Below are positions 1-64,000 of a DNA stretch of 64,000 nucleotides, in pieces. The DNA comes from a virus (lineage: Duplodnaviria > Heunggongvirae > Uroviricota > Caudoviricetes), in the IMG/VR virus record IMGVR_UViG_3300021400_000932. The stretch is one strand, 5' to 3'. A program made the position numbers and the translations under genes. How positions within the stretch are numbered: position 1 is the stretch's first letter; each line of letters starts with the position of its first letter. The notes beneath the pieces were generated by a model that was not told where the DNA came from, searched no databases, and saw nothing but the letters and a program-made list of their open reading frames with translations.

Positions 1-174
1 AACTGTTATATGGATTAGAATAGCTGCTGACAGGGTTGCTGTCATACTCTTCTTCAGAAAGCATTTCAGCAAAAGCTGCATCTAATGCATGAATGGTTGT
101 ACCCATATCTCTATTAGAAGATTGCATATCTAAATCATTGATGTCCATTTGTAACCTCATTGTAATTTACAGAT

Positions 175-251
175 TGGCTCCGAGGGTGGGACTCGAACCC
201 ACGACCCCATGATTAACAGTCATGTGCTACTACCAACTGAGCTACCTCGGA
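175..251 (-). tRNA. tRNA-Asn (anticodon GTT)
   Basis: Reverse complement folds as a cloverleaf: acceptor TCCGAGG/CCTCGGA, T-arm GTGGGTTCGAGTCCCAC, anticodon loop CTGTTAA, 3' CCA encoded. Confidence 0.85.
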
Positions 252-506
252 ATAAAAGTTGCAGGGAATAGGCTAACATCACCCTACTATGTGGACTCTA
301 ACCCTCTTATCTCCACTTCGGACAAACACCATTCCATATGCCCTTATGTTCTGGTACTATTCCTTGTCATCGGTTTATAGTTTCCCTCCTCAACGGGCGA
401 GGTGTCCGGCGCTCTCTGCAGGTCGTTGCTCACCTTTTGGGAACTGCACTTCCCTCACTACTTCGTGCAGAAAGTAGATGGCAAAGTACACTTATTTTGT
501 GTACTG

Positions 507-582
507 TGGCGATTCCAGCGGGGTTCGAACCCGCGACCTCTAGCGTGACAGGCTAGCGTTCTAACCAACTGAACTATGGAAC
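507..582 (-). tRNA. tRNA-Asp (anticodon GTC)
   Basis: Reverse complement GGTTCCATAGTTCAGTTGGTTAGAACG...CTGTCAC...GGTTCGAACCCCGC...GCCA; anticodon loop CTGTCAC; closely resembles bacterial tRNA-Asp. Confidence 0.85.
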
Positions 583-588
583 CGTATG

Positions 589-674
589 TGGTGCCGGTGG
601 TGGGACTTGAACCCACATGCTTATTCAGCAACAGATTTTGAGTCTGCCGTGTCTGCCAATTCCACCACACCGAC
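589..674 (-). tRNA. tRNA-Leu (anticodon CAA), type II with long variable arm
   Basis: Reverse complement has acceptor GTCGGTG/CACCGGC, anticodon stem-loop GCAGA-CTCAAAA-TCTGT, long variable arm, T-arm GTGGGTTCAAGTCCCAC, CCA encoded. Confidence 0.8.
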
Positions 675-679
675 ACATA

Positions 680-1381
680 TTATGAATATCTCTTATCCTT
701 GTCTTCTGCACTCCGGAAGATGAACTTCCGGTAATCCTCATAGTCTGAGAACTGAATGTACTCACCGGTGCGAACATCAAAGCAATTTGAATTTCTGCAA
801 AATTCATAGCTGTTTGCACTGACTACGATATAAATATCGCAAGATTCCCTCTGTTTGAAATCCTCAATAATGACATCGAACAAATCAGTTTTGACACTAT
901 CAATATTATCTACAGACAATCCACTATCGAGGGCATCCAGCAGCACCCAAATCTCCTTGCGGTTATTCGCATACTTACGAACAAATGCACCGATTTTCCT
1001 TGCTGTGTTGCCGAGATTCGTTACAATCTGTTCACCCTCAGAACTCTGTATCAATGTCGCAAGAAGACTCCAATCATCATGCCATCCAGCGGAATTCTTT
1101 GCTCTGTCGCCACCCTCACGGAGATTGTCGTAATGAAGAACAGCAACATCGGAATCTTGTTTTAAGATATCCTCTATGAGATTGAGAAATGTTGTCTTTC
1201 CAGAACCATTACACCCAACCAATACTGTGATTCCGCTTTTAATTACTACATCAGATTTCATATAAATCTTTCCGGAATCACCGCATTCATAAGGATTAGT
1301 AGGTATTTTGAATTTGTGCATATGTTCGCCTCCAGTTATGATGCCTAGGGTGTCGGGTATATGTGTGGTATAACCCGACAT
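680..1381 (-). CDS. P-loop NTPase, ABC/AAA_21-like minimal ATPase (likely start at internal Met MHKFKI)
   Basis: Walker A VLVGCNGSGKTTF preceded by an SMC/RecF-like N-terminal strand; Walker B IWVLLDALDSGL; no ABC signature motif; sits between tRNA genes. Confidence 0.6.
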   Translation of the reverse strand: MSGYTTHIPDTLGIITGGEHMHKFKIPTNPYECGDSGKIYMKSDVVIKSGITVLVGCNGSGKTTFLNLIEDILKQDSDVAVLHYDNLREGGDRAKNSAGWHDDWSLLATLIQSSEGEQIVTNLGNTARKIGAFVRKYANNRKEIWVLLDALDSGLSVDNIDSVKTDLFDVIIEDFKQRESCDIYIVVSANSYEFCRNSNCFDVRTGEYIQFSDYEDYRKFIFRSAEDKDKRYS

Positions 1382-1496
1382 TCTATGAATTCAATAACCA
1401 CACCTGAGTATTCATAGATGATGGTTTCAAAAAATTAAGGAGATTCATGAAAACCATTATTGAGTGTAGTGAAAAAAGTGTAAAAACCTACACCCA

Positions 1497-1593
1497 TGGT
1501 GGCGAGGGCAGGATTCGAACCTACGTTACCTGAGCTACATATCGTACTACTGTACTAAGCAATCAGTGTCTTAGACCACTTGACCAACCCGCC
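1497..1593 (-). tRNA. tRNA-like gene (type II-like, 97 nt) with non-canonical anticodon arm; identity undetermined, possibly pseudo-tRNA
   Basis: Reverse complement GGCGGGTTGGTCAAGTGG...GTAGGTTCGAATCCTGC CCTCGCC A CCA has good acceptor, D and T arms and an encoded CCA. No 5-bp anticodon stem with a 7-nt loop and U33/R37 can be drawn in the CTGATTGCTTAGTACAG region. Confidence 0.45.
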
Positions 1594-1710
1594 ATTTATA
1601 AATCAATAGGCTGTTCCTCTAACCCCATTTAACTACAGCACTTTGGACGCCTCGAAGTGTCAAACTTCTTCCATTATGCGATTTTCGTAGCACCCATCAA
1701 TTTTAATTTG

Positions 1711-2016
1711 TTATAAGAAATTCCTGCTCATAAAAAATTTCATAAAGCGTTCTTTAACCCTTCGGAACTTGTAAGAAATTCCCTTTGTAGAAATTACTTC
1801 GATTCCCATATTCCCATCCGGAAGTTTTGTGTTTCGAAATTCAAGAGAATCAATAGCATATCCGTATTCTGGTTCATCTATTGAGGTTTCTCCGGTTATA
1901 TGGAATCTCGATGAACCATCCTCATTAACCTTCGTGAATTCCAGCTCAATGAAGTATTCCTCATAGGAGTTATAAAGCCAGATGATGTCGCCTTGTTTTA
2001 ATTCTGATACTTTCAT
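1711..2016 (-). CDS. hypothetical protein
   Basis: 101-aa ORF in co-directional minus-strand array; no recognisable motif. Confidence 0.45.
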   Translation of the reverse strand: MKVSELKQGDIIWLYNSYEEYFIELEFTKVNEDGSSRFHITGETSIDEPEYGYAIDSLEFRNTKLPDGNMGIEVISTKGISYKFRRVKERFMKFFMSRNFL

Positions 2017-2025
2017 ATTGACCCC

Positions 2026-2241
2026 TTAATTATATTCAGTATCACAAAATTTGCAGATATGTCCATGTAATGGAGCTCCACAATTCTTGCAATTTGTGGG
2101 ATGATGTGGATGTTCATTTTCTATTGTGATTGGAACATCAGCTATTTGAGAATACCCATCTGCATTCCGGAGATATAAACCATCATTGCAACAACAGTAC
2201 AGTTGCGCCGATACAAACGACCAATCATTCATAACTTCCAC
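2026..2241 (-). CDS. zinc-ribbon protein (paralog of C-terminus of 15813..16151)
   Basis: C-terminal CKNCGAPLHGHICKFCDTEYN is nearly identical to CKNCGAPLHSNRCEFCDTEYD in ORF 15813..16151. Confidence 0.6.
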   Translation of the reverse strand: MEVMNDWSFVSAQLYCCCNDGLYLRNADGYSQIADVPITIENEHPHHPTNCKNCGAPLHGHICKFCDTEYN

Positions 2242-2252
2242 CTCACATCAAA

Positions 2253-2528
2253 TCAGGACATATGGTCTTCAACAAAAGATACCAAATCTGCCACTGTTCT
2301 GCATTCGCAAAATTCTGACAAAGCGGGTTCATTAATAGAGAATTTGAACATATCCTCTATATCAATAGCCAAGTCCACAGCATCAAGGGAATCAAGACCG
2401 AGGTCCCCACGAAGTTCGGTATCTAAAATTATCTCAGATTTATCTGTGTCTGATTGCTGAGATACCATGTTTCGTACAATTTCAAATACTTCTGACATTT
2501 GAACCTCCATGGCATATAACGATTTCAT
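2253..2528 (-). CDS. acpP: acyl carrier protein homolog (probable start at internal Met MSEVFEI)
   Basis: Phosphopantetheine-attachment motif LGLDSLDAVDL (DSL serine) in a small acidic ~80-aa protein, matching the bacterial ACP LGADSLD motif. Confidence 0.7.
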   Translation of the reverse strand: MKSLYAMEVQMSEVFEIVRNMVSQQSDTDKSEIILDTELRGDLGLDSLDAVDLAIDIEDMFKFSINEPALSEFCECRTVADLVSFVEDHMS

Positions 2529-2538
2529 TATACATATT

Positions 2539-2615
2539 TGGAGCAGATAAGGGGACTCGAACCCCCACTACCAACTTGGAAGGATGGTGTGCTAACCGTT
2601 GAACACTATATCTGC
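2539..2615 (-). tRNA. tRNA-Gly (anticodon TCC)
   Basis: Reverse complement GCAGATA...CCTTCCAAG anticodon loop (as in bacterial tRNA-Gly UCC), T-loop GGTTCGAGTCC, discriminator U, CCA encoded. Confidence 0.8.
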
Positions 2616-2634
2616 ATATTTGTAACTAAAAAAC

Positions 2635-3039
2635 TTAGTAGTTAAAAATTTGTCCATCTTCCGGTAGACCGGCAAATTCTGGACCCAGTTCATATGGGAA
2701 ACCATCGACATAAATGATATCGGCATCTTCATCATATGGATAAGTCTTGTTCACAGCATCACGAATAGAAGAATTGCTCTTGGCAATTTCCCGCGACCGC
2801 TTTTCAGTTGCGAAACTACGTGCAGCATTGACTAGCGAAAACATATCCGCATTAGAATAATATTTGCATTCGCAGTCCTTTTCATGATACGGAATCTTCT
2901 TCACACCAGAAAATACTAAAGTATTGATTCCACCTAATATATTCTGAATACTTGTTTCATCTGCATCGAATGCATGAAGAATATTATCAGAAAGTGCTAC
3001 GAAGATTGTATCACGCATCAACTTCATCCCTTTCATCAT
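2635..3039 (-). CDS. hypothetical protein
   Basis: 134-aa ORF between tRNA-Gly and tRNA-Leu; no clear motif. Confidence 0.45.
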   Translation of the reverse strand: MMKGMKLMRDTIFVALSDNILHAFDADETSIQNILGGINTLVFSGVKKIPYHEKDCECKYYSNADMFSLVNAARSFATEKRSREIAKSNSSIRDAVNKTYPYDEDADIIYVDGFPYELGPEFAGLPEDGQIFNY

Positions 3040-3189
3040 ATTCCTTCCGAACTAAATCATATCTATCTGCGGCTGACAACCTGTACCAATCATCTTTAAT
3101 ATCCAGAAAAGAAAAAACGGTAAGATTGTGTTCGGACAACAAATCGCAAAATTGTTCTTTATCCATATTTAACCTCAGAAATAAAAGTG

Positions 3190-3270
3190 TGGTGCGCCTG
3201 ACAGGACTCGAACCTGCACCCTTGCGGACTAGAGCCTAAATCTAGCGTGTATGCTTTCCACCACAGGCGC
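3190..3270 (-). tRNA. tRNA-Leu (anticodon TAG), type II
   Basis: Acceptor GCGCCTG/CAGGCGC, anticodon stem-loop CTAGA-TTTAGGC-TCTAG, variable arm, T-arm GCAGGTTCGAGTCCTGT, CCA encoded; D-loop lacks the GG dinucleotide. Confidence 0.7.
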
Positions 3271-3279
3271 ACATCTTAT

Positions 3280-3477
3280 TTATCCAATATCTCTATCATA
3301 AGTAGTTTTATCACAGTTCGGACATTTCATATAAGTGAAAAATTCTACGCACGGCGGAGAAATGTGGAGCTCAGCATCACTTCTATTCGCATACCACTCA
3401 CACCCACAATGTTTGCAAGTAAAATGAAACTCACCGGTCTTAGACTTGGTTACATCCCCCGATTTGACGATATTCAT
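3280..3477 (-). CDS. small zinc-ribbon protein
   Basis: CKHCGC...C...CPNC; two CxxC pairs in 65 aa. Confidence 0.5.
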   Translation of the reverse strand: MNIVKSGDVTKSKTGEFHFTCKHCGCEWYANRSDAELHISPPCVEFFTYMKCPNCDKTTYDRDIG

Positions 3478-3980
3478 AACAACTAACCTCGCTGTTCACC
3501 TAAGCATAAAGTTGTGCCGGATATTCCCCGCTCTATTCTCCGACTCCACCCCAATACACGCATTTGCCCATATCTGTGTCTTTACTGTCGTTTTTGTCGG
3601 ACAGGGTGGTATGTTTGTCAACTCAATACTTAGGATAGTCCCAAATTGCGTAGGCTTTATTGGCTTTGCATATTGGGCAGTATTTCGTACCATTTCACAT
3701 AGCACTTATCAGAGAGATTACTGTAGTTCCTCTCCATAAGATTTCAGCGCAGCACCTGCCCCTCCAGATGCCGAGTTTTATCCGTAACAAAACCAGACCT
3801 ATGTATTGAATTGACATTCTCTATCCACCACGCCGTACGCACATCATATAGCCCTCGGCGTAGCAGTCTGTGACCCCTCAAAGAGACGTGAGGTGCTTTC
3901 TTTGGCGGATTAGCTCGCCCCCGCCGGTCAGACATCGCCCTTTCATGCTTTGCCATCCTATAGTAAACCGACTTAGGTTT

Positions 3981-4056
3981 TGGTGTGCCGAGAGGGATTC
4001 GAACCCACGACCTGCGGATTAAAAGTCCGCTACTCTTCCGGCTGAGTTATCGGCAC
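3981..4056 (-). tRNA. tRNA-Lys (anticodon TTT)
   Basis: Acceptor GTGCCGA/TCGGCAC, anticodon stem-loop GCGGA-CTTTTAA-TCCGC, T-loop GGTTCGAATCC, CCA encoded. Confidence 0.85.
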
Positions 4057-4313
4057 ATAGATGTGAGGTTGGTAGTCATCCTTTTACTGCTGAGGGGGAC
4101 CCCACAACTCCCGTTTTCGAATGGGTCCGCACGGAGATTCCAAAAGGTGCGGATTTCGAAGTAGCTACTCTCCAGCTACAAGAAGAACGGTTTTACCAAA
4201 GGACTCACAACGCGATGTGAAAATCCTACCGACCGATAAGGGGATGATTTCTCGTTTACCATCCTAACGCCATCTTTTCGGCGACTAACCCAGGGCAGGT
4301 ATATGTTTCCCTT

Positions 4314-4400
4314 TGGTGCAAGTGAAGGGAATTGAACCCTTAATCCCAACAGGGCATGGGATTTTAAGTCCCACTTGTATGCCAGTTCCAACACACTTGC
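4314..4400 (-). tRNA. tRNA-Leu (anticodon TAA), type II
   Basis: Acceptor GCAAGTG/CACTTGC, anticodon TGGGA-CTTAAAA-TCCCA, variable arm CCC-TGTT-GGG, T-arm AAGGGTTCAATTCCCTT, CCA encoded. Confidence 0.85.
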
Positions 4401-4414
4401 ATATAATACTCGGG

Positions 4415-4717
4415 TTATCCGAACTGCATTACATCGGTAACCCAAGATGTTGGTATGTTCTTAGAATATCCGAAAGCCTTACATTGAAAGAATTCGTAAC
4501 TATGGTCGAAAGTTTCTTTCACAAACTTCAGTTCGGTTTCCGGAATATCTATTTCGAAGACAACTATATCTTCATGGAAAGTCCTCACTCTAGCGAATTT
4601 AAGCGCATTGTCCATCGAATCCGCAAGATATACTATGCCATCACAACCGGTTCGGATTACTTCATCCTGAACTATCGAAATGGCATTAGTACATCCCGTA
4701 GCATGATAATATTTCAT
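4415..4717 (-). CDS. hypothetical protein
   Basis: 100-aa ORF with AGGTGA ribosome-binding site and AATCGTTAT motif upstream; no confident domain. Confidence 0.5.
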   Translation of the reverse strand: MKYYHATGCTNAISIVQDEVIRTGCDGIVYLADSMDNALKFARVRTFHEDIVVFEIDIPETELKFVKETFDHSYEFFQCKAFGYSKNIPTSWVTDVMQFG

Positions 4718-4793
4718 ATCATATCACCTACTATATAACATAACGATTGTAAAATCAATATTTTTGATGAATTTTTATTTCGATGTGTAGCGA

Positions 4794-5252
4794 TTAAGAT
4801 TTGGCTTTTGAATCATGAGAGAACTGGACAGCCACATTGTCGGGATTATAAACCCAAACTTTGTGGACATGTAATTCAGATTCAACATCAATCACAGCAT
4901 TTCTTACACCGTAACCAAGAGACTTGGAAGAAATTTTATTCTTGAACCACTCAATGATGCGGTCAGCCTCAACTTCGTCCATATCCCTCAGACTTCCGAA
5001 AATACTGACGGTGTAGGAATCAACGCTATTCTTTACCGGATTCACCCAAACACTCATTGTAAGACTTCCCTCGGAACCCATAGGGAGATAGTTTTCTGGA
5101 TGGTTATATGCATCCTCGAAATCCCCATGTTCCCAAGAGCATTCCTTACCGAAACTCTTCTCAAACATTTCTTTTGCTTCTTCGACAGAAACCTGATTGC
5201 GCCGAATATCATCAATACGGGCAATCGCTGCAACTTGTAACCACTGACTCAT
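4794..5252 (-). CDS. hypothetical protein
   Basis: 152-aa ORF in minus-strand array. Confidence 0.5.
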   Translation of the reverse strand: MSQWLQVAAIARIDDIRRNQVSVEEAKEMFEKSFGKECSWEHGDFEDAYNHPENYLPMGSEGSLTMSVWVNPVKNSVDSYTVSIFGSLRDMDEVEADRIIEWFKNKISSKSLGYGVRNAVIDVESELHVHKVWVYNPDNVAVQFSHDSKAKS

Positions 5253-5269
5253 AATATAACCTCCTTGTA

Positions 5270-5665
5270 TTACTCTTGATTGAAAAACGTATCTAACTTG
5301 TCTGCTATCGTCGGCCAGAAGCCTTTGATGTACTGCTTATACCCATCCGAAGTTTCCTTGAACTCGCCTTTACGTATCTTATCAAAATCAGACTTCCACA
5401 TCTCCGGAACATTGAAAAGATATATGCCATATGTGTTATCATCTTCGTAATCATAGGTACTAACGAAATTCGGGTCTTCGTAAAGGACTTCCTCACCGAA
5501 TCCACAATTTCGGTTATTACCGCCGACACGTGTAAAGATAGCGATTTTATCATCCTCAACAAAACAATCGCGGAATCTCGGATATTCTGATTCTCTACGA
5601 CCAAGCAAAGGCATGATAAGTATGCAAGCAGGATTAAACCCATTAACCATATTGTACAGACTCAT
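5270..5665 (-). CDS. hypothetical protein
   Basis: 131-aa ORF; AATCGTTAT motif and GGAAAGGTGG ribosome-binding site upstream. Confidence 0.5.
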   Translation of the reverse strand: MSLYNMVNGFNPACILIMPLLGRRESEYPRFRDCFVEDDKIAIFTRVGGNNRNCGFGEEVLYEDPNFVSTYDYEDDNTYGIYLFNVPEMWKSDFDKIRKGEFKETSDGYKQYIKGFWPTIADKLDTFFNQE

Positions 5666-5780
5666 AGATTGACCACCTTTCCTATCTTTCTAATACACAT
5701 AACGATTCCATCATTAAAAATGTCAACAAAAATAGAACCCCACCGCAAGCGATGAGGTTCTATTGAAATTTTTGTGCAAA

Positions 5781-6407
5781 TTATGCAGAAATTTCGTCTG
5801 CGGTAAGCGGAATTACGCGCGAAATGACGAATGGCACAGAAACTGTCAGGATGGCCCCTCCGGCCTGGTCCCCTGGACCTCTGTTCAAAGCACCAATCCA
5901 AGTACCAGGACAACGGAGACCATGACGCAGATTACCTTGTCCATCATAGCGAAGGAAGTAAACCTGCTTCATATACTCTGTAGGTAATCCCATTCTTTCG
6001 GTTGCAGGGTCATACACCTGACGTCTCCACTCTTCGAGAGCTCCGAGAACATTAGGCTCACAGAAGCAGTTAAGAGTCCAAGTGACATCATCGAAGTTGA
6101 CCTTAGACGGGAATTTGATTAGACCATTACCGTAGTGTACTGTGATGATATCTTCACTCTCTGAGATATCACCGATTTCTGCGGTAGACAGGGTTAATAG
6201 GTCGGAATTTTCTGTCGGGCTGGAACCATCCATGTTGTAGATTCTTACCTCAAAGTTGTTAGTGGTCAGAGGTACATAGTTATCTACACCCAACATATGG
6301 TTTGTACGTTTGTGTTTAGCGGAATTTCGCAAGGATTCCGTTGTTGTAGCTCTCCGGAAACTACCTTTTACCTTTCGATAAAAGACCAGACTATTTGTTA
6401 ATCTCAT
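5781..6407 (-). CDS. hypothetical protein (first gene of a long minus-strand operon)
   Basis: 208-aa ORF starting at the divergent intergenic region 6408-6840. Confidence 0.5.
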   Translation of the reverse strand: MRLTNSLVFYRKVKGSFRRATTTESLRNSAKHKRTNHMLGVDNYVPLTTNNFEVRIYNMDGSSPTENSDLLTLSTAEIGDISESEDIITVHYGNGLIKFPSKVNFDDVTWTLNCFCEPNVLGALEEWRRQVYDPATERMGLPTEYMKQVYFLRYDGQGNLRHGLRCPGTWIGALNRGPGDQAGGAILTVSVPFVISRVIPLTADEISA

Positions 6408-6757
6408 TATATTTTGAGATTGTGGATTTTTCGCTCACCCATTGGCTTGGCAGCTAACTCCCCCTCAAGGGGATAGTCGTTGAACGTATTTCATATTGGA
6501 TATATTACCCAACTTAGAAATTTCGCTGCTAAACGTCCCATTGTTACATCTCTTACTTTTTAATCTATCACGATTACTATTTCTAGTTTCGTTGTAGCAA
6601 AGAGCTCTTAGGAACTTCAAAGCAATTAACACACAGCACATATGTATCACTACATATGTGGGGCATCATCCACCCATGTACAGCGGAGAAAACATATATT
6701 TTATCTCACCTTTCTATAATATTTTTGAGTTTTTGATTGACTCATTGATATTATAGG

Positions 6758-6786
6758 TTGCACTTTTTATGTTTTTATGATATAAT
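6758..6786 (+). promoter_or_regulatory. sigma-A/sigma-70-like promoter (TTGCAC-17nt-TATAAT)
   Basis: TTGCAC at 6758-6763, exactly 17 nt of spacer, TATAAT at 6781-6786; ~50 nt upstream of ATG 6841 with an A/G-rich ribosome-binding site. Confidence 0.55.
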
Positions 6787-7024
6787 TAGTACATAGGCAC
6801 AAATCACTTGAAAGGATTGGTAAGCTACGGAAAAAAGAAAATGTAAATTCTGCGGAAAAGAATTCTTACCCAAGTCTAATTTCCAGAAATACTGCAAAGG
6901 TCCGCATATCCGGATTTGTCCTGTTTGCGGAAAAGAGTACGAGGAAACCAATTCGGATAATCTGAAACGACCACCGCATGCTTGTTCCTATGCTTGCAGA
7001 GCAAAGAAAACCAGACAAACGAGT

Positions 7025-8530
7025 ATGGAAAGATATGGATGTGTTGCCCCTGGAAATAACATAGCAGCTAGAAAGAAAGCGAAAGCTACTATGCAAGAAC
7101 GATTTGGTGTTGACTATGCTATGCAATCGGAAACTGTCAGAAAGAAATCTGTTGCCACCAATATAAAAAAGTATGGTGTCGAAAACCCCCAACAAAATGA
7201 AACAATCAAACAAAAAACCGCAGAAACAAATCAGGAACGGTATGGGGGCACCGGTTTTCAATCAGAAGAGTTGCTAAATAAGTATAAAGATACAATGATT
7301 GATATATATGGTGTTACTTCCCCCATTCAAAACCAACAGATTCGACAGGATATTATGAATACTATGCAAGACAGACATGGCGCTTCATGGTTCTCTCAGA
7401 GTGAAGAATATAAAGATAAATGTCATACTACTTCATTATCTAAATATGGTGCGGAACACTGGATGCAAACAGATGAGTGTAAGCAGAAATGCAAAGATAC
7501 TTGGCTGCGGAATTATGGCGTTGATAATCCATCGAAATCTCCGCTAGTAATCGCCAAGATAAAGCAGACATTTATTGATAAGTATGGGACAGATGGACTA
7601 TTGAATGTAGCTGAAATCCGAGAGAAGATACAGAAGACTTGCATTGAAAGATATGGTGTTCCCTATGGGGTATTGACACCACAAGCACGAAAACACAATG
7701 GTGCTATATCGAAGCAAAACAAACAAGTAATGAAATTATTAGATGATGCCGGTTTGAGCTATCAGTCAGAATTCAATCTTGAAAATAAATCATTTGACAT
7801 CAAAATTTTATATTCCAATATACTTATTGAGATTGACCCATCATACACACATTCAATAGAACTAACTCACTGGAATACCTCTGTTTCAGATACATACCAT
7901 ATAGAAAAGACTATGTTGGCAAACAAACATGGATATCAATGTTACCATATCTTCGATTGGGACGATAGGAAAAAATTTGTCAAATCTCTAACTAAGAAAA
8001 AAGATATAGAAACAGACCAATATTATATATCTGAAGTAGATGAATTGACTGCAACTGAATTTTATTATAAATATTCCATCTATATGCCGGATACCAAGTA
8101 TGCAATCCATATTGGAATATTCAACAAGCGGAATAATGCACTACTGCAAGTATCGTCATTCAGATTCATAGATATTTCTAACTGTCGGTGGCTGCTTTGT
8201 GCTAACAGCATCAAATTCCAAATTAATGTTATAGATGGACTGCATAATATCATAGACCACTTTGTTAAATACTATGACCCTGCTGAAATTGTCGGATTAT
8301 GTGATATAGCAAAATCAAATGGGATGATGTTTGAATCAATAGGGTTCAAAGAACTTTCAGAAGAACCACCACGTTTGATTTGGAGTCGATATCGGTCAGC
8401 AATTTCTAATGACAATGTAAAAAGTCAAACCAAATTGAATGATGAACAAATATACTCTATGATGATAAACAATAAATATCTGCCTGTATATGACTGTGGA
8501 TACAAAGTATATTCATTGAAACTCCGGTAA
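7025..8530 (+). CDS. repeat-containing putative site-specific/homing endonuclease: tandem ~30-aa K..(K/R)YGV.NP.Q repeats plus C-terminal PD-(D/E)xK-like (DUF559/Vsr-type) domain; N-terminal Zn-finger module probably starts at 6841
   Basis: At least eight repeats (QERFGVDYAMQSE, KKYGVENPQQNE, QERYGGTGFQSEE, IDIYGVTSP, SKYGAEHWMQ, RNYGVDNPSKSP, DKYGTDGLLN, ERYGVPYGV). The C-terminal FDIKILYSNILIEIDPSYTH resembles a DUF559 nuclease core. The in-frame upstream sequence 6842-7024 encodes CKFCGKEF...CPVCGKEY and has no start codon. Confidence 0.75.
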   Translation: MERYGCVAPGNNIAARKKAKATMQERFGVDYAMQSETVRKKSVATNIKKYGVENPQQNETIKQKTAETNQERYGGTGFQSEELLNKYKDTMIDIYGVTSPIQNQQIRQDIMNTMQDRHGASWFSQSEEYKDKCHTTSLSKYGAEHWMQTDECKQKCKDTWLRNYGVDNPSKSPLVIAKIKQTFIDKYGTDGLLNVAEIREKIQKTCIERYGVPYGVLTPQARKHNGAISKQNKQVMKLLDDAGLSYQSEFNLENKSFDIKILYSNILIEIDPSYTHSIELTHWNTSVSDTYHIEKTMLANKHGYQCYHIFDWDDRKKFVKSLTKKKDIETDQYYISEVDELTATEFYYKYSIYMPDTKYAIHIGIFNKRNNALLQVSSFRFIDISNCRWLLCANSIKFQINVIDGLHNIIDHFVKYYDPAEIVGLCDIAKSNGMMFESIGFKELSEEPPRLIWSRYRSAISNDNVKSQTKLNDEQIYSMMINNKYLPVYDCGYKVYSLKLR

Positions 8531-8539
8531 ACAAAAATA

Positions 8540-8578
8540 AGGCACACCCAACCAAGCAACAAGGGTGTGCCTTTTTTG
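8540..8578 (+). terminator. rho-independent terminator (GGCACACCC...GGGTGTGCC + T6)
   Basis: 9-bp GC-rich stem with 13-nt loop followed by TTTTTT, immediately after the stop of the plus-strand gene. Confidence 0.7.
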
Positions 8579-8585
8579 TATAGGA

Positions 8586-8831
8586 TTAATTAATGACCAA
8601 GCAAAGCGTTCCAGAACCGTCTTCGGAAGGAGAAAATACCGTATAGGAATAAGGCGTGTAGTCGAATGCATCATAGGTTTCTTTCTTTTCTTTAATCATA
8701 AGCATAGGTTCTATGCCGGAAATACCTTGATAGCCACTTTTCTCCATATCTGACTGATAGCTAATGATGGGAGTATCATCCGGCAAATCTTTAATTGCTT
8801 CTTTTAGATGTCTTACGGTACGTACTATCAT
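8586..8831 (-). CDS. hypothetical protein
   Basis: 81-aa ORF. Confidence 0.4.
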   Translation of the reverse strand: MIVRTVRHLKEAIKDLPDDTPIISYQSDMEKSGYQGISGIEPMLMIKEKKETYDAFDYTPYSYTVFSPSEDGSGTLCLVIN

Positions 8832-8847
8832 AATGGACCCCCTTCAA

Positions 8848-9198
8848 CTAAGGTTTTTCTTTTGCAACTTTTCTTTGTCGCCGGTAATCATAGAGAGCAT
8901 CAATCAGCTTCTTCTGGTCAGCGGTAGGGATATCTTTCTTTGCGATAATACCTCTGTCTGCATAAGTAAGAAGAGTTCTGCGAACAGATTCATACTTAGC
9001 ATAGGCCTCACAGTAAATATCTCTGGCTTCGTTCAGTTTCACAATTAGCTGATTGAGTTCTTCGATTTTCTGCTTTGCATTCTCAGTCGCCTTGCCATTA
9101 TCGGGGCTTACATTAGAAGAACCGCAGTATGGACAAAACTTCGGCTTGTTTGCAAATCGAAATCGCTTATTGCAGTCAGAACAGATAAATTGTTTCAT
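8848..9198 (-). CDS. zinc-ribbon / coiled-coil protein
   Basis: N-terminal CSDCNKRF...CPYCGS; AATCGTTTAT motif and GAGGTGA ribosome-binding site upstream. Confidence 0.55.
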   Translation of the reverse strand: MKQFICSDCNKRFRFANKPKFCPYCGSSNVSPDNGKATENAKQKIEELNQLIVKLNEARDIYCEAYAKYESVRRTLLTYADRGIIAKKDIPTADQKKLIDALYDYRRQRKVAKEKP

Positions 9199-9244
9199 TT
9201 AGTAGTCACCTCTTTTTGTCATTTTCTTATTATAATAAACGATT

Positions 9245-9430
9245 CTATTTTGTATTTTCTGCAACTTCCGAGGAAAGCCAATTAGCAGTAGCTTCTCTAC
9301 AATGGCTTAGGTCTTCCCCACATTGATACTGCCGTTTGTATTTGCAATACTCGCATATATTTGCCCCATCACAAAGGAAATCAAGCATAGCATCAAAATC
9401 AAATGATTTGATTTTATCAAAATTAGTCAT
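9245..9430 (-). CDS. small Cys-rich protein
   Basis: 61 aa with CDGANICEYC...C...C. Confidence 0.4.
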   Translation of the reverse strand: MTNFDKIKSFDFDAMLDFLCDGANICEYCKYKRQYQCGEDLSHCREATANWLSSEVAENTK

Positions 9431-9986
9431 CTGGATACTCCTGTTCTAAATCTTCAACATAGCACCAACTTTGTGGTGGAGATAATAATTGTTTCATACA
9501 AGTATCAAACTGTGGGTCATATGCATTGCACAGACCACAATCGCCTTTATGCTTAATGCAAGGTTTCCTGAACTCTCGTATATCCTTTGGACAATCATAA
9601 ATCTTCAGCCCTGTAATGTTCCACCCATAACCGGTCTTACCATTTCCTAGATAACTTATGATTTCACGGTCGGTCATTTCCGTAAATGGAAATAATGCAT
9701 CCGCTATCGGAGATTTGGGATTACTATATTCTACCTTAATGGGTACAACACGATTACAGAAAAATTCACCGATAACCGCACCTCTGCCGGTGCTGACGTC
9801 ATATTTAGAGGTATCTAAGAAATGAGGAATATACCCAGATGTCTTTGTTTCATAGATATATACCTTGAAGATATCACCATACTTCGGTCGAGTTTTTCTG
9901 ACTTCGATTTTCTTTTTACCACTCTCAATGAGCCGGCACCATCCAGGGTTTATGCTAACCATAACAGATAACATTTTATACCTCAC
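9423..9986 (-). CDS. ASCH (PUA-like) domain protein with Cys-rich C-terminus
   Basis: N-terminal LSVMVSINPGWCRLIESGKKKIEVRKTRPKYGDIFKVYIYE fits the ASCH pattern. Confidence 0.5.
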   Translation of the reverse strand: MRYKMLSVMVSINPGWCRLIESGKKKIEVRKTRPKYGDIFKVYIYETKTSGYIPHFLDTSKYDVSTGRGAVIGEFFCNRVVPIKVEYSNPKSPIADALFPFTEMTDREIISYLGNGKTGYGWNITGLKIYDCPKDIREFRKPCIKHKGDCGLCNAYDPQFDTCMKQLLSPPQSWCYVEDLEQEYPDD

Positions 9987-10342
9987 AGTAAAAATCCAAC
10001 GATATTGTCACCATCATCATTCATTACGGAAGTTATAATCCAAGTTTCTATGCCATCATCTGATTCCAATACTCTGTCATAGCCGTTAGAAACAAGTTTA
10101 ACTCGCCCCACTCGCAATTCAGTATCAGCTTCGCATTCAACATATCCGGCAACCTGAACAGCAGCAAAATCAGAATCCGTGGCAATTACCTTGCCGATAA
10201 ATGTCTCATTCTCCCCAGCCCTGCAAACTGTAGAAGAATCATACATTGTAACAAGGTCGCCAGGGTCAACCATCCCTTCATAGCGAAATGTCAAAACACT
10301 TTCATTGAATCCGGCATAGGATAACTGAAAATCTCTAATCAA
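9983..10342 (-). CDS. hypothetical protein
   Basis: 119-aa ORF overlapping neighbours by 4 nt (ATGA). Confidence 0.45.
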   Translation of the reverse strand: MIRDFQLSYAGFNESVLTFRYEGMVDPGDLVTMYDSSTVCRAGENETFIGKVIATDSDFAAVQVAGYVECEADTELRVGRVKLVSNGYDRVLESDDGIETWIITSVMNDDGDNIVGFLL

Positions 10343-10844
10343 AATAACTCCTCCAATCTAATCTTCGTCCACATGTTCCACAGTAGTTTACATCTTTGCG
10401 GTGTGACACAGGAAGTCCACAACTAGGACAAGTATACTTAAAACATTTCAGTTTTACCTTAGCAGGTATATCTCTATGTAAAGACTCTCTTGCAGCCGCC
10501 AAAGCTGCCTGAGCTCTGCGATTGTCTACCCACTTTGGATTGCAGTCAGAAATCAACAAATTTATTGTTGTTGCTGCATCGTCCGCCGGAATATTATGCT
10601 CATTCTTGTCTTTCATATTAGAATCACCTATCGGAGTTGTGGTTGTGCTTGGGTAATACTTCAAATCTTCCGCAATACCTGTGGAAGTAGATGTAAAAGA
10701 ATGTTTCCAGTTTGTTTCACCATCTACCCATACAGGAAAGCCATTAATATACTCAATGTGGCCATTCATCAATGTATTCCCTCTTTTCCCAATCAAGTCT
10801 TTGTCCGCACTTAGTACAATAATCATATGGAACACAATAATCAT
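10335..10844 (-). CDS. zinc-ribbon protein, CG(Q/R)(R/K)LDW family (true start probably internal Met ~10769)
   Basis: C-terminal CPSCGLPVSHRKDVNYCGTCGRRLDW; the listed N-terminus overlaps the upstream gene. Confidence 0.5.
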   Translation of the reverse strand: MIIVFHMIIVLSADKDLIGKRGNTLMNGHIEYINGFPVWVDGETNWKHSFTSTSTGIAEDLKYYPSTTTTPIGDSNMKDKNEHNIPADDAATTINLLISDCNPKWVDNRRAQAALAAARESLHRDIPAKVKLKCFKYTCPSCGLPVSHRKDVNYCGTCGRRLDWRSYFD

Positions 10845-11055
10845 ACCTTATTTCTTCATCGTCGGCATGACAGCAAGGACAGAAGAAATAAAGACCCTCT
10901 TTGACTACAAGAACAGGTTTCGGTATTTGTTTCTCTATAGCAGCAACAGCTATCTTTTTCGCCTCAGCAATGGCAAAGCTATCACCAAGATACTCCACCT
11001 TTAATTCCTCAATCGCTTGTGGTAGTTCCATCCGATGTATCCTCCTCAAATTCAT
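10753..11055 (-). CDS. zinc-ribbon protein, CG(Q/R)(R/K)LDW family
   Basis: CPCCHADDEE...CTKCGQRLDWEK. Confidence 0.5.
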   Translation of the reverse strand: MNLRRIHRMELPQAIEELKVEYLGDSFAIAEAKKIAVAAIEKQIPKPVLVVKEGLYFFCPCCHADDEEIRYDYCVPYDYCTKCGQRLDWEKREYIDEWPH

Positions 11056-11257
11056 CTGTCACATGGTTCGTATTTTCGCACATAGGACATTTACATTCCT
11101 TGACTGTGCCATTGTAAATTCGCATAAAACCATCAGACTTTATGGTATACTCTCCGTATTCGGCTATATAAACACACCCGCAAGCACAACAAGTAAATTC
11201 AGTAGGAACTAATTTCGGCTTTTTAAGTATTTTCATAGTGCGTCCTCCGTCATACAA
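11009..11257 (-). CDS. small Cys-rich protein
   Basis: CCACGC...C..CPMC. Confidence 0.45.
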   Translation of the reverse strand: MYDGGRTMKILKKPKLVPTEFTCCACGCVYIAEYGEYTIKSDGFMRIYNGTVKECKCPMCENTNHVTDEFEEDTSDGTTTSD

Positions 11258-11628
11258 AGTAATTCATCCTGATACAGACTGCAATATTCTTTAGCTACAC
11301 ACTTTTTACATTCCCCCAACCATATTTCTTCACAATGTAGGCCACAATCATTTACCAAAAATAGCCTATCATCCGGATTTAGCCAATCCAGGCAATAAGA
11401 CTCCCCACTATCATTGTATCTTGAATCGGCGAGTGGAAACCTAGTTGCTTCGAGATGTAGAAAATCTACATCATCAAGAAACCAGAGTGCTTCCGATTTT
11501 GCCTTTCCTCTGGTTGGTGCAAAGGCAACAACACAGTTAAACCCATTCCTCTCACGCACCATCCAAGCCTTCATATGTTCTTCACCTCTACACCTTGTAA
11601 AGTATCCTGCGCATTCGACGCCAACCAC
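11233..11628 (-). CDS. hypothetical Cys-rich protein
   Basis: 131-aa ORF. Confidence 0.45.
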   Translation of the reverse strand: MVGVECAGYFTRCRGEEHMKAWMVRERNGFNCVVAFAPTRGKAKSEALWFLDDVDFLHLEATRFPLADSRYNDSGESYCLDWLNPDDRLFLVNDCGLHCEEIWLGECKKCVAKEYCSLYQDELLCMTEDAL

Positions 11629-11846
11629 TTATACAGTCGAGATTGACAAGTTGCCGGACTGCTGATTTTAATACTTTGACAATCAGTAAAACCATTCCGA
11701 CAATCCTCATAACAAGGACAATGTTCGCAATTAGTCCACCGGTACATAAAATCTGCAAAAACACCGGATGTCAGTTCAGCACCGTTCAAGATTCTAAACA
11801 AATCACCCAATGTTGTATTCTTCATCTTATCGAAATTTGTCATCAT
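11571..11846 (-). CDS. hypothetical protein
   Basis: 91-aa ORF. Confidence 0.4.
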   Translation of the reverse strand: MMTNFDKMKNTTLGDLFRILNGAELTSGVFADFMYRWTNCEHCPCYEDCRNGFTDCQSIKISSPATCQSRLYKWLASNAQDTLQGVEVKNI

Positions 11847-11850
11847 AGCA

Positions 11851-12240
11851 TCAACACATCTTGAAATTATCTATATCCTGTTCATCATCTCGTTCGAAAT
11901 GAACAACTTCCGGAAGTTTATAGTAGCTAAAACTACCTCTTTTATCTCCGAATACTGTACGGATAGCTTGGTACACATCCCAAACTTTGTCGGCATTTTC
12001 AAACTTGCCGATACCATATGAATGACCTCTACCAAACAACTCCGGATAAATATACTTGCGAGCTTCAAGAAGAAGTTCATCAGCTTTCTCTCTGCGCTCC
12101 AAGTATTCATCCGAATTGATGGTAAGACTAAGAAGTTCATATGGAATTTCCGTGAACTGACCCATAAAAACGCGAGCATAAAACTCACAAGCATGTCCAA
12201 GCAATTTGGCTTGTTTATCTGTTAGAGTAATCTGTATCAT
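11851..12240 (-). CDS. hypothetical protein
   Basis: 129-aa ORF. Confidence 0.45.
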   Translation of the reverse strand: MIQITLTDKQAKLLGHACEFYARVFMGQFTEIPYELLSLTINSDEYLERREKADELLLEARKYIYPELFGRGHSYGIGKFENADKVWDVYQAIRTVFGDKRGSFSYYKLPEVVHFERDDEQDIDNFKMC

Positions 12241-12256
12241 AATAGTTTATCCCTTT

Positions 12257-12517
12257 CTAAGTTTCCGCATCTTCCGAATCCCATAAATCAGAATAAGGAG
12301 AAAGCAAGTTGCTCCAGAAATTCCAACCATAGTCAACTTCGCTTTCAAGCCACTTTCTTCTGCAGTCGTCACACATATCCCGTTCACAGTCATCAAAACA
12401 TTGGCAATAGAAAGTTGCTTCCTGGAAACATCCTAGTACGCTACCTTTCTCTACAAATGCGATAAACTTTGCTACCTCATCTGCTGTGAGAGATTGTAAC
12501 ATTTCAAGATTTGTCAT
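12257..12517 (-). CDS. hypothetical Cys-rich protein
   Basis: 86-aa ORF. Confidence 0.4.
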   Translation of the reverse strand: MTNLEMLQSLTADEVAKFIAFVEKGSVLGCFQEATFYCQCFDDCERDMCDDCRRKWLESEVDYGWNFWSNLLSPYSDLWDSEDAET

Positions 12518-12527
12518 ATTATTACCT

Positions 12528-12926
12528 TTAATCCTTGTTCTGTCTGAGAGATTTACCGCAAATAGGACAGTAGTTTATCTTTGACTGCAACCCATTTGAA
12601 CTGCCGCCATGTATATCATATCCATATGCGATAATAACAGGTCCGGTTGGTTCTGTTTCTTGCTTTATGGCGATGCCGACGTCATTAGTCTTTCCGATTA
12701 CCAATGGTTCTGCCCCATCACAGTAGGGGCAAGGCTGGCTATCTGATTCGGAAATCTTTTGTTCTACCCAAGCCATTTCTTTATCATGAATCTCATTAAT
12801 CATCTGCACTCTGACACCTGTGCTCACATTGGCAATCCGCAAAATATTATCTACTGACTCCAAAAGATGATTAAGCAAAGTTTCTATGCCATCGACCATA
12901 CTCTTATTGTTCATCTTTAACCTCAC
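12528..12926 (-). CDS. zinc-finger protein
   Basis: CPYCDG...CPICGK. Confidence 0.45.
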   Translation of the reverse strand: MRLKMNNKSMVDGIETLLNHLLESVDNILRIANVSTGVRVQMINEIHDKEMAWVEQKISESDSQPCPYCDGAEPLVIGKTNDVGIAIKQETEPTGPVIIAYGYDIHGGSSNGLQSKINYCPICGKSLRQNKD

Positions 12927-13134
12927 AACTTCTCATATTCCAAGCATCTACTGCTTCTTCTCTTGTTTTATATGCTTTGGTGGTAACACCACAATCTGTA
13001 CACTCACCCCTATACCCACCATAGACGTGGTGTTCATCAAATGGATTATTTATATACCTTGCTTGTGTCCACCTGCTACCGCAAAATGGACAAGGCTTTA
13101 ATTCAGATGCATCATTCATTTTCGCATGCTGCAT
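12904..13134 (-). CDS. zinc-ribbon protein
   Basis: CPFCGS...CTDCGV. Confidence 0.45.
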   Translation of the reverse strand: MQHAKMNDASELKPCPFCGSRWTQARYINNPFDEHHVYGGYRGECTDCGVTTKAYKTREEAVDAWNMRSCEVKDEQ

Positions 13135-13345
13135 ATTTTAAATATTCCTCCTGAGAAATAGACACAATGTTACTACTGCCTTTAACATACTCAGTGTGAC
13201 ACTCTGGACATCGGATGGTAGAACGCACACCAAGAGTTTTATAATTTATGAATTCAATTTCATCGAAAACAAATATACAACCGCAAGGACAACTTGCTTT
13301 ATAATACTTGTGCGGTTCTTTTTCTCTGTGTTTAATAACTACCAT
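13112..13345 (-). CDS. zinc-ribbon protein
   Basis: CPCGC...CPEC. Confidence 0.45.
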   Translation of the reverse strand: MVVIKHREKEPHKYYKASCPCGCIFVFDEIEFINYKTLGVRSTIRCPECHTEYVKGSSNIVSISQEEYLKYAACENE

Positions 13346-13362
13346 ATTGTAGCCCCCTTAGT

Positions 13363-13554
13363 TTATTTGTTATTTGGTATGTCTGAATCTGGAAGTTCAT
13401 GAATAGGACAATCCTCAAGTCTATCACAACAAAACTGGTCATAGCATTCTCTGTCCAACCGAGAACAAATGCGTCGTGAATAACTGTTTACATAAGAAAA
13501 CTGACATTCGTAGCACTCTTTCGGGACTTCCATATCTTCAATCCACACAGCCAT
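13363..13554 (-). CDS. small Cys-rich protein
   Basis: 63-aa ORF. Confidence 0.35.
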   Translation of the reverse strand: MAVWIEDMEVPKECYECQFSYVNSYSRRICSRLDRECYDQFCCDRLEDCPIHELPDSDIPNNK

Positions 13555-13575
13555 TTATTATCACCAAAGTACCTT

Positions 13576-13992
13576 TCATTGTTCAGTATAATCTTTATCT
13601 AAATATCGCCATCTCATTGGGACTACTGCCTTATCATCATGGAAAAATTCACTTGGCATATATCCAACATGGTCACTAACTTCTTTGATAATTCCATAAA
13701 GTTTTATTGTCGATATATTGAGAATAGAAAATCCGTTAATGTCATAGTTTATCCCAACGCACACACACTCTCCGAATATTAACCCCTTGGGAGAAAGCGG
13801 TCTATCCGATGTAGGATAGTAAAATGAAATATCTCCGACACTATCTTCATTACAATAGAGAAAACATTTAAACGGTGTCTTAATTTCTATCTTATCCGGC
13901 AAAACGATAACATGATATTTTTCGGCGATATCATATTCCGCTACGTCAATGTTGACCATTAGGCATTTCCGGTCAGATTCTTTTACAGCCAT
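13576..13992 (-). CDS. hypothetical protein
   Basis: 138-aa ORF. Confidence 0.45.
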   Translation of the reverse strand: MAVKESDRKCLMVNIDVAEYDIAEKYHVIVLPDKIEIKTPFKCFLYCNEDSVGDISFYYPTSDRPLSPKGLIFGECVCVGINYDINGFSILNISTIKLYGIIKEVSDHVGYMPSEFFHDDKAVVPMRWRYLDKDYTEQ

Positions 13993-14270
13993 TATTCATC
14001 CTCACCCCAATCAAGTTTCTGCCCACAATGACTACAGAATGGGTCATGATGAAAAATCAAACGACCACAAGCCGGACACTGTATATCCCCACAAACCTTG
14101 GTTTTGCGTATAGGCTTTTGAGGACTGTTAGACTGATTTGCATGAATGACTAATTTATCCACCGCACGACGGATTTCTTTTATCATTTCCGAAATCTTTG
14201 TGATAACCAATATGAAACAGATAATCAATACCGACACGGCTATGAATAAAATAAGACCAAGTAATTCCAT
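13992..14270 (-). CDS. membrane-anchored zinc-ribbon protein, CGQKLDW family
   Basis: N-terminal hydrophobic helix LLGLILFIAVSVLIICFILVI; C-terminal CPACGRL...CSHCGQKLDW. Confidence 0.5.
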   Translation of the reverse strand: MELLGLILFIAVSVLIICFILVITKISEMIKEIRRAVDKLVIHANQSNSPQKPIRKTKVCGDIQCPACGRLIFHHDPFCSHCGQKLDWGEDE

Positions 14271-14279
14271 AATTAAACC

Positions 14280-15212
14280 TCACACATAAGATATTTCCAT
14301 AGTGGCTGCAGCATCCGGACATAAAAGAGAATATCCGAAAAATGAATAAATCCCTGTGTTTTCGAACTGCTTGTCAATCAGTCTTTCATAATCCACATGA
14401 ACAGGGCCAAATCTAATCATCTCTAATGCAAACCTGTTGTCCATACCAACAATTACAGGGTATGGCATATTTGGACAAATAATTATCTTGGTATCTCCGC
14501 AATAGTAATTGTTATCTTTGAGTGTGATTGCCGAACCTAAATAATTCTGCAGTGATTCAAGCTCAGAAGATGAACAAATCATAGTTGATAATTTATATCC
14601 GTTTTTAGCATATAGTGATTTTGTAAATTTAGTTATGATACTATGTATATTATGTTTACCGACACATTCACAATCATTAAGCAGTTCCACAGCAGCAACA
14701 AGCTGGCATTTTGAAATATAACAACCAATTTGTTGTAATACCTTAGTTAATGTGGAGATTCTTTGAAATCTCAATGGTTCATATGCTGCATTAAGATTTC
14801 TGCCACATTTTCTTCTTGTGACTAAATCATGGTATGTACGCATACGCAATGATGCTTGTTTGTTATCCGATTCAGTATAAACGGAGCGGTAATCCATTCC
14901 ATTTGCATCAATAGTGTTTGCAACAATGTCCTGCACAACACTATTTTCATCAATGCCGATTTGTACACATCTTCTTACATACTCAGGGAACAGAACCGCT
15001 GAGTTGCTTGTTGCGAAGAATTTCTCTACTGTGTCGCTACTATTGCCACTTACTTTAATGTCAAATCTCTTTAGCTGGCGTGAAAAAGCATCCAAATCCT
15101 GTAAAGTTGTTCCATAGTAATTCTCGGATGGGTCCATGCTTTCTAATACATCGCTAAGGTTTCCGGCTTCATACATACCCTTTTCTAAAGTTATGCTATC
15201 AAAATTACTCAT
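14280..15212 (-). CDS. hypothetical protein
   Basis: 310-aa ORF. Confidence 0.5.
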   Translation of the reverse strand: MSNFDSITLEKGMYEAGNLSDVLESMDPSENYYGTTLQDLDAFSRQLKRFDIKVSGNSSDTVEKFFATSNSAVLFPEYVRRCVQIGIDENSVVQDIVANTIDANGMDYRSVYTESDNKQASLRMRTYHDLVTRRKCGRNLNAAYEPLRFQRISTLTKVLQQIGCYISKCQLVAAVELLNDCECVGKHNIHSIITKFTKSLYAKNGYKLSTMICSSSELESLQNYLGSAITLKDNNYYCGDTKIIICPNMPYPVIVGMDNRFALEMIRFGPVHVDYERLIDKQFENTGIYSFFGYSLLCPDAAATMEISYV

Positions 15213-15215
15213 AAA

Positions 15216-15503
15216 TTACTCCTCCCCAATCATCATAGGTGGAGTATCGTTTTTAAACCACCCTATTGACTGTTCTCCGGTCTCAGTATTCGTAAGAATC
15301 TCTACAGTACAATCTTCATGCCTTTCAACCACATTGAACATATTTGTCATTACGGTCGTGCGGTTATAAAGATATGGACACAAGACATCTTCTCCAAAGT
15401 AATCTGAATACCACTTCCGTCCTTCCTCTATGTCCTTATACATATAACAAACATCTTTATGACTGCAATGTTGACATATTTTCTTATTCATTAGATGTGC
15501 CAT
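15216..15503 (-). CDS. hypothetical protein
   Basis: 95-aa ORF. Confidence 0.4.
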   Translation of the reverse strand: MAHLMNKKICQHCSHKDVCYMYKDIEEGRKWYSDYFGEDVLCPYLYNRTTVMTNMFNVVERHEDCTVEILTNTETGEQSIGWFKNDTPPMMIGEE

Positions 15504-15513
15504 AGTTTATACC

Positions 15514-15804
15514 TCAATCTGTGTCATTTTGGGGTCTGTCATATTTTGATTTTAACCATGCTTGAAACTCTTCACGGTGTTCATCTGCGAACTTCTCGAA
15601 CTCTTCGGGTAGAGGTGTATAGCAAGAGGATGCCGCCATAGCAGACCTCTCCCAAAAGTTAGATTGCTTAGGTTCGCACATTCGCAGGAAAGTTCGCAGC
15701 ACTAAATCCATTGCCCTATCAGACTGTTGTTCTAAAATAGTATGTTGTAATTTCGCAGTTTCATCAGCAGCGTAAACACCACCAGAAGTATCAGAATTAA
15801 ACAT
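15514..15804 (-). CDS. hypothetical protein
   Basis: 96-aa ORF. Confidence 0.4.
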   Translation of the reverse strand: MFNSDTSGGVYAADETAKLQHTILEQQSDRAMDLVLRTFLRMCEPKQSNFWERSAMAASSCYTPLPEEFEKFADEHREEFQAWLKSKYDRPQNDTD

Positions 15805-15812
15805 ATTATCAC

Positions 15813-16151
15813 CTACCTGTCATATTCAGTATCACAGAATTCGCATCGGTTACTGTGTAATGGAGCTCCGCAGTTCTTACAATTTGTGAGTTTCGGAATC
15901 ATATTTTTAGTTGTTGGGACATCTGACACATCCCTCTCTTCTATACAACGATTTAGATAATGAATAAGGAACCCATTACCGCCGAGGTCTTTATAAATTT
16001 TTACATAATCGACTTCAGAATCATCGCAATCTTCTCTTTGCTTTTCTTCGTATTCTTTCGCCTTGAATCCGATGTGCAAATCTACAAAAACCGCAATTAT
16101 TATGATTATCAAAATTATGGACAGCAAAATGCCCCATACTATGTTAGTCAT
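15813..16151 (-). CDS. membrane-anchored zinc-ribbon protein (paralog of 2026..2241)
   Basis: N-terminal transmembrane helix ILLSIILIIIIIAVFV; C-terminal CKNCGAPLHSNRCEFCDTEYD. Confidence 0.55.
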   Translation of the reverse strand: MTNIVWGILLSIILIIIIIAVFVDLHIGFKAKEYEEKQREDCDDSEVDYVKIYKDLGGNGFLIHYLNRCIEERDVSDVPTTKNMIPKLTNCKNCGAPLHSNRCEFCDTEYDR

Positions 16152-16153
16152 AA

Positions 16154-16513
16154 TTACACCGCCACATCATCCGAAAGCAATTTTGTATTGTCATTATGCA
16201 CCTGCTCAAGATACGACAAAACAGACATAACCTTTTTATACATCTGTAAAAGTTCTTTATCATCTTGCACGATATCGCACTCCGCGCAGTTCCTATCACA
16301 TTTAAGTATGCCGGACTGACGCGATACACATTCATACTCATAGCTGAGTAACTTTTTAATACGACCAACATCTGTTCCGAGATTGCAAAGAAACCGATAG
16401 TTTTCCAACCATCGGCGTAACTGACGATGTTCTTCGCCACAAGCAGAACAATCTTCTTTTTCTTTGCAATGCTCGATTGCTTCATCTATCGTCATAAGCA
16501 TATTTTCAGTCAT
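16154..16513 (-). CDS. hypothetical Cys-rich protein
   Basis: 119-aa ORF. Confidence 0.4.
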   Translation of the reverse strand: MTENMLMTIDEAIEHCKEKEDCSACGEEHRQLRRWLENYRFLCNLGTDVGRIKKLLSYEYECVSRQSGILKCDRNCAECDIVQDDKELLQMYKKVMSVLSYLEQVHNDNTKLLSDDVAV

Positions 16514-16522
16514 TGGAAAACC

Positions 16523-16849
16523 TCATTTTTGTAATCTCGGTGTTATGCAAATATTATCGCCGGAGCCGCTGTTTTCACTAACAACAATATACTCAACACC
16601 GTACTCATTATCAGTAAGAACAGAAACCATGTAATATTTAGGATACTCCGGTTCAGACATCGTAAATGATGAATTTGTTGTAGCATCCACCTTACTTACT
16701 GAACAAGCACCAAGGAAGAATGCTAATAAAAACACGGCGACCAACAAGCAGGCGATTAAGACACGGATAAATTTAGGTTTCATTGTACTCCTCCGATAGC
16801 AATTCTGGATTATCATATATGTTCCCAAGAAATTCATAGATGCGACCAC
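16523..16849 (-). CDS. predicted lipoprotein (start likely internal Met MKPKF)
   Basis: Signal peptide with lipobox: MKPKFIRVLIACLLVAVFLLAFFLGAC. Confidence 0.5.
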   Translation of the reverse strand: MVASMNFLGTYMIIQNCYRRSTMKPKFIRVLIACLLVAVFLLAFFLGACSVSKVDATTNSSFTMSEPEYPKYYMVSVLTDNEYGVEYIVVSENSGSGDNICITPRLQK

Positions 16850-17216
16850 TTCCGATAGAACTAAAAGTCACAATATTATTCACATACTCAATTCGCCATT
16901 GGCAATTCTCTGCATTGTAACATATCTTCCCAATAGGCTGATAATAGGAAGTAACTGTTTCCCTTACAATGTCACCACCGAACAACTTTCTACCACTCTT
17001 GTCAACAAGACCGGTGAATGCGGATAGAGTATCTTTGTCGATAAACTCATAATCCCACAGTTCGCTTACACACATCTCACCACCGGACTTGACAATACAG
17101 TGATAAAATTCTTCACTGACAGCATCTTGGACATAGATGTAATGACCCTCAATCCACTCATTATTGTCAAGTCGCTTTGCGCGAAAAAGGATTCCACTCA
17201 TTTTGTATTCCACCAC
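16773..17216 (-). CDS. YopX-like protein
   Basis: N-terminal ILFRAKRLDNNEWIEGHYIY matches the YopX-family N-terminal signature. Confidence 0.5.
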   Translation of the reverse strand: MVEYKMSGILFRAKRLDNNEWIEGHYIYVQDAVSEEFYHCIVKSGGEMCVSELWDYEFIDKDTLSAFTGLVDKSGRKLFGGDIVRETVTSYYQPIGKICYNAENCQWRIEYVNNIVTFSSIGSGRIYEFLGNIYDNPELLSEEYNET

Positions 17217-17497
17217 TGAAAATTAGTTCTTTCATAATGTCTATCGAGATATTCTTGGTCGCATACTGTAAAACAGCCAGGACTATCACGGATGATGTAA
17301 TCATTCTCAAAAACAATGCTTCGAGGTTTAAGGACACACAGTTCTTTCGTCTTAGTGCCATCCTCACTCTGCAATGTAAAAAATCTTATGTATTTTCCGC
17401 AAAAACGCTTCAATTCGTCTTTGTTTTCACCTGTCCACTGTAAGACCTTTACTGCGACTTTGCGCTTCTCTCTATAAAATATTACCATATCAACCAC
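17198..17497 (-). CDS. hypothetical protein
   Basis: 99-aa ORF. Confidence 0.4.
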   Translation of the reverse strand: MVDMVIFYREKRKVAVKVLQWTGENKDELKRFCGKYIRFFTLQSEDGTKTKELCVLKPRSIVFENDYIIRDSPGCFTVCDQEYLDRHYERTNFQWWNTK

Positions 17498-17505
17498 CGC
17501 TTAAT

Positions 17506-17958
17506 TCAGAAAAGCATCTCTTCAAGCCTGCGTGCTTTTTCCTCAGCTTGTTTCAGCCAGGTTTCATATCTATCCAGCCAATAACCTCGTTCCATAGAGA
17601 GCATTTCCAGCAACTCTTCATCGCTTGCATCGGACAAAGGCAAATGTCCGCTACAACGTGCAGACTCAGTAATTGTATCTGAATCAAACCAAACCCAACC
17701 CTCACAAACACCGACCAGGGTAAAGCCGTACTTTCCGAACAAATTTGGATATTTGGTATCCCAACCCAAGGCTGGGCTGCTCTGATTAACTGCATCAAGC
17801 AGTTCTTGTCTTGTCATATATTTCATAGTATTACTCTTCCAACAGACTCCCAATCGAAGCTGCGGTATTCTGAGCAAGTTTGACATCAACTTCACTCGGA
17901 ACCTGAATCCTATCGTCTGCAAGCAGAACAACCGAACCATAAACATCGCCATTTGCAA
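17506..17958 (-). CDS. hypothetical protein
   Basis: 150-aa ORF; its N-terminus overlaps the next gene, so the true start is probably internal. Confidence 0.4.
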   Translation of the reverse strand: MQMAMFMVRLFCLQTIGFRFRVKLMSNLLRIPQLRLGVCWKSNTMKYMTRQELLDAVNQSSPALGWDTKYPNLFGKYGFTLVGVCEGWVWFDSDTITESARCSGHLPLSDASDEELLEMLSMERGYWLDRYETWLKQAEEKARRLEEMLF

Positions 17959-18367
17959 TAATCGGAATCACCAAAGATGCCGGTCGGCAATTAGCATCGA
18001 ATGTCGGACGAACGACATTATCATGACTGTATGTGTATTGTCTTCTGCTTTCGATGACAGTTTCGAGTTCATTTGAGATAGTCTGTTCAATGTATTGTCG
18101 CTTACTTACTCCGGAAACAGCTACTACTGAGTCTCTGTCAGTAATCAAAACAGAGTGCGAACTTAGCGATTCAAGTACATTTGCAAACTTGCCGACAAAA
18201 GATGATAGAGAACTGATTGGATGATACTTCTTGTAAATAATAGCACCATCCTCAACATAGATTTCCAGAGGGTCACCCTCTCTAATCCTTAAAGAACGGC
18301 GTATCTCCTTCGGAATTATAACTCTCCCGAGGTCATCAATTCTACGAACAATTCCGGTTGCTTTCAT
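17831..18367 (-). CDS. spoVT: SpoVT-like transcriptional regulator (AbrB-type N-terminal domain + GAF-like C-terminal domain)
   Basis: 178 aa. N-terminal MKATGIVRRIDDLGRVIIPKEIRRSLRIREGDPLEIYVE closely resembles Bacillus SpoVT (recalled from memory, not database-checked). Length and two-domain layout also match. Confidence 0.75.
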   Translation of the reverse strand: MKATGIVRRIDDLGRVIIPKEIRRSLRIREGDPLEIYVEDGAIIYKKYHPISSLSSFVGKFANVLESLSSHSVLITDRDSVVAVSGVSKRQYIEQTISNELETVIESRRQYTYSHDNVVRPTFDANCRPASLVIPIIANGDVYGSVVLLADDRIQVPSEVDVKLAQNTAASIGSLLEE

Positions 18368-18379
18368 GATATATACTCC

Positions 18380-18709
18380 TTATTCAAAAGTTTCTGTCAA
18401 AGATAGAACATAAGTCAGCAGATTTTCGGCATCAATCAGCTTACACACTATGCCCATATCCTCTGCTGTTGTAACACTATGTCCATACCAAATTTCTGCT
18501 TTTTCTACATAGCGCTTTGCCTTAGCTAAGGAATCTCGGAAATCCTCAATGGTCTTAACTTCATCACATTTCTTGATTAAAATGCCATCCTCAGCAGCAC
18601 AAAATTCAAATTCATCATTTGTCCTAAGACCTAGTGACTTTCGGATATCTTCTGGAATCTGGATTCTTCCTGTAGCATCAATATGCCTTGTTACTGGTGC
18701 ATCTTTCAC
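18380..18709 (-). CDS. AbrB/MazE-family (SpoVT-AbrB swapped-hairpin) DNA-binding protein
   Basis: N-terminal TRHIDATGRIQIPEDIRKSLGLRTNDEFEF. Confidence 0.6.
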   Translation of the reverse strand: MKDAPVTRHIDATGRIQIPEDIRKSLGLRTNDEFEFCAAEDGILIKKCDEVKTIEDFRDSLAKAKRYVEKAEIWYGHSVTTAEDMGIVCKLIDAENLLTYVLSLTETFE

Positions 18710-19056
18710 ATTACTACCACCTTTCCATTAGCATACTGCGTTGCACACATCCCCACACATTGAGGTGTGCTATAGTGCTTATCCCCATATCTCTTTGTAC
18801 ACACATACCGTGTATCGAACCAACCGGTTCTGCTATCCGAGATGACAGAACTTCCGATAACCAAATCCCCCGCATCGAATAACCTACAGTTACCAAAGTT
18901 ACCCTGAGTAGCAACGATGTGTGCAAACATCTCTTCCTTTGTGTTGAATTCCTTTGCTTCACTCATGGATTCGGCTAACCCACCTCTGTGCGGTCTATAG
19001 ATATACATTAAGACACCTACCTCACAGACAACCACCAATGGATTGTAGATAGGCAA
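18706..19056 (-). CDS. hypothetical protein
   Basis: 116-aa ORF. Confidence 0.4.
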   Translation of the reverse strand: MPIYNPLVVVCEVGVLMYIYRPHRGGLAESMSEAKEFNTKEEMFAHIVATQGNFGNCRLFDAGDLVIGSSVISDSRTGWFDTRYVCTKRYGDKHYSTPQCVGMCATQYANGKVVVM

Positions 19057-19282
19057 TTTTACAACCCTCTTGTAATCTTATGGTTGTTCCATCTGGATTT
19101 TTTATGAATACCTTAGTATTATCTAACGATGCTAACTGCGATAATGCTCGTTCTGCATTTCTTACAATCATTTCATTGTGTGCAATAAAAGATAACGGTA
19201 TGGCTGCATCAGAACTTTTCTTGGCGGTATCTGGATTCTCAGCAACATTAAGGTCGTTTAAGATGTTATCTAATCTCGACAT
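19022..19282 (-). CDS. hypothetical protein
   Basis: 86-aa ORF. Confidence 0.35.
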   Translation of the reverse strand: MSRLDNILNDLNVAENPDTAKKSSDAAIPLSFIAHNEMIVRNAERALSQLASLDNTKVFIKNPDGTTIRLQEGCKIAYLQSIGGCL

Positions 19283-19309
19283 TTTACTTCTCCCTCAGTA
19301 TCATCAGCA

Positions 19310-19807
19310 CTATCTAAAGTGATTTCCACCGTTGACAATTTCGTAAATATACTCATCAACATATTCCCCAGAAGGTGCTCTCACAGCTTCATGCAGTTTT
19401 ACAATGTTGCCACCATAATGATGACAAAACTTATCATAGTGCCTTTTTACAGAGTTTCCGGCAATCATATGCCATTCGACACGATGGTGTGATTGCACTA
19501 ATTCTTTCATCTTTTTAAGAATATCTCTACCAACGATAGGATTACCACGGTCGAACGAATACAGACCGAAGTTATGTATAGTATCGCTAAGTGTGCTAAG
19601 CTGGTAAGATAAGTAGCCGATAAGTTGCTGACCATCAGGCTTGCTGCTGTCAATTATGGCATACTGAAATGAGAAATCTTCACACTTTATTTCTGGAATA
19701 TACGCAGACCCATCATACCCAATGTAGTAGAAAAAATCTTGTGTATATAACTGTTCCTTGAATTTACATTCAATATCATCTTTATAAAGAATTGCAGGCC
19801 TGAGCAT
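19310..19807 (-). CDS. hypothetical protein
   Basis: 165-aa ORF; weak GNAT-like RGNPIVGRDILKKM motif only. Confidence 0.45.
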   Translation of the reverse strand: MLRPAILYKDDIECKFKEQLYTQDFFYYIGYDGSAYIPEIKCEDFSFQYAIIDSSKPDGQQLIGYLSYQLSTLSDTIHNFGLYSFDRGNPIVGRDILKKMKELVQSHHRVEWHMIAGNSVKRHYDKFCHHYGGNIVKLHEAVRAPSGEYVDEYIYEIVNGGNHFR

Positions 19808-19833
19808 ACAAAACCTCCTCGCATGAATTATCT

Positions 19834-20133
19834 CTAACCGGAAGATAGAATACGCAAATCCATCTTCATCCCTTGGTCATCGGGGATTCTGATAAATTTT
19901 CCATAGTTATCCACAGATAACTCATCCTTATCTCCATACCAACAACCATAGCATACACCATATGCTTTTTGATATCTGTTCCAAAACACGCGACCAACTG
20001 TAGAAGATGAAATGATTTCTACCATATCGCCTGTTATGATTTCTCTGTTTTGTGAGTCATATATTCCAGTCGGAATTCCGACATTCTCTCGTTTATCTCT
20101 CGGAATCGGTCTATATTTCTTTTTATCCGGCAT
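19834..20133 (-). CDS. hypothetical protein
   Basis: 99-aa ORF. Confidence 0.4.
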   Translation of the reverse strand: MPDKKKYRPIPRDKRENVGIPTGIYDSQNREIITGDMVEIISSSTVGRVFWNRYQKAYGVCYGCWYGDKDELSVDNYGKFIRIPDDQGMKMDLRILSSG

Positions 20134-20144
20134 TCTTTACTCCT

Positions 20145-20342
20145 TCAACTCTTCACACTCGATATTGCCTTTAATGCAGTATGATGATACAAATGACCAT
20201 CAGCACAAAGAATAAATGCGTCTTTATCTTCGATAGAGATATTACATATTTCTTCTTGTCTGTATATCGGACTTTTACCACCGTGTTCAATAATCAGAAC
20301 CTTGTCACCGGCATTCAACTTCTTAATGTCCGAAAACCTCAT
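20145..20342 (-). CDS. hypothetical protein
   Basis: 65-aa ORF. Confidence 0.35.
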   Translation of the reverse strand: MRFSDIKKLNAGDKVLIIEHGGKSPIYRQEEICNISIEDKDAFILCADGHLYHHTALKAISSVKS

Positions 20343-20376
20343 AATCCATCCCTCTGTTTCGATATAAAAGAATACA

Positions 20377-20754
20377 TTAATCTTGTATCCCTCTGGATTC
20401 TTCGTCTAACACCTTTAGAATAAACTTTAATGCATCCATTATAGTGCTAAGTTCGCTATCGCCGCCAAGAACTACTTCGAATCCGTCCTCTCCAACATCC
20501 GTACAGGAATCAATAAGTTGTACTTCAATATCTGTACTTGCGAGGTCATGAATACGAAAATACGTGCGTCCTCCATGTCCCGAATCTCCGCCCATATAAC
20601 CGGTGGTACCAGCCTCTACTTCGAGCATATTGGCACCAAATATTACACGACTATAAGTTGTAATTGCTTTTCCATCCGGCAATGTGCGTACATCTTTTTT
20701 AATTTCATACATTTTAATTCCCCTCCAGTTTATTTGTATTTTCCCAACCATCAA
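20377..20754 (-). CDS. hypothetical protein
   Basis: 125-aa ORF. Confidence 0.4.
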   Translation of the reverse strand: MMVGKIQINWRGIKMYEIKKDVRTLPDGKAITTYSRVIFGANMLEVEAGTTGYMGGDSGHGGRTYFRIHDLASTDIEVQLIDSCTDVGEDGFEVVLGGDSELSTIMDALKFILKVLDEESRGIQD

Positions 20755-21115
20755 AGATATTGCCTATAACTTCGAGGTACTGCGAATTCCATAAAGCATC
20801 TGAATCAGGACAAGGATGTTTGTCCTCTAAGGCATATAAATCCCAGCCTGCAAAATACTGTGAGCTGAGCCACACAACGGAGCAAGCTCTGCCATGCTGA
20901 GTACGAACAACATCACCTTCAAAAATAGGAGTTCCAAACTTATCATTTCGACCGGTATATTCACACACAGATTCCGGAATGATTTCATACGGAGAATCAA
21001 ATTCTTGTGTTTCTGTATCAATGTGGGTAATCTGCTGTTCTTTGGTAAACACACCGCAAGCAGGAAGTCCTTGTATCCACTGCTTATTGTCTTTCCTCTT
21101 TGCCCTGATTGACAC
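20714..21115 (-). CDS. YopX-like protein (second paralog), GTG start abutting the IS right end
   Basis: MSIRAKRKDNKQWIQG parallels the other YopX-like N-terminus; the start codon GTG at 21113-21115 lies ~5 nt from the IS terminal hairpin. Confidence 0.5.
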   Translation of the reverse strand: MSIRAKRKDNKQWIQGLPACGVFTKEQQITHIDTETQEFDSPYEIIPESVCEYTGRNDKFGTPIFEGDVVRTQHGRACSVVWLSSQYFAGWDLYALEDKHPCPDSDALWNSQYLEVIGNIFDGWENTNKLEGN

Positions 21116-21116
21116 T

Positions 21117-21300
21117 CCACACGACTAAAGTCGTGGGATTCTTGCTTCAACGACTACGGCGAGCGTTTTACTCAAAGAGTTCAGCTCGACTTACACAATC
21201 TCCACAAGCTAGATTAAAGAGTTCCCGTGTGCCCCACGGTGCTCTGTGTATTAATAGAGGTTAAGCTATCATAGCCAACCCTTTAGTTAATATATTCATA
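21117..21300 (-). ncRNA. putative TnpB omega/right-end guide RNA (3' end of tnpB plus right end)
   Basis: Structured ~145-nt right-end segment downstream of the tnpB stop, ending in the terminal hairpin; by analogy to characterised IS605 TnpB systems. Confidence 0.4.
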
Positions 21301-22355
21301 GCGGCATTGACATCTCTGTCGTGATACTCTCCGCACTCGGGGCAAGTCCACTTTCGTATAGCTAAATTCTTAACTAATGGATTTTTATATCCGCACTTGT
21401 TACACAACTGACTGCTCGGATAGGTAGTAGGCACTCTCTGTACTGTCCTGCCGTACCAGGCAGCTTTGTATTCAAGCATTGTAAAAAACTTAGACCACGA
21501 AGCGGAGGATATACTTTTAGCCAGCTTGTGATTTTTGAGCATATTTTTGATTTTCAAGTCTTCTACACAGATTACTTGGTTTTCGTTAATCAGTGTAGTT
21601 GAAAGCTTTTGCAAAAAATCATTTCGCTGATTAGATACCTTCTCGTGGACTTTAGCTACTCTTAGTCGTTGCTTATCTCTGTTATGGGAGTCAACCTTCT
21701 TTCTGGAAAGTTTTCTTTGTTCTCTGCGTAATTTTCTTTGTGTTCGTTCTAACCTTTTGTGATTAGGTACAGAATTACCGTTACTGTCGGAATAGAAATC
21801 TTTTATGCCGACATCTATACCAATAACGGAATCTATTCTGTCTAAAGGTTGAGGTTCAAAGTCAATGTTAAGAACAGCAAAATACTTTCCTGTAGGTGTT
21901 CTCTCTACAGTAACATTATTAATATGACCTATATTCATTGACTGTTTGACTTTAATATAGCCAAGCTTTGGTAACTTTAGTTTATTGCCGTCAATGCGAA
22001 TATTATTACCTTGATTAAGAGTTCTGTAACTCTGGCGATGGTTATGTTTACTTTTGAAACAAGGATATCTGCCTAACTTCTTAAAGAAGTTTTGATACGC
22101 TCGGTCTAAATCCCTGAGAGATTGTTGCAGAGCAATACTATCAACTTCCTTAAGAAAGGAAAAGTCATCTTGCATTTTCATAGAGGTGAGCATAGCAGAA
22201 GTAGCGGTATAGTTAGCTTTATTACCTAACTTGTATTGTTCAATTCTGTATGCTAAACCTTTGTTGTAAATGAATCGAACACAACCAAGAGTGCGGTTTA
22301 TTATGTTTTGCTGTTCCCGATTGGGATAGATACGAAACTTTACACCTTTGTTCAT
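21261..22355 (-). CDS. tnpB: TnpB (IS605 OrfB-family RNA-guided nuclease)
   Basis: 364 aa; RuvC-like motifs ([10 protein letters not shown]) and C-terminal zinc finger CNKCG...CPECG. Confidence 0.85.
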
Positions 22356-22364
22356 TACAAACTC

Positions 22365-22781
22365 CTATGGTCTTGTTTTCTGGGTATTTACATACCACTG
22401 TATTGTTTCAGAGCTTACATTACCGGCAGTAGAAACAAAGTAACTTCTAGTCCAAAGACTAGGCATAGCACTGAGTTCGTTAAATTCTTTGCGAAGTATC
22501 ACTGAGGATGCACCTTTAATGTATTGCATGATTTGTGGAATTGATTGTGTAGGTAAAGCACTTACAAAAATATGAACGTGGTCTACATGACATTCTAAAG
22601 CAAGAATTTCAATCTTTTGTTTTTTGCACACCGCTAAGGTTAATTCCTTGAACCGTTCTTCAACTCCTTTAATATTGAAGATTTTTCTACGGTAGCGAGG
22701 GCAAAATACAAAATGATAGTTAATCAATGATACTGTTGTTTTTGTGTGTTTATATATATTCTTCATATATATATTATACAA
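22365..22781 (-). CDS. tnpA: TnpA (IS200-like Y1 HuH transposase)
   Basis: INYHFVFCPRYRRKIF and HVDHVHIFVSALP (HuH) motifs; ~130 aa. Confidence 0.85.
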   Translation of the reverse strand: MYNIYMKNIYKHTKTTVSLINYHFVFCPRYRRKIFNIKGVEERFKELTLAVCKKQKIEILALECHVDHVHIFVSALPTQSIPQIMQYIKGASSVILRKEFNELSAMPSLWTRSYFVSTAGNVSSETIQWYVNTQKTRP

Positions 22782-22797
22782 CTATGAATAGATGTAG

Positions 22798-23217
22798 TCA
22801 AGAAATACATCTACTAATTTTAAGAATATTTGCGGCTATCATCCCACAGCTAAAGCAATAGGTTTTCTCACCGCAAGAAATTATAAGAAAATTCTCTACT
22901 TCTTGATGTTCGTCAAGATATTTTTGAATTTCATCACCCCTGTTTCCGGTAGAAACATATGGGGTTCGACCGAGTATCTTAACACCATCCCAAAGACCGC
23001 CATTGACAAGACAATCCTTGTAGTTATTATCGAATCGCCATGTACTTGTCACAACAATAGCATACCCACATTCCTCGCAGAATTTGGATACCCATTGGAC
23101 AGCTTGGAAGTTATTTACTTTATTATCTCCGGAATGATTAAACCGGCAGTGCTTACCGATATCATCCCACATAGGAGTATTCACAACTCCATCATAGTCT
23201 AAAAACAGGACATTCAT
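22798..23217 (-). CDS. HAD-superfamily phosphatase-like protein (C-terminus possibly remodelled by IS insertion)
   Basis: N-terminal MNVLFLDYDGVVN matches HAD motif I (DxDGV). The last codons SRCIS-stop are encoded by the 5' arm of the IS left-end hairpin. Confidence 0.55.
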   Translation of the reverse strand: MNVLFLDYDGVVNTPMWDDIGKHCRFNHSGDNKVNNFQAVQWVSKFCEECGYAIVVTSTWRFDNNYKDCLVNGGLWDGVKILGRTPYVSTGNRGDEIQKYLDEHQEVENFLIISCGEKTYCFSCGMIAANILKISRCIS

Positions 23218-23354
23218 TCTTTGTTATCCCTTTCCTCTTTCTTAGCTCTTGTAAGCATGAGAAGTACAATAGACAGAATCACTTGAACAATAGTTAAGAT
23301 TGTCTGAAAGAAGTTTACCATCAATATAAGAAAGGAGAAATTTCCTTCGGACAT
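23214..23354 (-). CDS. small hydrophobic membrane peptide (46 aa), not in ORF track
   Basis: Translated by hand: MSEGNFSFLILMVNFFQTILTIVQVILSIVLLMLTRAKKEERDNKE; the TGA stop overlaps the ATG of the downstream gene (ATGA). Confidence 0.45.
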   Translation of the reverse strand: MSEGNFSFLILMVNFFQTILTIVQVILSIVLLMLTRAKKEERDNKE

Positions 23355-23370
23355 CCACTTCGAAATATTA

Positions 23371-23529
23371 TCAAATAAGTTCATCGACGTCTTTACCTTG
23401 TTCTATAGATTTTATGATTGCATTTATGTTATGTACCCTAACAATGCACATTATGGCAACGCCAAAGAAACCGCCTACAAGTAAACCGATTAAACCGCCG
23501 ACAAGAAGTCCGGCCATAAAATCAGGCAT
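23371..23529 (-). CDS. small glycine-zipper membrane peptide (52 aa), not in ORF track
   Basis: Translated by hand: MPDFMAGLLVGGLIGLLVGGFFGVAIMCIVRVHNINAIIKSIEQGKDVDELI. Confidence 0.45.
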   Translation of the reverse strand: MPDFMAGLLVGGLIGLLVGGFFGVAIMCIVRVHNINAIIKSIEQGKDVDELI

Positions 23530-23547
23530 AATATCAACTCCAAACAA

Positions 23548-24069
23548 TCATTCATATGTTATGGTTCCCGATGTGATGGGAAAACCAGTTGATTCCTCGA
23601 TAGACTCACGTGTGTTGTTTATGAGTTCCTGTGTCATAGGCAGACAACCCCTATGCACAGCCGAAACCTTTGCATCATTCGGATGAATACCGAAAGGCAT
23701 TTTGAACTTCTTCGGCAGCACCCAAAGATGATATGTGTCTGTCATATCTACTAAACGATTTTCGGCAGGGAATACCTCTATGGCTACCCTATCCTCACCG
23801 AACAACTCATTCTTGATTTCCTGCTTGATTCTCCACGGAATGTCACCGGCACCGGAGTTGTCAAGAGATTTTGCAATGTCTCTATTTATCCGGATAATAG
23901 TAACATGTTCTACCTTACCGATTTCTGTTCCGATAAGTCTTGAACACACCTGAAAACCATCATTTGAATGCCAGCACCTATCCATCTTAGGCATCCAATC
24001 ACCACGGTATACATGCATTGTATCATTCAATGCTTTAGGAGATATTACATCTCTCCACACTCTCGCCAT
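23548..24069 (-). CDS. hypothetical protein
   Basis: 173-aa ORF. Confidence 0.5.
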   Translation of the reverse strand: MARVWRDVISPKALNDTMHVYRGDWMPKMDRCWHSNDGFQVCSRLIGTEIGKVEHVTIIRINRDIAKSLDNSGAGDIPWRIKQEIKNELFGEDRVAIEVFPAENRLVDMTDTYHLWVLPKKFKMPFGIHPNDAKVSAVHRGCLPMTQELINNTRESIEESTGFPITSGTITYE

Positions 24070-24105
24070 ATAGAAAATCCTCCAATCAATTTACATAAAC
24101 ATGGA

Positions 24106-24702
24106 TTATAAAACGCTCAAGCACTCATCAATATATGCTTTAACCCGCAGACCAAACTCCTTAACTCGTTCGCAATATATAACCATCATCCTTTCGGTGA
24201 TTGTTTTATCTTCGCGTTCTAAGGCTTGCTTGATTAATCCTTGATTTGCAAGCATATTCCGCAATGTTTTATTAGAAATGGTATTCAGACCATCAATGAT
24301 GGCATCCAACAGTTCTCTATCGGACATTGTGATATGAGGATTAAATTTGCGTTTGCCTAATTCAGCAATCCCGTTACGTGTGTCCCAATAAATTGCAATT
24401 TTCGGCATCGACCTAATCCTATACTTATTACCGCAGTAGTTGTCCATCCACTCAGTATATGGCCAATGCTTATTTCTAACATAGATAGTGGAATTGAACA
24501 TCGGACTATCAATTTGCATAATGCTATAAAGTTGGATAAGATATAAATACATATCCAACCTTTTGCGTCGCATATGAATACCATTAGCTAAGTTGGTGTT
24601 TACAATATAACCGGCAATATCCAAAACTGTGTATATTCTGTGCTTAGACCTCACCTTTACCATTTCAGCTCGTTCATCAGCTTGCTTTACAAGATTAAGC
24701 AT
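24106..24702 (-). CDS. hypothetical protein
   Basis: 198-aa ORF. Confidence 0.5.
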   Translation of the reverse strand: MLNLVKQADERAEMVKVRSKHRIYTVLDIAGYIVNTNLANGIHMRRKRLDMYLYLIQLYSIMQIDSPMFNSTIYVRNKHWPYTEWMDNYCGNKYRIRSMPKIAIYWDTRNGIAELGKRKFNPHITMSDRELLDAIIDGLNTISNKTLRNMLANQGLIKQALEREDKTITERMMVIYCERVKEFGLRVKAYIDECLSVL

Positions 24703-24717
24703 ATGCAGAAATCTCCC

Positions 24718-25155
24718 TTATGTTTCAGTAAAATAAAACCCGGTTAATTCTGCACCCTTATCCAGATATGCAACTCTGGCTGCCGGATTATCAATCAAAT
24801 TGTTGTCAAGAGGAAAAGCAATAAAATCCTTTAGGTTGTGAATTTTCTCTTTGTACGAATCAACCATATATTTATACAGTTGTCCAGCCCTTTCTATTGC
24901 ATTGTCTCTGCGTGCAAACAAGCTATCATTTCTCACATCGAAATTATTTTTATCTATGGCAGCAAACGATGCATTGTCATCTTCATCTAGGTCATCCACA
25001 TCAGCAACATATGACCATTCCTGACCAGGCAGAACACAAGTTACTTCCATAGGAACAGGATTCCCAGAAACCACAAGGAAATAAAACTCATCCTGTTCAA
25101 TTATCTCGCCATCGGCAGTATACATTTCTTTATCTAACATAGTAATCCTCCCCAA
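24718..25155 (-). CDS. hypothetical acidic protein
   Basis: 145-aa ORF. Confidence 0.45.
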   Translation of the reverse strand: MGRITMLDKEMYTADGEIIEQDEFYFLVVSGNPVPMEVTCVLPGQEWSYVADVDDLDEDDNASFAAIDKNNFDVRNDSLFARRDNAIERAGQLYKYMVDSYKEKIHNLKDFIAFPLDNNLIDNPAARVAYLDKGAELTGFYFTET

Positions 25156-25158
25156 CTC

Positions 25159-25353
25159 TTAGCATTCATCGCAACAGAGAGTTACACGACCGTCTGATTC
25201 GCAAATATCAGTAACATTCCCACCAGCGGTTGCGTATCCGCAATCGTAAGTGCATAACAATTCGATGATGCTATCTTCATTATAAGTTTTGAGCTTTTCA
25301 ATCAATTCTTTTACTTTCATAATTGCCGCCATCCTATTACTATATTGTATCAC
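25159..25353 (-). CDS. small Cys-rich protein
   Basis: 64-aa ORF; AATCGTTAT motif upstream. Confidence 0.4.
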   Translation of the reverse strand: MIQYSNRMAAIMKVKELIEKLKTYNEDSIIELLCTYDCGYATAGGNVTDICESDGRVTLCCDEC

Positions 25354-25434
25354 ATTGTATATAACGATTATAAAAATAGAATTACCGCCTACAATCCGAA
25401 ATTGGAAAGTAGACGGTATTGAAAATATTTTGTA

Positions 25435-27027
25435 TTATGTATTTGAAATGTCGGATACCTGTGTTGGGATATCTGTAGTAGGAACGTCATTCACATGAAC
25501 CGCTACATTATCACCGCCAAGTGCCTTAGCACCGAACAGACCGACAAGCAGGGACTTGAGGTCAAATCCCATAGATTCGCTCAGACCATCATTAACCTGA
25601 GTCAGTCCGTTGATAATCTGTCCGGTAAACTGACCTGCATCACCACCAAAAATCTTGATGGAATCAACAGAACTGAATCCACCTGCGATAGCCGAAGCAA
25701 TTTCCGGCAGCTTGTCAAAGTAGGCAACTGCCGCATCGAGAACCATCTGTTTCTGTGCAGCTTCGCCATACAGAGCCATAGCCTCAGCCTTTTCTTTCAA
25801 ACCTTCAGCCTCAGCAATCAGCTTAGCCTTTGCGGCCTCAGCCTCTGCATTACCTTTGGCGCGGATAGCATCAGCTTCTGCTAAACCAGCAGCACGAATA
25901 GCCTCTGCATCCTGTTCCTTTGCGAAACGTTCAGCCTCCGCAGATGCCTTTTTAGCCGATGCACTCTGCTGTGCCTCATACATCTGAGCATCTGCATCCT
26001 GCTGGCGCTTGTACTTCTCAGCTTCTGCATTACGCTGTTCTGTGTAAAGTTCAGCATCAGCTTCCTGCTGTGCAGCAAACTTATCAGCTTCTGCTTTCTT
26101 CTTGATTTCGGCTTCAAGTCTACGCTCAGTAATCTTTACCTCACGTTCTTCAAGTTCAATCTGCTTTTCCTGACGAGCAAGGTTCGCATCAGCTTCTGCA
26201 ATTTCCTTGGACTTGCGCTGATTCTCAGCCTCAATGCCCTTGGCCGCCTCTGCCTTTGCAATCTTGATGTCCTGCTGTTCCTTGAGTTCAGCCTGCTTGA
26301 TAGCAAGCGCATTCTCTTTAATAGCAATTTCAGTCTGGGCCGCAATCTCAGCATCATTAGCTTGCTTCTGTGCATCCGCCTGAGCAATAGCTACCTCTGC
26401 CCTTGCGCGTGCTGCAGCAATAGAGGCATCCTTTTTAATCTGTTCAGTATTCTCAATACCGAGATTGTCAATAACCCCATTCTGGTCAGAGAAGTTCTGA
26501 ATATTAAAAGTAGTGAGCTTAAGACCCATATCTCGAAGATTCGGACTGACATTCTCAGTAATCTTCTCAGCAAGTACTTTCTTATCTCCGCGAATTAAAT
26601 CAGTCAGCGGAATCTGAGAAATGATTTCACGAATGTTACCCTCTAAAATCGGGGTAATTTCAACCCGAATTTCTTCTGTAGTACGACCTAGGAATTTAGA
26701 AGCCGCAATCTTCAGAACCTCTGGGTCTTGGTCAATAGACATATTGGCTACAGCATCGACACGAATATTGATTGCATCCTGTGTCGGAATCTCACTCTTA
26801 GAAACAAAGTCAACCTGAATGTTTTCGAGTGACATAAAGTCCACTCTCTGAAAAAATGGGATTACAAATTTCGCCCTACCGATATAAGTCTTTGCACCTC
26901 TCGGACCAGTAACAACCATAGCTCGGTTGGGTGGGCATTTTCGATAGCACACCTTAAAGATAAGGACCAACAGAAAAAGAACTACAATGCCTGCGATAAC
27001 TGGGGTAAGAATTTGCCATGGAACCAT
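25435..27027 (-). CDS. flotillin-like SPFH/band-7 protein (FloT/YqiK-like)
   Basis: N-terminal transmembrane helix, SPFH core (NRAMVVTGPRGAKTYIGRAKFVIPFFQRVDFMSLENIQVDF), long Ala/Glu-rich coiled coil (AEAE repeats), C-terminal domain; 530 aa. Confidence 0.8.
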   Translation of the reverse strand: MVPWQILTPVIAGIVVLFLLVLIFKVCYRKCPPNRAMVVTGPRGAKTYIGRAKFVIPFFQRVDFMSLENIQVDFVSKSEIPTQDAINIRVDAVANMSIDQDPEVLKIAASKFLGRTTEEIRVEITPILEGNIREIISQIPLTDLIRGDKKVLAEKITENVSPNLRDMGLKLTTFNIQNFSDQNGVIDNLGIENTEQIKKDASIAAARARAEVAIAQADAQKQANDAEIAAQTEIAIKENALAIKQAELKEQQDIKIAKAEAAKGIEAENQRKSKEIAEADANLARQEKQIELEEREVKITERRLEAEIKKKAEADKFAAQQEADAELYTEQRNAEAEKYKRQQDADAQMYEAQQSASAKKASAEAERFAKEQDAEAIRAAGLAEADAIRAKGNAEAEAAKAKLIAEAEGLKEKAEAMALYGEAAQKQMVLDAAVAYFDKLPEIASAIAGGFSSVDSIKIFGGDAGQFTGQIINGLTQVNDGLSESMGFDLKSLLVGLFGAKALGGDNVAVHVNDVPTTDIPTQVSDISNT

Positions 27028-27246
27028 AAGTAAATTTCCTCCTTAAATTTTTATATACTTATTTCCTATCTCTTCGCCGTTTGCACTAGAACAAAACACC
27101 GAGGCATTGCATCAAATACCAATACTGACAAGCAAATGCTTTCAGTAACTATCACCACCCTTTCTTTAATATATACAATATAACGATTCATATAAATAAA
27201 AATGCGGTATGGTTTAGCACCTTACCGCAGAATTTTCAGATTTTAT

Positions 27247-27543
27247 TTATTCTTGTTCAAATTTAGATGGGTCGATGTCACACAGAGCTTGCAGAGCTTC
27301 GGATACTTTGTCAGCTTTTTCACCATAACCACCGATAACCGAAGCAACAGCGCACACCCAAGCATCCGCACTCACTTCTTCTTTCCCCAGAGCCTGCCAA
27401 AACTCATCACAAGCGTCAGTAAGTTCTTCGCACTCTTGCTTTAGGTCAGAATTTGTTTTGATGATTGCCTTAGCTTTATCAAGGATTATCTGCTTTAATG
27501 AATTGAAATATGCACTTCTGTACATTTCTGTGAGAGCATCCAT
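27247..27543 (-). CDS. hypothetical protein
   Basis: 98-aa ORF. Confidence 0.4.
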   Translation of the reverse strand: MDALTEMYRSAYFNSLKQIILDKAKAIIKTNSDLKQECEELTDACDEFWQALGKEEVSADAWVCAVASVIGGYGEKADKVSEALQALCDIDPSKFEQE

Positions 27544-27558
27544 AACTTTATTCCTCTT

Positions 27559-28233
27559 TTATTCTACAATAAAAATATATCTGCTGCCTTTTCTTTCATA
27601 GAAAAGACCGTTAAAAGTATAACCTCTTGTTATTGCTTTTACGTCCTGTTCGGTATGACCGCCACCATAATTTGCCTCTTTGTCTGTTTTTGTGTCTATT
27701 TTCGTGATTGTATAATACTGCTCACCATCTATATCATGAGAACCATATACTTTATCTAAAAACTTTTTCTCAAAAGAAGTCATATACTTGAATACATCTG
27801 TCGGTTTCTTGATTTTTCTCATATCAATCTTTTCTTTTACAACTTCAACAGATTCAGACGGAGATTCAAGTTCAACTACCAAAGTATTTGGAGTTTCCAT
27901 ATACACATCAGACAATCCCCACTCAGCACCATCCGGATAGTCGCCATCCATATTAAGAGCTTGAACTAATGAATCCGCAAATTCAACTATATCATCTTTC
28001 GTAAAGAACTGTTCTGGGTCTACATCATATGCACCACCATAGTTAGCTGCATACACTTTGCCATGCTCCAAATAGGAATCTATCATAGACTTTACATGCT
28101 CTTCTGATTCTCCATACTGAACGTGACCTTTATCATCTACAAAGTAACACTTCTGAGGTGGAGTATCTTCCATCCCTATACTGTATCCCTTATATGTACC
28201 TATTTCTGAATTTGCTTTGATTACTCTTTTCAT
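27559..28233 (-). CDS. hypothetical protein with shared N-terminal motif MKRVIKANSEI
   Basis: 224 aa; its N-terminus is shared with the next two genes. Confidence 0.5.
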   Translation of the reverse strand: MKRVIKANSEIGTYKGYSIGMEDTPPQKCYFVDDKGHVQYGESEEHVKSMIDSYLEHGKVYAANYGGAYDVDPEQFFTKDDIVEFADSLVQALNMDGDYPDGAEWGLSDVYMETPNTLVVELESPSESVEVVKEKIDMRKIKKPTDVFKYMTSFEKKFLDKVYGSHDIDGEQYYTITKIDTKTDKEANYGGGHTEQDVKAITRGYTFNGLFYERKGSRYIFIVE

Positions 28234-28234
28234 A

Positions 28235-28789
28235 TCATTGTTCCTCTTTCTCCAACGGCGTCTTAAACACAGCTATCAAAGAATCTATGGTCGCTATAGT
28301 GTTATCAGACAGCAACATATTTTCTTTATTTTTGTTGTACCAGCTATATGCGGTAGACTCTGGGTCCTTTGCGGAAAAGCTATGCCAATCACAAAGCATT
28401 TCATATATAGCCGGTTCAGACATATCAAGAGGTCTGTACTTTGGTTCATCAGTGTCCTGTATTAACACCCAATATTGCCAATGGTGCTCATTGGCATTCT
28501 GGTGATGCACCCAAGCTAAATCAAAGGCATCTTTAGCCTCACCCTCATCCGGATGGTCACCATAGAACCACTCCGCATAAGCATTATATTCTTCTTCATC
28601 TGTTTTGGATGCATCATGAGCTTTCATACGGAAGTCCAATTCCTGTAACTCTTCTTCATCAATTCCCTGCTCAGCTAAGTACGGTCTTAAAATTTCAGAC
28701 CAAGCTCGCTGTACATTGCGGATATGGGAAAAGAGGTATTCGTCGTATTGCTGAAAAATATCGGAACTCGCTTTAATTACTCGCATCAT
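28235..28789 (-). CDS. hypothetical protein with shared N-terminal motif MMRVIKASSDI
   Basis: 184 aa. Confidence 0.5.
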   Translation of the reverse strand: MMRVIKASSDIFQQYDEYLFSHIRNVQRAWSEILRPYLAEQGIDEEELQELDFRMKAHDASKTDEEEYNAYAEWFYGDHPDEGEAKDAFDLAWVHHQNANEHHWQYWVLIQDTDEPKYRPLDMSEPAIYEMLCDWHSFSAKDPESTAYSWYNKNKENMLLSDNTIATIDSLIAVFKTPLEKEEQ

Positions 28790-28792
28790 GCT

Positions 28793-29056
28793 TCAATCTT
28801 CCTTTGGTTCTATTTCATCATATTCCTGAAGGAGCTGATTCAGCAACACAGTATGATTCTTTTCATCGGAAATAATTTCTTCTATTACCGCAAGCTGTTC
28901 ATCAGTCGCACCTACATCCTTCAGACAGGACAAAAGAACCTCATAATTCTTTATGGCGTCCTGTTCGCTCTGATTGTTCTCTGCAATCAATGCAGCAATA
29001 GAATTTTTGGATTTGTCATCATACTGCTTATCAGCGCCAAGAATAAATCTATACAT
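28793..29056 (-). CDS. hypothetical acidic protein
   Basis: 87 aa; starts MYRFILGADK. Confidence 0.4.
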   Translation of the reverse strand: MYRFILGADKQYDDKSKNSIAALIAENNQSEQDAIKNYEVLLSCLKDVGATDEQLAVIEEIISDEKNHTVLLNQLLQEYDEIEPKED

Positions 29057-29071
29057 ACAAAAATTACTCCC

Positions 29072-29530
29072 TTAAAATTCACCTACATAGTATGTGCTGT
29101 CATCGACATAGGTAGCTAGACCATCGGCACACATACCCTCTAAGGCTTTAAGCATCTGGAATGTAGACAAACCAATCTTGTTTGCGGAATAAGTTAATCC
29201 ACCAGGTTGATTTGCTTTTGCTATTGCCTTAGATATCTTCTGACCTTTATAAGTTCTGTATATCAAATCGCCATACTTCTTAGCTTCAACTTCACCGAAC
29301 CCGCGAGAGAAGTAACTATCTATATTCTCATATACCATATCGACAACCTTTTCAATGTCATCGTCGTTAAGACCTGGAATTTCTTTCCAAGCCAGTTCTC
29401 GAATCTCGGCATCAATATTATGTGCTTGTGCATCCTTGTAATTGACGATATTCATAACATCATTGAATATGTTATGAGCATACTTGTCAACATCCTCTAT
29501 GGTCAAACTTGCTTTTACATATCTATACAT
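29072..29530 (-). CDS. hypothetical protein with shared N-terminal motif MYRYVKASLTIED
   Basis: 152 aa. Confidence 0.5.
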   Translation of the reverse strand: MYRYVKASLTIEDVDKYAHNIFNDVMNIVNYKDAQAHNIDAEIRELAWKEIPGLNDDDIEKVVDMVYENIDSYFSRGFGEVEAKKYGDLIYRTYKGQKISKAIAKANQPGGLTYSANKIGLSTFQMLKALEGMCADGLATYVDDSTYYVGEF

Positions 29531-29536
29531 ATAAAA

Positions 29537-30073
29537 TCACACTCCGTAATTGCTATTGATGTAGTCGATAAATTCCTGCTGATACTTCGCAACACCATCC
29601 ACAAGGTCATCATACCTAACCACATTTTCCCAAGTGTCCGGACAAACAACATGACGACCACTTCTTCCGACATAGCCAACATCGGAAACACCATATTCCG
29701 CTTCAAACCTATCAATGAATTCATCAACAATATTCCAGTAAGTTCCATTATCTATATCCGCATCAATCTCCCAAAGGATACGACCGTCGGACAACTCAAG
29801 ATAAGTTTCTCCGCCCTCAGAATAATAATCGACCGGACGAGCCATCGCAAAATCATCATAAATCTGGCGAACATCCGCATCATCAAAATCATATGGTGGA
29901 TAATTATTTAAAACATCATCAATGAATTCATTGTAGTTGTCCCCATCTTCATCATAGTAATCCTCTATTGTTTCCAATATCTCATCAATACTATCATAAT
30001 CATTATACAACCAAGATTCAACATCAAATAACCTATCGCTGCTTAACATATTGAAATAGCACACCCCTTGCAT
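29537..30073 (-). CDS. hypothetical highly acidic protein
   Basis: 178 aa, rich in D/E/Y. Confidence 0.45.
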   Translation of the reverse strand: MQGVCYFNMLSSDRLFDVESWLYNDYDSIDEILETIEDYYDEDGDNYNEFIDDVLNNYPPYDFDDADVRQIYDDFAMARPVDYYSEGGETYLELSDGRILWEIDADIDNGTYWNIVDEFIDRFEAEYGVSDVGYVGRSGRHVVCPDTWENVVRYDDLVDGVAKYQQEFIDYINSNYGV

Positions 30074-30276
30074 AATTTGGAATTTTCATCTAATACAACG
30101 ATACCATTAGTATTATTGTATAGGGATACCGGCACAACATCTGTACCACAAAACATTTCATCGACTGTCCGAATTGCGGCAGAATCTGTATACTGGATAA
30201 AATCAAAGATGTGCTGATTGTGGTATTCATCAAAATATGTAAACCTATACTGCATTTTAATGAAATGAACCGCCAT
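30043..30276 (-). CDS. hypothetical protein
   Basis: 77 aa; extended -10 TGtTATAAT ~25 nt upstream. Confidence 0.4.
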   Translation of the reverse strand: MAVHFIKMQYRFTYFDEYHNQHIFDFIQYTDSAAIRTVDEMFCGTDVVPVSLYNNTNGIVVLDENSKLCKGCAISIC

Positions 30277-30344
30277 ATCTGCACCTCTATGAACATTCGA
30301 TTATAACAATTCCACTAAATATATTATAGGTTAGTTTTGACAAA

Positions 30345-30390
30345 ACAAGTATAACCGCAAGAGTAAAATCTACGCCTGCGGTTATTTTTA
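30345..30390 (-). terminator. probable intrinsic terminator (AACCGCAGGCG...CGCCTGCGGTT hairpin) downstream of 30395..30715
   Basis: 7-bp stem-loop directly after the stop codon, followed on the minus strand by a U-rich tract. Confidence 0.4.
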
Positions 30391-30394
30391 ATTC

Positions 30395-30715
30395 TTATTT
30401 ATTTCCGTCAGCAATCTTAGAGAAAAGAGGATTTCCACAAGCTACCGCTTTCGGTTTATATTCTCCGTGATACACATAGGTAACATAAGTAGATGTATTA
30501 CCATACCGGTCAGTAAACTCATGCGAAACACTTTCAATGTCGTATCTCTTTCGAAGATTAAAGATTATCGCACTGAGTCTTGTTGCACCATACAGCTCAA
30601 TAGCTTCCCAGATGGAAATTGAACCTTTCTCCTTTAAGTGGGCAAGGACTTTTGCTGTCTTTCCTTTCATTCCGACGTTTGCGAACTTTAACATCTCAAC
30701 TGTAGTTGTTTCCAT
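30395..30715 (-). CDS. hypothetical protein (possible winged-helix DNA-binding)
   Basis: 106-aa ORF. Confidence 0.45.
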   Translation of the reverse strand: METTTVEMLKFANVGMKGKTAKVLAHLKEKGSISIWEAIELYGATRLSAIIFNLRKRYDIESVSHEFTDRYGNTSTYVTYVYHGEYKPKAVACGNPLFSKIADGNK

Positions 30716-30732
30716 AAAATACCTCTCAGCAA

Positions 30733-31029
30733 TTAACCGGCACAGGGGTCCGGAATGATATCTGTACCACCGAGTTCTTCATACATGTGCTTGAAATCAT
30801 AATGGGTTTCATCCAGATGTTCTTCTAAGTCTGATACCTCAACATAGAAAGCATACATTCTATCTGCAACATCTTCATCCAATGTGTTATCGAAAGTATT
30901 CTTCAACTCTTCCGTCACCTTTCTGAGCTCTGTGAGGTCATTGACCATTTTTGCCATATCGGTAGAAATTTTCTTTGTCAATCTTCTTGCTTCTGCCAAA
31001 GAAGATGATTTCTTTTTTGTACTACTCAT
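30733..31029 (-). CDS. hypothetical protein
   Basis: 98-aa ORF. Confidence 0.4.
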   Translation of the reverse strand: MSSTKKKSSSLAEARRLTKKISTDMAKMVNDLTELRKVTEELKNTFDNTLDEDVADRMYAFYVEVSDLEEHLDETHYDFKHMYEELGGTDIIPDPCAG

Positions 31030-31053
31030 AAAATAACTTCCTTTCTTTTTATA

Positions 31054-31284
31054 CTACATCGCAAGCGAAAACATTATTAGACCACCAACAAATACCATTA
31101 TCAGTTGAATGATACCCATAATGATTCCAATTACAAATAGAACAAGTAGAATAGTTTTTATCTTATTCATAACATTCACCGAATTTAATCGTTTAGTCCA
31201 ATTTGATAAAATTAGGTATCTATGAAATGTGCCGGTATCTTCATCTTTTCGCCATCCGCATTTACGATTGTCAACTCTTTCCAA
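31054..31284 (-). CDS. small membrane protein
   Basis: C-terminal transmembrane helix ILLVLFVIGIIMGIIQLIMVFVGGLIMF. Confidence 0.4.
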   Translation of the reverse strand: MERVDNRKCGWRKDEDTGTFHRYLILSNWTKRLNSVNVMNKIKTILLVLFVIGIIMGIIQLIMVFVGGLIMFSLAM

Positions 31285-31859
31285 TAGTGACGAGTCACCT
31301 TTTGGTCTTTCAGCGAATCAGGTATCCTGAAAATGTCTTCATGGTCAATCCACACAGCACCGACAATCCAACCTTCGTCACAAAGCACGCACAGCTCCAT
31401 AGCCTGCGTTTTATGCAAACAGAATTCCCGAACCGTAATCGGATTTGGGTCATCAAACAAAACACCTTTATCTGTAAATACACCGTATTTGCCTGTAATC
31501 TCAAATGACTCTGATAGAGGTGTAAAACACAGTTTACCTGTATCTACCGGTCTACCATCTTCGGAAACAGAAATAGTGATATGAGGATGTTTGATGGTCT
31601 GGTATTCGGAAGATAATCTAGCATGAATCAGCGAAACCTCTACGCTTAGTCCTTGATTCTTTCTGTCACAGGCATATCCGGTTACAGTAAAGCATACCGG
31701 CTTGCCGAGCAAACTGGTGTCCACAGAACTCGGTTTAAAAGTAAATGTAACATGAGGATTTTTAATGATATTAGACAATGTTTCTTCTCCGACATACTTA
31801 GCAAATTTCTCGCTAAGTTCAGCAGCATCGAAGAAAACACCGGTATAGATATACTTCAT
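31212..31859 (-). CDS. possible 2H phosphoesterase (LigT-like) protein
   Basis: Two H-x-T/S-x motifs (HVTFTF and HITISV) ~55 aa apart in 215 aa; weak support. Confidence 0.35.
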   Translation of the reverse strand: MKYIYTGVFFDAAELSEKFAKYVGEETLSNIIKNPHVTFTFKPSSVDTSLLGKPVCFTVTGYACDRKNQGLSVEVSLIHARLSSEYQTIKHPHITISVSEDGRPVDTGKLCFTPLSESFEITGKYGVFTDKGVLFDDPNPITVREFCLHKTQAMELCVLCDEGWIVGAVWIDHEDIFRIPDSLKDQKVTRHYWKELTIVNADGEKMKIPAHFIDT

Positions 31860-31861
31860 AT

Positions 31862-32080
31862 TTACAAAACCTCCGTAAAAACATATATGACGAGAATAGG
31901 ACCATAATTAGATTGAATTAATTCAAAATTACGAATTTCACAATTAGCATAATCGCTCAAAATAGCATTGTATGCGCTATCCTTGAAAACAATTTCACAA
32001 TCGACAGACATGTAGTCTCGAATAATTACCTCTTGTCGTTCTGTGTATTTAAGAAAAGAACACAGTTCTAATACCGTCAT
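31862..32080 (-). CDS. hypothetical protein
   Basis: 72 aa; AATCGTTTAG motif and AAAGGTGG ribosome-binding site upstream. Confidence 0.4.
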   Translation of the reverse strand: MTVLELCSFLKYTERQEVIIRDYMSVDCEIVFKDSAYNAILSDYANCEIRNFELIQSNYGPILVIYVFTEVL

Positions 32081-32148
32081 AGTATAACCACCTTTCTAAC
32101 CCACTAAACGATTATGGTTTACAAAATTCCCACCGAATTACACCGCAG

Positions 32149-32604
32149 TCAAACAACAGCCGCACCATATCTTTCGATATTTGTTTTAACAGTTTTCTCT
32201 CGTTTCTTCTTATTTAGACATTCTGTAGAACAATAACCCCTAAACAAGATATTGCCTTTGCTTATCTTACTAGCTACAGCAGCACCGCAACATTCGCAGG
32301 TAGAAAAATGCGTAAAATTACCATCAAAGCCATCGCAATACTTGCGTTTTGACTTCTGATAAAACTGCTTACCGCCACGAATGATAGGATGTTTCGAAAT
32401 AAACGGTCTGCCGCAGTATTCGCATATCTTCATAAACTTCGCATCATCAGAATTTTCAATATCCTGTTTCAGTTTAGCAAATTCATCTATGCATTCTTGA
32501 CATACCGCACCAGATGTATCATTATTCAGTTGTTTTCCGCAGCTTACACATACCATAGTATCACCGAACATAAAAATATGGTGAGCCAGATACTGACCCA
32601 CCAT
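32149..32604 (-). CDS. Zn-finger + single ERYG-repeat protein, paralog of the N-terminal module of the 6841/7025-8530 gene
   Basis: CEYCGRPF...YCDGF...CECCG...ECLNKKKREKTVKTNIERYGAAVV aligns with CKFCGKEF...YCKGP...CPVCG...ACRAKKTRQTSMERYGCVAPG upstream of 7025. Confidence 0.55.
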   Translation of the reverse strand: MVGQYLAHHIFMFGDTMVCVSCGKQLNNDTSGAVCQECIDEFAKLKQDIENSDDAKFMKICEYCGRPFISKHPIIRGGKQFYQKSKRKYCDGFDGNFTHFSTCECCGAAVASKISKGNILFRGYCSTECLNKKKREKTVKTNIERYGAAVV

Positions 32605-32671
32605 ATATAACGATTGTCGATATTAAATTGTAAGGTATTTGTGCAACTTCTACAACAAACTTGCGAACAAA

Positions 32672-35551
32672 TTAGGTATAATTTGTAAGGTCTGTCTGAG
32701 GAGGAAGTGCAATAAGGTCAATGGTAATCTTCTGAATTGTTCCTGCTGGAGTAATGTAGATTTTGCCCACGCAGCTATTGGCCTTGACCGTGCCGATGGC
32801 ATCAAAGTCATTACCAATAACAACCTTGTAATCTCCGATAGCTCCGGCATTCTTCATAGAATCGAGGATAGGAGTTACGCCAACATAGAAGCTAGAGAAA
32901 GCTGCTTGGTTGGTATACTGGAATGTGATGGAGATACCTACCTTGTATACTACATTCTTGATGGCATTGACCAACAGACGAGTCGATAGATTTCTCAGAG
33001 CCTGATAGGTTGCAGGCGGATTCTCATACAGAGTGGAGTCACCCCATACGCTTAAACCGAGGTCGGGAATATTAGCGATAGCATTGACGCCAACACCACC
33101 CTCAGTATCGGGGTCAGGCTGCCACTTATCGAGATACTTCTTAGATACAGTGTAATCCATCTTACCGATTCTTACATTGTTCTTTCTCGAAGTTGGCTGA
33201 ATCCACTCATACTGCAAGCTCTGGTTCAGAACCATAGACCTCTGGATTAACAATGCGAGGAAAGAAGGAGAAGCGATGTTCTGCTTGTTAGTTCCTACAT
33301 AGATGTAGTTACCCCAAGGTCCGAACAGTGCTGCATGGGTAGAACGCAGACCATCCATACCGGAATCATATCTTGCCAATCTCTGAGCATAGCCGGTTTC
33401 AGCAGGCTGCTGAGAAGAATTGGTTACATATACCTTAGAAAGACTTCTCGGAATATCGAGATATGCAGTAGCACAACGAGAACCATAAGCAACATCCATC
33501 AGCTTAGTCTGGAGCGGAGATGGAGTCATCATATTGTGCGGATACTTGTCATCACCTGTTACAAACAAGAAGTCTTGGTCATCCCAACCTGGGCTAATCA
33601 ATCTATTCGGATTGTATGCTAACTTATCTGTCAGCAGACCGTATACAGGCAAGCAGTTAGTGAATAACCACTCTCTATAAAGTAAAGTCTGCGCAGTAGT
33701 AGAATCAATCGGAGAAGATATAACTTTTGTACCGTCCAAGATAGTTTTGTTGTACATGTCACAGAATGTCGATAGATAAGCAGTTTGCGCAAACCAGTCA
33801 GTAACCTTGCACTTTACTTTGTATGTGTATTCCTCAGTTGTTGTAAACTTGGCAACACCAGCAGCAGTAAAGATAATATTAAGTTTATTTTCCGAAATCG
33901 TATAATGCGTATTCTTCTCAAGTCCTGGAGCACTACCAACAGGCTCGCCATCATGAATCGGAGATGAGTCATCAGCATTTATAGCTACACCATTATGTTT
34001 GGAATAGTACTTAATATTTAAAGTTGGCGCGCCCTTGTCATAGTATTTATTCGACTCCCAAGTTGGCGCACTCGCTCCAGAAGGCACAGCCACATAGTTA
34101 CCGCTTAAATCCTTTTCATAGTAACTAGTATAGGTTGTAGCCCAGTCATCAGGTTCAGAAGTAAGCAAAGTATATTTAGTATGAGATTCCAGAATATCCT
34201 TAGAAATCGTAATATTTACGTCATCATCAGACTCTTTCTTCTTTGGATTCTCACCATAACGGCTACCGACATAAGCAATAGTATCTATCAAGCATTTTGC
34301 GATATCGGTTTCAGCAGTTTTGTCTGAACCGCCCGCAAATTCAATCCATGTATTCACATTATCAACATCCGTTTGTCCATTTGCCGCAGCAAAAACGGTA
34401 TCTTCACTAAGACCCTCTGCAACAATATTAACGAACTGAGACTGAACCTCTCCTACATATGGAATGTTGTCAGTCGAATTTGTGATATCAAATGTGAATA
34501 TCATATTTTCAACTGCAAGTCTTACACCAGAAGCATCCTGAATATAGGTGATGAGGTTCCAATACTTCTGACCTCTGCTCTCCATCTTATTGAGAGAACA
34601 ACGAATGTTATTACCGAATGTGCCTGGGTACTTAGCAGTTAAAGTAAGAGAACCTGTTTCTTCAGCCTTACCAGTTTTCGGATTTACTGCGCGAATGTCT
34701 GTAGAATAGGTAATGGTAATAGAATCATCTGCCATAATTCCTACAGATTCCCATGTGGGATAATCGGTTCTGTAGTAAGTGTTTTCAGCGAAAGTAGGTG
34801 CGGAATCACCACTGAGCGGAGTATATGTATCGCCGGACTTGGAATAATATGATTTCCATTTAGTGCTCCAATCCTCCGGTGCTGCTTCAAGAACAATAAA
34901 TGGACGCTTGAACTTAACAACTATTGTTTCTCCAGTTTTGCTGTACTCAAGCCACTTTTTGCTTTCCGCAGTTTGCTTCCCATCCTTATCCAACTTAATC
35001 TCACGATAATTCGAATTGAAATTAGGATTAGTAGATGTACAAATAAAACTATGTTCATCATTCGGTTCTCGATTCAATGCGAATGTTGCAATGCTTACAG
35101 AATCATTTATATTTACGTTTTTCGCATCATCAGAATCTTCGACAACATCACGCTTGATACTATTACTCATATTGCCGACTGCGGCAATACCTGGCGAAAC
35201 TCTACAAACAAGAACATCATAACCAGCAGTAAGCAGCGAAACAGCCATTTGGTAGGAATAATCCTGAGCTAGACGATAGTTAGCGGCCGCACCACGATAG
35301 GTGGACACAAAAGATTCAAGACCCTGAGAATTTGCTTTGAATCTCGTCCATACAATATCTTCGATAGCCTGCTCATCAGCACTTGCTGAAGATACAGTAA
35401 TTTTGCCTGTTTTGCCATCCATCACCTTTTCAGAACCAAGATATGCAGGTCCCCAACTTGCGGTAATCGGCAGAGCAACACAACAGTATGAATTATCGCC
35501 TATGACATACGAATAATTTTGGGATATTTCATTAATTAAAATATCTGCCAT
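32672..35551 (-). CDS. tail sheath protein (959 aa, with insertion domains)
   Basis: N-terminal ILINEIS...VALPITASWGPAYLGSEK matches the sheath N-terminal consensus (compare P2 FI LEINEG...TASDAD). C-terminal SVWGDST...GKIYITPAGTIQKITIDLIAL matches the sheath C-terminal domain (P2 FI RFWGNRT...GKLYIDYDYTPV). Confidence 0.8.
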   Translation of the reverse strand: MADILINEISQNYSYVIGDNSYCCVALPITASWGPAYLGSEKVMDGKTGKITVSSASADEQAIEDIVWTRFKANSQGLESFVSTYRGAAANYRLAQDYSYQMAVSLLTAGYDVLVCRVSPGIAAVGNMSNSIKRDVVEDSDDAKNVNINDSVSIATFALNREPNDEHSFICTSTNPNFNSNYREIKLDKDGKQTAESKKWLEYSKTGETIVVKFKRPFIVLEAAPEDWSTKWKSYYSKSGDTYTPLSGDSAPTFAENTYYRTDYPTWESVGIMADDSITITYSTDIRAVNPKTGKAEETGSLTLTAKYPGTFGNNIRCSLNKMESRGQKYWNLITYIQDASGVRLAVENMIFTFDITNSTDNIPYVGEVQSQFVNIVAEGLSEDTVFAAANGQTDVDNVNTWIEFAGGSDKTAETDIAKCLIDTIAYVGSRYGENPKKKESDDDVNITISKDILESHTKYTLLTSEPDDWATTYTSYYEKDLSGNYVAVPSGASAPTWESNKYYDKGAPTLNIKYYSKHNGVAINADDSSPIHDGEPVGSAPGLEKNTHYTISENKLNIIFTAAGVAKFTTTEEYTYKVKCKVTDWFAQTAYLSTFCDMYNKTILDGTKVISSPIDSTTAQTLLYREWLFTNCLPVYGLLTDKLAYNPNRLISPGWDDQDFLFVTGDDKYPHNMMTPSPLQTKLMDVAYGSRCATAYLDIPRSLSKVYVTNSSQQPAETGYAQRLARYDSGMDGLRSTHAALFGPWGNYIYVGTNKQNIASPSFLALLIQRSMVLNQSLQYEWIQPTSRKNNVRIGKMDYTVSKKYLDKWQPDPDTEGGVGVNAIANIPDLGLSVWGDSTLYENPPATYQALRNLSTRLLVNAIKNVVYKVGISITFQYTNQAAFSSFYVGVTPILDSMKNAGAIGDYKVVIGNDFDAIGTVKANSCVGKIYITPAGTIQKITIDLIALPPQTDLTNYT

Positions 35552-35667
35552 GAGTTCGATACCTCCTATGTATTTTGAACATTGTTAGAATTTTTATACA
35601 AAGGTTTCGTACTTTTCATTCTAAGAATATATAAGGTTATTTTCGGACTGTTAATATATAAGGTTTT

Positions 35668-36000
35668 TTATTCAGCATCGGATGCCGTAGGTTCTTCAAC
35701 CACAGACTCAACAAATTTCGGCTTTCTACCGCGAGTAGTCTTAGGTTTTTCCGTGGATGTTTCCGTGGGTTTTGGGATTTCAGTAGGTTTTGGGGCTTCC
35801 AGCACAGTAGATTTATTCTCTACTGGAAGCACTTTAGGAATTTCAGTTACGGATGGCTTTGCAGGTTCTGGACGAGAACCGCACAGAACAAACCTCTTAT
35901 CTCGAATTACCCCACCGACTTCTTTCTTATCTCCATAATTAAATGTGACGCCATAATATGTCTTTGACATCCTACTATGGCTGATATAGGTATACAGCAT
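35668..36000 (-). CDS. hypothetical Lys/Pro/Thr-rich protein
   Basis: 110-aa ORF with PKPTEIPKPTETSTEKPK low-complexity segment. Confidence 0.4.
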   Translation of the reverse strand: MLYTYISHSRMSKTYYGVTFNYGDKKEVGGVIRDKRFVLCGSRPEPAKPSVTEIPKVLPVENKSTVLEAPKPTEIPKPTETSTEKPKTTRGRKPKFVESVVEEPTASDAE

Positions 36001-36005
36001 AATTC

Positions 36006-36656
36006 TTAGTTTCCTTTCTCTAATCTTGACAAATTTTCTTCCAAAAACTCATGTCGAACCGGAACTACATGGTCGAAACTAATGTGTTTCATTCTTACCG
36101 CCTTATAGGATACCAGTATACAACCCTCACAAGTTAATGGGATTATTGATTGATAAAGTTTACCGCCCTCTAAGTATTCAAATGTTCCGGATGTACTCTG
36201 CACATCGGAATCCGGCGAAATTGTAACTCCGAATCTTATCTTCCTATCAGCTTCATATGGGAGCTTTATAGTGAGATAATACATATTGATATACTTGAAT
36301 AAAAACTCTCTTGTAATCTCGTCTAAGTCAGCAGTATTTGTCGCCAAGATAGTAAGATTGTAATTGAGCTTTATCGGGATTACTCGTTCATAGTACAAGT
36401 AATTGGTTTCTTTGTCCATTACCGCAAGTTGACCTCTGTGCATCTGAGTGAAGTTTGTTCTTGCGGAATCTATGGTAAATGGGTCTTCCCTCGTCAGAAC
36501 TACGAGAGGAAATGTTATTTCATCATTTTGTATCTGCGCAGCTATATTGATTGCCGCCTCTGGATTGACAACTCGTATAGCGGGGGTCTCACCAGGCTCT
36601 ACGTCGAATGAATCTTTAATATCATCGGCGATTGCATCATCATATAAATAAAGCAT
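36006..36656 (-). CDS. hypothetical virion (neck/tail-completion?) protein
   Basis: 216-aa ORF immediately upstream of the sheath gene. Confidence 0.4.
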   Translation of the reverse strand: MLYLYDDAIADDIKDSFDVEPGETPAIRVVNPEAAINIAAQIQNDEITFPLVVLTREDPFTIDSARTNFTQMHRGQLAVMDKETNYLYYERVIPIKLNYNLTILATNTADLDEITREFLFKYINMYYLTIKLPYEADRKIRFGVTISPDSDVQSTSGTFEYLEGGKLYQSIIPLTCEGCILVSYKAVRMKHISFDHVVPVRHEFLEENLSRLEKGN

Positions 36657-36657
36657 A

Positions 36658-37203
36658 CTACACTTCCTTATCTACCTTAGTGGTGTAATAGTCACCTCGG
36701 AAATCTGTATTAGATTTTAAGAAGTGGTTAGATTTGTTAAATGTATTGGCTCTCTCAGTCTTAGTTCTTCCAAGTAACTGTGTCTTATCATATACCGGAA
36801 CAATCTTGCACACAATATGGTCTGGTGCTTGCAAATCATAAGATATTTCCGTTACTCGGAATATCCTTTCCGGTAACTCAGAATACTGACCAGCGATACT
36901 GAATATGGCATCCTTTTGAACCTGCGGTAAATACCAAGAACAGTGTATCAGGAATGGCAAATCCTCATGGTTTTCAACTACCCAACCGAATCGCTTTAAT
37001 GTTTTAGCCTTTGGGTTACTTTCAAAAAATATAAAAGTATCAATCGGGTCGGAATAGCTGTCTACAAGACTTTCACCTTGAGTATTGGTATCCGGAATTA
37101 TGGGAAACTGAAACTTGCATGGTATTCCTCGCATCTCAAGAGCTTCCTCATAACGCTTTCGGAACAATTTAATGTCTGATTGAATTAAATTAGCCATATT
37201 CAA
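36658..37203 (-). CDS. hypothetical virion protein
   Basis: 181-aa ORF, 1-nt spacing to neighbours. Confidence 0.4.
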   Translation of the reverse strand: MNMANLIQSDIKLFRKRYEEALEMRGIPCKFQFPIIPDTNTQGESLVDSYSDPIDTFIFFESNPKAKTLKRFGWVVENHEDLPFLIHCSWYLPQVQKDAIFSIAGQYSELPERIFRVTEISYDLQAPDHIVCKIVPVYDKTQLLGRTKTERANTFNKSNHFLKSNTDFRGDYYTTKVDKEV

Positions 37204-37821
37204 TCACCTGCTGTATTCTTCTATGATGTCAGATATGTTGAGCACATAGTCTCTTAGGAAACTCCAATCGAAATGCTTTTCTTCACTTATTGCAGTAATA
37301 TTGATTGCTGTTCCACCCATCAACGCATTTTGAAATTCATCTGTTCTGGCTCTGTATGTATTGTTAATCCAATCCGGATGGTCCTTTATCTTAAAGGCGG
37401 TAACAAAATACTCTGGGTCTTTCTCAGTATCAAACAAAGTAGGTTCGGAAATAAGCATATATCGTATCTTGTCATAGCCTAACTTATCTAATGTAATGAG
37501 ATATTCTATTACATCTCCTGGCAAAGTGCCGAGAACATCATATGTGATAAGAAAACCGAATCTACGAAGCTCTGACAATATTTCTTCCGGAGTCAATAGA
37601 GGGATTGACGGATTTTCAACATCAACGCCAGTGCCATCTACAAGATATGCGAACAAACAACCATATTTCTTATGAGTAACCCGCACCACCGTACCATGAA
37701 GTCGGTCATCCACAATCTGAATACCAGAAGCTCTTAGGTCTTGGTCATAGTTGGACAGACATCGATTTAATTGCAGCCAAGATGTTATTTTGTATTTTAA
37801 TGTTCTTGACACTTTCAACAC
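37204..37821 (-). CDS. hypothetical virion protein
   Basis: 205-aa ORF. Confidence 0.4.
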   Translation of the reverse strand: MLKVSRTLKYKITSWLQLNRCLSNYDQDLRASGIQIVDDRLHGTVVRVTHKKYGCLFAYLVDGTGVDVENPSIPLLTPEEILSELRRFGFLITYDVLGTLPGDVIEYLITLDKLGYDKIRYMLISEPTLFDTEKDPEYFVTAFKIKDHPDWINNTYRARTDEFQNALMGGTAINITAISEEKHFDWSFLRDYVLNISDIIEEYSR

Positions 37822-37832
37822 CTCAATATTTT

Positions 37833-38156
37833 TTAGATAACAGACTCTGCGAATTCACGAAGTTCATTCTGAAATCCGGTGAGCGTTTCTGTAGAAGATT
37901 CTGGATATTGCGCAAAATACTGACTGATTAAATCCAACTTCAACTCGAAGTATAACTGATTGAGTTCAGAAACGGATAAATCTTCTTTGTGTTTCTCTCG
38001 GAATATGAAATACCTTGTTATGACTGAAGAAAAGGATTTATGTGCTTTTGCATCATCCGCAGACAAGTCAGCAGTAAGCAATGTTTTGAAATTTGTACTA
38101 TTGTATTGTTTCAACTCGCGGAAAAACATATTTTCCAGTTCTTTTGCAGTCTTCAC
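37833..38156 (-). CDS. hypothetical protein
   Basis: 107-aa ORF. Confidence 0.4.
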   Translation of the reverse strand: MKTAKELENMFFRELKQYNSTNFKTLLTADLSADDAKAHKSFSSVITRYFIFREKHKEDLSVSELNQLYFELKLDLISQYFAQYPESSTETLTGFQNELREFAESVI

Positions 38157-38174
38157 AGTTTGAAGCCCTCCCCA

Positions 38175-39689
38175 TTATAGTGTAGTTTCTTCAGTTTCCG
38201 AAGAAACATCCAGAGCTGTATCGGATATAGTTGCACTAGTCTTTGGCATACACTCACCAAGAATCTCTGACAATGCTATCTTAAACACCTCTGGCTTATC
38301 TACTCTAAGACTTTTCAGCAAATCAACAAGTGTGGAAGATTGCGTAATAGCCATATCGCGCTTATCAAACTGCAATGCACTCATTTCAGTAAGAATCGGC
38401 TGCATATGCAATTCGAACTTGTTTTCGTATCGAGAATGACCCTTTGCCACAAAATACTTGTTTAATGCATCAGTCCATCCGGCCATATATGCGGTTTCTA
38501 TTCGTTGCAAGGAGTTTGCATACAAAGCAGACCGCTGCGACATTACAGCACCGGCACCGCCAAGACCTTCAGCAGAAGAGAAGTTCAATGCCTCTTTCGG
38601 AATTCCCAGAACAGACAATTTCTTATCCTGATAGTAATTCAATAACTTATCAGCATTCTCAGAATCATCTTTCATGTTAAGGTCAGTAACAGATACAGCA
38701 TCTTGTCCGTTGACCTTTGGTATGTAAATCAAATTATTTGGCGACTGTGGGTTCAAGAAACTCTGGGTGTCGCCAGTATCTGTATTAAGAGAAAGCTGTT
38801 GCTGTATTGCATCCTTTATTTGTTGTAAGTTATCTCGGATTTCTTCTTCCTCTGTAGTGGTTCCGCAATCGACATTTATAAATCTTACAACTTTTACCAG
38901 AGATGACAAAATTGATGCATCTTCAAGCAGGTTCAGTATTTGTGTAGGTTGCAATGCCGCTTCTAACAATGGGTCTGCAAACTGAATATCATATACTGCG
39001 TCATTTCCATCTTTATCTCTTACAGCTATTTGATAATCACCAAGTAAACCACCGAGAGCAAAGTGAATAATGGACTGTTCAGGATAAATTACAGAACTTG
39101 ATGGCAAATAAGAAGTTTTTCCTTTTTGTTCTTCTGTAGGAGAAAGAATAAATCCTTTTCTTTCTCCTTGTTGCCAAACATGTATTACATCATCAGCAGG
39201 AATTTTTGTAGATGGTATGATATCATAACCATTGTCCGGAACGGTATTTGTATCAAGTGCAACACCAACATTCATATGTCGTGTTGACAAATCCTTATAC
39301 AAATCCGTTGTCGGTAAATACAAATTTCCTGTTGTAGCTAATTCAAGTATGTGGTCTCTTGCATATGCATTAATATTCCATTTACGGAATAATGCGTTTA
39401 TCAGTTCTGCCGCATCTTTCGGACCATCCGGAACCGTAGTAGCCCAAATTATCTGTCCGGATGAATTTGGAATTGTGGCGTCGGTCGCATAATAGGATAA
39501 AGCGGTTGCTACCTGAGAGTCCTTTGCCAAAGCTCGCATCTTATCAATAGTTGTCTTAATATCTGCGAGGTCTGAATCACTTTTTATGTCAGATAGGCGA
39601 TAAAAAGAACCACCAACGACACTTCTTAAAAATGACTGCGGCTTTGGACGCCGAACTACGGTCATAATCTTATCAAAAAATTTTGCCAT
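38175..39689 (-). CDS. putative portal protein
   Basis: 504-aa protein in the terminase-proximal position; CCTTATATAAT motif upstream; no diagnostic motif verified. Confidence 0.4.
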   Translation of the reverse strand: MAKFFDKIMTVVRRPKPQSFLRSVVGGSFYRLSDIKSDSDLADIKTTIDKMRALAKDSQVATALSYYATDATIPNSSGQIIWATTVPDGPKDAAELINALFRKWNINAYARDHILELATTGNLYLPTTDLYKDLSTRHMNVGVALDTNTVPDNGYDIIPSTKIPADDVIHVWQQGERKGFILSPTEEQKGKTSYLPSSSVIYPEQSIIHFALGGLLGDYQIAVRDKDGNDAVYDIQFADPLLEAALQPTQILNLLEDASILSSLVKVVRFINVDCGTTTEEEEIRDNLQQIKDAIQQQLSLNTDTGDTQSFLNPQSPNNLIYIPKVNGQDAVSVTDLNMKDDSENADKLLNYYQDKKLSVLGIPKEALNFSSAEGLGGAGAVMSQRSALYANSLQRIETAYMAGWTDALNKYFVAKGHSRYENKFELHMQPILTEMSALQFDKRDMAITQSSTLVDLLKSLRVDKPEVFKIALSEILGECMPKTSATISDTALDVSSETEETTL

Positions 39690-39705
39690 CTATATCTCCC
39701 CTACA

Positions 39706-41265
39706 TTATATAAGGTGTAACTTCTCAAGGTCATTATCTATCTGAAAACTGCTGAAAAATTCATCTTCTACATAGACAGGGATGTTGTAGCTTTGAGCTA
39801 AGTCGATAATTTGTTTTGGTTCTCCCCTAAAATGACCAACAACCAGACAACTGCAATCTGAAGTTAATTCCAAAGTCACATCGGCACTATAGCTGTTAAG
39901 GATAGAAGTAATTTCTTCCAACGAACCATGTTGGAATTTTCCTGCAATGCAGATTTTCTTGTTAATAAATATGGGGTCACCCTTAAACTTCTTTTGAACT
40001 TCGACAATCTCAATATTTTGATTGTGGATGATGCTATCAAATGTTTCAGCATGTCTTCCATCAGAAAACCAGTCAACAAGATTCTTTGCAAACATAGGAT
40101 TCAGTCTTAGTTCAGAATATGCTTTATCTGGATTATTGATATAATAATGTACCGCAGTTTGTGATTTTGCTTGTCTAACGAACTGAGCTACATTGTCAAT
40201 ATTTCCCATAGTAACAGATACAGGGAGAATACTAAACAACAAGTTGGTGAGCGTGGTCTTAATTCCCCTCTCTGCATACTGAGGAAGATTGAGCACACTT
40301 TGCAGAGAACTAATTTCACCGGAATTTGCGGCTTCGATATATTCTTCATAAGGAAGTTGGTCTAAACCGAAACCAACAAGCATCTTAACAACATTCTTGT
40401 AATTGCGAGATGGACAATCAGAATCAGCGCAGATTGTAGTGCCATCATTAATGGTATACTGCTTACCGCAAATAGGACAAGTGAACACATTCGACAATCT
40501 ACCGTACTCCAGATGCGGAGAAATCGAATACACAACCTCATTATCTTCAAGCATCACATAAGTTCCGACCGAAGCATCATAAGCCACAGCATCGGAATAA
40601 GGTATGATATATTTATCCTCATTTCCAACTATGTTCCAATGCACATATCCAGATTCATCTATAAGCGGACTGGCTGATTTTACCGTATCTGCGACAAGTC
40701 CACGAGATATAAAACTGGTGGATGCCCCAATCGAAACATTGTAACCCACAGCAATCGGCAATGCCTTGTTAGTGGATTGACCTATCGTATCAATGTATGC
40801 ATCCAGTTGAGATGGAACAGAATTAGCCGTAACACTAATACCGCCGATAAAACTAAAACCATAAGACCTTAACTTACTTGCCAACATCAATGTGGCCACA
40901 TTCAAATTATTATAATGTGCTCCACCATAAGCATAAAACTTACACTTAGTCGGCCATTTTGTAATAAATTTGATTATGCTATCGTAATAACACTCCGGAA
41001 CATCACCTGTGCAAGACGAATACCTAAAATCTGGGTCTGTGATAACAATAACACCATCAACCCTGGATATTTTAGATATGGTGGAAATTCTTTGAGAGAT
41101 TACTTTTGCAGAACACAAATCTGTTACTACAGAAAATGGCAATTCCTCATTAGTTGGATTTGCAACTATGCTTGTTACAAATCCTTGTTGGGCATAGTTG
41201 ACAGAACATAAAAGTCCTACAGGAATTGGTTGAACATACTGACCCGATGAAAAAGTTGTTGACAT
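39706..41265 (-). CDS. protein with NAD-ligase-like C-terminal module (C4 Zn-finger + HhH + BRCT) and uncharacterised N-terminal domain
   Basis: CPICGKQYTINDGTTICADSDCPSRN (LigA-type Zn finger), HhH-like VVKMLVGFGLDQLP...ERGIKTTLTNLLFSI, and BRCT-like KKICIAGKFQHGSLEEITSILNSYSADVTLELTSDCSCLVVGHFRGEPKQIIDLAQSYNIPVYVEDEF. No KxDG adenylation motif. Confidence 0.55.
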   Translation of the reverse strand: MSTTFSSGQYVQPIPVGLLCSVNYAQQGFVTSIVANPTNEELPFSVVTDLCSAKVISQRISTISKISRVDGVIVITDPDFRYSSCTGDVPECYYDSIIKFITKWPTKCKFYAYGGAHYNNLNVATLMLASKLRSYGFSFIGGISVTANSVPSQLDAYIDTIGQSTNKALPIAVGYNVSIGASTSFISRGLVADTVKSASPLIDESGYVHWNIVGNEDKYIIPYSDAVAYDASVGTYVMLEDNEVVYSISPHLEYGRLSNVFTCPICGKQYTINDGTTICADSDCPSRNYKNVVKMLVGFGLDQLPYEEYIEAANSGEISSLQSVLNLPQYAERGIKTTLTNLLFSILPVSVTMGNIDNVAQFVRQAKSQTAVHYYINNPDKAYSELRLNPMFAKNLVDWFSDGRHAETFDSIIHNQNIEIVEVQKKFKGDPIFINKKICIAGKFQHGSLEEITSILNSYSADVTLELTSDCSCLVVGHFRGEPKQIIDLAQSYNIPVYVEDEFFSSFQIDNDLEKLHLI

Positions 41266-41303
41266 TGTTAAAATCCTCCCTTAACAGTTTTAAGTGGTAG
41301 TTT

Positions 41304-43625
41304 TTATCTTCTTATATATGGTCCGAACACCGATGGCATTCGGCTTTTTGGTGTTGATGGTCGTCCATTTACACTCGAAATTACACTTGCCATATTGTTG
41401 ATAGATGGCTTAATTTGGTCTTGATGTTGGATATGTGTCCAGCAAGCACCGCAAAGAGCATCAGAAAGGTCCTTTGAACCATTCTGTGGGTGGTCTATGC
41501 GATTATTCAATCTTTGTAATTTGACAAGTTCATCCTCTTGTTTTTGATTCTTAATGAGCTCCAATCTCTGGTCTTGCAATAAATTACGCAAACCAATGTA
41601 TGGGTCTTCCGATACATCGACAGAAATCTTTTCAACTGCAAATCCTTGCTGTGCTAAAGTTTCTCGCACGTAGGATGATTGAAATTGGTCCGTAGATATT
41701 ATGTTTACATTAAATCCGGTTCTACGAAGCCAAATCATAAAGTTGATTACTTTTTGGAATGACATCCTATCACCGGATGGAGCTTCAATACCAACCTGGA
41801 ATACCTGTCGATAGAATGGTAACATCACTCGTCGTTCGGTATCCAAATCAAGTACATTCTTCATACCATCTTGAACTACTCCGCTAATACCTATTCTATC
41901 GGATACCTCAGCAAAGTCTATGTGGATATTCATGGGTAATGATTTAATGTGCTTATCCACTACTTCAGGATGACAATGATTTTCGATAGTATCATTATCC
42001 CGTATGCCGATGACCAATATATCTTCAAAGAATGGATTTTTCCTTGCTGAAGTAACATTGGGTGTGATTGAATCCTGTGTAATGAATCCCATAGCACCGG
42101 TCACAGATATGCCAGCTATATCTCTTAGAGCTATATCATAATCGGCAAGGAAGTTAGTTTTGAAATCTTTGGGAACTGCAAGAACTCGATACCCAGATTT
42201 TCGGTATGCTTCCAAATGCTGTTCATCCTCATTTTCTTTCGGTATGACAAAACCTCGTTTATATCTGTCACCGACAGTAATATAGAACTTTTCCGGACTG
42301 AACATCTCTTTCGGAAGAACTTCCCACTGTGGTTTATCTACAAGATACATATTAGAGTTTCCGGCATTTAACTGAGTTTCAATATGTTCTGATAGATAAT
42401 CGGAATCTGTGTTCTTAGACGATGAAGAAATCAACTTACCATACACTTCACCACCAAGTTTGAATGTACCGGTGATACGAGCATGGACGGTGTTATACAG
42501 ATTTTTCATATGCTGTTTAGCTATATTGATATCCTTAACACCGGAACGACTGAAGTTGACCTCATCCATAAGACAGTTATGTGAAACCAAATTGGAATTA
42601 GCACAAAGTATGAAATTATGATAAGGCTGTACATTTATCACATCATACACCGGAATGGGGATATCATAAATCTTCTTGGACATCGCCACTATGGTAGGAT
42701 TTGCACCGTTAACTGAAAGCAATTCGGCACCAATGGTTAAATTACCAATCGGTCTATACTCGCCATCCGATTTCAACATCAAGTGGTCCGAAGTGCCCTC
42801 TATAATTGAACCATCTGATAAATGTAATTTAATAGTGGATGTAACATATCGAGTACATCTAATTTCAGCCTCTGTAGGTATGCAATCTTCACCAGAATAC
42901 TGATAAATGGTAACTGTGTGATTGGAACAGTATTCCAATGTCTTTACTCCTTCAGAAGTAAGTATCTTTGTATCTCCCACAAGACAGGCCCAAACCTGCA
43001 TTCCGAGTACATGCGCTGAATCGGATGCCGGTATTATATCAATCTTTCCACCCTCTGGTAGATAGACATAATTGCTTGCACTGTTGCTAAATTTACCGTG
43101 GTCATTAAACCAGGGACTTTCCCTCAGAGTTGTTTGAAATTCTCGGAATGCAACACCAGCAGCCAAATCCTTTGTCAAATTCGCAAAGGCGATAGTAAAT
43201 TTGGATACCTCTTTCTTCTTAAAATAAGAATGCGGGTCCTTATATATCATCAGCCGGTACAGCATATATGCCACAATGGAAACCGCAGTAGATGACTTTC
43301 CTATACGAGTTGCACCCGACAATATTATTTCAAAAAACTTGTTTCCATTATTAAATATATCGCTGAGAGTGTGTTTCCAAAATGGATAAACAGACTCACC
43401 TTGATTGTTGGTATTTCCTAAATATCTCGGATTGCATAAAAATTCATCTATAGATACAGGAACTTCCTTGAAATCAGAAAGCCATAATTGTTCCAGTGTC
43501 TGAGAGTATCCCTTATCCACCATCTCTTGAAGAATAATTTTGAGGGTGTTCTGTTCCATCTTAGAACAACTTGCATACACAGTTTGTATCCGATGAAGCA
43601 CATCCTCATAATCAATCTCCTTCAT
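41304..43625 (-). CDS. terminase large subunit containing a mini-intein
   Basis: Walker A ILSGATRIGKSSTAVS. The intein runs CLVGDTKIL ... VSHN, followed by C+1 and LMDEVNF (Walker B region). A C-terminal nuclease region follows. Confidence 0.8.
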   Translation of the reverse strand: MKEIDYEDVLHRIQTVYASCSKMEQNTLKIILQEMVDKGYSQTLEQLWLSDFKEVPVSIDEFLCNPRYLGNTNNQGESVYPFWKHTLSDIFNNGNKFFEIILSGATRIGKSSTAVSIVAYMLYRLMIYKDPHSYFKKKEVSKFTIAFANLTKDLAAGVAFREFQTTLRESPWFNDHGKFSNSASNYVYLPEGGKIDIIPASDSAHVLGMQVWACLVGDTKILTSEGVKTLEYCSNHTVTIYQYSGEDCIPTEAEIRCTRYVTSTIKLHLSDGSIIEGTSDHLMLKSDGEYRPIGNLTIGAELLSVNGANPTIVAMSKKIYDIPIPVYDVINVQPYHNFILCANSNLVSHNCLMDEVNFSRSGVKDINIAKQHMKNLYNTVHARITGTFKLGGEVYGKLISSSSKNTDSDYLSEHIETQLNAGNSNMYLVDKPQWEVLPKEMFSPEKFYITVGDRYKRGFVIPKENEDEQHLEAYRKSGYRVLAVPKDFKTNFLADYDIALRDIAGISVTGAMGFITQDSITPNVTSARKNPFFEDILVIGIRDNDTIENHCHPEVVDKHIKSLPMNIHIDFAEVSDRIGISGVVQDGMKNVLDLDTERRVMLPFYRQVFQVGIEAPSGDRMSFQKVINFMIWLRRTGFNVNIISTDQFQSSYVRETLAQQGFAVEKISVDVSEDPYIGLRNLLQDQRLELIKNQKQEDELVKLQRLNNRIDHPQNGSKDLSDALCGACWTHIQHQDQIKPSINNMASVISSVNGRPSTPKSRMPSVFGPYIRR
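42576..42986 (-). other. mini-intein (137 aa, residues 214-350 of the terminase)
   Basis: Block A CLVGDTKIL, block B GTSDH (TxxH), terminal blocks VYDVINVQPYHNFILCANSNLVSHN followed by Cys+1; no homing-endonuclease domain. Confidence 0.8.
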
Positions 43626-44145
43626 TGGTTTCTTCTCTTTCTTTCAAGGTATCAATAATAAGTTGTGCGTTCTCGCGCAACTTCTTTCTCTCATTTTGGT
43701 CAAGCAGACTATTTCCAAAAGAATCTTCAACCGGTTGTTGCGGAATATATAGCGATATATCCGAATAAGGTTCAAGCAACTTTTGACTGTTCATCATTAT
43801 GCGTTGCAACTGTTCTTGTGCATTTATAAGAACCGTCCAGCTAGTGGTATCAGTTTCATCTAAGCTATCCATAAACCTATCCATAGACTCATAGGTTTTC
43901 TGTTCTATCTTATCCATATACTCAGTAAACTTAATGAGCCTGGATAGCTGGTGAAATATCCGCATAGAAAAAATATTCTGCATAGCGAAAGAGACAGAAG
44001 TAGCATTACTTCTGTCGCAATTTAACAATGCAGAACGCATAGCAGATACATCAGCCTGTTGTTGCATGTTTAAATCAGCGGCTGATTTTGTACCTGTGTC
44101 TAAAGTTGTAACATTAGAAATCTCGACGGTTTCGGGATTTTTCAT
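43612..44145 (-). CDS. hypothetical protein
   Basis: 177-aa ORF upstream of the terminase. Confidence 0.45.
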   Translation of the reverse strand: MKNPETVEISNVTTLDTGTKSAADLNMQQQADVSAMRSALLNCDRSNATSVSFAMQNIFSMRIFHQLSRLIKFTEYMDKIEQKTYESMDRFMDSLDETDTTSWTVLINAQEQLQRIMMNSQKLLEPYSDISLYIPQQPVEDSFGNSLLDQNERKKLRENAQLIIDTLKEREETNEGD

Positions 44146-44162
44146 AAAATTTCGCCTCGGTA

Positions 44163-44405
44163 TTAATCACATAAATCAAGAAGAATTACGCCGAGATTGG
44201 CAATGGATTCTTCTACTTTCGTGCTATCCGGATTCTCTATCGCACACTGGCTCAACAGACTAATAGCACTCTTGATATGTTCACAAGCCTCTGCCTTATT
44301 GTCTACAATAGCACCATCAGCAACAAGGCTCGATGCGGTAACCGCCTTATTAGATTTCTTTATTCTCATTTGGAAAAACCTCCTCAGTCTTTGGTAAGTT
44401 AGCAT
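44163..44405 (-). CDS. hypothetical protein
   Basis: 80-aa ORF. Confidence 0.35.
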   Translation of the reverse strand: MLTYQRLRRFFQMRIKKSNKAVTASSLVADGAIVDNKAEACEHIKSAISLLSQCAIENPDSTKVEESIANLGVILLDLCD

Positions 44406-44682
44406 ATACTGTAATATCGTCAGATTCTATACATGACTGAAATTGCTTTACAGCCTTATCCAAATCTTCATCATCTATATCGGAACGAGAGATGTCTCTG
44501 CATAGAAGATTAAAATACTTCTTTATATCCGATAGATTTGGAAATCTGTTGTGAACAGCAATTTCTAATTCAGCTATATGTTCAACAGTTTCATAAGGCC
44601 AAATATAGTTCCTAAGCTGACGATATAGCCTAATGTATGCATAGGACACATCATGCATATCAATTATTTGATTTTCTGCCAT
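44350..44682 (-). CDS. hypothetical protein
   Basis: 110-aa ORF. Confidence 0.4.
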   Translation of the reverse strand: MAENQIIDMHDVSYAYIRLYRQLRNYIWPYETVEHIAELEIAVHNRFPNLSDIKKYFNLLCRDISRSDIDDEDLDKAVKQFQSCIESDDITVYANLPKTEEVFPNENKEI

Positions 44683-44884
44683 TCAAAATCACCAAATTTC
44701 GACAAGTTTCATTTACAAGCGCACTAAGATTAACAACAGTTATGCGATTCGCACTCAACAAATGTGAGAACTCTCTACTTATGTTGCTATCTTGCACTTT
44801 ATATATGTAGGTTTGATAGAATTTCCAAAACTCCGTAGTATCGTGTTTCTCCGATTCAACTACAGCCTTAATTGTTTCTATCAT
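44660..44884 (-). CDS. hypothetical protein
   Basis: 74-aa ORF. Confidence 0.35.
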   Translation of the reverse strand: MIETIKAVVESEKHDTTEFWKFYQTYIYKVQDSNISREFSHLLSANRITVVNLSALVNETCRNLVILNGRKSNN

Positions 44885-45188
44885 TATAGACCGCCTTTAT
44901 CTTATCCACTAGTTCAGATAATCCATCGGGTATCTCAGATTTAGACTTCTTTATATAGACGTCATAGAAACACTGTAAAGCATCTATTGACTTCGATAAT
45001 TCATCTAATGTGGGAATCCGTATCATTTCGCCGCCGGAATACTTACACAGCTTTATCAAAGATTCATGTCCTACAATAGAAAACAATTCAGGCAACCAAC
45101 TGTATTCAGGAACATCATGAAGCGGTGGCATTAACCCCAGCAGATAATGAAAGTCTAATTCTTCAGTAACTGGGAGTTTCATCGTCAA
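44868..45188 (-). CDS. hypothetical protein
   Basis: 106-aa ORF. Confidence 0.4.
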   Translation of the reverse strand: MTMKLPVTEELDFHYLLGLMPPLHDVPEYSWLPELFSIVGHESLIKLCKYSGGEMIRIPTLDELSKSIDALQCFYDVYIKKSKSEIPDGLSELVDKIKAVYNDRNN

Positions 45189-45436
45189 TAGTCCAATTCC
45201 TCTTCTTTAATAACTTCTTCTGATACAGCTATGCCACCATTGGATTCATTTTTAACAATTCTATAGTACACTACTGGGTTATTGTTATATTCCCCGTATT
45301 CAATGCAATCATTAACATACTTCTCTGCATTGTAAACATTATCAGAGACATCGCTATCATATTCACCATCTGCATACTCAATATCAACATTATAAGAAAT
45401 TACATATGCCGATGCAATAATTCTTTTCACAACCAA
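45185..45436 (-). CDS. hypothetical acidic protein
   Basis: 83-aa ORF. Confidence 0.35.
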   Translation of the reverse strand: MVVKRIIASAYVISYNVDIEYADGEYDSDVSDNVYNAEKYVNDCIEYGEYNNNPVVYYRIVKNESNGGIAVSEEVIKEEELDY

Positions 45437-45455
45437 TACCCCCGCAAATTAAAAA

Positions 45456-46136
45456 TTACGTTAAAAATACAATAGCATTATCGGAACGTGCAAGTCGATT
45501 GAACTCCAAACCATACCCAAGAGTATTCAAGGTTTCAATCGCACTTGCCATTACCTTATTCAGATTGATAGAATCTTCATAATAGACCCAAAGTTCATCA
45601 TCTTTTACTGCGGTTCTACTAACGCCAGCGGTTTCTGCATTATCATTCAAAGCCGCCTTTACAGAATCGGCAATAGACTTCGTATCTTGTATTCCATTAT
45701 CCTCAATACCATTGTCTATGTCGGTAGCGGCTTCCATCTTTGTATCAACAGAACCGGTATCCGTAGGCGCACCCTCTGCAGTTTCAGACGGTTCGTCCTC
45801 AGACATATTTTTCTCAGCCTCTTTGAACTTACTGTGAAGATTGGATGGTTTAGCCGGTGGTGCAGAATGTTCTTTTGGCTCAGCACCAGTTTCCTCAGTT
45901 ACTTCCGATTCCTCGGTTTCCTCTACCTCTGGCTCAGCAGATTCAGTCTGCGCCTGACGCAACTTCTCTTGGTCTTCTTCATCCAAAAGATACTCTGCTT
46001 TCTGATAGGATTTATCTAAAGCAGTAGAAAGTTGCTGCATTAGATTCTGATTTATAGGATTACTTGCTGCGGCCCGAATTTCTGCCTTTCGGCTACTAAC
46101 AGCAAACAACTTTGATGAAAAAATAGGTTCTACCAT
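45456..46136 (-). CDS. hypothetical acidic Glu-rich protein (scaffold-like composition)
   Basis: 226 aa with long E/T/S acidic tract. Confidence 0.45.
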   Translation of the reverse strand: MVEPIFSSKLFAVSSRKAEIRAAASNPINQNLMQQLSTALDKSYQKAEYLLDEEDQEKLRQAQTESAEPEVEETEESEVTEETGAEPKEHSAPPAKPSNLHSKFKEAEKNMSEDEPSETAEGAPTDTGSVDTKMEAATDIDNGIEDNGIQDTKSIADSVKAALNDNAETAGVSRTAVKDDELWVYYEDSINLNKVMASAIETLNTLGYGLEFNRLARSDNAIVFLT

Positions 46137-46139
46137 AGC

Positions 46140-46571
46140 TTAACCCTCATCTTCCTCAGTCTTTGGTGGGTTACCCCTATCCGGCATATACACATAAGGA
46201 GTTTCCGGATTGTCGTCTTGGATTATATATGCGATATACACCGATTCAGAATAACCATTCTCCGGTATAGGTTCAAACACCAATTTATATATGTGCATAC
46301 CGGAAACTAAATCAAGTATGCCGGAATCAATTCTGACCCATGGATGTGGATAATCCTGCATTACAGTATCTGCACTAAATTCAACTTCTTCGTACTTCTG
46401 CTTAGAAACATCTATAATGGACTTTAAAGCCAAAGCACTTACATATGGCGGAAGATTTACCCACACACCGGATGACAAAGCATCTTTGTTAAATATCTTG
46501 GTGTTTATATTAATTTTATCATATTCACAAGCAATAAGCAAGCTATATGGAATCATTCTGCGTCTCTCCAA
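46140..46571 (-). CDS. hypothetical protein
   Basis: 143-aa ORF. Confidence 0.4.
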   Translation of the reverse strand: MERRRMIPYSLLIACEYDKININTKIFNKDALSSGVWVNLPPYVSALALKSIIDVSKQKYEEVEFSADTVMQDYPHPWVRIDSGILDLVSGMHIYKLVFEPIPENGYSESVYIAYIIQDDNPETPYVYMPDRGNPPKTEEDEG

Positions 46572-46849
46572 GAAATTATATGCGGAGCATTGTCAATGGC
46601 ATATGAAGAAGTTGACTTATATTCATATCCCTCTTCTTTCAGTTTCTTAACCATCTTATCGGAGAGCTGTGTTATGCACATAACTTCAGTTCTTCCTGCA
46701 TTAGCCGCATCATTTATCAATCTGGCAACCATCATTTCTTCAACTGTATCTACATAAACTCTGCTTTCTGCCGTAGTTCTCGATTCAACAGCCGAATGCA
46801 AAACAGTATCAAAAGCCACACAAATCACTCCATTTATAAAATCATACAT
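46553..46849 (-). CDS. hypothetical protein
   Basis: 98-aa ORF. Confidence 0.4.
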   Translation of the reverse strand: MYDFINGVICVAFDTVLHSAVESRTTAESRVYVDTVEEMMVARLINDAANAGRTEVMCITQLSDKMVKKLKEEGYEYKSTSSYAIDNAPHIISWRDAE

Positions 46850-46924
46850 AAATATAAAAGGTTATAATTTGTGTGGCTTTTGGTATTGATATTTTTAGTT
46901 GTAATTTTAATTGTTTTGATATGC

Positions 46925-47707
46925 TTATTCTGTATATTTACTTTCAAATAGAAACTTTGCTAATGTTGCATGCGTAGCTATTTTTGTTGCAGATAAATTA
47001 GATATACATTCGATTGCCGCTTGCTTGATATGTTCGGATTTTGTCATAGACACAATATATCTCATTACAAGGTCTATTGGAGTTTCAGACTTATCTGGGT
47101 AATGTCCGAGTGTCCACATCATATTTGATATCGAACCAGAGAATGACAGTATAGAAGATAAAGATTTGAAATACTCTTGTTGTTCGCTTGTGAGATTCAA
47201 TATAGTATTCGCATCTTTAAATGTTCTCGCACAACCCCACAACTTACTTCTTTTTGTGGCTAAATACCTATCAGGATTCAACTGTTCTGCATAAGACAGT
47301 ATATCAGAAACAATAGGAGTTGTGACAGTAGTAACCGAGCATCTACTTATGATGGTGTCAGGAATATTGAGAATGTTTCTACATGTTACAATGACATATG
47401 CTGTAGGTATTGGTTCTTCAAGGAATTTAAGCAATGTATAAGCTGCGGATGCTACACCCAAATCGAGATTTTCTATGCACAGCACCATAGGCGATTTTAA
47501 TGCTATGCAGGAATCAACAGATTGCCTAATGTCAGATACTTTCGGCTGAACAGAAATGAAATCCGAAACATTAAGCATCTTAGCATACTGTTTTGCTAAA
47601 TATGTCTTTCCGCATCCTTCCGGACCCTCAATGATAATGCTGTGTGTATTGTTGTTCGCAAATTGAGTCAATTCATCAACTGCGGATTTTTGATTCTTTA
47701 CTACCAT
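46925..47707 (-). CDS. AAA+ clamp-loader subunit (DNA pol III delta-prime/RFC-like)
   Basis: P-loop IIIEGPEGCGKTYLAKQY, Walker B CIENLDL, SRC-type motif TIISRCS. Confidence 0.6.
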   Translation of the reverse strand: MVVKNQKSAVDELTQFANNNTHSIIIEGPEGCGKTYLAKQYAKMLNVSDFISVQPKVSDIRQSVDSCIALKSPMVLCIENLDLGVASAAYTLLKFLEEPIPTAYVIVTCRNILNIPDTIISRCSVTTVTTPIVSDILSYAEQLNPDRYLATKRSKLWGCARTFKDANTILNLTSEQQEYFKSLSSILSFSGSISNMMWTLGHYPDKSETPIDLVMRYIVSMTKSEHIKQAAIECISNLSATKIATHATLAKFLFESKYTE

Positions 47708-48627
47708 ATGTCCATCTCCCCCACCGATGGGATATTGTTAAACTGCAGTAATCCGGCAAGATATGTCAAACAATTCTGAGGTTCGACAGAAAGCGACCGT
47801 ATCAATGAAAGCTGATTGTATGCTTGCATAAATAAATTATAAATATCCTGCCGTTTCCACAGATTGGCATATTCCGATAGATTAGATTCTACTCTTTTCC
47901 TATCGAATAACTTATCAAGTTCAACCGCAACAGATAAGAAATCATAGATTACTGAGTCATACGATTCTGTGTACTCAGAAATGCACTTATTGACATTTGC
48001 AAACTTTCTCGATGCTATGGCAATCTGCATCTCCTTGTTTCCGGAATCTTCAACATACCCGAACAATGTACAGATATCATCATCAGACATATCATCTATG
48101 ATTGCCGGATTGCAGGCAGACATGCCGACACAAATATTCCTCGCATGTCCATAGTTCCTGCAAATCTTTGTAGCAATAGACAGTAAATGATTACTACAGT
48201 TCGGAAACTCGGATTTAAGATATTTCATAATCATATTGGCCTGTATCGGTTCAATGAATGATGAATTATCCGGCAAATACTTTTCAATCTTGGAAAAATA
48301 CTTTGTTTCATACAAGCAAACAACCGTTCCGGATATTTTCAAATTGATTATTTCCTTTGCTAAGTCAGCAGAAATATTTGAACCGAAATCTTCATCATAT
48401 CGAACAACATACAGAGCCGAACCGAGAGGAATAAGTTGCTTTATCTTTGATGATGCGATAATTTCACTTACAGTATTACATTCTATTTTCTGTCCATAAT
48501 ACTTAGTGAGTTCATCAATGTATCTTGCCTTTATCCCATATTCGGAACCACCAAGCACATAAAAATTGCGAGGTGTATGATTTAGTATCTCCAACCCTAA
48601 CTGTTGTATTGATAACATTTTTGACAC
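47701..48627 (-). CDS. probable clamp-loader delta-like subunit
   Basis: 308-aa ORF between two clamp-loader AAA+ genes; assignment by position. Confidence 0.35.
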   Translation of the reverse strand: MSKMLSIQQLGLEILNHTPRNFYVLGGSEYGIKARYIDELTKYYGQKIECNTVSEIIASSKIKQLIPLGSALYVVRYDEDFGSNISADLAKEIINLKISGTVVCLYETKYFSKIEKYLPDNSSFIEPIQANMIMKYLKSEFPNCSNHLLSIATKICRNYGHARNICVGMSACNPAIIDDMSDDDICTLFGYVEDSGNKEMQIAIASRKFANVNKCISEYTESYDSVIYDFLSVAVELDKLFDRKRVESNLSEYANLWKRQDIYNLFMQAYNQLSLIRSLSVEPQNCLTYLAGLLQFNNIPSVGEMDIW

Positions 48628-48637
48628 CTCGCAATTC

Positions 48638-49198
48638 TCAAATTTGTTTCTTAAATTCAGAAATAGGCATAACTACCACTTTTTCATTATGGAAGTTGTA
48701 CCCAAGACACCCTGCACCCAATTCTTGATATCGCATAAAATCATCCGCCTTTAGAACAAGAGTGGACCGGTCTGTGTTGATGTACTCAACCGGAGAGTGG
48801 GAAACCTGAAACTCTCGCATCATACACCATGTACCAGGAATAGCCTGAGTTCCGTTATCTACGAATAGAACAGGAAATCTCCGCTGTGTCATGGCCTCTT
48901 CACAAATCTTACTCCACTGTGAATATAAAAATCTGATTTCCTTAATCGGCTTAGTGTGCGTTTTACACTCTCCGAGCCATTCTTCTGATTTAATATCCCC
49001 AGGGTGGCAGTCACGAGCTCCACTTGCTGAAACTCGTGTCCATCCAAGATATTTAGCGATTAGTTCTTCCTGCTTATTTGAATAGTCCTTTGTAGCCAAA
49101 TCACTCGTCCTCATTTGTATTTGTATAATATTCTCCGAACACCTCTGTTGCTTCCTTAACCTCGGTGCAGTCATCTTCTTCGGAGTTCTCAACCCCAT
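48638..49198 (-). CDS. Hjc-like Holliday junction resolvase (PD-(D/E)xK); start probably internal
   Basis: LGWTRVSASGARDCHPGDIKSEEWLGECKTHTK fits the archaeal Hjc core motif pattern; the listed N-terminus overlaps the recA-like gene. Confidence 0.45.
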   Translation of the reverse strand: MGLRTPKKMTAPRLRKQQRCSENIIQIQMRTSDLATKDYSNKQEELIAKYLGWTRVSASGARDCHPGDIKSEEWLGECKTHTKPIKEIRFLYSQWSKICEEAMTQRRFPVLFVDNGTQAIPGTWCMMREFQVSHSPVEYINTDRSTLVLKADDFMRYQELGAGCLGYNFHNEKVVVMPISEFKKQI

Positions 49199-50321
49199 TT
49201 ATGTCATCGGAGATATATTTCTTCAACTTTTCATAATATTCTGTATTCTCTTGAAGAAAAGCATATACCTTTGCCATTCCATTGATTTTGAGTTCGGCAC
49301 CAGTACCTGTAGTCAACACTTCTCCGGTATATGGGTCACAGATTGTAAACCATCCACCGCGTTTTCTAATTATACCCTTGCCGACAGCCAACTTAGCAAA
49401 ATCGAAATCCTCTCTTATACCAGAATCATACATTAAGAAATATGTTCCAACTCTGCGGTTGTTCGGTGCGGACTTCTGCTTCACTATCTTAGCATTGATA
49501 ATATATCCGGCAGGACTTTCTGCACTCTTCGGAAGTTCATTGCCGAGGAAGTCAACAGGATTTCCCAACTGGAACAGAATACGCAAAGAAGAATAGAACT
49601 GCGGAGCTTTACCACCAGGAACCTTTATCACATACGGATTATCCATATTATCTCTAATCTGGTTGATGAATAATAGAGTACATTCATATCTTGTAAGCAG
49701 AGGAACAACTTTACGGAAAAACACACAAAGCAAGCCAGCAAGTGCAGCCACAGTACTTTCTCCATAATGCTTATCAAGTTCACGCTTTGTTACAAGAGAT
49801 GGGATTGAATCTAATACTACTAACCCGACTTCTCCAGTACAGATTAGTTCTTGCATAGTTTCAAGAATTTCCTCAGCAGCCAAATTAGGTGGCGTCATAA
49901 TATTGATTTCATCCGGCTTGATGCCCAATGTTTTTGCCCAAGCACCATCAAATGAATTTTCGAGGTCAAGATACAGAACTTTCTTTATACCTCTATCCTC
50001 TAAATCCTCAAGAGCCCCTTGGTACTTCTTCTTGTCCTTGGCGGCTTTTGTCCTCAAATCTTGGAGCTGGGTTTCATATTCTTCCTTAAAAATCTTGTAG
50101 GCATTCTTACAGATATCAATAGCGGTTGTAGATTTACCGCCGGATGGTGCCCCATGAAATTCGGTAATCTTGTTACGCGGAATTCCGCCATAGGTACACC
50201 AGTTCATTAACGGGGATGAGAATGGGAGCTTGTTTCCCCTCGGAGCTGTTGCTCTGTCCATCAATTCAGGACAATCCCACTCTTTGGATTTTTGTTTGAT
50301 TATGTCTGCAAATGAAGCCAT
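49101..50321 (-). CDS. RecA-family recombinase (UvsX/RecA-like)
   Basis: GGIPRNKITEFHGAPSGGKSTTAI (Walker A); VLDSIPSL; LLFINQIRDNM (compare RecA LIFINQIRMKI). Confidence 0.75.
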   Translation of the reverse strand: MASFADIIKQKSKEWDCPELMDRATAPRGNKLPFSSPLMNWCTYGGIPRNKITEFHGAPSGGKSTTAIDICKNAYKIFKEEYETQLQDLRTKAAKDKKKYQGALEDLEDRGIKKVLYLDLENSFDGAWAKTLGIKPDEINIMTPPNLAAEEILETMQELICTGEVGLVVLDSIPSLVTKRELDKHYGESTVAALAGLLCVFFRKVVPLLTRYECTLLFINQIRDNMDNPYVIKVPGGKAPQFYSSLRILFQLGNPVDFLGNELPKSAESPAGYIINAKIVKQKSAPNNRRVGTYFLMYDSGIREDFDFAKLAVGKGIIRKRGGWFTICDPYTGEVLTTGTGAELKINGMAKVYAFLQENTEYYEKLKKYISDDINGVENSEEDDCTEVKEATEVFGEYYTNTNEDE

Positions 50322-50324
50322 ATG

Positions 50325-50897
50325 CTATATCCCCTCTTCTGAAAGTATTGATTTATCATAGTGCTTTGATGCCGAATATTCAGACCTCGGCTGAGATTGT
50401 GTATCAACCGGACCGATTGGAACGGATTGTTCCGCTTTACGCCGACCATCCCAAATCTTCTTAGATGCCATAATGAGTTCCCTTGTATAAGAAACTTCTT
50501 TCTCCACTCGTTCAATTAAAGTTTCATATACAAGTTCTAAAGCACGGTTTCCGATTGTTGCGACATCCGCCTCAGCATTCCGCTGAGTTACAGTAGATGC
50601 TTTTGACTGCTTTACCGCCTCAGTATGTTCTTTCTTGTTGTGAAGTTTAATCACCTCATAGTTCAACTTGATGTCGCTCAGCTTAGAAGCAACCTCAAAT
50701 AAATCCAGAGGCAGATTAGTTAGGACAGATTCGAGTTCTTGGTCAGAAATCGGTTGAGTTTTTGATTTCATGCGGGCAGATAATACCCGAACCTCATTAA
50801 AGTATTCAGCAAACAGTTCAGCATATTTTGAATTCACCCAACTGCAAGCATCATTTATATCTGCCGACACCGACATCTCAACTTCTTTTAGTTCCAT
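50325..50897 (-). CDS. hypothetical coiled-coil protein (possible recombination mediator)
   Basis: 190-aa ORF between recA-like and clamp-loader genes. Confidence 0.4.
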   Translation of the reverse strand: MELKEVEMSVSADINDACSWVNSKYAELFAEYFNEVRVLSARMKSKTQPISDQELESVLTNLPLDLFEVASKLSDIKLNYEVIKLHNKKEHTEAVKQSKASTVTQRNAEADVATIGNRALELVYETLIERVEKEVSYTRELIMASKKIWDGRRKAEQSVPIGPVDTQSQPRSEYSASKHYDKSILSEEGI

Positions 50898-50900
50898 ACA

Positions 50901-51923
50901 TTACTTCCTCTTTGAATTACAGAGGTATGTAATAGCTACCTCTTGCAGATAATTTGTTGTTTTGAGTTCGTGGTTCATCTTAATAAGAACATTAGCCAAA
51001 CGCAAACACAAAGTAGCATGCGCACTACCATACTTAGAAATTTTATCCTGGTAGTATGCCGGTATCATAGTCTTGTTAATATCTTGAAGAAAGATATATT
51101 TTACAATCTGACACACAAATGAATGAAATCCCTCAAACCACCGAACAAAATTTGTTCCCGAATCATATATGTCATTGATAACTCCGATTACCGCTGCATC
51201 ATCTTTCTTTGCGACACCATTCAACAATACGAAGTAATCATCATAGTTAGGCAAATCAAGTGCAACCGAAAGATTCTCTAAGGTGATTTCAGATGAATAT
51301 GCTAAAGCTCTATCCAACAACTGAATGGAAGCTCGCATACCACCTTTACCCAACTTAGCAATATAACGCAGCGCATTTTCATCATAATGAATGTTTTTAC
51401 CCTCTGCTATTTCGCTATCACAGATATATTTCAGTCTGTTAGTAATTCCATCCAAACTAATTTTAGATAATCTGAATGTCTGCACTCTCGACAAAATTGT
51501 TTCCGGTATCTTCTCAGGGTTGGTGGTACAGAAAATAAATACCGATTTAGCCGGACTTTCTTCCAACACCTTTAGCGCAGCCTGCCAAGCCGCCTTGGAA
51601 AGAGCATGTACTTCATCAAGAATAAACACTTTCCATTTTGTTCCGACAGGATATTGTTGAGCCTGCACTACTATGTTTCGCATATCCTCTACACCGCTAT
51701 TCGATGCAGCATCCAGTTCTATCGGTTCACCCTTACCATCATTAAGGATATTACCAATAACACGAGCAATAGTAGTCTTGCCGATACCGGCGGCACCAAC
51801 AAACAAGAAGTTCCTATTTGTCAAAGTAGGCTGACTACAAATGTTTTTAACTATATCTATAACAGCCGCTTGTTCTGTAATATCATCGAAAGATTTTGGT
51901 CGATATTTTGTTGCAAGATTCAT
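50901..51923 (-). CDS. clamp loader ATPase (DnaX gamma/tau N-terminal-like / RFC large-type)
   Basis: FLFVGAAGIGKTTIARVIG, ILDEVHALS, ILSRVQTF sensor motif. Confidence 0.7.
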   Translation of the reverse strand: MNLATKYRPKSFDDITEQAAVIDIVKNICSQPTLTNRNFLFVGAAGIGKTTIARVIGNILNDGKGEPIELDAASNSGVEDMRNIVVQAQQYPVGTKWKVFILDEVHALSKAAWQAALKVLEESPAKSVFIFCTTNPEKIPETILSRVQTFRLSKISLDGITNRLKYICDSEIAEGKNIHYDENALRYIAKLGKGGMRASIQLLDRALAYSSEITLENLSVALDLPNYDDYFVLLNGVAKKDDAAVIGVINDIYDSGTNFVRWFEGFHSFVCQIVKYIFLQDINKTMIPAYYQDKISKYGSAHATLCLRLANVLIKMNHELKTTNYLQEVAITYLCNSKRK

Positions 51924-51968
51924 TTACTCGCACCCCCACACCTTATATAAACGATTCTTGTTGGCAAA

Positions 51969-52793
51969 TTACCACTCTTTACACTTCTTAAAATATGGAC
52001 ATCTTGAAGAACTGCACCACACATCACCGCTCGGTAGTTTTGGCGGAGCGATACAAGCATCAGCTAGTTTCTGAACCTCTGAGAACATATTCCATGTTTC
52101 AATCATCTGCGGGTAAGATACCTCTATCTCAAAACACTTGATATTGCCATACTGTCTATCCTGATATACAAACAATACCTTGTGTACTTTTAGAACAGTA
52201 GCATAACCAATAGCTTGTTCAACATGCTGAGGTTTTGGTTCAGTAAGAGAGTCAAAACTACTGTAATCGGAAGTTTTAATCTCGATTAGATAGTATTCAC
52301 CATTAATTTTAATAAGACCATCGCAAGAAAATCTAATGGGTGGACTAACTATCTCTACCTGCGTCTCAAATTCTGTTTTATTTACTGTGTATTCATAGTC
52401 TGGATTCAATTCAGATAAATAATCCTCAACATCTATCCAATTATCACCGTACATCTCAGATAGATTTGATTGGATTATCTTATGACAAGCTGTTCCTACA
52501 TCTGCAGTAAAATTTAGTGTTAAATCCGGTGCTTCATCTTTGTCCGGTAAAACACCTCTGAGCCTAAACCAAGAGATGCGCCTACAGCGAATGTAGCTCA
52601 TGGCGAAAGTCCTGTGTTTAGGCTCTAGGCTTTTAGCACGTATTTTGTTTGTTACAAAATTATTATAATCAGATAAAAATTTGTAGCTTGTCTGTGAATT
52701 GAATGAAACTATGCGATTTAATCCTGCCGGTCTAAACCCCATAGTCCACCCCTTAGTTGCTAAAGGGTGCCAGCACAACGGACATAGTATCAT
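51969..52793 (-). CDS. PD-(D/E)xK exonuclease with C-terminal Cys cluster (Cas4/RecB-nuclease-like)
   Basis: DGLIKINGEYYLIEIKTSD (D...ExK) and C-terminal CSSSRCPYFKKC plus N-terminal CPLC cysteines. Confidence 0.55.
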   Translation of the reverse strand: MILCPLCWHPLATKGWTMGFRPAGLNRIVSFNSQTSYKFLSDYNNFVTNKIRAKSLEPKHRTFAMSYIRCRRISWFRLRGVLPDKDEAPDLTLNFTADVGTACHKIIQSNLSEMYGDNWIDVEDYLSELNPDYEYTVNKTEFETQVEIVSPPIRFSCDGLIKINGEYYLIEIKTSDYSSFDSLTEPKPQHVEQAIGYATVLKVHKVLFVYQDRQYGNIKCFEIEVSYPQMIETWNMFSEVQKLADACIAPPKLPSGDVWCSSSRCPYFKKCKEW

Positions 52794-53874
52794 CGCTGAA
52801 TACTACTCCATCTACCACCGAACCGGTCTCTTCATCGAACTTCGGAGCAATTCTAACAGATGCATCGAAACGAGAAAGAACCTGCCTTAAATCACCAGAC
52901 TTAAATGTGCAACTCCAAGGTGCATCCACTTCGGTCTCTGTCGGAATTTCCTTCTTACCCTTGTTTTCCTCAATAATGATGCACTTATCGGCAATAGTCA
53001 TAGACACAGGACTATCGGAAGATGCGGCCAAGAGAGAAGTCTGTGACAAGAACTTGCGAAGTTCTGCTGTAGTGACAAGAACACCATCATTGGACGGGGT
53101 AAGTGCATAGAAGATTACCTCATGATGATATTCACCGACACCCTCATCTGCTTCATACTCAGGGGTAAATTCCGTAAGATAGTCATAACCATCGGTTGAT
53201 AAGTGAATAAGATATGAGCTCGGCAACTTGATTAGTTCCGCACCTTCAGGAAGAGCGGCGAACAGATTAACAATAGTCGAAAGCAACAGACAGGTATCTG
53301 CCAATGCACCTTTCTTGGAATGGGTGAAGATACCTTTATCCACGTCACCAACAAGAACATCACCGTCAGCACCAACCCAAACTCGTGTATAGATTGGATG
53401 CTTCAACTCAGTAGCAAGCGCAAATAGCTGGTGGTCTCTTACAAACTTCCAACTCTCCGTATCAATGGCGGTCGAAACATACTGCTGTGTAAAGGTTTTA
53501 GGATTAGCAGGAACGCCGAAAGAAGAATCTGCATCATCAGACATCTGAGCCAGCTTAAATTTCGACTTTCCGGAATGCATAATTACTCCGCCCTGCACAA
53601 ACTCAATGGTGGTGACATCCGCATCGAAAGTGGTTACAAGGTTGCGGAATGTAATGCTGTCCAAGATGACAGATACTGGACCAACCTCATCGCCAGAACC
53701 ATGCAGGGTCAGTTCTGTCACAATTCTCGATGCTTCGATATTGATTTTCAATGCGGATTCAGTTGCGGTCAGCTTTACAACTCGGCTGCGACTTACAAAC
53801 TGAGAGATATTACTTTTGATAATACCTAACTCGATGGCTGTCTTCAAAGGCTTTGTACTACATGTGAATTTCAT
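52753..53874 (-). CDS. dnaN: DNA polymerase sliding clamp (beta-clamp/DnaN-like)
   Basis: 373 aa; N-terminal MKFTCSTKPLKTAIELG resembles the DnaN start; located between clamp loader and polymerase. Confidence 0.6.
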   Translation of the reverse strand: MKFTCSTKPLKTAIELGIIKSNISQFVSRSRVVKLTATESALKINIEASRIVTELTLHGSGDEVGPVSVILDSITFRNLVTTFDADVTTIEFVQGGVIMHSGKSKFKLAQMSDDADSSFGVPANPKTFTQQYVSTAIDTESWKFVRDHQLFALATELKHPIYTRVWVGADGDVLVGDVDKGIFTHSKKGALADTCLLLSTIVNLFAALPEGAELIKLPSSYLIHLSTDGYDYLTEFTPEYEADEGVGEYHHEVIFYALTPSNDGVLVTTAELRKFLSQTSLLAASSDSPVSMTIADKCIIIEENKGKKEIPTETEVDAPWSCTFKSGDLRQVLSRFDASVRIAPKFDEETGSVVDGVVFSDDTMSVVLAPFSN

Positions 53875-53901
53875 TGGTATTTCTCCTTTTGGTATATAAA
53901 T

Positions 53902-56799
53902 TTAATTTTTGTTGTGATTGGATGGTAGCTTAGGCTTAACATATCCACGCTCAACCCTCTGCTGAATGTCAGAAATGAAATCAGATTTCGGTATATTGAA
54001 CCTCACACAATAGTCATCTATGCTATCCGACAATTCTTGTGTCCATATACCATTGACGCCATGGGCAGCATCACCTCTCGGCTTCTCGCCATTTTCATCA
54101 TTAAACAATGGCAACACATATTCCATTTCGCAAATATGTGCTTGCACCCACTTAATATTGTCTTCCGACATATTATCTAACGATTCCGGTTTTTGATGCT
54201 TGTATGCGATAGAATTTACACTCAACCCATACCACCTATAAGTTATCTCCAAGTCGCAGTTGATGGCAAATGGTAAGAAACTACCGGCATTAACCATACA
54301 GTCAGTAAGAACCTTGCCGGCTTCTTCTGCATACTCCGCAGGAACTTCAGCTATCAGCTCGTCATGTACAGGAACAAGGAATCTACCACCAAACCTCTGC
54401 CAATCCTTATTATTGATTAGACTAATAATAGCCATTTTTGTTAGTTCGGATGCACTGCCCTGAATAATTGAGTTAACGCACTCTCGTGAGGCATCATTGA
54501 TTTTAGACCGATTGTCTATAACCTTGATATGTTCTTCATACAATTCATTGTTTCTTCTGTATCGCTGACCGTTGTATTTGAATGAAGCATACTCTTTTGT
54601 CAGAGCATCAACAATCCTTGCAGGAATAACCTCTTTGTTATGAAGAGTAGATGGGTCTAATGGGTCAATATCTGGATTAACATATCCAGCCATAGGTTCA
54701 AAAGCGAATGGGGGTAACATCATATCCGGAATATGGCGACGTCTGCCTAAAATGGTTTCCACATAGCCTTTTTGCTTGGCAGTAGCCTGTGCAGAAATCA
54801 TTAACTGACGAAGATTAGGAAAAGCAGCCATAACGGAATCATATACCTTTTGGGCTTCTTTGGTCTTTTCATCATCAGACATTGTATCGTCACTACCAAA
54901 CAACTGTTCTGCGATTGATGGGATTGAACGACCGTAGCTGACGCCGAGTACGATGCTTTTTGCTTGCGTTCTCCTTGCCTTACCCTCTTTTTGATATTCA
55001 CCCGTCACAGGATGATTCTCCAAGCACTCTTCATAAGGAACATTAAAAGCTATACTTGCGATAGTAGAATAAATGTCCTTACCTTCAGAAAATGCTTTAA
55101 TCATTGCGGGGTCTTTTGCTACAAACCCAAGAATTTTGGGTTCCTGCTGTGAGTAATCACTGCCGATAAGAACATATGGTGGTGTTCTGTGCCGTAAGAC
55201 ATAATGAATATCGGATGACACCTCATCCGCTCCTATGTAAACATAAGCATTGGGTTCATTTATAACTTTTGACTTTACAGGGAAATATCGTATCGGGGCA
55301 TTTGTTTTATTACCCAACCGAATTTCCACCAAGTCACCGCAGACAAGATTCTTTACTTGTTTCTCTTCACCAGATTCAAGATAAACTACTGAAAGGAGAT
55401 TCAATTCAATTCTCAGCATAGTTCCCTCAATAGTACACTCTCCGTCAGTTTCCATCTCAGGTGTTGCCCTAAACATATGTCTTATGTCTGTATGCTTACT
55501 TGGGATATTTTGGAGATTCGGGGATTGGGAACTCATACGACCGGTAGCTGCACCGATGGATTTGAATGATGCGTGAATTCTGTTGTCGCTTGCTACGGAA
55601 TTAGGGAGTTTTTCAGTAAAGGTTCCTATAAGGGTAGACAAACTCCTAACCTTCAGAAGTTGTTTGGCTTCCGGCATATTGATTTCACCGACAACTTCTT
55701 TTCCTGTTGGTTTCTTACCCTTATTCTTACCAACGGTAGGAACAGGGACCTGCATTAAGGTGTATAATAAATATTTAGTGTGTACTACACTGTCCGGATT
55801 GAAGTCTGCACCGGTTTTGAATGGTCTTGCCGAATTGTTTGGTATATCCATCTCGTCAATGAGTTTTTGAACCATATCTCGCATAGTAGCAAGTTCTTTT
55901 TCATAATACTCATTGTATCGCTTTGTAATGTATGAAGCTACATCCTTTTCGATATACATTCCCGTTCTGTGCAGTTCGGCACAGGCTTTAATCATGGGAA
56001 TCTCAATACCCCATACGATATCAGCAATATGTTCAAGATGGTGGCTTATACACTTAGGGTTAGTCTTAGTAACATATGGTAACTGCCACAGAAACAGTTC
56101 ATAAGTAATCCTAGCATCATTGGCCGCATACAGCTTTGCAACATCCGGCTTGCAGTATGGAAAAGTCTTGGCATCAAAAAAGTCAGAGAATTTCTTGGGG
56201 TCACCCTCACCCTTTAACACATACTTGGAATACAGTTGTTTCAATCCATTATGCGGTTCATTTTCTTTGATAACTCTCCAAGCCAAGATTACATCATAAT
56301 AACAAGCAGGGATAAAATCTACTTTGTAATCTTTGTAAAGCATCGCAATATCATAATCCGCATTTGCAAAGATACATTTTACTTTATTATCAACAAGCCG
56401 TTGGAATTCTTCTTGACATTCCGCATAGGATAACTGATTAGACCTGTAGTTTTCCATTATAGGAACCTTGTGGAAGTTTGGAATATAACATTCAACACCG
56501 CCAGGGTAATACAGGGATGAACCAACAATAGTATCTGACACTTTATCCAGACCTGTGGTTTCCGTATCTATTCCGGCATACCCAGCATCTATACATCCGT
56601 CAATATACTCATGTAGCTGTTCCTTGGAAGTGATAAGAATTGCTTCGGAATCCTTAAAGTACTCCCTTACTGTTTCTTCCATAGCGGCTATTTTATCAAC
56701 CGTACTGTTGGAAATGGCTGGTTTTGTTGCTAACTTCTGCTTGCTTTTGGCCGCTACCGCATCTATTGCCGCCATAGAAGCCGAATCAAACAAAGCCAT
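53902..56799 (-). CDS. polA: family A DNA polymerase with 3'-5' exonuclease domain
   Basis: Exo I GIDTETTGLD, Exo II FANADYD; motif A DYSQQEPKIL, motif B RRTQAKSIVLGVSYG, motif C LVPVHDEL. Confidence 0.85.
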   Translation of the reverse strand: MALFDSASMAAIDAVAAKSKQKLATKPAISNSTVDKIAAMEETVREYFKDSEAILITSKEQLHEYIDGCIDAGYAGIDTETTGLDKVSDTIVGSSLYYPGGVECYIPNFHKVPIMENYRSNQLSYAECQEEFQRLVDNKVKCIFANADYDIAMLYKDYKVDFIPACYYDVILAWRVIKENEPHNGLKQLYSKYVLKGEGDPKKFSDFFDAKTFPYCKPDVAKLYAANDARITYELFLWQLPYVTKTNPKCISHHLEHIADIVWGIEIPMIKACAELHRTGMYIEKDVASYITKRYNEYYEKELATMRDMVQKLIDEMDIPNNSARPFKTGADFNPDSVVHTKYLLYTLMQVPVPTVGKNKGKKPTGKEVVGEINMPEAKQLLKVRSLSTLIGTFTEKLPNSVASDNRIHASFKSIGAATGRMSSQSPNLQNIPSKHTDIRHMFRATPEMETDGECTIEGTMLRIELNLLSVVYLESGEEKQVKNLVCGDLVEIRLGNKTNAPIRYFPVKSKVINEPNAYVYIGADEVSSDIHYVLRHRTPPYVLIGSDYSQQEPKILGFVAKDPAMIKAFSEGKDIYSTIASIAFNVPYEECLENHPVTGEYQKEGKARRTQAKSIVLGVSYGRSIPSIAEQLFGSDDTMSDDEKTKEAQKVYDSVMAAFPNLRQLMISAQATAKQKGYVETILGRRRHIPDMMLPPFAFEPMAGYVNPDIDPLDPSTLHNKEVIPARIVDALTKEYASFKYNGQRYRRNNELYEEHIKVIDNRSKINDASRECVNSIIQGSASELTKMAIISLINNKDWQRFGGRFLVPVHDELIAEVPAEYAEEAGKVLTDCMVNAGSFLPFAINCDLEITYRWYGLSVNSIAYKHQKPESLDNMSEDNIKWVQAHICEMEYVLPLFNDENGEKPRGDAAHGVNGIWTQELSDSIDDYCVRFNIPKSDFISDIQQRVERGYVKPKLPSNHNKN

Positions 56800-56825
56800 A
56801 TCTAATAACCACCTTTACAATAGAA

Positions 56826-56868
56826 ATAAAGGGCAAGACTTCTGTTGATAGGAAGACCTTGCCCTTGA
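56826..56868 (-). terminator. probable intrinsic terminator after the SSB gene
   Basis: GGGCAAG...CTTGCCC 7-bp stem followed (minus-strand sense) by a TTTATTTCTATT tract. Confidence 0.45.
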
Positions 56869-56881
56869 TGTTTATGACAGA

Positions 56882-57727
56882 TTAAAACCCAACATTGTCG
56901 GGAATGTCATCCCCTAAACCGAGTGCATCAATGTCCACGTCATCCATACTTGGCAGACCAACCTTACCGGCAGTAGGAACATCCATAACCTCAGCCGAAA
57001 AAGAAGCGGGGACGGGTGCTGCGGGAACTGTTGGAGCAGGTGCAATAGGTGCAACATATTGCGGAGCACTCACAATCGGAACAGCACTCTCAGGCGGAAC
57101 TGCATTCGACTGGTGTACGGTTCTCGGAGTCGCACCGTATGTCTGTCGCGGAGAAGTATTCTGAGAACTCTGCTGTAAGAGGATTCTGCGGAGCTCTGTT
57201 GCCGAATAGTCTTTGCAGATAATATCATAGGACTCCGGAAGAGAAATCTTATACTTGGCCATAATGTCATCATATGGACCAACAAGATTTTCTTCGAGTA
57301 CATTGATTGTATATCTTGTACCACGGTCGTTGGGAACTCCATAACGAGTAATACGGAAAATAAATCCGGACGGGTCGGGATAGTTCTTGAACACATCGTT
57401 CATGAGCTGTGCCTGGAACTTAGTAGACCTATCCCAGAACTGAATCTTCGGTCCCTTGAAATCGGGGTCGGAATGAGAAAGCACCAGCATCGGAATGAAA
57501 AGGTTTGTCTGGACGCGAATACCCTTTTCGCAAGCAGGGCAACCATCTTCCAAACACTGGACATATCCGTTGTACTCCGCCGACTTAACATAGTGGGTGT
57601 CCGCAATCAGAACATCTGCGGTGCTACGATATAGGAAGATTACATCCGCATAGTCCTGGTCATTGACCAGTCTAAAGGAGTTTCCGTATCTCTGTTCGTT
57701 GTATTCTGTCATTTTCTTGAATGCCAT
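56882..57727 (-). CDS. ssDNA-binding protein, T4 gp32-like (zinc-binding) with acidic C-terminal tail
   Basis: H...CLEDGCPAC zinc motif (gp32-type His/Cys3) and C-terminal DIDALGLGDDIPDNVGF acidic tail. Confidence 0.55.
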   Translation of the reverse strand: MAFKKMTEYNEQRYGNSFRLVNDQDYADVIFLYRSTADVLIADTHYVKSAEYNGYVQCLEDGCPACEKGIRVQTNLFIPMLVLSHSDPDFKGPKIQFWDRSTKFQAQLMNDVFKNYPDPSGFIFRITRYGVPNDRGTRYTINVLEENLVGPYDDIMAKYKISLPESYDIICKDYSATELRRILLQQSSQNTSPRQTYGATPRTVHQSNAVPPESAVPIVSAPQYVAPIAPAPTVPAAPVPASFSAEVMDVPTAGKVGLPSMDDVDIDALGLGDDIPDNVGF

Positions 57728-57884
57728 AAATCCACTCTCCTTAAAAATCTTTGTGTTTTGATATGTTTTAGGTGACAGTCGGCATATCTACTCTGTCACA
57801 TATTATATAACGATTGTGTATTTCAGATTGTACACAAAAATGGCGGTTTTGCAAAAATTAGTAATTGGTAATTTTTTCCTTATT

Positions 57885-58241
57885 TTACCAGCTCAGTTCA
57901 TCCATCTTTGCACCGCAATGTGGACAATAGTTTGGTACATCCCCATCGGCTAACAGTTGGTTAGCTTCTGAAGTAGATTCACAACCGGTATAAAAAGAAT
58001 GTCCACATACTGAACAGTCAAGATATTCATATTCGGTAACGAACCAATGACCATGCTTATGACCATCTTCGTCCTTATGATTTTCGATAATCAGTCGGCC
58101 ATCCATTTCCTTGAAAGCCCTATCGGCTTTATCATATTCATCATAGGCACCATAAAACCAAAGTTGCCCCTCAACCAGAGTTGCCACTACGTACTTGTAG
58201 TGATTTGCATACTCAGGAATATTATTGATTTTAACATTCAT
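57885..58241 (-). CDS. zinc-ribbon protein
   Basis: CSVCGH...CPHCG. Confidence 0.45.
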   Translation of the reverse strand: MNVKINNIPEYANHYKYVVATLVEGQLWFYGAYDEYDKADRAFKEMDGRLIIENHKDEDGHKHGHWFVTEYEYLDCSVCGHSFYTGCESTSEANQLLADGDVPNYCPHCGAKMDELSW

Positions 58242-58262
58242 AATTTACCTCCCGCGCTTTTA

Positions 58263-59330
58263 TCAACCTGCTACATAAAAGTAATCGACTTCTTGTGCAT
58301 CTGTTCCGTCATCGACCCAGTGCGCCTTAATGGGCTCACCGGAATTCTTGAGTTTGAACATCATGTCCTTATAGCTATCGGATGTTACAGCAAAAGTTCT
58401 GATAGCATCCTCTACCCGTAACTTAGAAGTCTTGCAGAGATGTGCATAGATTTCTGCACTAATCTTGGGCTTTTTGCGAAGAGGTGCAGGAATGAGGTCT
58501 TCTTCGGTAGCGGGAATGAGGTCGGTGCCAAGAAATACTTCCTTGTATTTCTCTAACTTCACACGAAGGTCTTTGATGATTCTTTCGAAATCTCTGCGAG
58601 ATACGGAAACCGGAAGCAGCGGATTGTCGGGATTCTCATTGATAACCTTATCGCGAGCTTTACCAAGACTTTCGCCATTCAACAGATACTGGATAACCTT
58701 TTCATACTTATGGCACTTCAGAACAGCCTTGCTGTCATCTGTCGGATTTCCGTCCTTATCTTTGGGGATGAACAGCTCTTCGATTTCTGCCCAGAATTCT
58801 TCTTTCTCGGCATCAGCAACCACATCAATCTCTACATTGTGGTTGGTATCAACAACAGAGTCGAATAAATCGAACTCTCCATCGGTTGCATCTGTTGCGA
58901 TGTTGGAAACCTCAAATCTTGGTCTAAGCTGAGCGGACTTGGTGCGACGCAGGCAACTCATAGAGTTCCAAGACACAGAATAGATGTACTTGCTGGTATA
59001 TCTATTCGGATTGTCCTTGATTTTCTCCACATTCTTTTCGAGATACTGAAGAACACACTCGATGCCATCTTCCTCATCTACGCCATCGCCTTTAGCAGAG
59101 TTCCACGCCGCCTTGACATGAGGATAGAAATTAACAAAAAGAGCCGCAGACTTATAAGAGTCAGGAATAGCCATCCATGACTCATAGCTCAGCGACTCAT
59201 TGTCATTATCAATACCGAGGATGTTGGCAAACATTTTCTTAGTAGCAAAAAACTGTGACATAGTAACTCTCCTTTTGGATTCTTGATATGCTTTGGATTT
59301 TGATATGATAATGTCGGATTTCTTTTTCAA
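58263..59330 (-). CDS. hypothetical protein
   Basis: 355-aa ORF. Confidence 0.5.
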   Translation of the reverse strand: MKKKSDIIISKSKAYQESKRRVTMSQFFATKKMFANILGIDNDNESLSYESWMAIPDSYKSAALFVNFYPHVKAAWNSAKGDGVDEEDGIECVLQYLEKNVEKIKDNPNRYTSKYIYSVSWNSMSCLRRTKSAQLRPRFEVSNIATDATDGEFDLFDSVVDTNHNVEIDVVADAEKEEFWAEIEELFIPKDKDGNPTDDSKAVLKCHKYEKVIQYLLNGESLGKARDKVINENPDNPLLPVSVSRRDFERIIKDLRVKLEKYKEVFLGTDLIPATEEDLIPAPLRKKPKISAEIYAHLCKTSKLRVEDAIRTFAVTSDSYKDMMFKLKNSGEPIKAHWVDDGTDAQEVDYFYVAG

Positions 59331-59419
59331 ACCTTCATTATGGTACTATTATAGCGTATCATAAGAAAAAGTCAATAGTTATTGCCATTAGAACGGTAAT
59401 TGTAATAGTTTTGTTACTT

Positions 59420-60640
59420 TTAGCTCGTAAACCTGAGATAGTCGGTATACTCAATTTGGAATTTTCTTGCGATTACTCTTGCGGTGCTGTTGTTCAGCGG
59501 CCGGTTTGAAGCCACAGACAGCGTTAATGGTTTCTTGTTAGTATCAGCAAAGGTAATTACAAAGATTAGTTGGTATCCAACTTCATTGCCCTTAGTGTTC
59601 TCTCGGACATCAAAATCAATGTCAATATCAGCAATCTCCGGAAACATAGAGAAGATAATATTCTTCACTTCGAACATCTTTCTCTGGTTTCTTCGATTTA
59701 ATGCATTCAACCACTCAGAGTTTTCGATACATTGCTTTCTTTCCTTACGAATGAAGTATGACCAAAAATCCCTGTTCGGAATTGCATCATCTTCTTTGAT
59801 GCTTTCGGTCGCAGCCACATAGGTAGCACCTTGCTGAAACATCGACCACAGCTTTGCATATACCCCGCGACCAACATCAAGCTGAGTAGCCTCAAAAATC
59901 GGAGAACTCTCATGTTCCTCAGTGAGATATTCCTGTATAGGCATATGATAGTACTGCTGACCATCTTTTGCCTTATAGAAATAATCTACCTCAGTATTAT
60001 CAGACTCAGGGTCACGGCAGATAGAAATATCGGAAATTCTTCTCGACCGATAGATGCTGGTAACGAAAGTGTAAATGACATCTCTCCAGTTGAATCCAAC
60101 AGAACTGATTCTTACCCACAAGGAGTTAGAACCCTTTACACTATTCAGCTTACCACCAATACGAACTCGGCAGAACTGCTGATTGATAGACCTACGGATT
60201 TTTAGACAAATATCATCAAACTCTTCGATTAAAATTCTGTCGATAAACTCATATAGAGTATCAACATCATTGAAATTATTAGCTGCGATATGAATTTTAA
60301 CTAACTCATCTCCGGTGAGAGGATAAGCAAAATGATACGGAAGTTCATTTGGAAGATTTCTGATAGCATCAATGATATCTTCCTCAGTATCATCATATTT
60401 TACCTTGTCCTCTAAACAAAGAGCAAGCCACGCATCTATCACATACTGAGATAATTGCTTATCAGCAGAATTAGTTTTCAGCAAGAATGCTGCTACCTCT
60501 GCCTCGGAAGATAAGTCCCCATCCCCCATAGCATACAAATGTACCTGCACAGGGAATGCTTTACCATCTTGTCTTAAATGCCATGCATTTGCCACAGTAT
60601 CACCTCTATTAACACTGAGTTCGATTCTCATATAAGGCAT
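59420..60640 (-). CDS. hypothetical protein
   Basis: 406-aa ORF. Confidence 0.5.
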   Translation of the reverse strand: MPYMRIELSVNRGDTVANAWHLRQDGKAFPVQVHLYAMGDGDLSSEAEVAAFLLKTNSADKQLSQYVIDAWLALCLEDKVKYDDTEEDIIDAIRNLPNELPYHFAYPLTGDELVKIHIAANNFNDVDTLYEFIDRILIEEFDDICLKIRRSINQQFCRVRIGGKLNSVKGSNSLWVRISSVGFNWRDVIYTFVTSIYRSRRISDISICRDPESDNTEVDYFYKAKDGQQYYHMPIQEYLTEEHESSPIFEATQLDVGRGVYAKLWSMFQQGATYVAATESIKEDDAIPNRDFWSYFIRKERKQCIENSEWLNALNRRNQRKMFEVKNIIFSMFPEIADIDIDFDVRENTKGNEVGYQLIFVITFADTNKKPLTLSVASNRPLNNSTARVIARKFQIEYTDYLRFTS

Positions 60641-61619
60641 CGAACTCTTCCTTTTCTAAATCATTTACATCTTTGCCATCCGGCACATGAACAGTCCAGA
60701 CTACAGCCACACCTCGCAAAGCCTTTCTGAGCTTGGCAGATGCACGACGTCCGGCATCATCACCATCAAGACAAAGAATAAACTCCCTTGCACCAAGTCT
60801 TTGCAGTTGCTTGATTTGCATTGAGTTTCCTGTACCCATCAAAGCTACGCAATTATAACCCCAACTCGTTGCGGTCAAAGCATTGATGCAACTTTCCATT
60901 ATGCAAACAGAAGATACATTCTTTGGAAGTTCATAAATCCCATATAGTGGTTTTTGTACTCCGGATGGGTAGTGATAAAATTTATGTTCAATCGCCCTAC
61001 GGCAGAAAAACAATGTTCTGCCTTGCGAATCCCTAACAGGAAATGTTATGCAAGCTATCGGTTTCTTTCTTCCTTCAGGTAGAAATTCTGGGTCAAAGCC
61101 GATATCATACTTCGCTATGATTTCATCGGTCAACTTTCGTTCATACATATAATCAACTGTGTATCTATACTTAGCCAACTCTTCCTCAGAAACATACTGG
61201 ATTTTGTTTCGATTAGCCAATTCCGACAGTTGTTTCAATGCTAATGTGTTTTGTGTGTTTATGGATATTCTGATATTGTCAGGAATCAGGTGTTCGGTTG
61301 ATGCATCTGGCGGTGTAAATCCTGGCACATTCTCAACCAACCATTGCATACCATCAGAACTTATACCCCTCTGTTTTAGAATTAAGGTTAAGACTTCCGG
61401 CAATGACTTAGCCAAATGGCAAGTAAAGCAGTGGAACATGCCTTGACTATATTTTTTACCGTTTCGGTAGATGTCATGCAAAAGCACACCGCAAGATGGT
61501 TTTCGTTCTTGACCATCGGAATGAATAGGACAATAGATTTGATAGTAGTCTCCGGAAACTTTGCTTAATCTCACCAAACCATGAGATTGCATTACTTCCA
61601 GTATCTGTTCTACATCCAT
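60609..61619 (-). CDS. dnaG: DnaG-like DNA primase (zinc-finger + TOPRIM)
   Basis: YCPIHSDGQERKPSCGV (CHC2-type Zn finger); TOPRIM ESCINAL...LCLDGDDAGRRA. Confidence 0.7.
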   Translation of the reverse strand: MDVEQILEVMQSHGLVRLSKVSGDYYQIYCPIHSDGQERKPSCGVLLHDIYRNGKKYSQGMFHCFTCHLAKSLPEVLTLILKQRGISSDGMQWLVENVPGFTPPDASTEHLIPDNIRISINTQNTLALKQLSELANRNKIQYVSEEELAKYRYTVDYMYERKLTDEIIAKYDIGFDPEFLPEGRKKPIACITFPVRDSQGRTLFFCRRAIEHKFYHYPSGVQKPLYGIYELPKNVSSVCIMESCINALTATSWGYNCVALMGTGNSMQIKQLQRLGAREFILCLDGDDAGRRASAKLRKALRGVAVVWTVHVPDGKDVNDLEKEEFDALYENRTQC

Positions 61620-61804
61620 CTTATTACTCCATTTCCTAATTTATGGCAGAATGGTCACCACTAAAGAATTTTTCAATGCTGTCGCTACTCTTGCCAGAAA
61701 CTTTTATACCAAATCTTTTGATTCGTTGTTCAAATGTTTCGAAATCACTGAACAGAATTTCCGAATTGTCATCTTCACACTTCATAGAACGATTCTTACT
61801 TTCA

Positions 61805-62146
61805 TTATTCATCTGAATAGTCCCTTTCCCAACCCTCGAATAGACCCATCCTATCCATCACGGCTCGGTCAATGCGTTCCCATAGATAATCAGTATCTTC
61901 ATTCTCATCGAAGAAAATCTGATAATCCGCAATAACATCGAGACACCTTTTCTTGCCGAACCCGTACTTATCATTCAAAACATAGCACAGAACCTTTAGA
62001 AATCTTCGCAAGGTATAAGCTCTTTCCTCTTTTCTGATTTCTTCTGTCCGTTCATCGAGTTCTCTCTGGGCTTCTGCCATCCGGAGAGCAACTTCTTGTT
62101 CGATGCGTTTACGGGTTTCGGCTGATAGCGGAACTCTAGCTTTCAT
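61805..62146 (-). CDS. hypothetical protein
   Basis: 113-aa ORF. Confidence 0.4.
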   Translation of the reverse strand: MKARVPLSAETRKRIEQEVALRMAEAQRELDERTEEIRKEERAYTLRRFLKVLCYVLNDKYGFGKKRCLDVIADYQIFFDENEDTDYLWERIDRAVMDRMGLFEGWERDYSDE

Positions 62147-62176
62147 AAATTTCTCCCTTAGTCAATTTAATATAAA

Positions 62177-62395
62177 TTATCTTGCATACATCTTTACTAC
62201 ACCCTGGAATTTTACCAGTTCAGTAAAGATGTAATATTCATCACCATTCATATCTCTGTGAATATCCCTTGTTTGAAAATGCGGATTACCCATAGTATCG
62301 TTGAATACAAATTTAACTTTGTCTTTATCAACCTCAACTACTCGCATAATCCCATACTGTTGACCTTTTCTGAATTTCTTAGCCACCACATACAC
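62177..62395 (-). CDS. hypothetical protein
   Basis: 72-aa ORF. Confidence 0.35.
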   Translation of the reverse strand: MYVVAKKFRKGQQYGIMRVVEVDKDKVKFVFNDTMGNPHFQTRDIHRDMNGDEYYIFTELVKFQGVVKMYAR

Positions 62396-62396
62396 C

Positions 62397-62684
62397 TCAT
62401 AAGGACAATTTGAATTTACCCGAACCGACTTTCAGCAGATAGTCAAAATACTCTTTTTGTCTGAGAGCTTCTTGCATTGTCGGATATTCCAACCCGAACC
62501 GTTCTCGACTTTCAAAAGTAAACACAAGAAGAAATCCATTACCATTGGTATTTAAGCCATTTGGGGTGATAGACATTCCTGGTGCAAATTCTACCGAAAT
62601 GACTATCCCATCCGGTTTCACAGAGCCCAAGGCTCGAATGGTTTTCAATATGTTATTATCTACCGAATATACTTTATCTGCCAT
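62397..62684 (-). CDS. hypothetical protein
   Basis: 95-aa ORF. Confidence 0.4.
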   Translation of the reverse strand: MADKVYSVDNNILKTIRALGSVKPDGIVISVEFAPGMSITPNGLNTNGNGFLLVFTFESRERFGLEYPTMQEALRQKEYFDYLLKVGSGKFKLSL

Positions 62685-63138
62685 CTTTACCTCCGGATTC
62701 TACAGCCGATATAGCCATCAGGCTGTGATACATCACAAATTTTTCAATATCATGTTGTGCATCTTTTAATGATACATTGGAAAAACAATATCTATTGTTA
62801 CCAAATTTAATAAAGTGACCATAAAGTGCAGAAGACAGACTGTCATTATTCGCTATGTGTGCTACCCTATCGGATGACCTTTTAGAGAATACGACTTGAA
62901 ATCCTCTATCGCAATATTCGGCAGGTGTGAAATTTGAAATCTTTATACCATAGAGGTCGGCAACCATAAGCCACTTCGTAGACAGAAAAAGGTAATTAGT
63001 CAGTTGTTCCTCTTGTTGTTTCCTTTTTAATTCAGCTTTCTCCTTTTTACGAATCTGCAAACTGCTGATTACCCCATAACAAATACACACGAGTGCAACA
63101 ACCGCACCACCAATACATAAAGCAAGTGATAATGGCAT
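62674..63138 (-). CDS. membrane protein
   Basis: N-terminal transmembrane helix LALCIGGAVVALVCICYGVISSL. Confidence 0.4.
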   Translation of the reverse strand: MPLSLALCIGGAVVALVCICYGVISSLQIRKKEKAELKRKQQEEQLTNYLFLSTKWLMVADLYGIKISNFTPAEYCDRGFQVVFSKRSSDRVAHIANNDSLSSALYGHFIKFGNNRYCFSNVSLKDAQHDIEKFVMYHSLMAISAVESGGKDGR

Positions 63139-63156
63139 ACATACTTCCCCCTTTGG

Positions 63157-64000
63157 TCAGAACTCTACATCTTGGTCTTCAAGTTCAAGAGATGCCAAGT
63201 CATCCGCAGGACCTTGAACATCCGTAAGAATATTATCTTGTACAGGCGAAATGGTTGAATTGTTTATCTGAACATCGCCAGGGATATACTGAACATTACC
63301 GGTATTAACATCCCAGCTATAGCTTAGAACAGGTTTTTCATTCTTCGCATTTCTCGACTTTTCAAGTCGTATGTCAAGAACATGTTGGTCGAATATCTGT
63401 CTTACAGTAAATACCTGAGTCGCAACACGAGCCGGTACATCACTACCCTCGATAGAATACAGGTTAGGAAATGGTACACCCTTTTCGTCTACCATATCTT
63501 TCGTATCTCTGTTAGCCTGCATTGTTACTACTACTGCGCATCTATATGTCTTAGACAGCACAAACAGTTCTTCGCTTATATGCTTATACTTCTCATAATC
63601 TCTTGTAGATTTCTGAGAATCAGTCATATAGGACAATCCGTCAATTATCAATAGCTTTATGCCATGCCGCTTTACGAACATAGATAGCTTCTGAACGGTT
63701 ACGCCACCTGGCATATCTTTATCCTCTATGATGAATGCATCCGCCGTTTCATTTTCAAGATTTTTCAGATAATGGCTGTAATCATCTGTATACTTGCCTT
63801 GATACAAGTCGCTGTTCTTAAAATGAGCTCGCCATGAGTCGAATCGAGTTCCGATATACTCAGCCCTCATTTCGGGAGAGTAGTAAGCTACATTATATCC
63901 AGCTTTCTGTGCTGATTCCATCATTTTTGTCATCAGCCAAGATTTACCAGTGTTGGTACGAGCTACCACAAGTATGAAATCTTCGATTGTACTGAAACCA
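63157..64000 (-). CDS. dnaB: DnaB-family replicative helicase, C-terminal RecA-like domain (5'-truncated by window edge)
   Basis: Walker A ARTNTGKSWLMTKM; LLIIDGLSYM (Walker B); the ORF continues past position 64000. Confidence 0.65.
   Translation of the reverse strand, partial: GFSTIEDFILVVARTNTGKSWLMTKMMESAQKAGYNVAYYSPEMRAEYIGTRFDSWRAHFKNSDLYQGKYTDDYSHYLKNLENETADAFIIEDKDMPGGVTVQKLSMFVKRHGIKLLIIDGLSYMTDSQKSTRDYEKYKHISEELFVLSKTYRCAVVVTMQANRDTKDMVDEKGVPFPNLYSIEGSDVPARVATQVFTVRQIFDQHVLDIRLEKSRNAKNEKPVLSYSWDVNTGNVQYIPGDVQINNSTISPVQDNILTDVQGPADDLASLELEDQDVEF

Follow-up and report, generated by a model that had tools for sequence, protein, structure and literature searches.

The window analysed here, 64,000 nucleotides (64 kb) of a tailed-phage genome of ~185 kb, carries replication genes, virion genes, a tRNA cluster and, in front of a subset of its minus-strand genes, copies of the heptamer AATCGTT. 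At 57806..57815 (heptamer 57809-57815) the core AATCGTTATA lies upstream of the SSB gene (56882-57727), after which comes the DNA polymerase gene (PWM score, 20.5), and a hairpin GTGACAG...CTGTCAC begins at motif position 17; the SSB ortholog in the related locus L059 likewise has this element, which we call class I, upstream. The variant AATCGTTTAT is found at 51947..51956 (51950-51956), 26 nt before the clamp-loader gene (50901-51923), and at 9235..9244 (9238-9244), before 8848-9198. The core AATCGTTATA at 32606..32615 (32609-32615) comes after the sheath gene, precedes 32149-32556, and is directly followed by a 14-bp hairpin with a T-run (32576-32606). This motif-hairpin arrangement is kept in the relative L005, where base changes on both hairpin arms preserve pairing. 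A second variant, AATCGTTTAG, at 32104..32113 (32107-32113) precedes 31862-32080, and its ortholog in L004 reads AATCGTTATA. Three copies lie directly after terminator hairpins: AATCGTTATA at 27179..27188 (27182-27188; PWM, 21.9), ~155 nt before a Band_7/flotillin-like gene (25435-27027); AATCGTTATA at 25360..25369 (25363-25369; PWM, 19.9), before 25159-25320; and AATCGTTATG at 5698..5707 (5701-5707), before 5270-5665. The same AATCGTTATG core at 4739..4748 (4742-4748) precedes 4415-4717 and the tRNA cluster. All of these sites are on the minus strand.

The nine minus-strand sequences quoted in the original prediction are thus all present in the window, and their spacing to the start codon (about 20 to 160 nt) and the purine-rich ribosome-binding sites that follow them are as it described. 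Most of the coordinates given for them mark the downstream start codon, not the motif. A tenth intergenic minus-strand copy, absent from that list, is the AATCGTTATA core at 2515..2524 (2518-2524), 20 nt before an acyl-carrier-protein-like gene (2253-2498).

Five further minus-strand copies of AATCGTT fall within coding sequence (7098, 15947, 23754, 54179, and 61788), and around two of them the class I match has an uncertain status. The high-scoring match at 54176..54185 (minus strand; PWM, 18.8) falls within the DNA polymerase gene, in its 3' part, where it may act as an internal promoter of the beta-clamp-like gene 52753-53874; the orthologous 373-aa gene of L059 has a class I copy 41 nt before it. 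The class I-like match AATCGTTCTA at 61785..61794 (minus strand; PWM, 17.1) lies within the small open reading frame (ORF) 61636-61812, upstream of the primase gene. The single plus-strand copy exists at 31187..31193, as noted before, but the antisense promoter proposed there was rejected, since CG is replaced by TG in the closest relatives; this copy is probably not a functional site.

The number of copies in the window is a poor guide to their importance. AATCGTT occurs 16 times versus 11.1 +/- 2.8 expected from dinucleotide shuffles, and at least 16 copies were reached in 5 of 100 shuffles. As this raw count is barely significant, position and strand were tested instead. On the gene strand lie 15 of the 16 copies, and 10 of these 15 are non-coding, in a window in which non-coding DNA amounts to 3.5 kb or 5.5% (hypergeometric p ~1e-9 for intergenic enrichment). 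In an unbiased test of the window, the top-ranked 6-, 7-, and 8-mer for intergenic enrichment were AATCGT, AATCGTT, and ATCGTTAT. The raw number alone, then, gives the finding no support, while the distribution does. The original prediction was to be abandoned if the motif was no more frequent than expected by chance; in this respect the count is only mildly above expectation, and the intergenic and strand bias is strong. The literal pattern AATCGTTWAT matches only two copies with an inserted T in the window and is not significant; an extra T is present in three window copies, which have poor PWM scores.

Conservation was assessed in about 50 loci from distant relatives (885 kb; sheath identity, 37 to 61%). 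The loci L001-L004 and L006 are too near the window to inform, because whole intergenic regions are conserved in them, and conclusions were drawn from the more distant loci. In the relatives' loci, AATCGTTA is the top-ranked non-coding 8-mer, with 69 of 87 copies non-coding in 33 loci (p=2e-51), and ranks above the best Shine-Dalgarno-type words. A separate count in the relatives' non-coding DNA gave 71 sense and 2 antisense copies against a Markov model expectation of 2.25, and on contigs with genes on both strands (L057 and L060) the motif flips with the gene. The motif is conserved across relatives with just 40 to 60% identity in their sheath proteins, while the flanking sequence is not, and the L060 lineage has an additional upstream AAAACTGAAA element. 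Near the sheath gene of some relatives AATCGTT is absent and only looser nnnCGTTATA words are found. Class I is most likely common to a large family of uncultured myoviruses with genomes of about 140 to 250 kb. Their hosts are likely to be Gram-positive and may form spores, given the AGGAGG-type ribosome-binding sites and the SpoVT- and AbrB-like phage genes. Cultured phages yielded no match in a megablast search with 24 kb, and the DNA polymerase and the sheath retrieved only remote relatives in protein searches, which left no annotated genome or transcriptome to draw on. A full-text literature search for AATCGTTATA returned unrelated papers only.

The consensus of 82 non-redundant class I sites is gAATCGTTATA-N5-T-R. 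Position 16 has T as its consensus base and is a pyrimidine in 71 of the 82 sites, and position 17 is a purine in 72; this pyrimidine-purine step is, judging from sequence, the probable start site. In a subset of sites a stable hairpin starts at positions 15 to 17. The median distance from the motif to the next ORF start is 53 nt, with a range of about 10 to more than 200 nt. The repeated word AATCGTT(T)ATA is real, and the most probable reading is that it forms the core of promoters with no -35 box.

Two further promoter-like classes occur in the family. One is TTGACA-N17-TATAAT, genuine copies of which are found in the same phages as class I. In the window the sole strong canonical promoter is a sigma-A-type TTGACT-N16-TATAAT at 59348..59375 (minus strand), upstream of a gene for a sigma-like protein (58263..59261, minus strand), and in L059 the ortholog of this gene has TTGACT-N17-TATAAT upstream. 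The other is class II, AACCTTnTATA, of which two tandem motifs (AACCTTATATATT) lie at 35620..35666, upstream of the tail sheath gene; ACACCTTATATAA lies at 39699..39718, immediately before the portal gene (38175-39689), and TAACCTTTTATAT at 46845..46864, before 46553-46849 (score, 22.6), all on the minus strand. Its position ahead of the portal and sheath genes makes class II a probable late promoter class. From the place of class I ahead of the SSB, clamp-loader, and accessory genes, we infer that it comprises middle, replication-stage promoters.

The product of 58263..59261 is a candidate for the trans-acting factor. In this orphan protein of 332 aa, the first 112 residues, at the N terminus, have a fold like that of sigma domain 2, a fold that characterizes the sigma-70 family. 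Pfam scans of this protein and 133 relatives gave no sequence match to sigma region 2 or 4, and neither a PHROG sigma match nor a hit in PDB sequence profile searches was obtained for it. Its orphan family, which neither Pfam nor PHROGs recognizes, comprises 242 clusters at 50% identity. When essentially all ORFs of the window were scanned with PHROG and Pfam, no sigma factor, RNA polymerase, MotA/AsiA, gp55, or gp33 was detected; for these scans ORFs were partly joined by GS linkers, and "Serglycin" matches are linker artefacts. Two other candidates were set aside: a protein of L005 with sigma region 4 and an alpha-CTD-like part, which is unique to that locus, and 44868-45188, read by eye as Mor-like ("GGEMIRIP"), for which Pfam gave no support. 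An hhalign comparison of the sigma-2-like domain with all window ORFs found no paralog, and hence no candidate late factor emerged.

Our preferred reading, to which we give a probability of about 0.72, is that AATCGTTATA, with AATCGTTTAT as a minority variant, forms the core element of promoters that are phage-specific, lack a -35 box, and serve middle genes in an SPO1-type sigma cascade. Transcription would start at the purine ~7 nt after the core (motif position 17), placing the core at about -16 to -7, and class I would drive replication and accessory genes. Host sigma-A would read the TTGACA-N17-TATAAT class, including the promoter of the early gene 58263-59261, and the very diverged sigma-like protein encoded there would redirect the host core RNA polymerase to class I promoters, recognizing them mainly through its domain-2-like module. 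The 332-aa protein is a putative reader of the class I motif, and it may read class II instead. The fuller claim, in which this sequence-orphan sigma-like family is the specificity factor for an undescribed 10-bp, -35-less class that forms the middle of three tiers in a widespread family of uncultured phages (sigma-A type, then AATCGTTATA, then AACCTTnTATA), is tentative, and we put it slightly below an even chance. The notion of a phage-specific, possibly middle-type promoter was part of the original prediction and is supported by the orientation and conservation of the motif, the lack of a -35 element, the pyrimidine-purine step, the context of terminators and ribosome-binding sites, the coexisting TTGACA-N17-TATAAT promoters, and the protein resembling sigma domain 2 that is encoded behind the window's sigma-A-type promoter.

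Could host sigma-A holoenzyme instead read class I sites as unusual extended -10 promoters, G(-14)-n-TATA with a phage-typical upstream AATC, without any need for a phage factor? A start at motif position 19 would indeed align the core as G-14, T-12, A-11, T-10, and A-9, and TTGACA-like hexamers are found 12 to 13 nt upstream of a few window copies (5701, 9238, 32609, and 57809). However, the matrix of 82 sites contains no -35 signal, with no information between -45 and -13 and no hexamer near TTGACA 16 to 18 nt before the -10. Only TATA is conserved where TATAAT with A-11 and T-7 would be expected, the next two positions being mixed A/T, and in the invariant T-C-G-T a C stands where the TG of an extended -10 at -15/-14 requires T. 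Furthermore, a simple sigma-70 scan showed no enrichment and detected one class I site, weakly, and perfect TTGACA-N17-TATAAT promoters form a separate class in the same genomes. The earlier statement that the motif does not match the sigma-A consensus therefore holds, and we consider a pure host-promoter explanation unlikely.

A phage-encoded RNA polymerase, single-subunit or non-canonical multisubunit and encoded outside the window, is a more doubtful reader of these sites. Such an enzyme would fit short elements that lack a -35 and lie at a fixed distance from the start, as well as two related classes with a common TATA part, and roughly 120 kb of the genome lie beyond the inspected part. 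The factor search covered 64 kb of the ~185-kb genome plus 9 kb upstream, and the remainder could hold the gene for a phage RNA polymerase or for a different factor. Against this, no RNA polymerase-like protein was found by PHROG and Pfam among the window ORFs or in the annotation of the 9 kb upstream, and a sigma-2-like protein is present. In T7-type promoters, moreover, the region just before +1 is conserved; in class I it is not, and the conserved core is merely 10 bp.

The original prediction also allowed for an operator, and the window does encode phage DNA-binding regulators that might bind one, namely, SpoVT-like (17831-18367), AbrB-like (18380-18709), and winged-helix HTH_39 (30395-30715) proteins. 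Yet the core is asymmetric and has neither dyad symmetry nor tandem half-sites, it occurs as one copy per region in strict gene orientation (71:2) and at a fixed distance to the pyrimidine-purine step, and at most sites no second promoter can be made out, all of which makes an operator in place of a polymerase element very improbable. Least credible is a function in RNA, as a translational operator or processing site in the 5' untranslated region: the motif is on the sense strand upstream of ribosome-binding sites and has an apparent resemblance to the T4 RegA site defined by SELEX (AAAAUUGUUAUGUAA), but it keeps no fixed position at the ribosome-binding site, its distance to the start codon being as variable as described above, many copies are found right behind a terminator, where not much transcript from upstream would arrive, and an Rfam search found no family at motif sites.

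Returning to the phage-specific promoter class, the closest precedent for its proposed use is the Bacillus phage SPO1, in which sigma-A reads early, gp28 middle, and gp34 late promoters and a small, diverged sigma encoded by an early gene redirects the host core RNA polymerase (PMC13401047). Like SPO1, the phages studied here are large, of virulent type, and probably have Gram-positive hosts, as judged above, with distinct promoter classes for different gene sets. In the window, a sigma-A-type promoter precedes the sigma-2-like gene, and class I precedes replication genes. In contrast, the bipartite middle and late promoters of SPO1 each consist of a -35 and a -10 box of other sequence (AGGAGA/TTTnTTT and CGTTAGA/GATATT, respectively), whereas class I has no -35; no sigma model shows detectable sequence similarity to the candidate 332-aa factor, and the phages are unrelated. 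A reading of CGTTA as an SPO1-late-type -35 with GATAT downstream was rejected, since three copies lie just 20 to 26 nt from a start codon.

In architecture, class I is reminiscent of T4 late promoters, which likewise have no -35 and a single element near -10. The T4 element is TATAAATA, recognized by gp55 together with gp33 and the gp45 clamp, as opposed to AATCGTTATA in class I, and class I is located before replication genes and not before late (virion) genes. Functionally, class II is the closer analogue of the T4 late promoter. Class I also shares with extended -10 and ECF-type -10 elements the concentration of information in ~10 bp (-16 to -7) and a G or CG just before the TATA-like part; the sigma-W -10 element is CGTATA, which CGT(T)ATA of class I resembles. 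It differs from the former in lacking the TG and from the latter in that, while CGT is present, the 82 sites show no C/AAC signal at the expected -35 position. Neither element contains anything that corresponds to the AATC part of class I.

That phages use promoter classes of their own and sigma cascades has long been established, and in this sense our findings extend known biology and come as no surprise. Nevertheless, they amount to a working regulatory map of a large phage family without a cultured representative, with three promoter-like classes that are directly searchable. In hundreds of metagenomic genomes, most of whose proteins lack annotation, these classes divide the genes into sets that are probably early, middle, and late. 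An orphan protein family also emerges that is likely to be a new branch of the phage sigma factors and for which a specific candidate DNA target can be named. If this proves true, the family would provide a further case, beside T4 gp55, of a minimal sigma factor that reads a single element near -10.

The placement of AATCGTT in the window is far from random. All nine minus-strand copies named in the original prediction are present, although most of the positions given for them are those of downstream start codons and not of the motif itself, and a tenth intergenic copy lies at 2518-2524. The total of 16 copies is only mildly above the 11.1 expected by chance; 15 of them share the strand of the genes, and the non-coding DNA, just 3.5 kb (5.5%) of the window, holds 10 of these 15 (intergenic enrichment, p ~1e-9). 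When all k-mers were ranked in an unbiased manner by intergenic enrichment, AATCGT, AATCGTT, and ATCGTTAT emerged as the top 6-, 7-, and 8-mer. A form with an extra T occurs at copies 9238, 32107, and 51950 and at ~9% of the sites in the family; in the close relative L004, the ortholog of the 32107 copy has the standard form. The proposed antisense promoter at 31187 on the plus strand finds no support, since this copy is not kept in close relatives: L002 and L003 have TG instead of CG, and that base is absent in L004.

The window belongs to a large myovirus, as judged from its gene set, with almost all genes on the minus strand. We identified genes for the tail sheath (32672-35551), portal (38175-39689), terminase (41304-43625), family A DNA polymerase (53902-56799), SSB (56882-57727), and clamp-loader subunits (including 50901-51923), together with a UvsX-like recombinase, a primase, a DnaB-like helicase, and eight tRNA genes. 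No close cultured phage was found by megablast, which gave no matches; the best match of the DNA polymerase is 35% identical, and the only cultured phages matched by the sheath are remote members of the T4 superfamily. Homologs of the sheath make up a large uncultured phage family with contigs of ~140 to 250 kb, in which a T4-type portal is also present. Rfam detects a minus-strand group I intron (6366-6681) adjoining a tail-tube-like ORF (5781-6407), and the opposite strand encodes a 501-aa homing endonuclease (7025-8530); an intron probably splits the tail tube gene in the 5781-8530 region. An IS200/IS605-type element (TnpB-like, 21261-22355; Y1 transposase, 22365-22781) resides within the phage genome, and L003 has a TnpB copy directly 5' of the sheath gene. 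Compared with the window, the 99% identical IMG/VR contig L001 carries a 1.3-kb insertion in the DNA polymerase gene and a 0.9-kb insertion near the primase gene (L001 5089-6000 and 11076-12415; window 55191-55534 and about 60606), probably an intein, intron, or homing element present or absent between genomes. The DNA polymerases of the relatives L059 and L060 show intein signatures. A SpoVT-like regulator (17831-18367; AbrB-type N terminus and SpoVT_C domain) and a second AbrB-like protein (18380-18709) hint that the host is a spore-forming Firmicute and that the phage interferes with its regulation.

With a sheath alignment, 51 IMG/VR loci of this family were fetched, and several more loci were taken from assemblies. 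In 885 kb from about 50 loci, from which the window and its close relatives were excluded, AATCGTTA led all gene-strand 8-mers in non-coding enrichment (69 of 87 copies non-coding, 33 loci, p=2e-51), ahead of the top words of Shine-Dalgarno type tested alongside. Counted separately, the non-coding copies numbered 71 in sense and 2 in antisense orientation, against an expectation of 2.25 and a maximum of 6 in 200 simulations of the same DNA under a first-order Markov model. Where genes occupy both strands, as in L060 and in L057, the window's own contig beyond 64000, the motif flips with the gene, and in L057 divergent copies face divergent genes. The enrichment in relatives, the orientation bias, and this strand flipping together exclude chance or base composition as an explanation. 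Near the sheath gene, AATCGTT is missing from some relatives, which have looser nnnCGTTATA words, and L060 has an additional upstream AAAACTGAAA element; both features would fit lineage-specific coevolution of site and factor. Between two divergent copies in L057 (5150-5400, ~3.7 to 4 kb past window position 64000) lie about seven palindromic GAAATTCCCAACTTTTCGGGAATTTC repeats, which look like a replication origin or operator array.

The consensus of 82 non-redundant sites, g-AATCGTT-A(88%)-T(77%)-A(67%), is followed by five weakly constrained positions and then T at position 16, which is a pyrimidine in 71 sites; position 17 is a purine in 72. The location of a -35 box carries no information in these sites, which show nothing upstream but a weak T-run at -12 to -10, consistent with terminator tails in front of the motif. 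Strong U-run hairpins end 8 to 25 nt 5' of copies 5701, 25363, and 27182 (z -4 to -7), and the next ORF begins a median of 53 nt away. We infer that the motif, with the core AATCGTTATA, is a phage promoter element (class I), probably of the middle stage; the pyrimidine-purine step at 16/17 would be the transcription start, with the core at about -16 to -7. A significantly stable downstream hairpin is found at 16% of the sites, such as copies 57809 and 32609, and starts at positions 15 to 17 in 9 of 13 cases. The hairpin and T-run right after the 32609 copy are kept in L005, where both arms have changed with pairing preserved. Transcripts initiated at position 17 would be missing a portion of this hairpin's 5' arm, so the structure could stop sheath transcripts and let those from this promoter pass; such a terminator sparing class I transcripts is speculation. 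In the distant relatives L015 (~12200), L030 (~8050), and L051 (~12320), class I lies 3' of the sheath gene and precedes no ORF but a similar G-rich sequence, GGGACAGC(A/C)C..., which may be a small structured RNA.

As to what reads class I, PHROG and Pfam searches of essentially all window ORFs revealed no sigma factor, RNA polymerase, MotA/AsiA, gp55, or gp33. A phage RNA polymerase encoded in the ~120 kb beyond the inspected DNA is improbable. The candidate that we propose is the 332-aa product of an orphan gene (58263-59261), which lies behind the only strong sigma-A-type promoter of the window, TTGACT-N16-TATAAT (59348-59375). Its N terminus resembles sigma region 2 by eye (DEEDGIECVLQYLEKN...YIYSVSWNSMSCLRR) and has a sigma-domain-2-like fold, and the full-length model gave additional winged-helix matches for the C-terminal part. 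The window holds no paralog, and homologs were found in this phage family only; an exhaustive profile search yielded 242 clusters at 50% identity, mostly of 200 to 290 aa, the size of small alternative sigmas. The L059 ortholog (38% identical) also lies behind TTGACT-N17-TATAAT, and that of L060 has both a class I copy and a sigma-A-type promoter with palindromic operators on either side. Neither Pfam, among 133 family members, nor PDB sequence profiles gave a sigma match, and hhalign against E. coli RpoE found the correct region 2 register, yet with only P=0.07. L005 encodes a 280-aa protein (15710-16552), unique among the loci fetched, with sigma-70 region 4 and a part that weakly matches the alpha C-terminal domain of RNA polymerase; AATCGTTATAC, a hairpin, and a T-run lie 5' of its gene.

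Host sigma-A reading class I as an odd extended -10 is unlikely. The non-coding DNA of these phages also contains canonical TTGACA-N17-TATAAT promoters, several of them perfect; the host thus relies on the standard consensus, and class I is not just the promoter type of the host. Moreover, a plain sigma-70 scan of 24-36 kb showed no enrichment and matched a single class I site, weakly. The predicted departure from the sigma-A consensus is thereby borne out. The operator offered as an alternative in the original prediction is disfavored by the asymmetry and strict orientation of the motif, and an RNA-level element by the varying distance to start codons, the position just after terminators, and the lack of Rfam matches at the sites.

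A second motif, (A)AACCTTnTATA (class II), occurs at 60 non-redundant non-coding sites in the relatives and has its leading AA and TATA part in common with class I. A pyrimidine-purine step follows 5 to 6 nt 3' of TATA, and when aligned on it, class II spans about -16 to -6. On the minus strand of the window, two tandem copies (35620-35666) precede the sheath gene, one (39699-39718) lies immediately before the portal gene, and one (46845-46864) precedes a virion-module gene; in relatives, many copies lie about 100 to 300 nt 5' of the sheath gene. Class II is probably the late promoter class. In the intergenic stretch 30277-30394, which follows a terminator, each class has one near-miss: the class II-like TAACCTATAATA and GGAATTGTTATAATCG, a class I motif in which C to T gives a textbook TGn-TATAAT extended -10.

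Class I precedes the SSB gene, with the polymerase gene next in line, and a clamp-loader gene. It also lies before a Band_7 gene, small genes of unknown function, and the tRNA cluster (175-4400), among whose genes an acyl-carrier-protein-like gene (2253-2498; PP-binding domain) lies directly behind the motif. In the distant L059, it precedes the SSB ortholog and also a gene cluster of queuosine type, part of which lies behind the motif. This cluster for 7-deazaguanine synthesis (3832-8254) comprises QueF, QueC, PTPS, a radical SAM enzyme, and GTP cyclohydrolase I, and it points to modified DNA in the L059 lineage. Under the model that we favor, host sigma-A holoenzyme would transcribe a few early genes, including that of the sigma-like protein, which would then displace sigma-A on core polymerase and read AATCGTTATA, rather than class II, as a single extended element near -10, turning on replication-stage and accessory genes; another factor would later activate the AACCTTnTATA promoters of virion genes. 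This three-step cascade would parallel that of SPO1, from sigma-A to gp28 to gp34 (PMC13401047). In promoter architecture, the proposed single element near -10 has its parallel in T4 gp55.

That phages have promoter classes of their own and sigma cascades is textbook knowledge. No description appears to exist of the class I consensus, the phage family, or the orphan sigma-like family, and a full-text literature search for AATCGTTATA returned unrelated papers only. The finding aids annotation of a large uncultured phage family, and class I together with the sigma-like protein provides a concrete, testable pairing of a protein with its candidate DNA site.

What the first reader, a model, noticed from the sequence alone, without database searches (positions are those of the whole stretch)
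6841..8530. Homing-endonuclease-like gene whose ATG is 1 nt out of frame with its zinc-finger N-terminal module
The 501-aa ORF (7025..8530) continues in frame upstream to 6824 and encodes a clear Zn-finger module (CKFCGKEF...CPVCGKEY...ACRAKK...MERYG). That module is paralogous to ORF 32149..32604, but it has no ATG, GTG or TTG start. An ATG at 6841 sits behind a σA-like promoter (6758-6786) and a ribosome-binding site, and is followed by T AAA TTC TGC, so ATG-TAA is in frame. Removing the single T at 6844 would give MKFCGKEF..., which points to a 1-nt indel from sequencing error or recent pseudogenisation, or a +1 frameshift at an ATG_TAA_A hungry-stop context. The protein combines the Zn finger, at least eight K-x-(K/R)-YGV-x-NP-x-Q repeats and a C-terminal DUF559/Vsr-like PD-(D/E)xK nuclease core (FDIKI...LIEID...H), i.e. 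a homing or site-specific endonuclease architecture.
Basis: seen in the sequence. Interest (0 to 1): 0.65.

Follow-up and report, generated by a model that had tools for sequence, protein, structure and literature searches.

The report
Homing-endonuclease gene with mutated start codon
This is an ordinary phage "Hef-like" homing-endonuclease gene whose ATG start codon has mutated to ACG by one base change, not a frameshift or recoding site; it lies next to a tail-tube gene that is split by a self-splicing group I intron.

Summary
The ORF frame is open from 6824, encodes a zinc-binding module, and has no ATG/GTG/TTG before 7025. ATG 6841 is followed by TAA.

The explanation is wrong. A near-identical relative (L005) has the same 150 upstream bases, including ATGTAAA, with one difference: ATG at 6827-6829 where the window has ACG. 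The real start is therefore 6827 (MEKRKCKFCG...), 10 nt after the Shine-Dalgarno AAAGGA. It was lost by a T-to-C change at 6828. ATG-TAA is only the out-of-frame reading of the Lys-Cys-Lys codons. Deleting T6844 would remove the first Cys of a near-invariant CxxC.

The gene is free-standing, with its own promoter-like site and terminator. [quoted passage not shown] Related phages carry or lack the endonuclease gene at this site.

The mutation is very recent: the last 1450 nt are identical to L005. Expression is probably abolished or reduced to about 1% or less. Low interest; the intron-endonuclease pairing is the better lead.

The parts
6758..6786 (+). Promoter-like site of the endonuclease gene: TTGCAC, 17-nt spacer, TGATATAAT (extended -10).
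   Evidence: Read directly. The motifs are kept in relatives, for example L001 has TTGCAT-17-TGTTATAAT. The -35 matches only 3 of 6 positions, so the consensus scan did not list it. Function is inferred.
6811..6816 (+). Shine-Dalgarno sequence AAAGGA, 10 nt upstream of codon 6827.
   Evidence: In this window 50 of 77 crude gene calls have an SD-like motif, mostly 5-11 nt from the start. Relative L006 has AGGAG, a 9-nt spacer, then ATG.
6827..6829 (+). Mutated start codon: ACG here, ATG in relative L005 (T-to-C at 6828).
   Evidence: In one search the window (= L003 = L004) reads gctaCggaaaaaag and L005 reads gctaTggaaaaaag; the other 149 upstream bases are identical. The L005 product P0127 starts MEKRKCKFCGKEF.
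6827..8530 (+). Full coding region of the Hef-like endonuclease (567 codons plus stop), if initiated at 6827.
   Evidence: All close relatives have 560 colinear codons from FCGKEF to the stop. dN/dS among lineages is 0.07-0.10.
6841..6846 (+).
   Evidence: The same string is in L005 (ATG start) and in L001, which has canonical ATG/GTG starts upstream.
6842..6997 (+). Zn-binding module: C-x2-C-x13-C-x3-H and C-x2-C-x18-C-x3-C, i.e. two predicted Zn sites.
   Evidence: The ligand columns are at least 90% conserved in 57 homologues. Only sub-threshold zinc-ribbon/zinc-finger Pfam hits were found.
6998..7699 (+). Ten tandem repeats of 22-23 aa, roughly K-x3-T-x3-(K/R)-(Y/F)-G-V-x-N-P-x-Q (Pfam DUF7487). 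Presumed to bind DNA.
   Evidence: Period measured. Pfam DUF7487 E 4.2e-43, 148 bits against a cut-off of 27. The DNA-binding role is inferred only.
7700..8014 (+). Vsr-like (EDxHD-type) PD-(D/E)xK nuclease domain: FDIKI...LIEIDPSYTH...FDWDD.
8015..8527 (+). C-terminal GNAT-fold domain, closest to phage Mu Mom. The family's VVGGASKLF motif is VIDGLHNII here.
8531..8579 (.). Intrinsic terminator: 10-bp G+C-rich stem 8540-8572 plus T-run. T-rich tails lie on both strands, so it is probably bidirectional.
   Evidence: Fold energy -23.3 kcal/mol, z -5.1. Minus-strand reading. The consensus scan missed it because the loop is 13 nt.
6895..7081 (+). Mosaic patch holding all 34 differences from L005 inside the coding region. 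The remaining roughly 1450 nt are identical.
6672..6695 (-). Exon 1 of the tail-tube gene (MFSPLYMG), with SD AAAGGTGAG at 6706-6714.
   Evidence: Uninterrupted homologues read MFTPLYMGTNHMLG....
6306..6671 (-). ORF-less group I intron in the tail-tube gene. The junction is ambiguous by 1 nt.
   Evidence: Rfam RF00028 at 6366..6681, 64.1 bits against a gathering score of 50, E 6e-14, full model matched. The same intron is in L005, L009 and L012. Fold z -3.4.
5781..6305 (-). Exon 2 of the tail-tube gene (TNHMLGVDNY...). The spliced product is 182 aa.
   Evidence: PHROG 4542 tail tube protein, E 6e-10. Homologues are 180-181 aa.

Best explanation
The locus is a free-standing Hef-like (EDxHD / Vsr-type) homing-endonuclease gene of a roughly 193-kb phage from metagenome assemblies. 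It has its own promoter-like site, Shine-Dalgarno sequence and terminator. It is transcribed divergently from the neighbouring tail-tube gene.

Its true start codon is at 6827-6829. In the nearest relative this codon is ATG and gives MEKRKCKFCGKEF.... In the window a single T-to-C transition at 6828 made it ACG. Gene callers therefore fall back to the first canonical start, Met 7025, and report a 501-aa protein lacking the Zn module.

Shown: the ATG-TAA at 6841 is coincidental. Inferred: no indel and no frameshifting are needed to explain the locus.

Inferred consequence: the full-length 567-aa protein is either not made or is made at about 1% or less of the ATG level through weak initiation on ACG. 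This is an early step in the usual decay of a homing-endonuclease gene, or a strong hypomorph. The substitution and the identity of the ancestral start are shown. The effect on expression is inferred.
For: 1. L005 against the window: the 150 nt upstream of FCGKEF are identical except ATG versus ACG. The L005 gene call starts at that ATG and gives P0127, MEKRKCKFCG.
2. The SD AAAGGA lies 10 nt upstream of 6827, within the 5-11 nt range used by this phage's genes. Other relatives have an SD, a 9-nt spacer and then ATG or GTG at the equivalent place.
3. Every full-length homologue inspected begins M-x(2-10)-CxxC and carries the Zn module. The Cys/His columns are at least 90% conserved.
4. An in-frame TAA at 6821-6823 leaves room only for a 5-6 codon leader.
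5. ATG 7025 has no SD. Its Met is Leu or Ile in close relatives.
6. The C at 6828 is not in a homopolymer. The same 501-aa call was recorded on three contigs, and the two retrieved (ENA ERZ28612966 and ERZ1756080) are 100% identical to the window.
7. Apart from a 190-nt mosaic patch, the coding sequence is identical to L005 over about 1450 nt, so the change is recent.
8. In E. coli, codons outside the AUG/GUG/UUG and AUA/AUC/AUU/CUG groups, which include ACG, initiate at 0.1-1% of AUG, and an N-terminal Met was confirmed by mass spectrometry for ACG (10.1101/063800).
9. Decay of homing-endonuclease genes after fixation is the textbook life cycle (PMC3984707).
Against: - No reads were available. 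A consensus or population-heterogeneity artefact at 6828 cannot be formally excluded, and the three assemblies may come from the same reads.
- Only one relative (L005) shares this exact leader. Polarity (ATG ancestral) rests on positional equivalence with the ATG/GTG of more distant relatives.
- The rest of the ORF is intact and the family is under strong purifying selection (dN/dS 0.07-0.10). That fits a functional allele as well as a very young pseudogene.
- ACG initiation efficiency in the unknown, SD-using host was not measured.
Confidence: 0.85

Rival explanations
1. ACG is a selected, functional weak start. The allele makes full-length endonuclease at a very low level, which limits toxicity while keeping homing or exclusion activity.
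For: - The ORF is fully intact and the SD is retained at 10 nt.
- The family is under strong purifying selection.
- ACG supports measurable Met-initiated translation in E. coli.
- Phage homing endonucleases are typically held at low expression by several translational mechanisms (PMC2988022).
Against: - Only one lineage has ACG.
- Outside the mosaic patch there are no substitutions relative to the ATG allele, so there has been no time for selection to show.
- No ACG start was seen in any other homologue examined here.
Confidence: 0.12
2. The C at 6828 is a sequencing or assembly error, or a minority variant. The real phage has ATG and a normal gene.
For: - It is a single-base difference from L005 in an otherwise identical 150-nt stretch.
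- The assemblies carrying it are 100% identical over 4.8-7.5 kb and might come from the same reads.
Against: - The context GCTACGG is not a homopolymer.
- Consensus substitution errors in deep short-read assemblies are rare.
- Three contigs on record, including two separate ENA analyses, all gave the 501-aa call, so each lacks the ATG.
Confidence: 0.06
3. One reading: a 1-nt insertion (T6844) or sequencing indel separates ATG 6841 from its ORF, and the true protein starts MKFCGKEF.
For: ATG 6841 is 1 nt out of frame, and deleting T6844 would join it to the ORF.
Against: - L005 has the same ATGTAAA and a proper in-frame ATG 14 nt upstream. L001 also contains AAATGTAAA, read as K-C-K.
- MKFCG would lack the first Cys of a CxxC conserved in at least 90% of homologues.
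- The SD lies 24 nt from 6841.
Confidence: 0.02
4. One reading: a programmed +1 ribosomal frameshift at ATG_TAA_A, with initiation at 6841 and a shift over the stop codon.
For: A stop codon in the A site is a known +1 stimulator in prfB-type sites (my own knowledge). The string is present in the sequence.
Against: - Initiator tRNA on AUG cannot re-pair on UGU (sequence logic).
- No SD lies at functional spacing for 6841.
- No RNA structure stands out: 5' region fold z -0.09.
- The site is not used in L005, which has an in-frame ATG 14 nt upstream; L001 and L006 also have canonical in-frame starts, and L006 lacks the ATGTAAA string.
- The product would lack a Zn ligand.
Confidence: 0.01
5. The 501-aa product from ATG 7025 (repeats, nuclease and GNAT domain without the Zn module) is the functional protein in this phage.
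For: It is the first canonical start in frame, and gene callers chose it.
Against: - There is no SD upstream of 7025 in a phage where most genes have one.
- This Met is Leu or Ile in close relatives.
- No homologue examined lacks the Zn module.
Confidence: 0.04

Closest known systems
Hef-like homing endonucleases: Hef of T4-like phage U5 (Sandegren et al. 2005, cited in PMC2988022 and PMC3296691), and Hef-like genes of Campylobacter phages CP220/NCTC12673, Dickeya phage LIMEstone1 and Klebsiella phages RaK2/K64-1
   Same: - tblastn aligns the window protein to these annotated genes over 81-98% of its length at 23-28% identity.
- PHROG 3339 'homing endonuclease' matches at E 1.4e-44.
- They are free-standing genes in large myovirus-type genomes.
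- In LIMEstone1, the Hef-like gene F-LimVIII lists the tail tube gene as its downstream gene (PMC3296691), the same neighbourhood as here.
   Different: - Identity is low.
- This lineage carries a two-site Zn module and ten 23-aa repeats (DUF7487) at the N-terminus.
- The start codon of the window's copy is mutated.
- Cleavage specificity is unknown.
I-Bth0305I, prototype of the EDxHD (Vsr-like) homing endonuclease family (PDB 3R3P; PMC3239194)
   Same: - That paper places phage Hef-type enzymes in the same family.
- Conserved acidic and His residues are present.
   Different: - I-Bth0305I is intron-encoded, uses NUMOD/HTH DNA-binding modules and has its nuclease at the C-terminus.
- Here the gene is free-standing, binds DNA (presumably) through Zn sites and repeats, and has a further GNAT-fold domain after the nuclease.
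- No sequence-level match to PDB entries was found.
Collaborative / trans homing pairs: F-CphI with the cyanophage psbA intron (Zeng et al. 2009, cited in PMC3984707), and T4 mobE with the I-TevIII intron (PMC2790892)
   Same: [quoted passage not shown]
- In related phages, five of six lineages with an interrupted tube gene have a divergent upstream endonuclease gene.
   Different: - It is not shown that the endonuclease cuts the intron insertion site.
- The nuclease family differs (Vsr-like rather than Endo VII-like or HNH).
- The endonuclease gene also occurs next to intron-less tube genes.
Mom-REase fusion proteins of jumbo phages (Iyer et al. 2021, PMC7824862); phage Mu Mom (PDB 8BV8, PMC13219725)
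   Same: - It is fused to a restriction-endonuclease-fold nuclease, as that paper describes.
- Homologues in PA5oct, the phage cited there, are hit by tblastn.
   Different: - That paper reads the fusions as modification-plus-restriction systems, not homing endonucleases.
- In the window's lineage the family motif VVGGASKLF is VIDGLHNII.
- The window protein has no Pfam Mom hit, and a distant homologue reaches only E 0.005, below the cut-off. Transferase activity is therefore doubtful here.
prfB-type programmed +1 frameshift sites
   Same: Only that a stop codon follows the proposed shift codon.
   Different: - The P-site codon offers no +1 re-pairing.
- There is no stimulatory SD at the required short spacing.
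- The site is not conserved as a recoding site.
- Relatives translate straight through it in the Zn-module frame.

Membership tests
Hef-like / EDxHD (Vsr-like) homing endonucleases | Vsr-like PD-(D/E)xK nuclease fold | tested here: met
   [not shown]
Hef-like / EDxHD (Vsr-like) homing endonucleases | Composite catalytic residues E, D, H, D of the EDxHD motif | tested here: inconclusive
   E24, D33, H51, H57, D86 and D88 of the domain are invariant or at least 90% conserved. They were not mapped residue by residue onto 3R3P or Vsr, because no superposition output was available.
Hef-like / EDxHD (Vsr-like) homing endonucleases | Sequence similarity to annotated Hef-like proteins across the nuclease and C-terminal domains | tested here: met
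   tblastn covers 83-98% of the C-terminal 276 aa in records annotated Hef, Hef-like or EDxHD. PHROG 3339 matches at E 1.4e-44.
Hef-like / EDxHD (Vsr-like) homing endonucleases | Site-specific DNA cleavage and homing into endonuclease-less alleles | not testable with these tools
   Indirect only. The gene is present or absent at the same site upstream of the tail-tube gene in related phages: about 12 loci with it and 11 without. Sequence similarity to L005 drops sharply at the gene's 3' end.
Pfam DUF7487 | Score above the Pfam gathering threshold | tested here: met
   148.2 bits against a cut-off of 27, E 4.2e-43, three stretches.
Mom family of GNAT acyltransferases | GNAT fold closest to Mom | tested here: met
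   [not shown]
Mom family of GNAT acyltransferases | Sequence membership (Pfam PF25680) and retention of the family's conserved G-G-A-S-K motif | tested here: not met
   The window's C-terminal 276 aa have no Pfam hit. A distant homologue reaches only E 0.005, 16.9 bits against a cut-off of 27.1. The motif VVGGASKLF is VIDGLHNII in the window.
Programmed +1 ribosomal frameshift site | A shift-prone P-site codon with +1 re-pairing, a stimulatory element, and conservation of the two-frame arrangement in homologues | tested here: not met
   AUG to UGU gives no re-pairing. No RNA structure stands out. Relatives have an in-frame start upstream and read the site as K-C-K.
Group I intron (Rfam RF00028), neighbouring feature | Covariance-model score above gathering, and flanking exons that rebuild the uninterrupted protein | tested here: met
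   64.1 bits against 50, with the full model matched. Exon 1 (MFSPLYMG) plus exon 2 (TNHMLG...) reproduces MF(T/S)PLYMGTNHMLG of intron-less homologues. Splicing itself was not tested, and the junction is ambiguous by 1 nt.
Intron-encoded homing endonuclease | Endonuclease ORF located inside the intron | tested here: not met
   Exon 1 of the tube gene (6695-6672) lies between the intron (6671-6306) and the endonuclease gene (6827-8530). The endonuclease gene is on the opposite strand with its own promoter-like site and terminator.
Collaborative (trans) homing pair | The free-standing endonuclease cleaves intron-less alleles at the intron insertion site | not testable with these tools
   Only the arrangement and the co-occurrence are seen.

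The most novel reading that the evidence does not exclude
The ORF-less group I intron in the tail-tube gene and the divergent free-standing Hef-like gene (Vsr nuclease plus Mom-like GNAT domain) may form a collaborative-homing pair. In that reading the nuclease cuts intron-less tube alleles at or near codon 8, and the intron protects its own genome. The ACG allele would then be a naturally attenuated but still functional version rather than a dead gene.
Probability: 0.15. Interest if true: 0.5.

Novelty: new member of a known kind. Interest (0 to 1): 0.22.

Why it matters
**For annotation.** The 501-aa protein stored in public protein collections for this phage is an artefact of start-codon loss. 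The real gene is 567 codons long and starts at a mutated codon. An apparent 'ATG one base out of frame' was resolved with a single close relative, without invoking recoding.

**For biology.** The locus gives a dated snapshot of the homing-endonuclease life cycle. The start-loss allele is otherwise identical to an intact allele over 1450 nt, in a family that is under strong purifying selection overall.

**The more useful lead is the context.**
- A Hef-like gene occupies a recurrent site beside the tail-tube gene and is present or absent among related phages.
- If the endonuclease targets the intron insertion site, this would be a third example of collaborative homing, in a nuclease family with no mapped targets.

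It also bears on two competing published readings of the nuclease-Mom-like architecture: homing endonuclease versus restriction-modification.

Tried and rejected
- **Phage GenBank collection, megablast:** no match, so the phage is not a deposited isolate.
- **IMG/VR exact scan** with a conserved 47-mer: nothing.
- **-1 slippage at A_AAA_AAG (6831-6837) from TTG 6817:** this leads to the third frame, not the Zn-module frame, and TTG abuts the SD with no spacer. Rejected by reading the sequence.
- **+1 slippage on AAA_A at 6838-6841 from the TTG mini-ORF:** formally gives MVSYGKKKCKFCG, but needs the same implausible TTG start and is unnecessary given L005. Rejected.
- **Other in-frame near-cognate starts** (ATC 6908, ATT 6914, CTG 6962): none has an SD and all lie inside the Zn module.
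- **RNA structure in the 5' region:** none above shuffled sequence.
- **Sequence-level links to Vsr, DUF559 or PDB:** none for the nuclease. Only the fold comparison worked.
- **Profile search for Mom in PDB:** no significant hit.
- **Endonuclease gene inside the group I intron:** rejected once exon 1 was located between them.
- **Canonical splice junction:** a junction with both U-1 and omega-G that keeps the reading frame could not be fixed. Homology gives a 1-nt ambiguity (T6672/T6306).
- **Lineage-specific dN/dS on the window branch:** uninformative, because all differences from L005 lie in one 190-nt patch.
Full report
**1. The observation**

ORF 7025..8530 encodes 501 aa. Its frame stays open upstream to 6824, just after an in-frame TAA at 6821-6823. 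That stretch encodes ATEKRKCKFCGKEFLPKSNFQKYCKGPHIRICPVCGKEYEETNSDNLKRPPHACSYACRAKKTRQTSMERYG. No ATG, GTG or TTG lies in this frame before 7025. ATG 6841-6843 is followed directly by TAA.

The ORF frame has codons AAA(6839) TGT(6842) AAA(6845) TTC(6848). So ATG-TAA is the -1-frame reading of Lys-Cys-Lys.

**2. What homologues show**

A search of the large protein collection returned more than 2800 relatives. The full-length ones (about 556-584 aa) all begin with a short leader and then the first CxxC: MKVCEFCG, MANIAVRICKFCG, MNLRKCAFCG, MIKICQFCG. The Cys/His ligand columns are at least 90% conserved across 57 aligned homologues. The Zn module is therefore an integral part of the protein.

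**3. The decisive comparison**

- The window's 501-aa protein sits in a 90%-identity cluster of 13 sequences.
- One member, P0127 (567 aa), starts MEKRKCKFCGKEF. This is the window's upstream translation with Met in place of Thr.
- Its contig L005 (Logan SRR32407001) is identical to the window over the 150 nt upstream of the FCGKEF codons, including ...AAAATGTAAATTC.... The single difference is gctATGgaa in L005 against gctACGgaa in the window.

The start codon is therefore 6827-6829, and the window carries a T-to-C transition at 6828.

The SD AAAGGA (6811-6816) lies 10 nt upstream of 6827. In a crude call of 77 genes in the window, 50 have an SD-like motif, mostly 5-11 nt from the start. More distant relatives have AGGAG, 9 nt, then ATG (L006: MTKCKKICAFCG) or GTG (L001, L009) at the equivalent place. 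They differ by an in-frame 30-nt indel in the leader.

**4. Is the C real?**

- The window is 100% identical to two ENA assemblies: ERZ28612966 (scaffold_80, 193,432 bp) and ERZ1756080. A third contig also carries the 501-aa call.
- The base is not in a homopolymer.
- I could not establish whether these assemblies come from independent reads. I leave about 6% for an artefact or minority variant.

**5. Age and consequence of the mutation**

From FCGKEF to the stop, all close relatives are colinear (560 codons). The window and L005 differ at 34 positions, all within nt 47-233 of that stretch (window about 6895-7081). The remaining roughly 1450 nt are identical. Similarity then collapses to about 68% just past the terminator. 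The gene is thus mosaic and sits at a recombination boundary, and the start mutation is very recent.

Across lineages dN/dS is 0.07-0.10, so the family is a working protein-coding gene.

ATG 7025 has no SD, and its Met is Leu or Ile in close relatives. The 501-aa product is most likely an annotation artefact.

In E. coli, codons outside the AUG/GUG/UUG and AUA/AUC/AUU/CUG groups, which include ACG, initiate at 0.1-1% of AUG, with an N-terminal Met confirmed for ACG (10.1101/063800). I therefore infer that this allele is null or a strong hypomorph. That fits the known decay phase of homing-endonuclease genes (PMC3984707). Given how tightly phage endonucleases are normally repressed at translation (PMC2988022), a tolerated attenuation is also possible.

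**6. What the protein is**

| Segment | Feature | Evidence |
|---|---|---|
| N-terminus | Two Zn sites | |
| Next | Ten repeats of 22-23 aa, Pfam DUF7487 at 148 bits | |
| Centre | Nuclease domain, no sequence-level hit in Pfam, NCBIfam or PDB | |

- PHROGs call the family 'homing endonuclease' (3339, E 1.4e-44).
- tblastn against deposited phages aligns it at 23-28% identity to genes annotated Hef, Hef-like or EDxHD homing endonuclease. These are in Campylobacter, Klebsiella, Vibrio, Aeromonas and Pseudomonas (PA5oct) phages; one search also counts matches in Dickeya phage records, whose annotation was not listed.
- Taylor et al. placed phage Hef-type enzymes in the Vsr-like EDxHD family (PMC3239194).
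- Iyer et al. described Mom domains fused to restriction-fold nucleases in jumbo phages and read them as modification plus restriction (PMC7824862).
- In the window's lineage the family motif VVGGASKLF is VIDGLHNII.

The nuclease is central rather than C-terminal, and the Mom-like domain was missed.

**7. Context**

- The gene is one of very few on the + strand: 74 of 77 crude gene calls are on the - strand.
- It has a promoter-like site conserved among relatives. A generic consensus scan gave this region no statistical support.
- A strong terminator hairpin follows the stop, with T-rich tails on both strands.

An Rfam scan found a full-length group I intron at 6366..6681 on the - strand (64.1 bits, E 6e-14). 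The neighbouring ORF 5781..6407 is a tail-tube protein (PHROG 4542), and relatives match it only from residue 35 onward. Uninterrupted relatives read MFTPLYMGTNHMLGIDNF....

| Part of the tube gene | Coordinates (- strand) | Evidence |
|---|---|---|
| Exon 1, MFSPLYMG, behind SD AAAGGTGAG | 6695-6672 | |
| Intron, about 366 nt, no ORF | 6671-6306 | |
| Exon 2, TNHMLGVDNY... | from 6305 | |

The tube gene is therefore split by this intron. The junction is ambiguous by one T, and I could not satisfy U-1 and omega-G together. The endonuclease gene is not inside the intron. Its start lies 132 nt from the tube ATG, on the other strand. The same intron is present in L005, L009 and L012.

**8. Mobility evidence**

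Among 28 IMG/VR loci that carry the tube gene:

- About 12 have a Hef-like gene next to the tube gene, often several copies.
- 11 have none within 6 kb.
- Six lineages have an interrupted tube 5' end: the window group, L014, L033, L034, L037 (two Rfam introns) and L038. Five of the six have a divergent endonuclease gene 0.5-1.4 kb upstream.
- About 7 of 19 uninterrupted loci have such a gene.

This is not corrected for phylogeny. Only the window group and L037 have Rfam-confirmed introns. It is a lead towards collaborative or trans homing (PMC3984707, PMC2790892), not a result.

**9. Verdict**

- The descriptive observation holds.
- The mechanism proposed (indel at 6844 or a +1 frameshift) is refuted.
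- The correct lesion is an ATG-to-ACG start-codon substitution at 6827-6829, in a new member of the known Hef-like/EDxHD family.
- The finding is ordinary. The intron-endonuclease arrangement and the Mom-like domain are the parts worth following up.

Noticed in passing
window 6306-6695 (- strand): [quoted passage not shown] Gene callers instead report a truncated or intron-extended tube protein (171-220 aa).
   Followed up: yes
window 8015-8527; homologues in alignments A2/A4: The C-terminal domain of this Hef-like family has a GNAT fold closest to phage Mu Mom. Distant members keep a VVGGASKLF motif that is degenerate (VIDGLHNII) in the window's lineage. Two published readings of this architecture exist: homing endonuclease, and Mom-REase modification/restriction.
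   Followed up: partly
L002 16-1980; protein P0129 (882 aa): In some close relatives a second nuclease-plus-GNAT module is fused in frame into the N-terminal leader of this gene. The fusion lies exactly at the 30-nt indel-polymorphic spot just before the conserved KICAFCG, giving an endonuclease-in-endonuclease mosaic.
   Followed up: partly
L016, L017, L037, L038 (IMG/VR loci): Related phages carry three to five copies or fragments of this endonuclease family within 12 kb, on both sides of the tail-tube gene. L036 has a remnant with repeats and the GNAT domain but no nuclease domain.
   Followed up: partly
window 32149-32604 (- strand): A 151-aa Cys-rich ORF ends in a single DUF7487-like repeat (KTNIERYG). 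It lies immediately downstream of the tail-sheath gene (32672-35551), which is where the tube gene sits in relatives such as L020. It is possibly a remnant of another copy of the family. Similarity is weak (E 3e-5).
   Followed up: partly
window 5781-6695 versus 32672-35551: The sheath and tube genes are about 26 kb apart here, but adjacent (17-nt gap) in the relative L020. Only one tube copy is in the window. This points to a large insertion or rearrangement between them.
   Followed up: no
window 21261-22355 (- strand); L009-L011 1-619: There is a TnpB / IS605 OrfB-like gene (PHROG 506, E 6e-134). In relatives L009-L011 a 75-79% identical copy lies at a different place, close to the tube-endonuclease region, so it appears to be mobile within this phage group.
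   Followed up: no
window 175-4400 (- strand): A cluster of eight tRNA genes: Asn, Asp, Leu x3, Lys x2, Gly.
   Followed up: no
window 8560-8819 versus L005: Identity to L005 falls from 100% to about 68% immediately after the endonuclease terminator. The gene therefore marks a boundary of genetic exchange.
   Followed up: partly

Follow-up and report, generated by a model that had tools for sequence, protein, structure and literature searches.

Organization of the locus

The 64,000-nucleotide stretch of viral DNA that we analyzed (hereafter, the window) contains two adjacent open reading frames (ORFs) between positions 17831 and 18709, which is where the original prediction placed them; the ORF list has both on the minus strand. 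The gene for a 178-residue SpoVT-family protein occupies positions 17831..18367, with an ATG start codon at 18367 and a TAA stop codon at 17833-17831. A ribosome-binding site, AAGGAG (18376..18381, minus strand), can be read directly from the sequence 8 nt before this ATG and shares bases with the stop codon of the second gene. The latter (18380..18709, minus strand), which is identified from the ORF list and the sequence and starts with a GTG codon at 18709, encodes a 109-residue protein composed of an AbrB-type N-terminal domain and a helical hairpin, and is itself preceded by a ribosome-binding site, AGGTGG, at 18717-18722 on the same strand. Only 12 nt lie between the two genes, leaving no room for a separate promoter, and the GTG codon of the 109-residue ORF overlaps the stop codon of the preceding 116-residue ORF by 4 nt (GTGA). 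The short gap and the overlap indicate that both genes lie in the interior of an operon made up of closely spaced small genes. The flanking ORFs, at 17506-17814 and 18706-19056, have no match in Pfam or PADLOC, and the neighborhood of the 178-residue gene is that of a phage operon and not a chromosomal housekeeping setting.

The window is clearly derived from a phage, and is neither a prophage nor a host fragment. It encodes a tail sheath, a portal, a large terminase and a family-A DNA polymerase, together with a UvsX-like recombinase, a primase, a DnaB-type helicase and clamp-loader-like ATPases. There are eight tRNAs, nearly all genes lie on one strand, and the GC content is 39%. The window also contains YopX and Lar genes and a group I intron that harbors a homing endonuclease. 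An IS200/IS605 element is located 3 kb from the gene pair, and close relatives of its TnpB protein are found only on metagenome contigs.

An identical 178-residue protein is encoded on 22 metagenome contigs, the longest of which, from metagenomes that include ERZ913616 and ERZ28612966, are 160-193 kb in length. Moreover, homologs on contigs of 128-193 kb share a common neighborhood, with DUF7694, HAD_SAK_2 and YopX genes upstream and a Lar gene downstream; the contigs of the diverged homologs among these measure 128-191 kb. Megablast comparison of 20 kb with cultured phages returned just a 50-nt match, to Enterocloster phages, and the portal protein is about 23% identical to that of any cultured phage. 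The close relatives of the 178-residue gene come from ENA and Logan assemblies; none was found in IMG/VR, in which the best match is 47% identical. In addition, about ten unannotated records from human faeces, which are assigned to phages by their label ("Bacteriophage sp."), contain full-length matches to the 178-residue protein.

Domain structure of the 178-residue protein

The Pfam profiles detect a MazE/AbrB domain (PF04014) at residues 7-47 of the 178-residue protein with an E-value of 3e-12, and a SpoVT_C domain (PF15714) at residues 54-174 with an E-value of 1.5e-29 (103.1 bits compared to a cutoff of 27.5 bits); matches to GAF profiles are weak and sub-threshold. TIGR01439 recognizes the N-terminal domain with a score of 47.5 bits, and TIGR02851 (spore_V_T) covers the full length of the protein with a score of 187.8 bits. 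The top match in the PDB is full-length Bacillus subtilis SpoVT (2w1t; E 1e-42). The full two-domain SpoVT layout that had been predicted is therefore present, and the PF15714, TIGR02851 and 2w1t matches set this protein apart from generic MazE/AbrB antitoxins in which a GAF domain is absent.

The AbrB-type swapped-hairpin DNA-binding domain (residues 1-52; 18212..18367, minus strand) has 44 of 52 residues (85%) in common with residues 1-52 of B. subtilis SpoVT, in agreement with the claim that the two N-termini are almost identical. All of the DNA-contacting arginines of the B. subtilis protein are present, and Arg-8, Arg-9, Arg-15, Arg-23 and Arg-24 are invariant in the phage and host homologs. 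The C-terminal domain (residues 54-178; 17834..18208, minus strand) is only 36% identical to that of B. subtilis SpoVT. When the comparison is made with a chromosomal Ruminococcus SpoVT, the two domains are 81% and 46% identical, respectively; the corresponding values for B. subtilis SpoVT against Ruminococcus SpoVT, which serve as a yardstick, are 88% and 40%.

The AlphaFold2 (AF2) model of the 178-residue protein (pLDDT 83) matches 2w1t in Foldseek with a TM-score of 0.69. The modelled C-terminal domain has the GAF-like fold of the SpoVT C-terminal domain (2w1r), with a TMt of 0.84 and an rmsd of 2.5 Å, and its next structural matches after SpoVT are the GAF domains of CodY (Foldseek E about 7e-5). 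Although these CodY sensor domains are the next-best structural match, they are just 14-18% identical to the phage domain, and CodY differs in that its DNA-binding domain is a winged helix-turn-helix placed at the C-terminus. In the GAF-like domain, the family-invariant residues Gly-86, Arg-108, Pro-135, Ile-136, Gly-140, Gly-144, Val-146 and Lys-163 are retained across the phage and host homologs. Like B. subtilis SpoVT (2W1T/2W1R), the phage protein has 178 residues and the same two-domain architecture; it is unlike that protein in being encoded by a phage and in having a one-residue deletion in the β3-β4 loop (YVE-DG). Taken together, these observations make it very likely that the 178-residue protein is a functional DNA-binding regulator of the SpoVT family.

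Relationship to host SpoVT proteins and selection

Database matches of the 178-residue protein fall into two blocks. Those in the first are 58-92% identical and are all located on phage-like contigs; the second, at about 52-56% identity, is composed of very many 180-residue chromosomal proteins from Ruminococcus and Oscillospiraceae metagenome-assembled genomes (MAGs), the genes for which occupy an ordinary host setting near ftsZ and radical SAM genes. The nearest cellular relatives, which are 53-55% identical overall, are the SpoVT proteins of Ruminococcus, Oscillospiraceae and Lachnospiraceae MAGs (P0032, P0076 and L005, for example). SpoVT is thus the best match in the PDB and among cellular proteins alike, and the latter come from endospore-forming Clostridia, so that the spore-forming Firmicute host proposed in the original prediction is reasonable, on indirect grounds. 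Across the phage clade, identity to the chromosomal SpoVT proteins of gut Clostridia is 45-55%. There is no match of 60% or more to the 178-residue protein in the 185,579 species genomes of GTDB, the best being 53% identical; the phage gene is therefore not a prophage copy carried by any of these reference genomes, and its acquisition was not recent.

In a neighbor-joining tree, the phage copies of SpoVT form one long-branched clade (87-98 of 100 bootstraps), and this clade groups with the gut Clostridia, apart from Bacilli and Clostridium sensu stricto, in 95 of 100 bootstraps. The same tree places the phage clade as the exclusive sister of Oscillospirales, a relationship that we do not claim given that it is recovered in 36 of 100 bootstraps. 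Scores against TIGR02851, for which the NCBIfam equivalog cutoff is 235.9 bits, are 156-193 bits for members of the phage clade, all of which fall below this value. Chromosomal copies from Ruminococcus and Lachnospiraceae are just under the cutoff (223-230 bits), and SpoVT proteins from Bacilli and Clostridium score 287-305 bits. Every host copy tested therefore outscores the phage copies, which are the most derived members, and the lower equivalog scores suggest that their function may have shifted.

The proteins encoded by phage-clade copies can differ at as many as 40% of their residues, and the synonymous sites are saturated, yet the position of the gene is conserved. Estimates of dN/dS in the phage clade are 0.05-0.3 for N- and C-terminal domains alike, the values for the C-terminal domain being 0.16-0.30. 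Both domains are thus under purifying selection, and the gene is kept as a working two-domain protein.

The 109-residue neighbor

The AbrB-family profile TIGR01439 matches the 109-residue protein with a score of 33.2 bits compared to a cutoff of 28.3 bits, and the PF04014 score of 23.5 bits is just short of the gathering score (24.7 bits). The N-terminal domain (residues 1-48; 18566..18709, minus strand) is 35% identical to the N-terminal domain of the adjoining SpoVT-like protein and 34% identical to AbrB, with BLASTP aligning only residues 1-47 of the latter pair; similarly, the hhalign alignment of the protein to the SpoVT family is confined to residues 1-61 (probability 97.6%). The top Foldseek match is 1yfb, and the domain shares the swapped-hairpin fold of AbrB and Abh (1YFB, 2K1N, 2FY9). 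A dN/dS value of 0.155 relative to L168 is indicative of purifying selection where this domain is present. Of the AbrB arginines that contact DNA, namely Arg-8, Arg-15, Arg-23 and Arg-24, the 109-residue protein retains Arg-8 and Arg-23, but Arg-24 is replaced by lysine and position 15 is arginine, cysteine or tryptophan within the family.

Unlike AbrB and Abh, the protein has a helical hairpin in place of the C-terminal domain, and neither BLASTP against AbrB nor the AF2 model and Foldseek gave any sign of an AbrB-type multimerization domain. The two helices of this hairpin (residues 54-77 and 82-105; 18395..18550, minus strand) are modelled by AF2 with pLDDT values of 79-91. Foldseek finds no specific PDB fold match for the hairpin, and a search of 1.8 billion representative proteins gave five matches, all of which were from the same lineage or spurious. 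The stand-alone AbrB-type protein that had been predicted is therefore AbrB-like in its N-terminal domain and has the AbrB fold there, but with a lineage-restricted hairpin at residues 54-105 it cannot be called a plain AbrB. We also considered whether the protein might be a SpoVT paralog with an internal deletion, the hairpin being what is left of the GAF domain. A collinear second BLASTP segment (residues 75-106 aligned with residues 143-177 of the SpoVT-like protein) has an E-value of only 0.38, profile-profile comparison of the two C-terminal parts gives a probability of 0.2%, and the homology seen by hhalign ends at residue 61, so this derivation was rejected.

The 21 close homologs of the 109-residue protein are all located on phage-like contigs. 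Invariant residues cluster at the linker and the hairpin, the latter being the most conserved part of the protein, and from this pattern the linker and hairpin look like the functional core of the family. The full form, of 106-109 residues, is present upstream of the SpoVT-like gene in the window, on the contigs encoding the identical SpoVT-like protein and in L168 and L169. In L167 the neighbor is an 82-residue form without the first β-hairpin; in L002 and P0143 only the helical hairpin is left, fused to a homolog of the upstream 116-residue gene product; P0142 consists of the hairpin alone; and the neighbor is absent from L001 and from the P0025 subclade (L165). The N-terminal domain is missing or truncated in L002, L167, P0136-140 and P0142. 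Loss, truncation and fusion of the neighbor in these relatives show that it is dispensable in related phages and that the two genes are not an obligate unit.

Possible functions of the phage SpoVT and its neighbor

SpoVT is a dimer of dimers that activates some σG-dependent forespore genes and represses others (PMC5061766, PMC11237016). Across its homologs the N-terminal domain is nearly invariant and the GAF domain is variable (PMC5061766), a pattern that the phage protein fits and from which its binding sites are predicted to resemble those of host proteins of the SpoVT/AbrB family. Neither a ligand nor a consensus site has been identified for SpoVT (PMC5061766, PMC11237016), and without a defined site the targets are unpredictable in host and phage DNA alike.

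The reading that we prefer, and which may well be correct, is that the phage SpoVT occupies host targets and so skews late-growth and sporulation gene expression for the benefit of the phage. The gene would be an old acquisition from a Clostridia host, retained ever since by a lineage of large (about 130-190 kb) uncultured gut myoviruses. By analogy with SpoVT, the 178-residue protein should dimerize through its swapped-hairpin N-terminal domain and bind operators of the AbrB/SpoVT type by means of the arginines that host SpoVT also employs, and the GAF-like domain should provide a second dimer interface and, possibly, control by a ligand. Whereas domain identity, fold, phage context, clade structure and purifying selection are shown by the analysis, the DNA targets of the phage protein, its mode of assembly and any influence on sporulation are inferred. 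That its sensor domain has drifted, with the DNA-binding domain still about 81-85% identical to those of host SpoVT proteins, makes occupation of SpoVT/AbrB-family target sites on the host during infection its most likely role. Expression in stationary phase and sporulation might then be redirected in a manner that is independent of, or unlike, the host's own control signal, with the phage sensor domain perhaps being tuned otherwise than that of the host. The 109-residue protein would be a translationally linked accessory AbrB-fold protein, the conserved functional part of which is the novel helical hairpin, and it probably multimerizes or docks onto a partner, thereby modulating the same circuit.

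Several observations count against such a hijack. Host SpoVT works together with σG in the forespore, so that SpoVT made in vegetative cells by a replicating phage would be out of context. In addition, no σG/σF consensus was found upstream of the gene pair on the coding strand, which distinguishes the phage gene from that of B. subtilis, and window-wide counts of this pattern, a weak test, were at the level of shuffled sequence; a scan for σ70-like promoters also gave the number expected by chance (44 against 44.0). Companion regulators are absent as well, given that Pfam and PHROG searches of most ORFs of at least 75 residues revealed no sigma factor, Spo0A or SpoIIID in the 64-kb window, which is the part covered of a genome that has another ~100 kb or so. 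"Serglycin" matches in the concatenated-ORF scan proved to be artefacts of the GS linkers. Hijacking of sporulation by the phage SpoVT is, nevertheless, plausible.

The alternative that survives best is that the 178-residue protein has been co-opted as a regulator of the phage's own transcription, repressing or timing phage genes while its GAF domain reads a host metabolite. Phage development would then track host physiology instead of sporulation being reprogrammed. This is a possible reading, to which we give tentative credence. AbrB-type N-terminal domains are common in phage regulators, many of the Paenibacillus and Bacillus phage matches being annotated as transcriptional regulators or repressors, and the 178-residue gene lies within the packed operon of small phage genes described above. 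Further support is provided by the GAF domain, which has diverged from that of the host and yet is under purifying selection, by the reduced equivalog scores, and by the fact that CodY GAF sensor domains are the nearest structural relatives after SpoVT. The CodY GAF domain reads branched-chain amino acids; a ligand, however, is known for no SpoVT. Moreover, the level of identity between the phage and host DNA-binding domains is that expected if the sites recognized are those of the host, or resemble them, whereas a regulator acting only on phage genes could diverge freely, as has happened in the 109-residue neighbor.

An unlikely proposal, which concerns chiefly the 109-residue protein, is that one or both proteins mimic antitoxins of the MazE/VapB type, acting in anti-defence by neutralizing a host toxin or an abortive-infection effector. 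Both N-terminal domains are recognized by PHROG 4681 and PHROG 36746, which are labelled "antitoxin from a toxin-antitoxin system", and PF04014 is the MazE family. These PHROG labels extend over, and reflect, the shared N-terminal domain only, however, and the full SpoVT_C GAF domain of the 178-residue protein is not an antitoxin architecture, making this role unlikely for the larger protein. The notion is weakly possible for the 109-residue protein with the hairpin as the toxin-binding part, in that the conserved hairpin outlives the DNA-binding domain, a pattern that fits a protein-binding module. Against it, no toxin gene is present beside the pair, neither the flanking ORFs nor further neighbors having a Pfam or PADLOC match, and PADLOC matches neither of the two proteins; assignment of the locus to a toxin-antitoxin or defence system was rejected for these reasons.

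We also considered an arrangement, improbable in our estimation, in which the two genes together would constitute a phage-made switch acting on the AbrB/SpoVT network of the host. The diverged GAF domain of the full-length copy would sense a metabolite that reports the commitment of the host to sporulation, and the 109-residue protein would act as a poison subunit, forming mixed swapped-hairpin dimers with SpoVT/AbrB proteins of the host or phage and so disabling or retargeting them. The idea of a poison subunit comes from the frequent presence of cysteine or tryptophan at position 15 and from the conserved part of the protein being a novel hairpin. In this case, the phage might prevent the spore from maturing or else be carried inside it. 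Finally, although phages do take up host DNA and the IS200/IS605 element is only 3 kb away, it is very improbable that the gene is a mere passenger, picked up recently with a piece of host DNA and of no use to the phage, given its conserved position across a clade as diverged as this one, the low dN/dS values and the absence of a close host donor.

Relation to known systems and implications

Homologs of spoVT (K04769) and abrB (K06284) are enriched in human-gut phages of spore-formers (Schwartz et al. 2023, PMC10294663, Table 1), and AbrB matches are prevalent in the Gut Phage Database (Bernard et al. 2021, bioRxiv 10.1101/2021.07.15.452460). Manipulation of dormancy has been proposed for the phage spoVT and abrB homologs, without validation (PMC10294663; restated in PMC12713726). 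As spoVT and abrB in gut phages have already been published, neither the idea nor the category is new. The 178-residue gene is a member of this group of phage-carried sporulation-gene homologs, with viral hallmark genes on the same contig, and belongs to the same category as the catalogued gut-phage sporulation regulators, which were identified by KO or HMM match only (PMC10294663; Bernard et al. 2021). It is domain-complete, however, unlike the truncated phage Spo0A homologs described by the same authors. The chromosomal SpoVT proteins of gut Clostridia, with which the phage clade groups, differ from it in their length of 180 residues and their host context, the phage copies being on a separate long branch.

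What is new here is a complete copy of SpoVT, including the GAF domain, that is carried by a specific lineage of large phages and is both old and selected. The AbrB-like neighbor is also new, being a modular, lineage-restricted and variable protein. With respect to the original prediction, the observation itself is confirmed and the reading as a whole is partly supported.

How well many gut Clostridia persist, and how they pass from one person to another, is governed by spore formation, which is also considered to shelter them from phage. A complete SpoVT that is under selection is a clonable candidate for interference by gut phages with late spore development, beyond the initiation step at which Spo0A and sigma factors act. 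The phage SpoVT could, in addition, help to probe the ligand and the DNA targets of SpoVT.

Hairpin arrangements and possible shortened SpoVT-like proteins in other phages

The helical hairpin that makes up the C-terminal portion of the 109-aa AbrB-type protein is found in other arrangements among related phages. In relatives represented by locus L002 (5443-5985) and protein P0143, the hairpin is joined, without the AbrB domain, to a homolog of the 116-aa ORF that lies directly upstream of the 109-aa gene in the window (18706-19056, minus strand), while P0142, a protein of 66 aa, comprises the hairpin on its own. This Rosetta-stone-like pattern of fused and free-standing hairpins suggests that the hairpin of the 109-aa protein functions together with the upstream 116-aa gene product. 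Many large viral contigs in IMG/VR (100-190 kb; loci L090-L135) also encode proteins of 146-157 aa that have a near-SpoVT N-domain and match the C-domain in part; identity is 36-39% across approximately 150 residues. They may represent shortened SpoVT-like proteins of other big phages.

Genes surrounding the pair

The neighborhood of the pair includes a small predicted lipoprotein and two YopX paralogs (16523-16849, 16773-17216, and 20714-21115, all on the minus strand). The lipoprotein, the signal peptide of which ends in LGAC, is encoded a short way downstream of the pair in the operon, and its homolog sits directly after the SpoVT-like gene at the related locus L001; the YopX paralogs are located on either side of the pair's region. 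Approximately 3 kb upstream of the pair, an IS200/IS605 element (21261-22781, minus strand), composed of tnpA (Y1 transposase; 22365-22781) and tnpB (21261-22355), has inserted into the phage accessory region. Relatives of its TnpB with 80-97% identity are present on metagenome contigs only, and the SpoVT-like gene of locus L165, on another phage-like contig, also has a TnpB nearby.

Other features of the window

Eight tRNA genes, interspersed with small ORFs, form a block on the minus strand (175-4400) that also contains an acyl-carrier-protein-like PP-binding ORF (2253-2528, minus strand). Within this block, tRNA-Lys(ctt) (1497-1593), at 97 nt and scoring just 36.9 bits in Rfam, may contain an insertion. 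A group I catalytic intron (6366-6681, minus strand; Rfam RF00028, 64 bits) has as its neighbor an ORF for a homing/HNH endonuclease of 501 aa, which is encoded on the other strand (7025-8530, plus). The sole DNA-level match to cultured phages is a 50-nt segment (11109-11158) that is 96-98% identical to phages CB457P1 and CB473P3 of Enterocloster bolteae; it falls inside a small Cys-rich ORF (approximately 11030-11236, minus strand) and corresponds to a stretch without annotation in the phage records. An unusual cargo for a phage is the 530-aa protein bearing SPFH/Band 7 and flotillin domains (25435-27027, minus strand). Bacterial flotillins organize membrane microdomains and affect signaling, including that of sporulation kinases in Bacillus.
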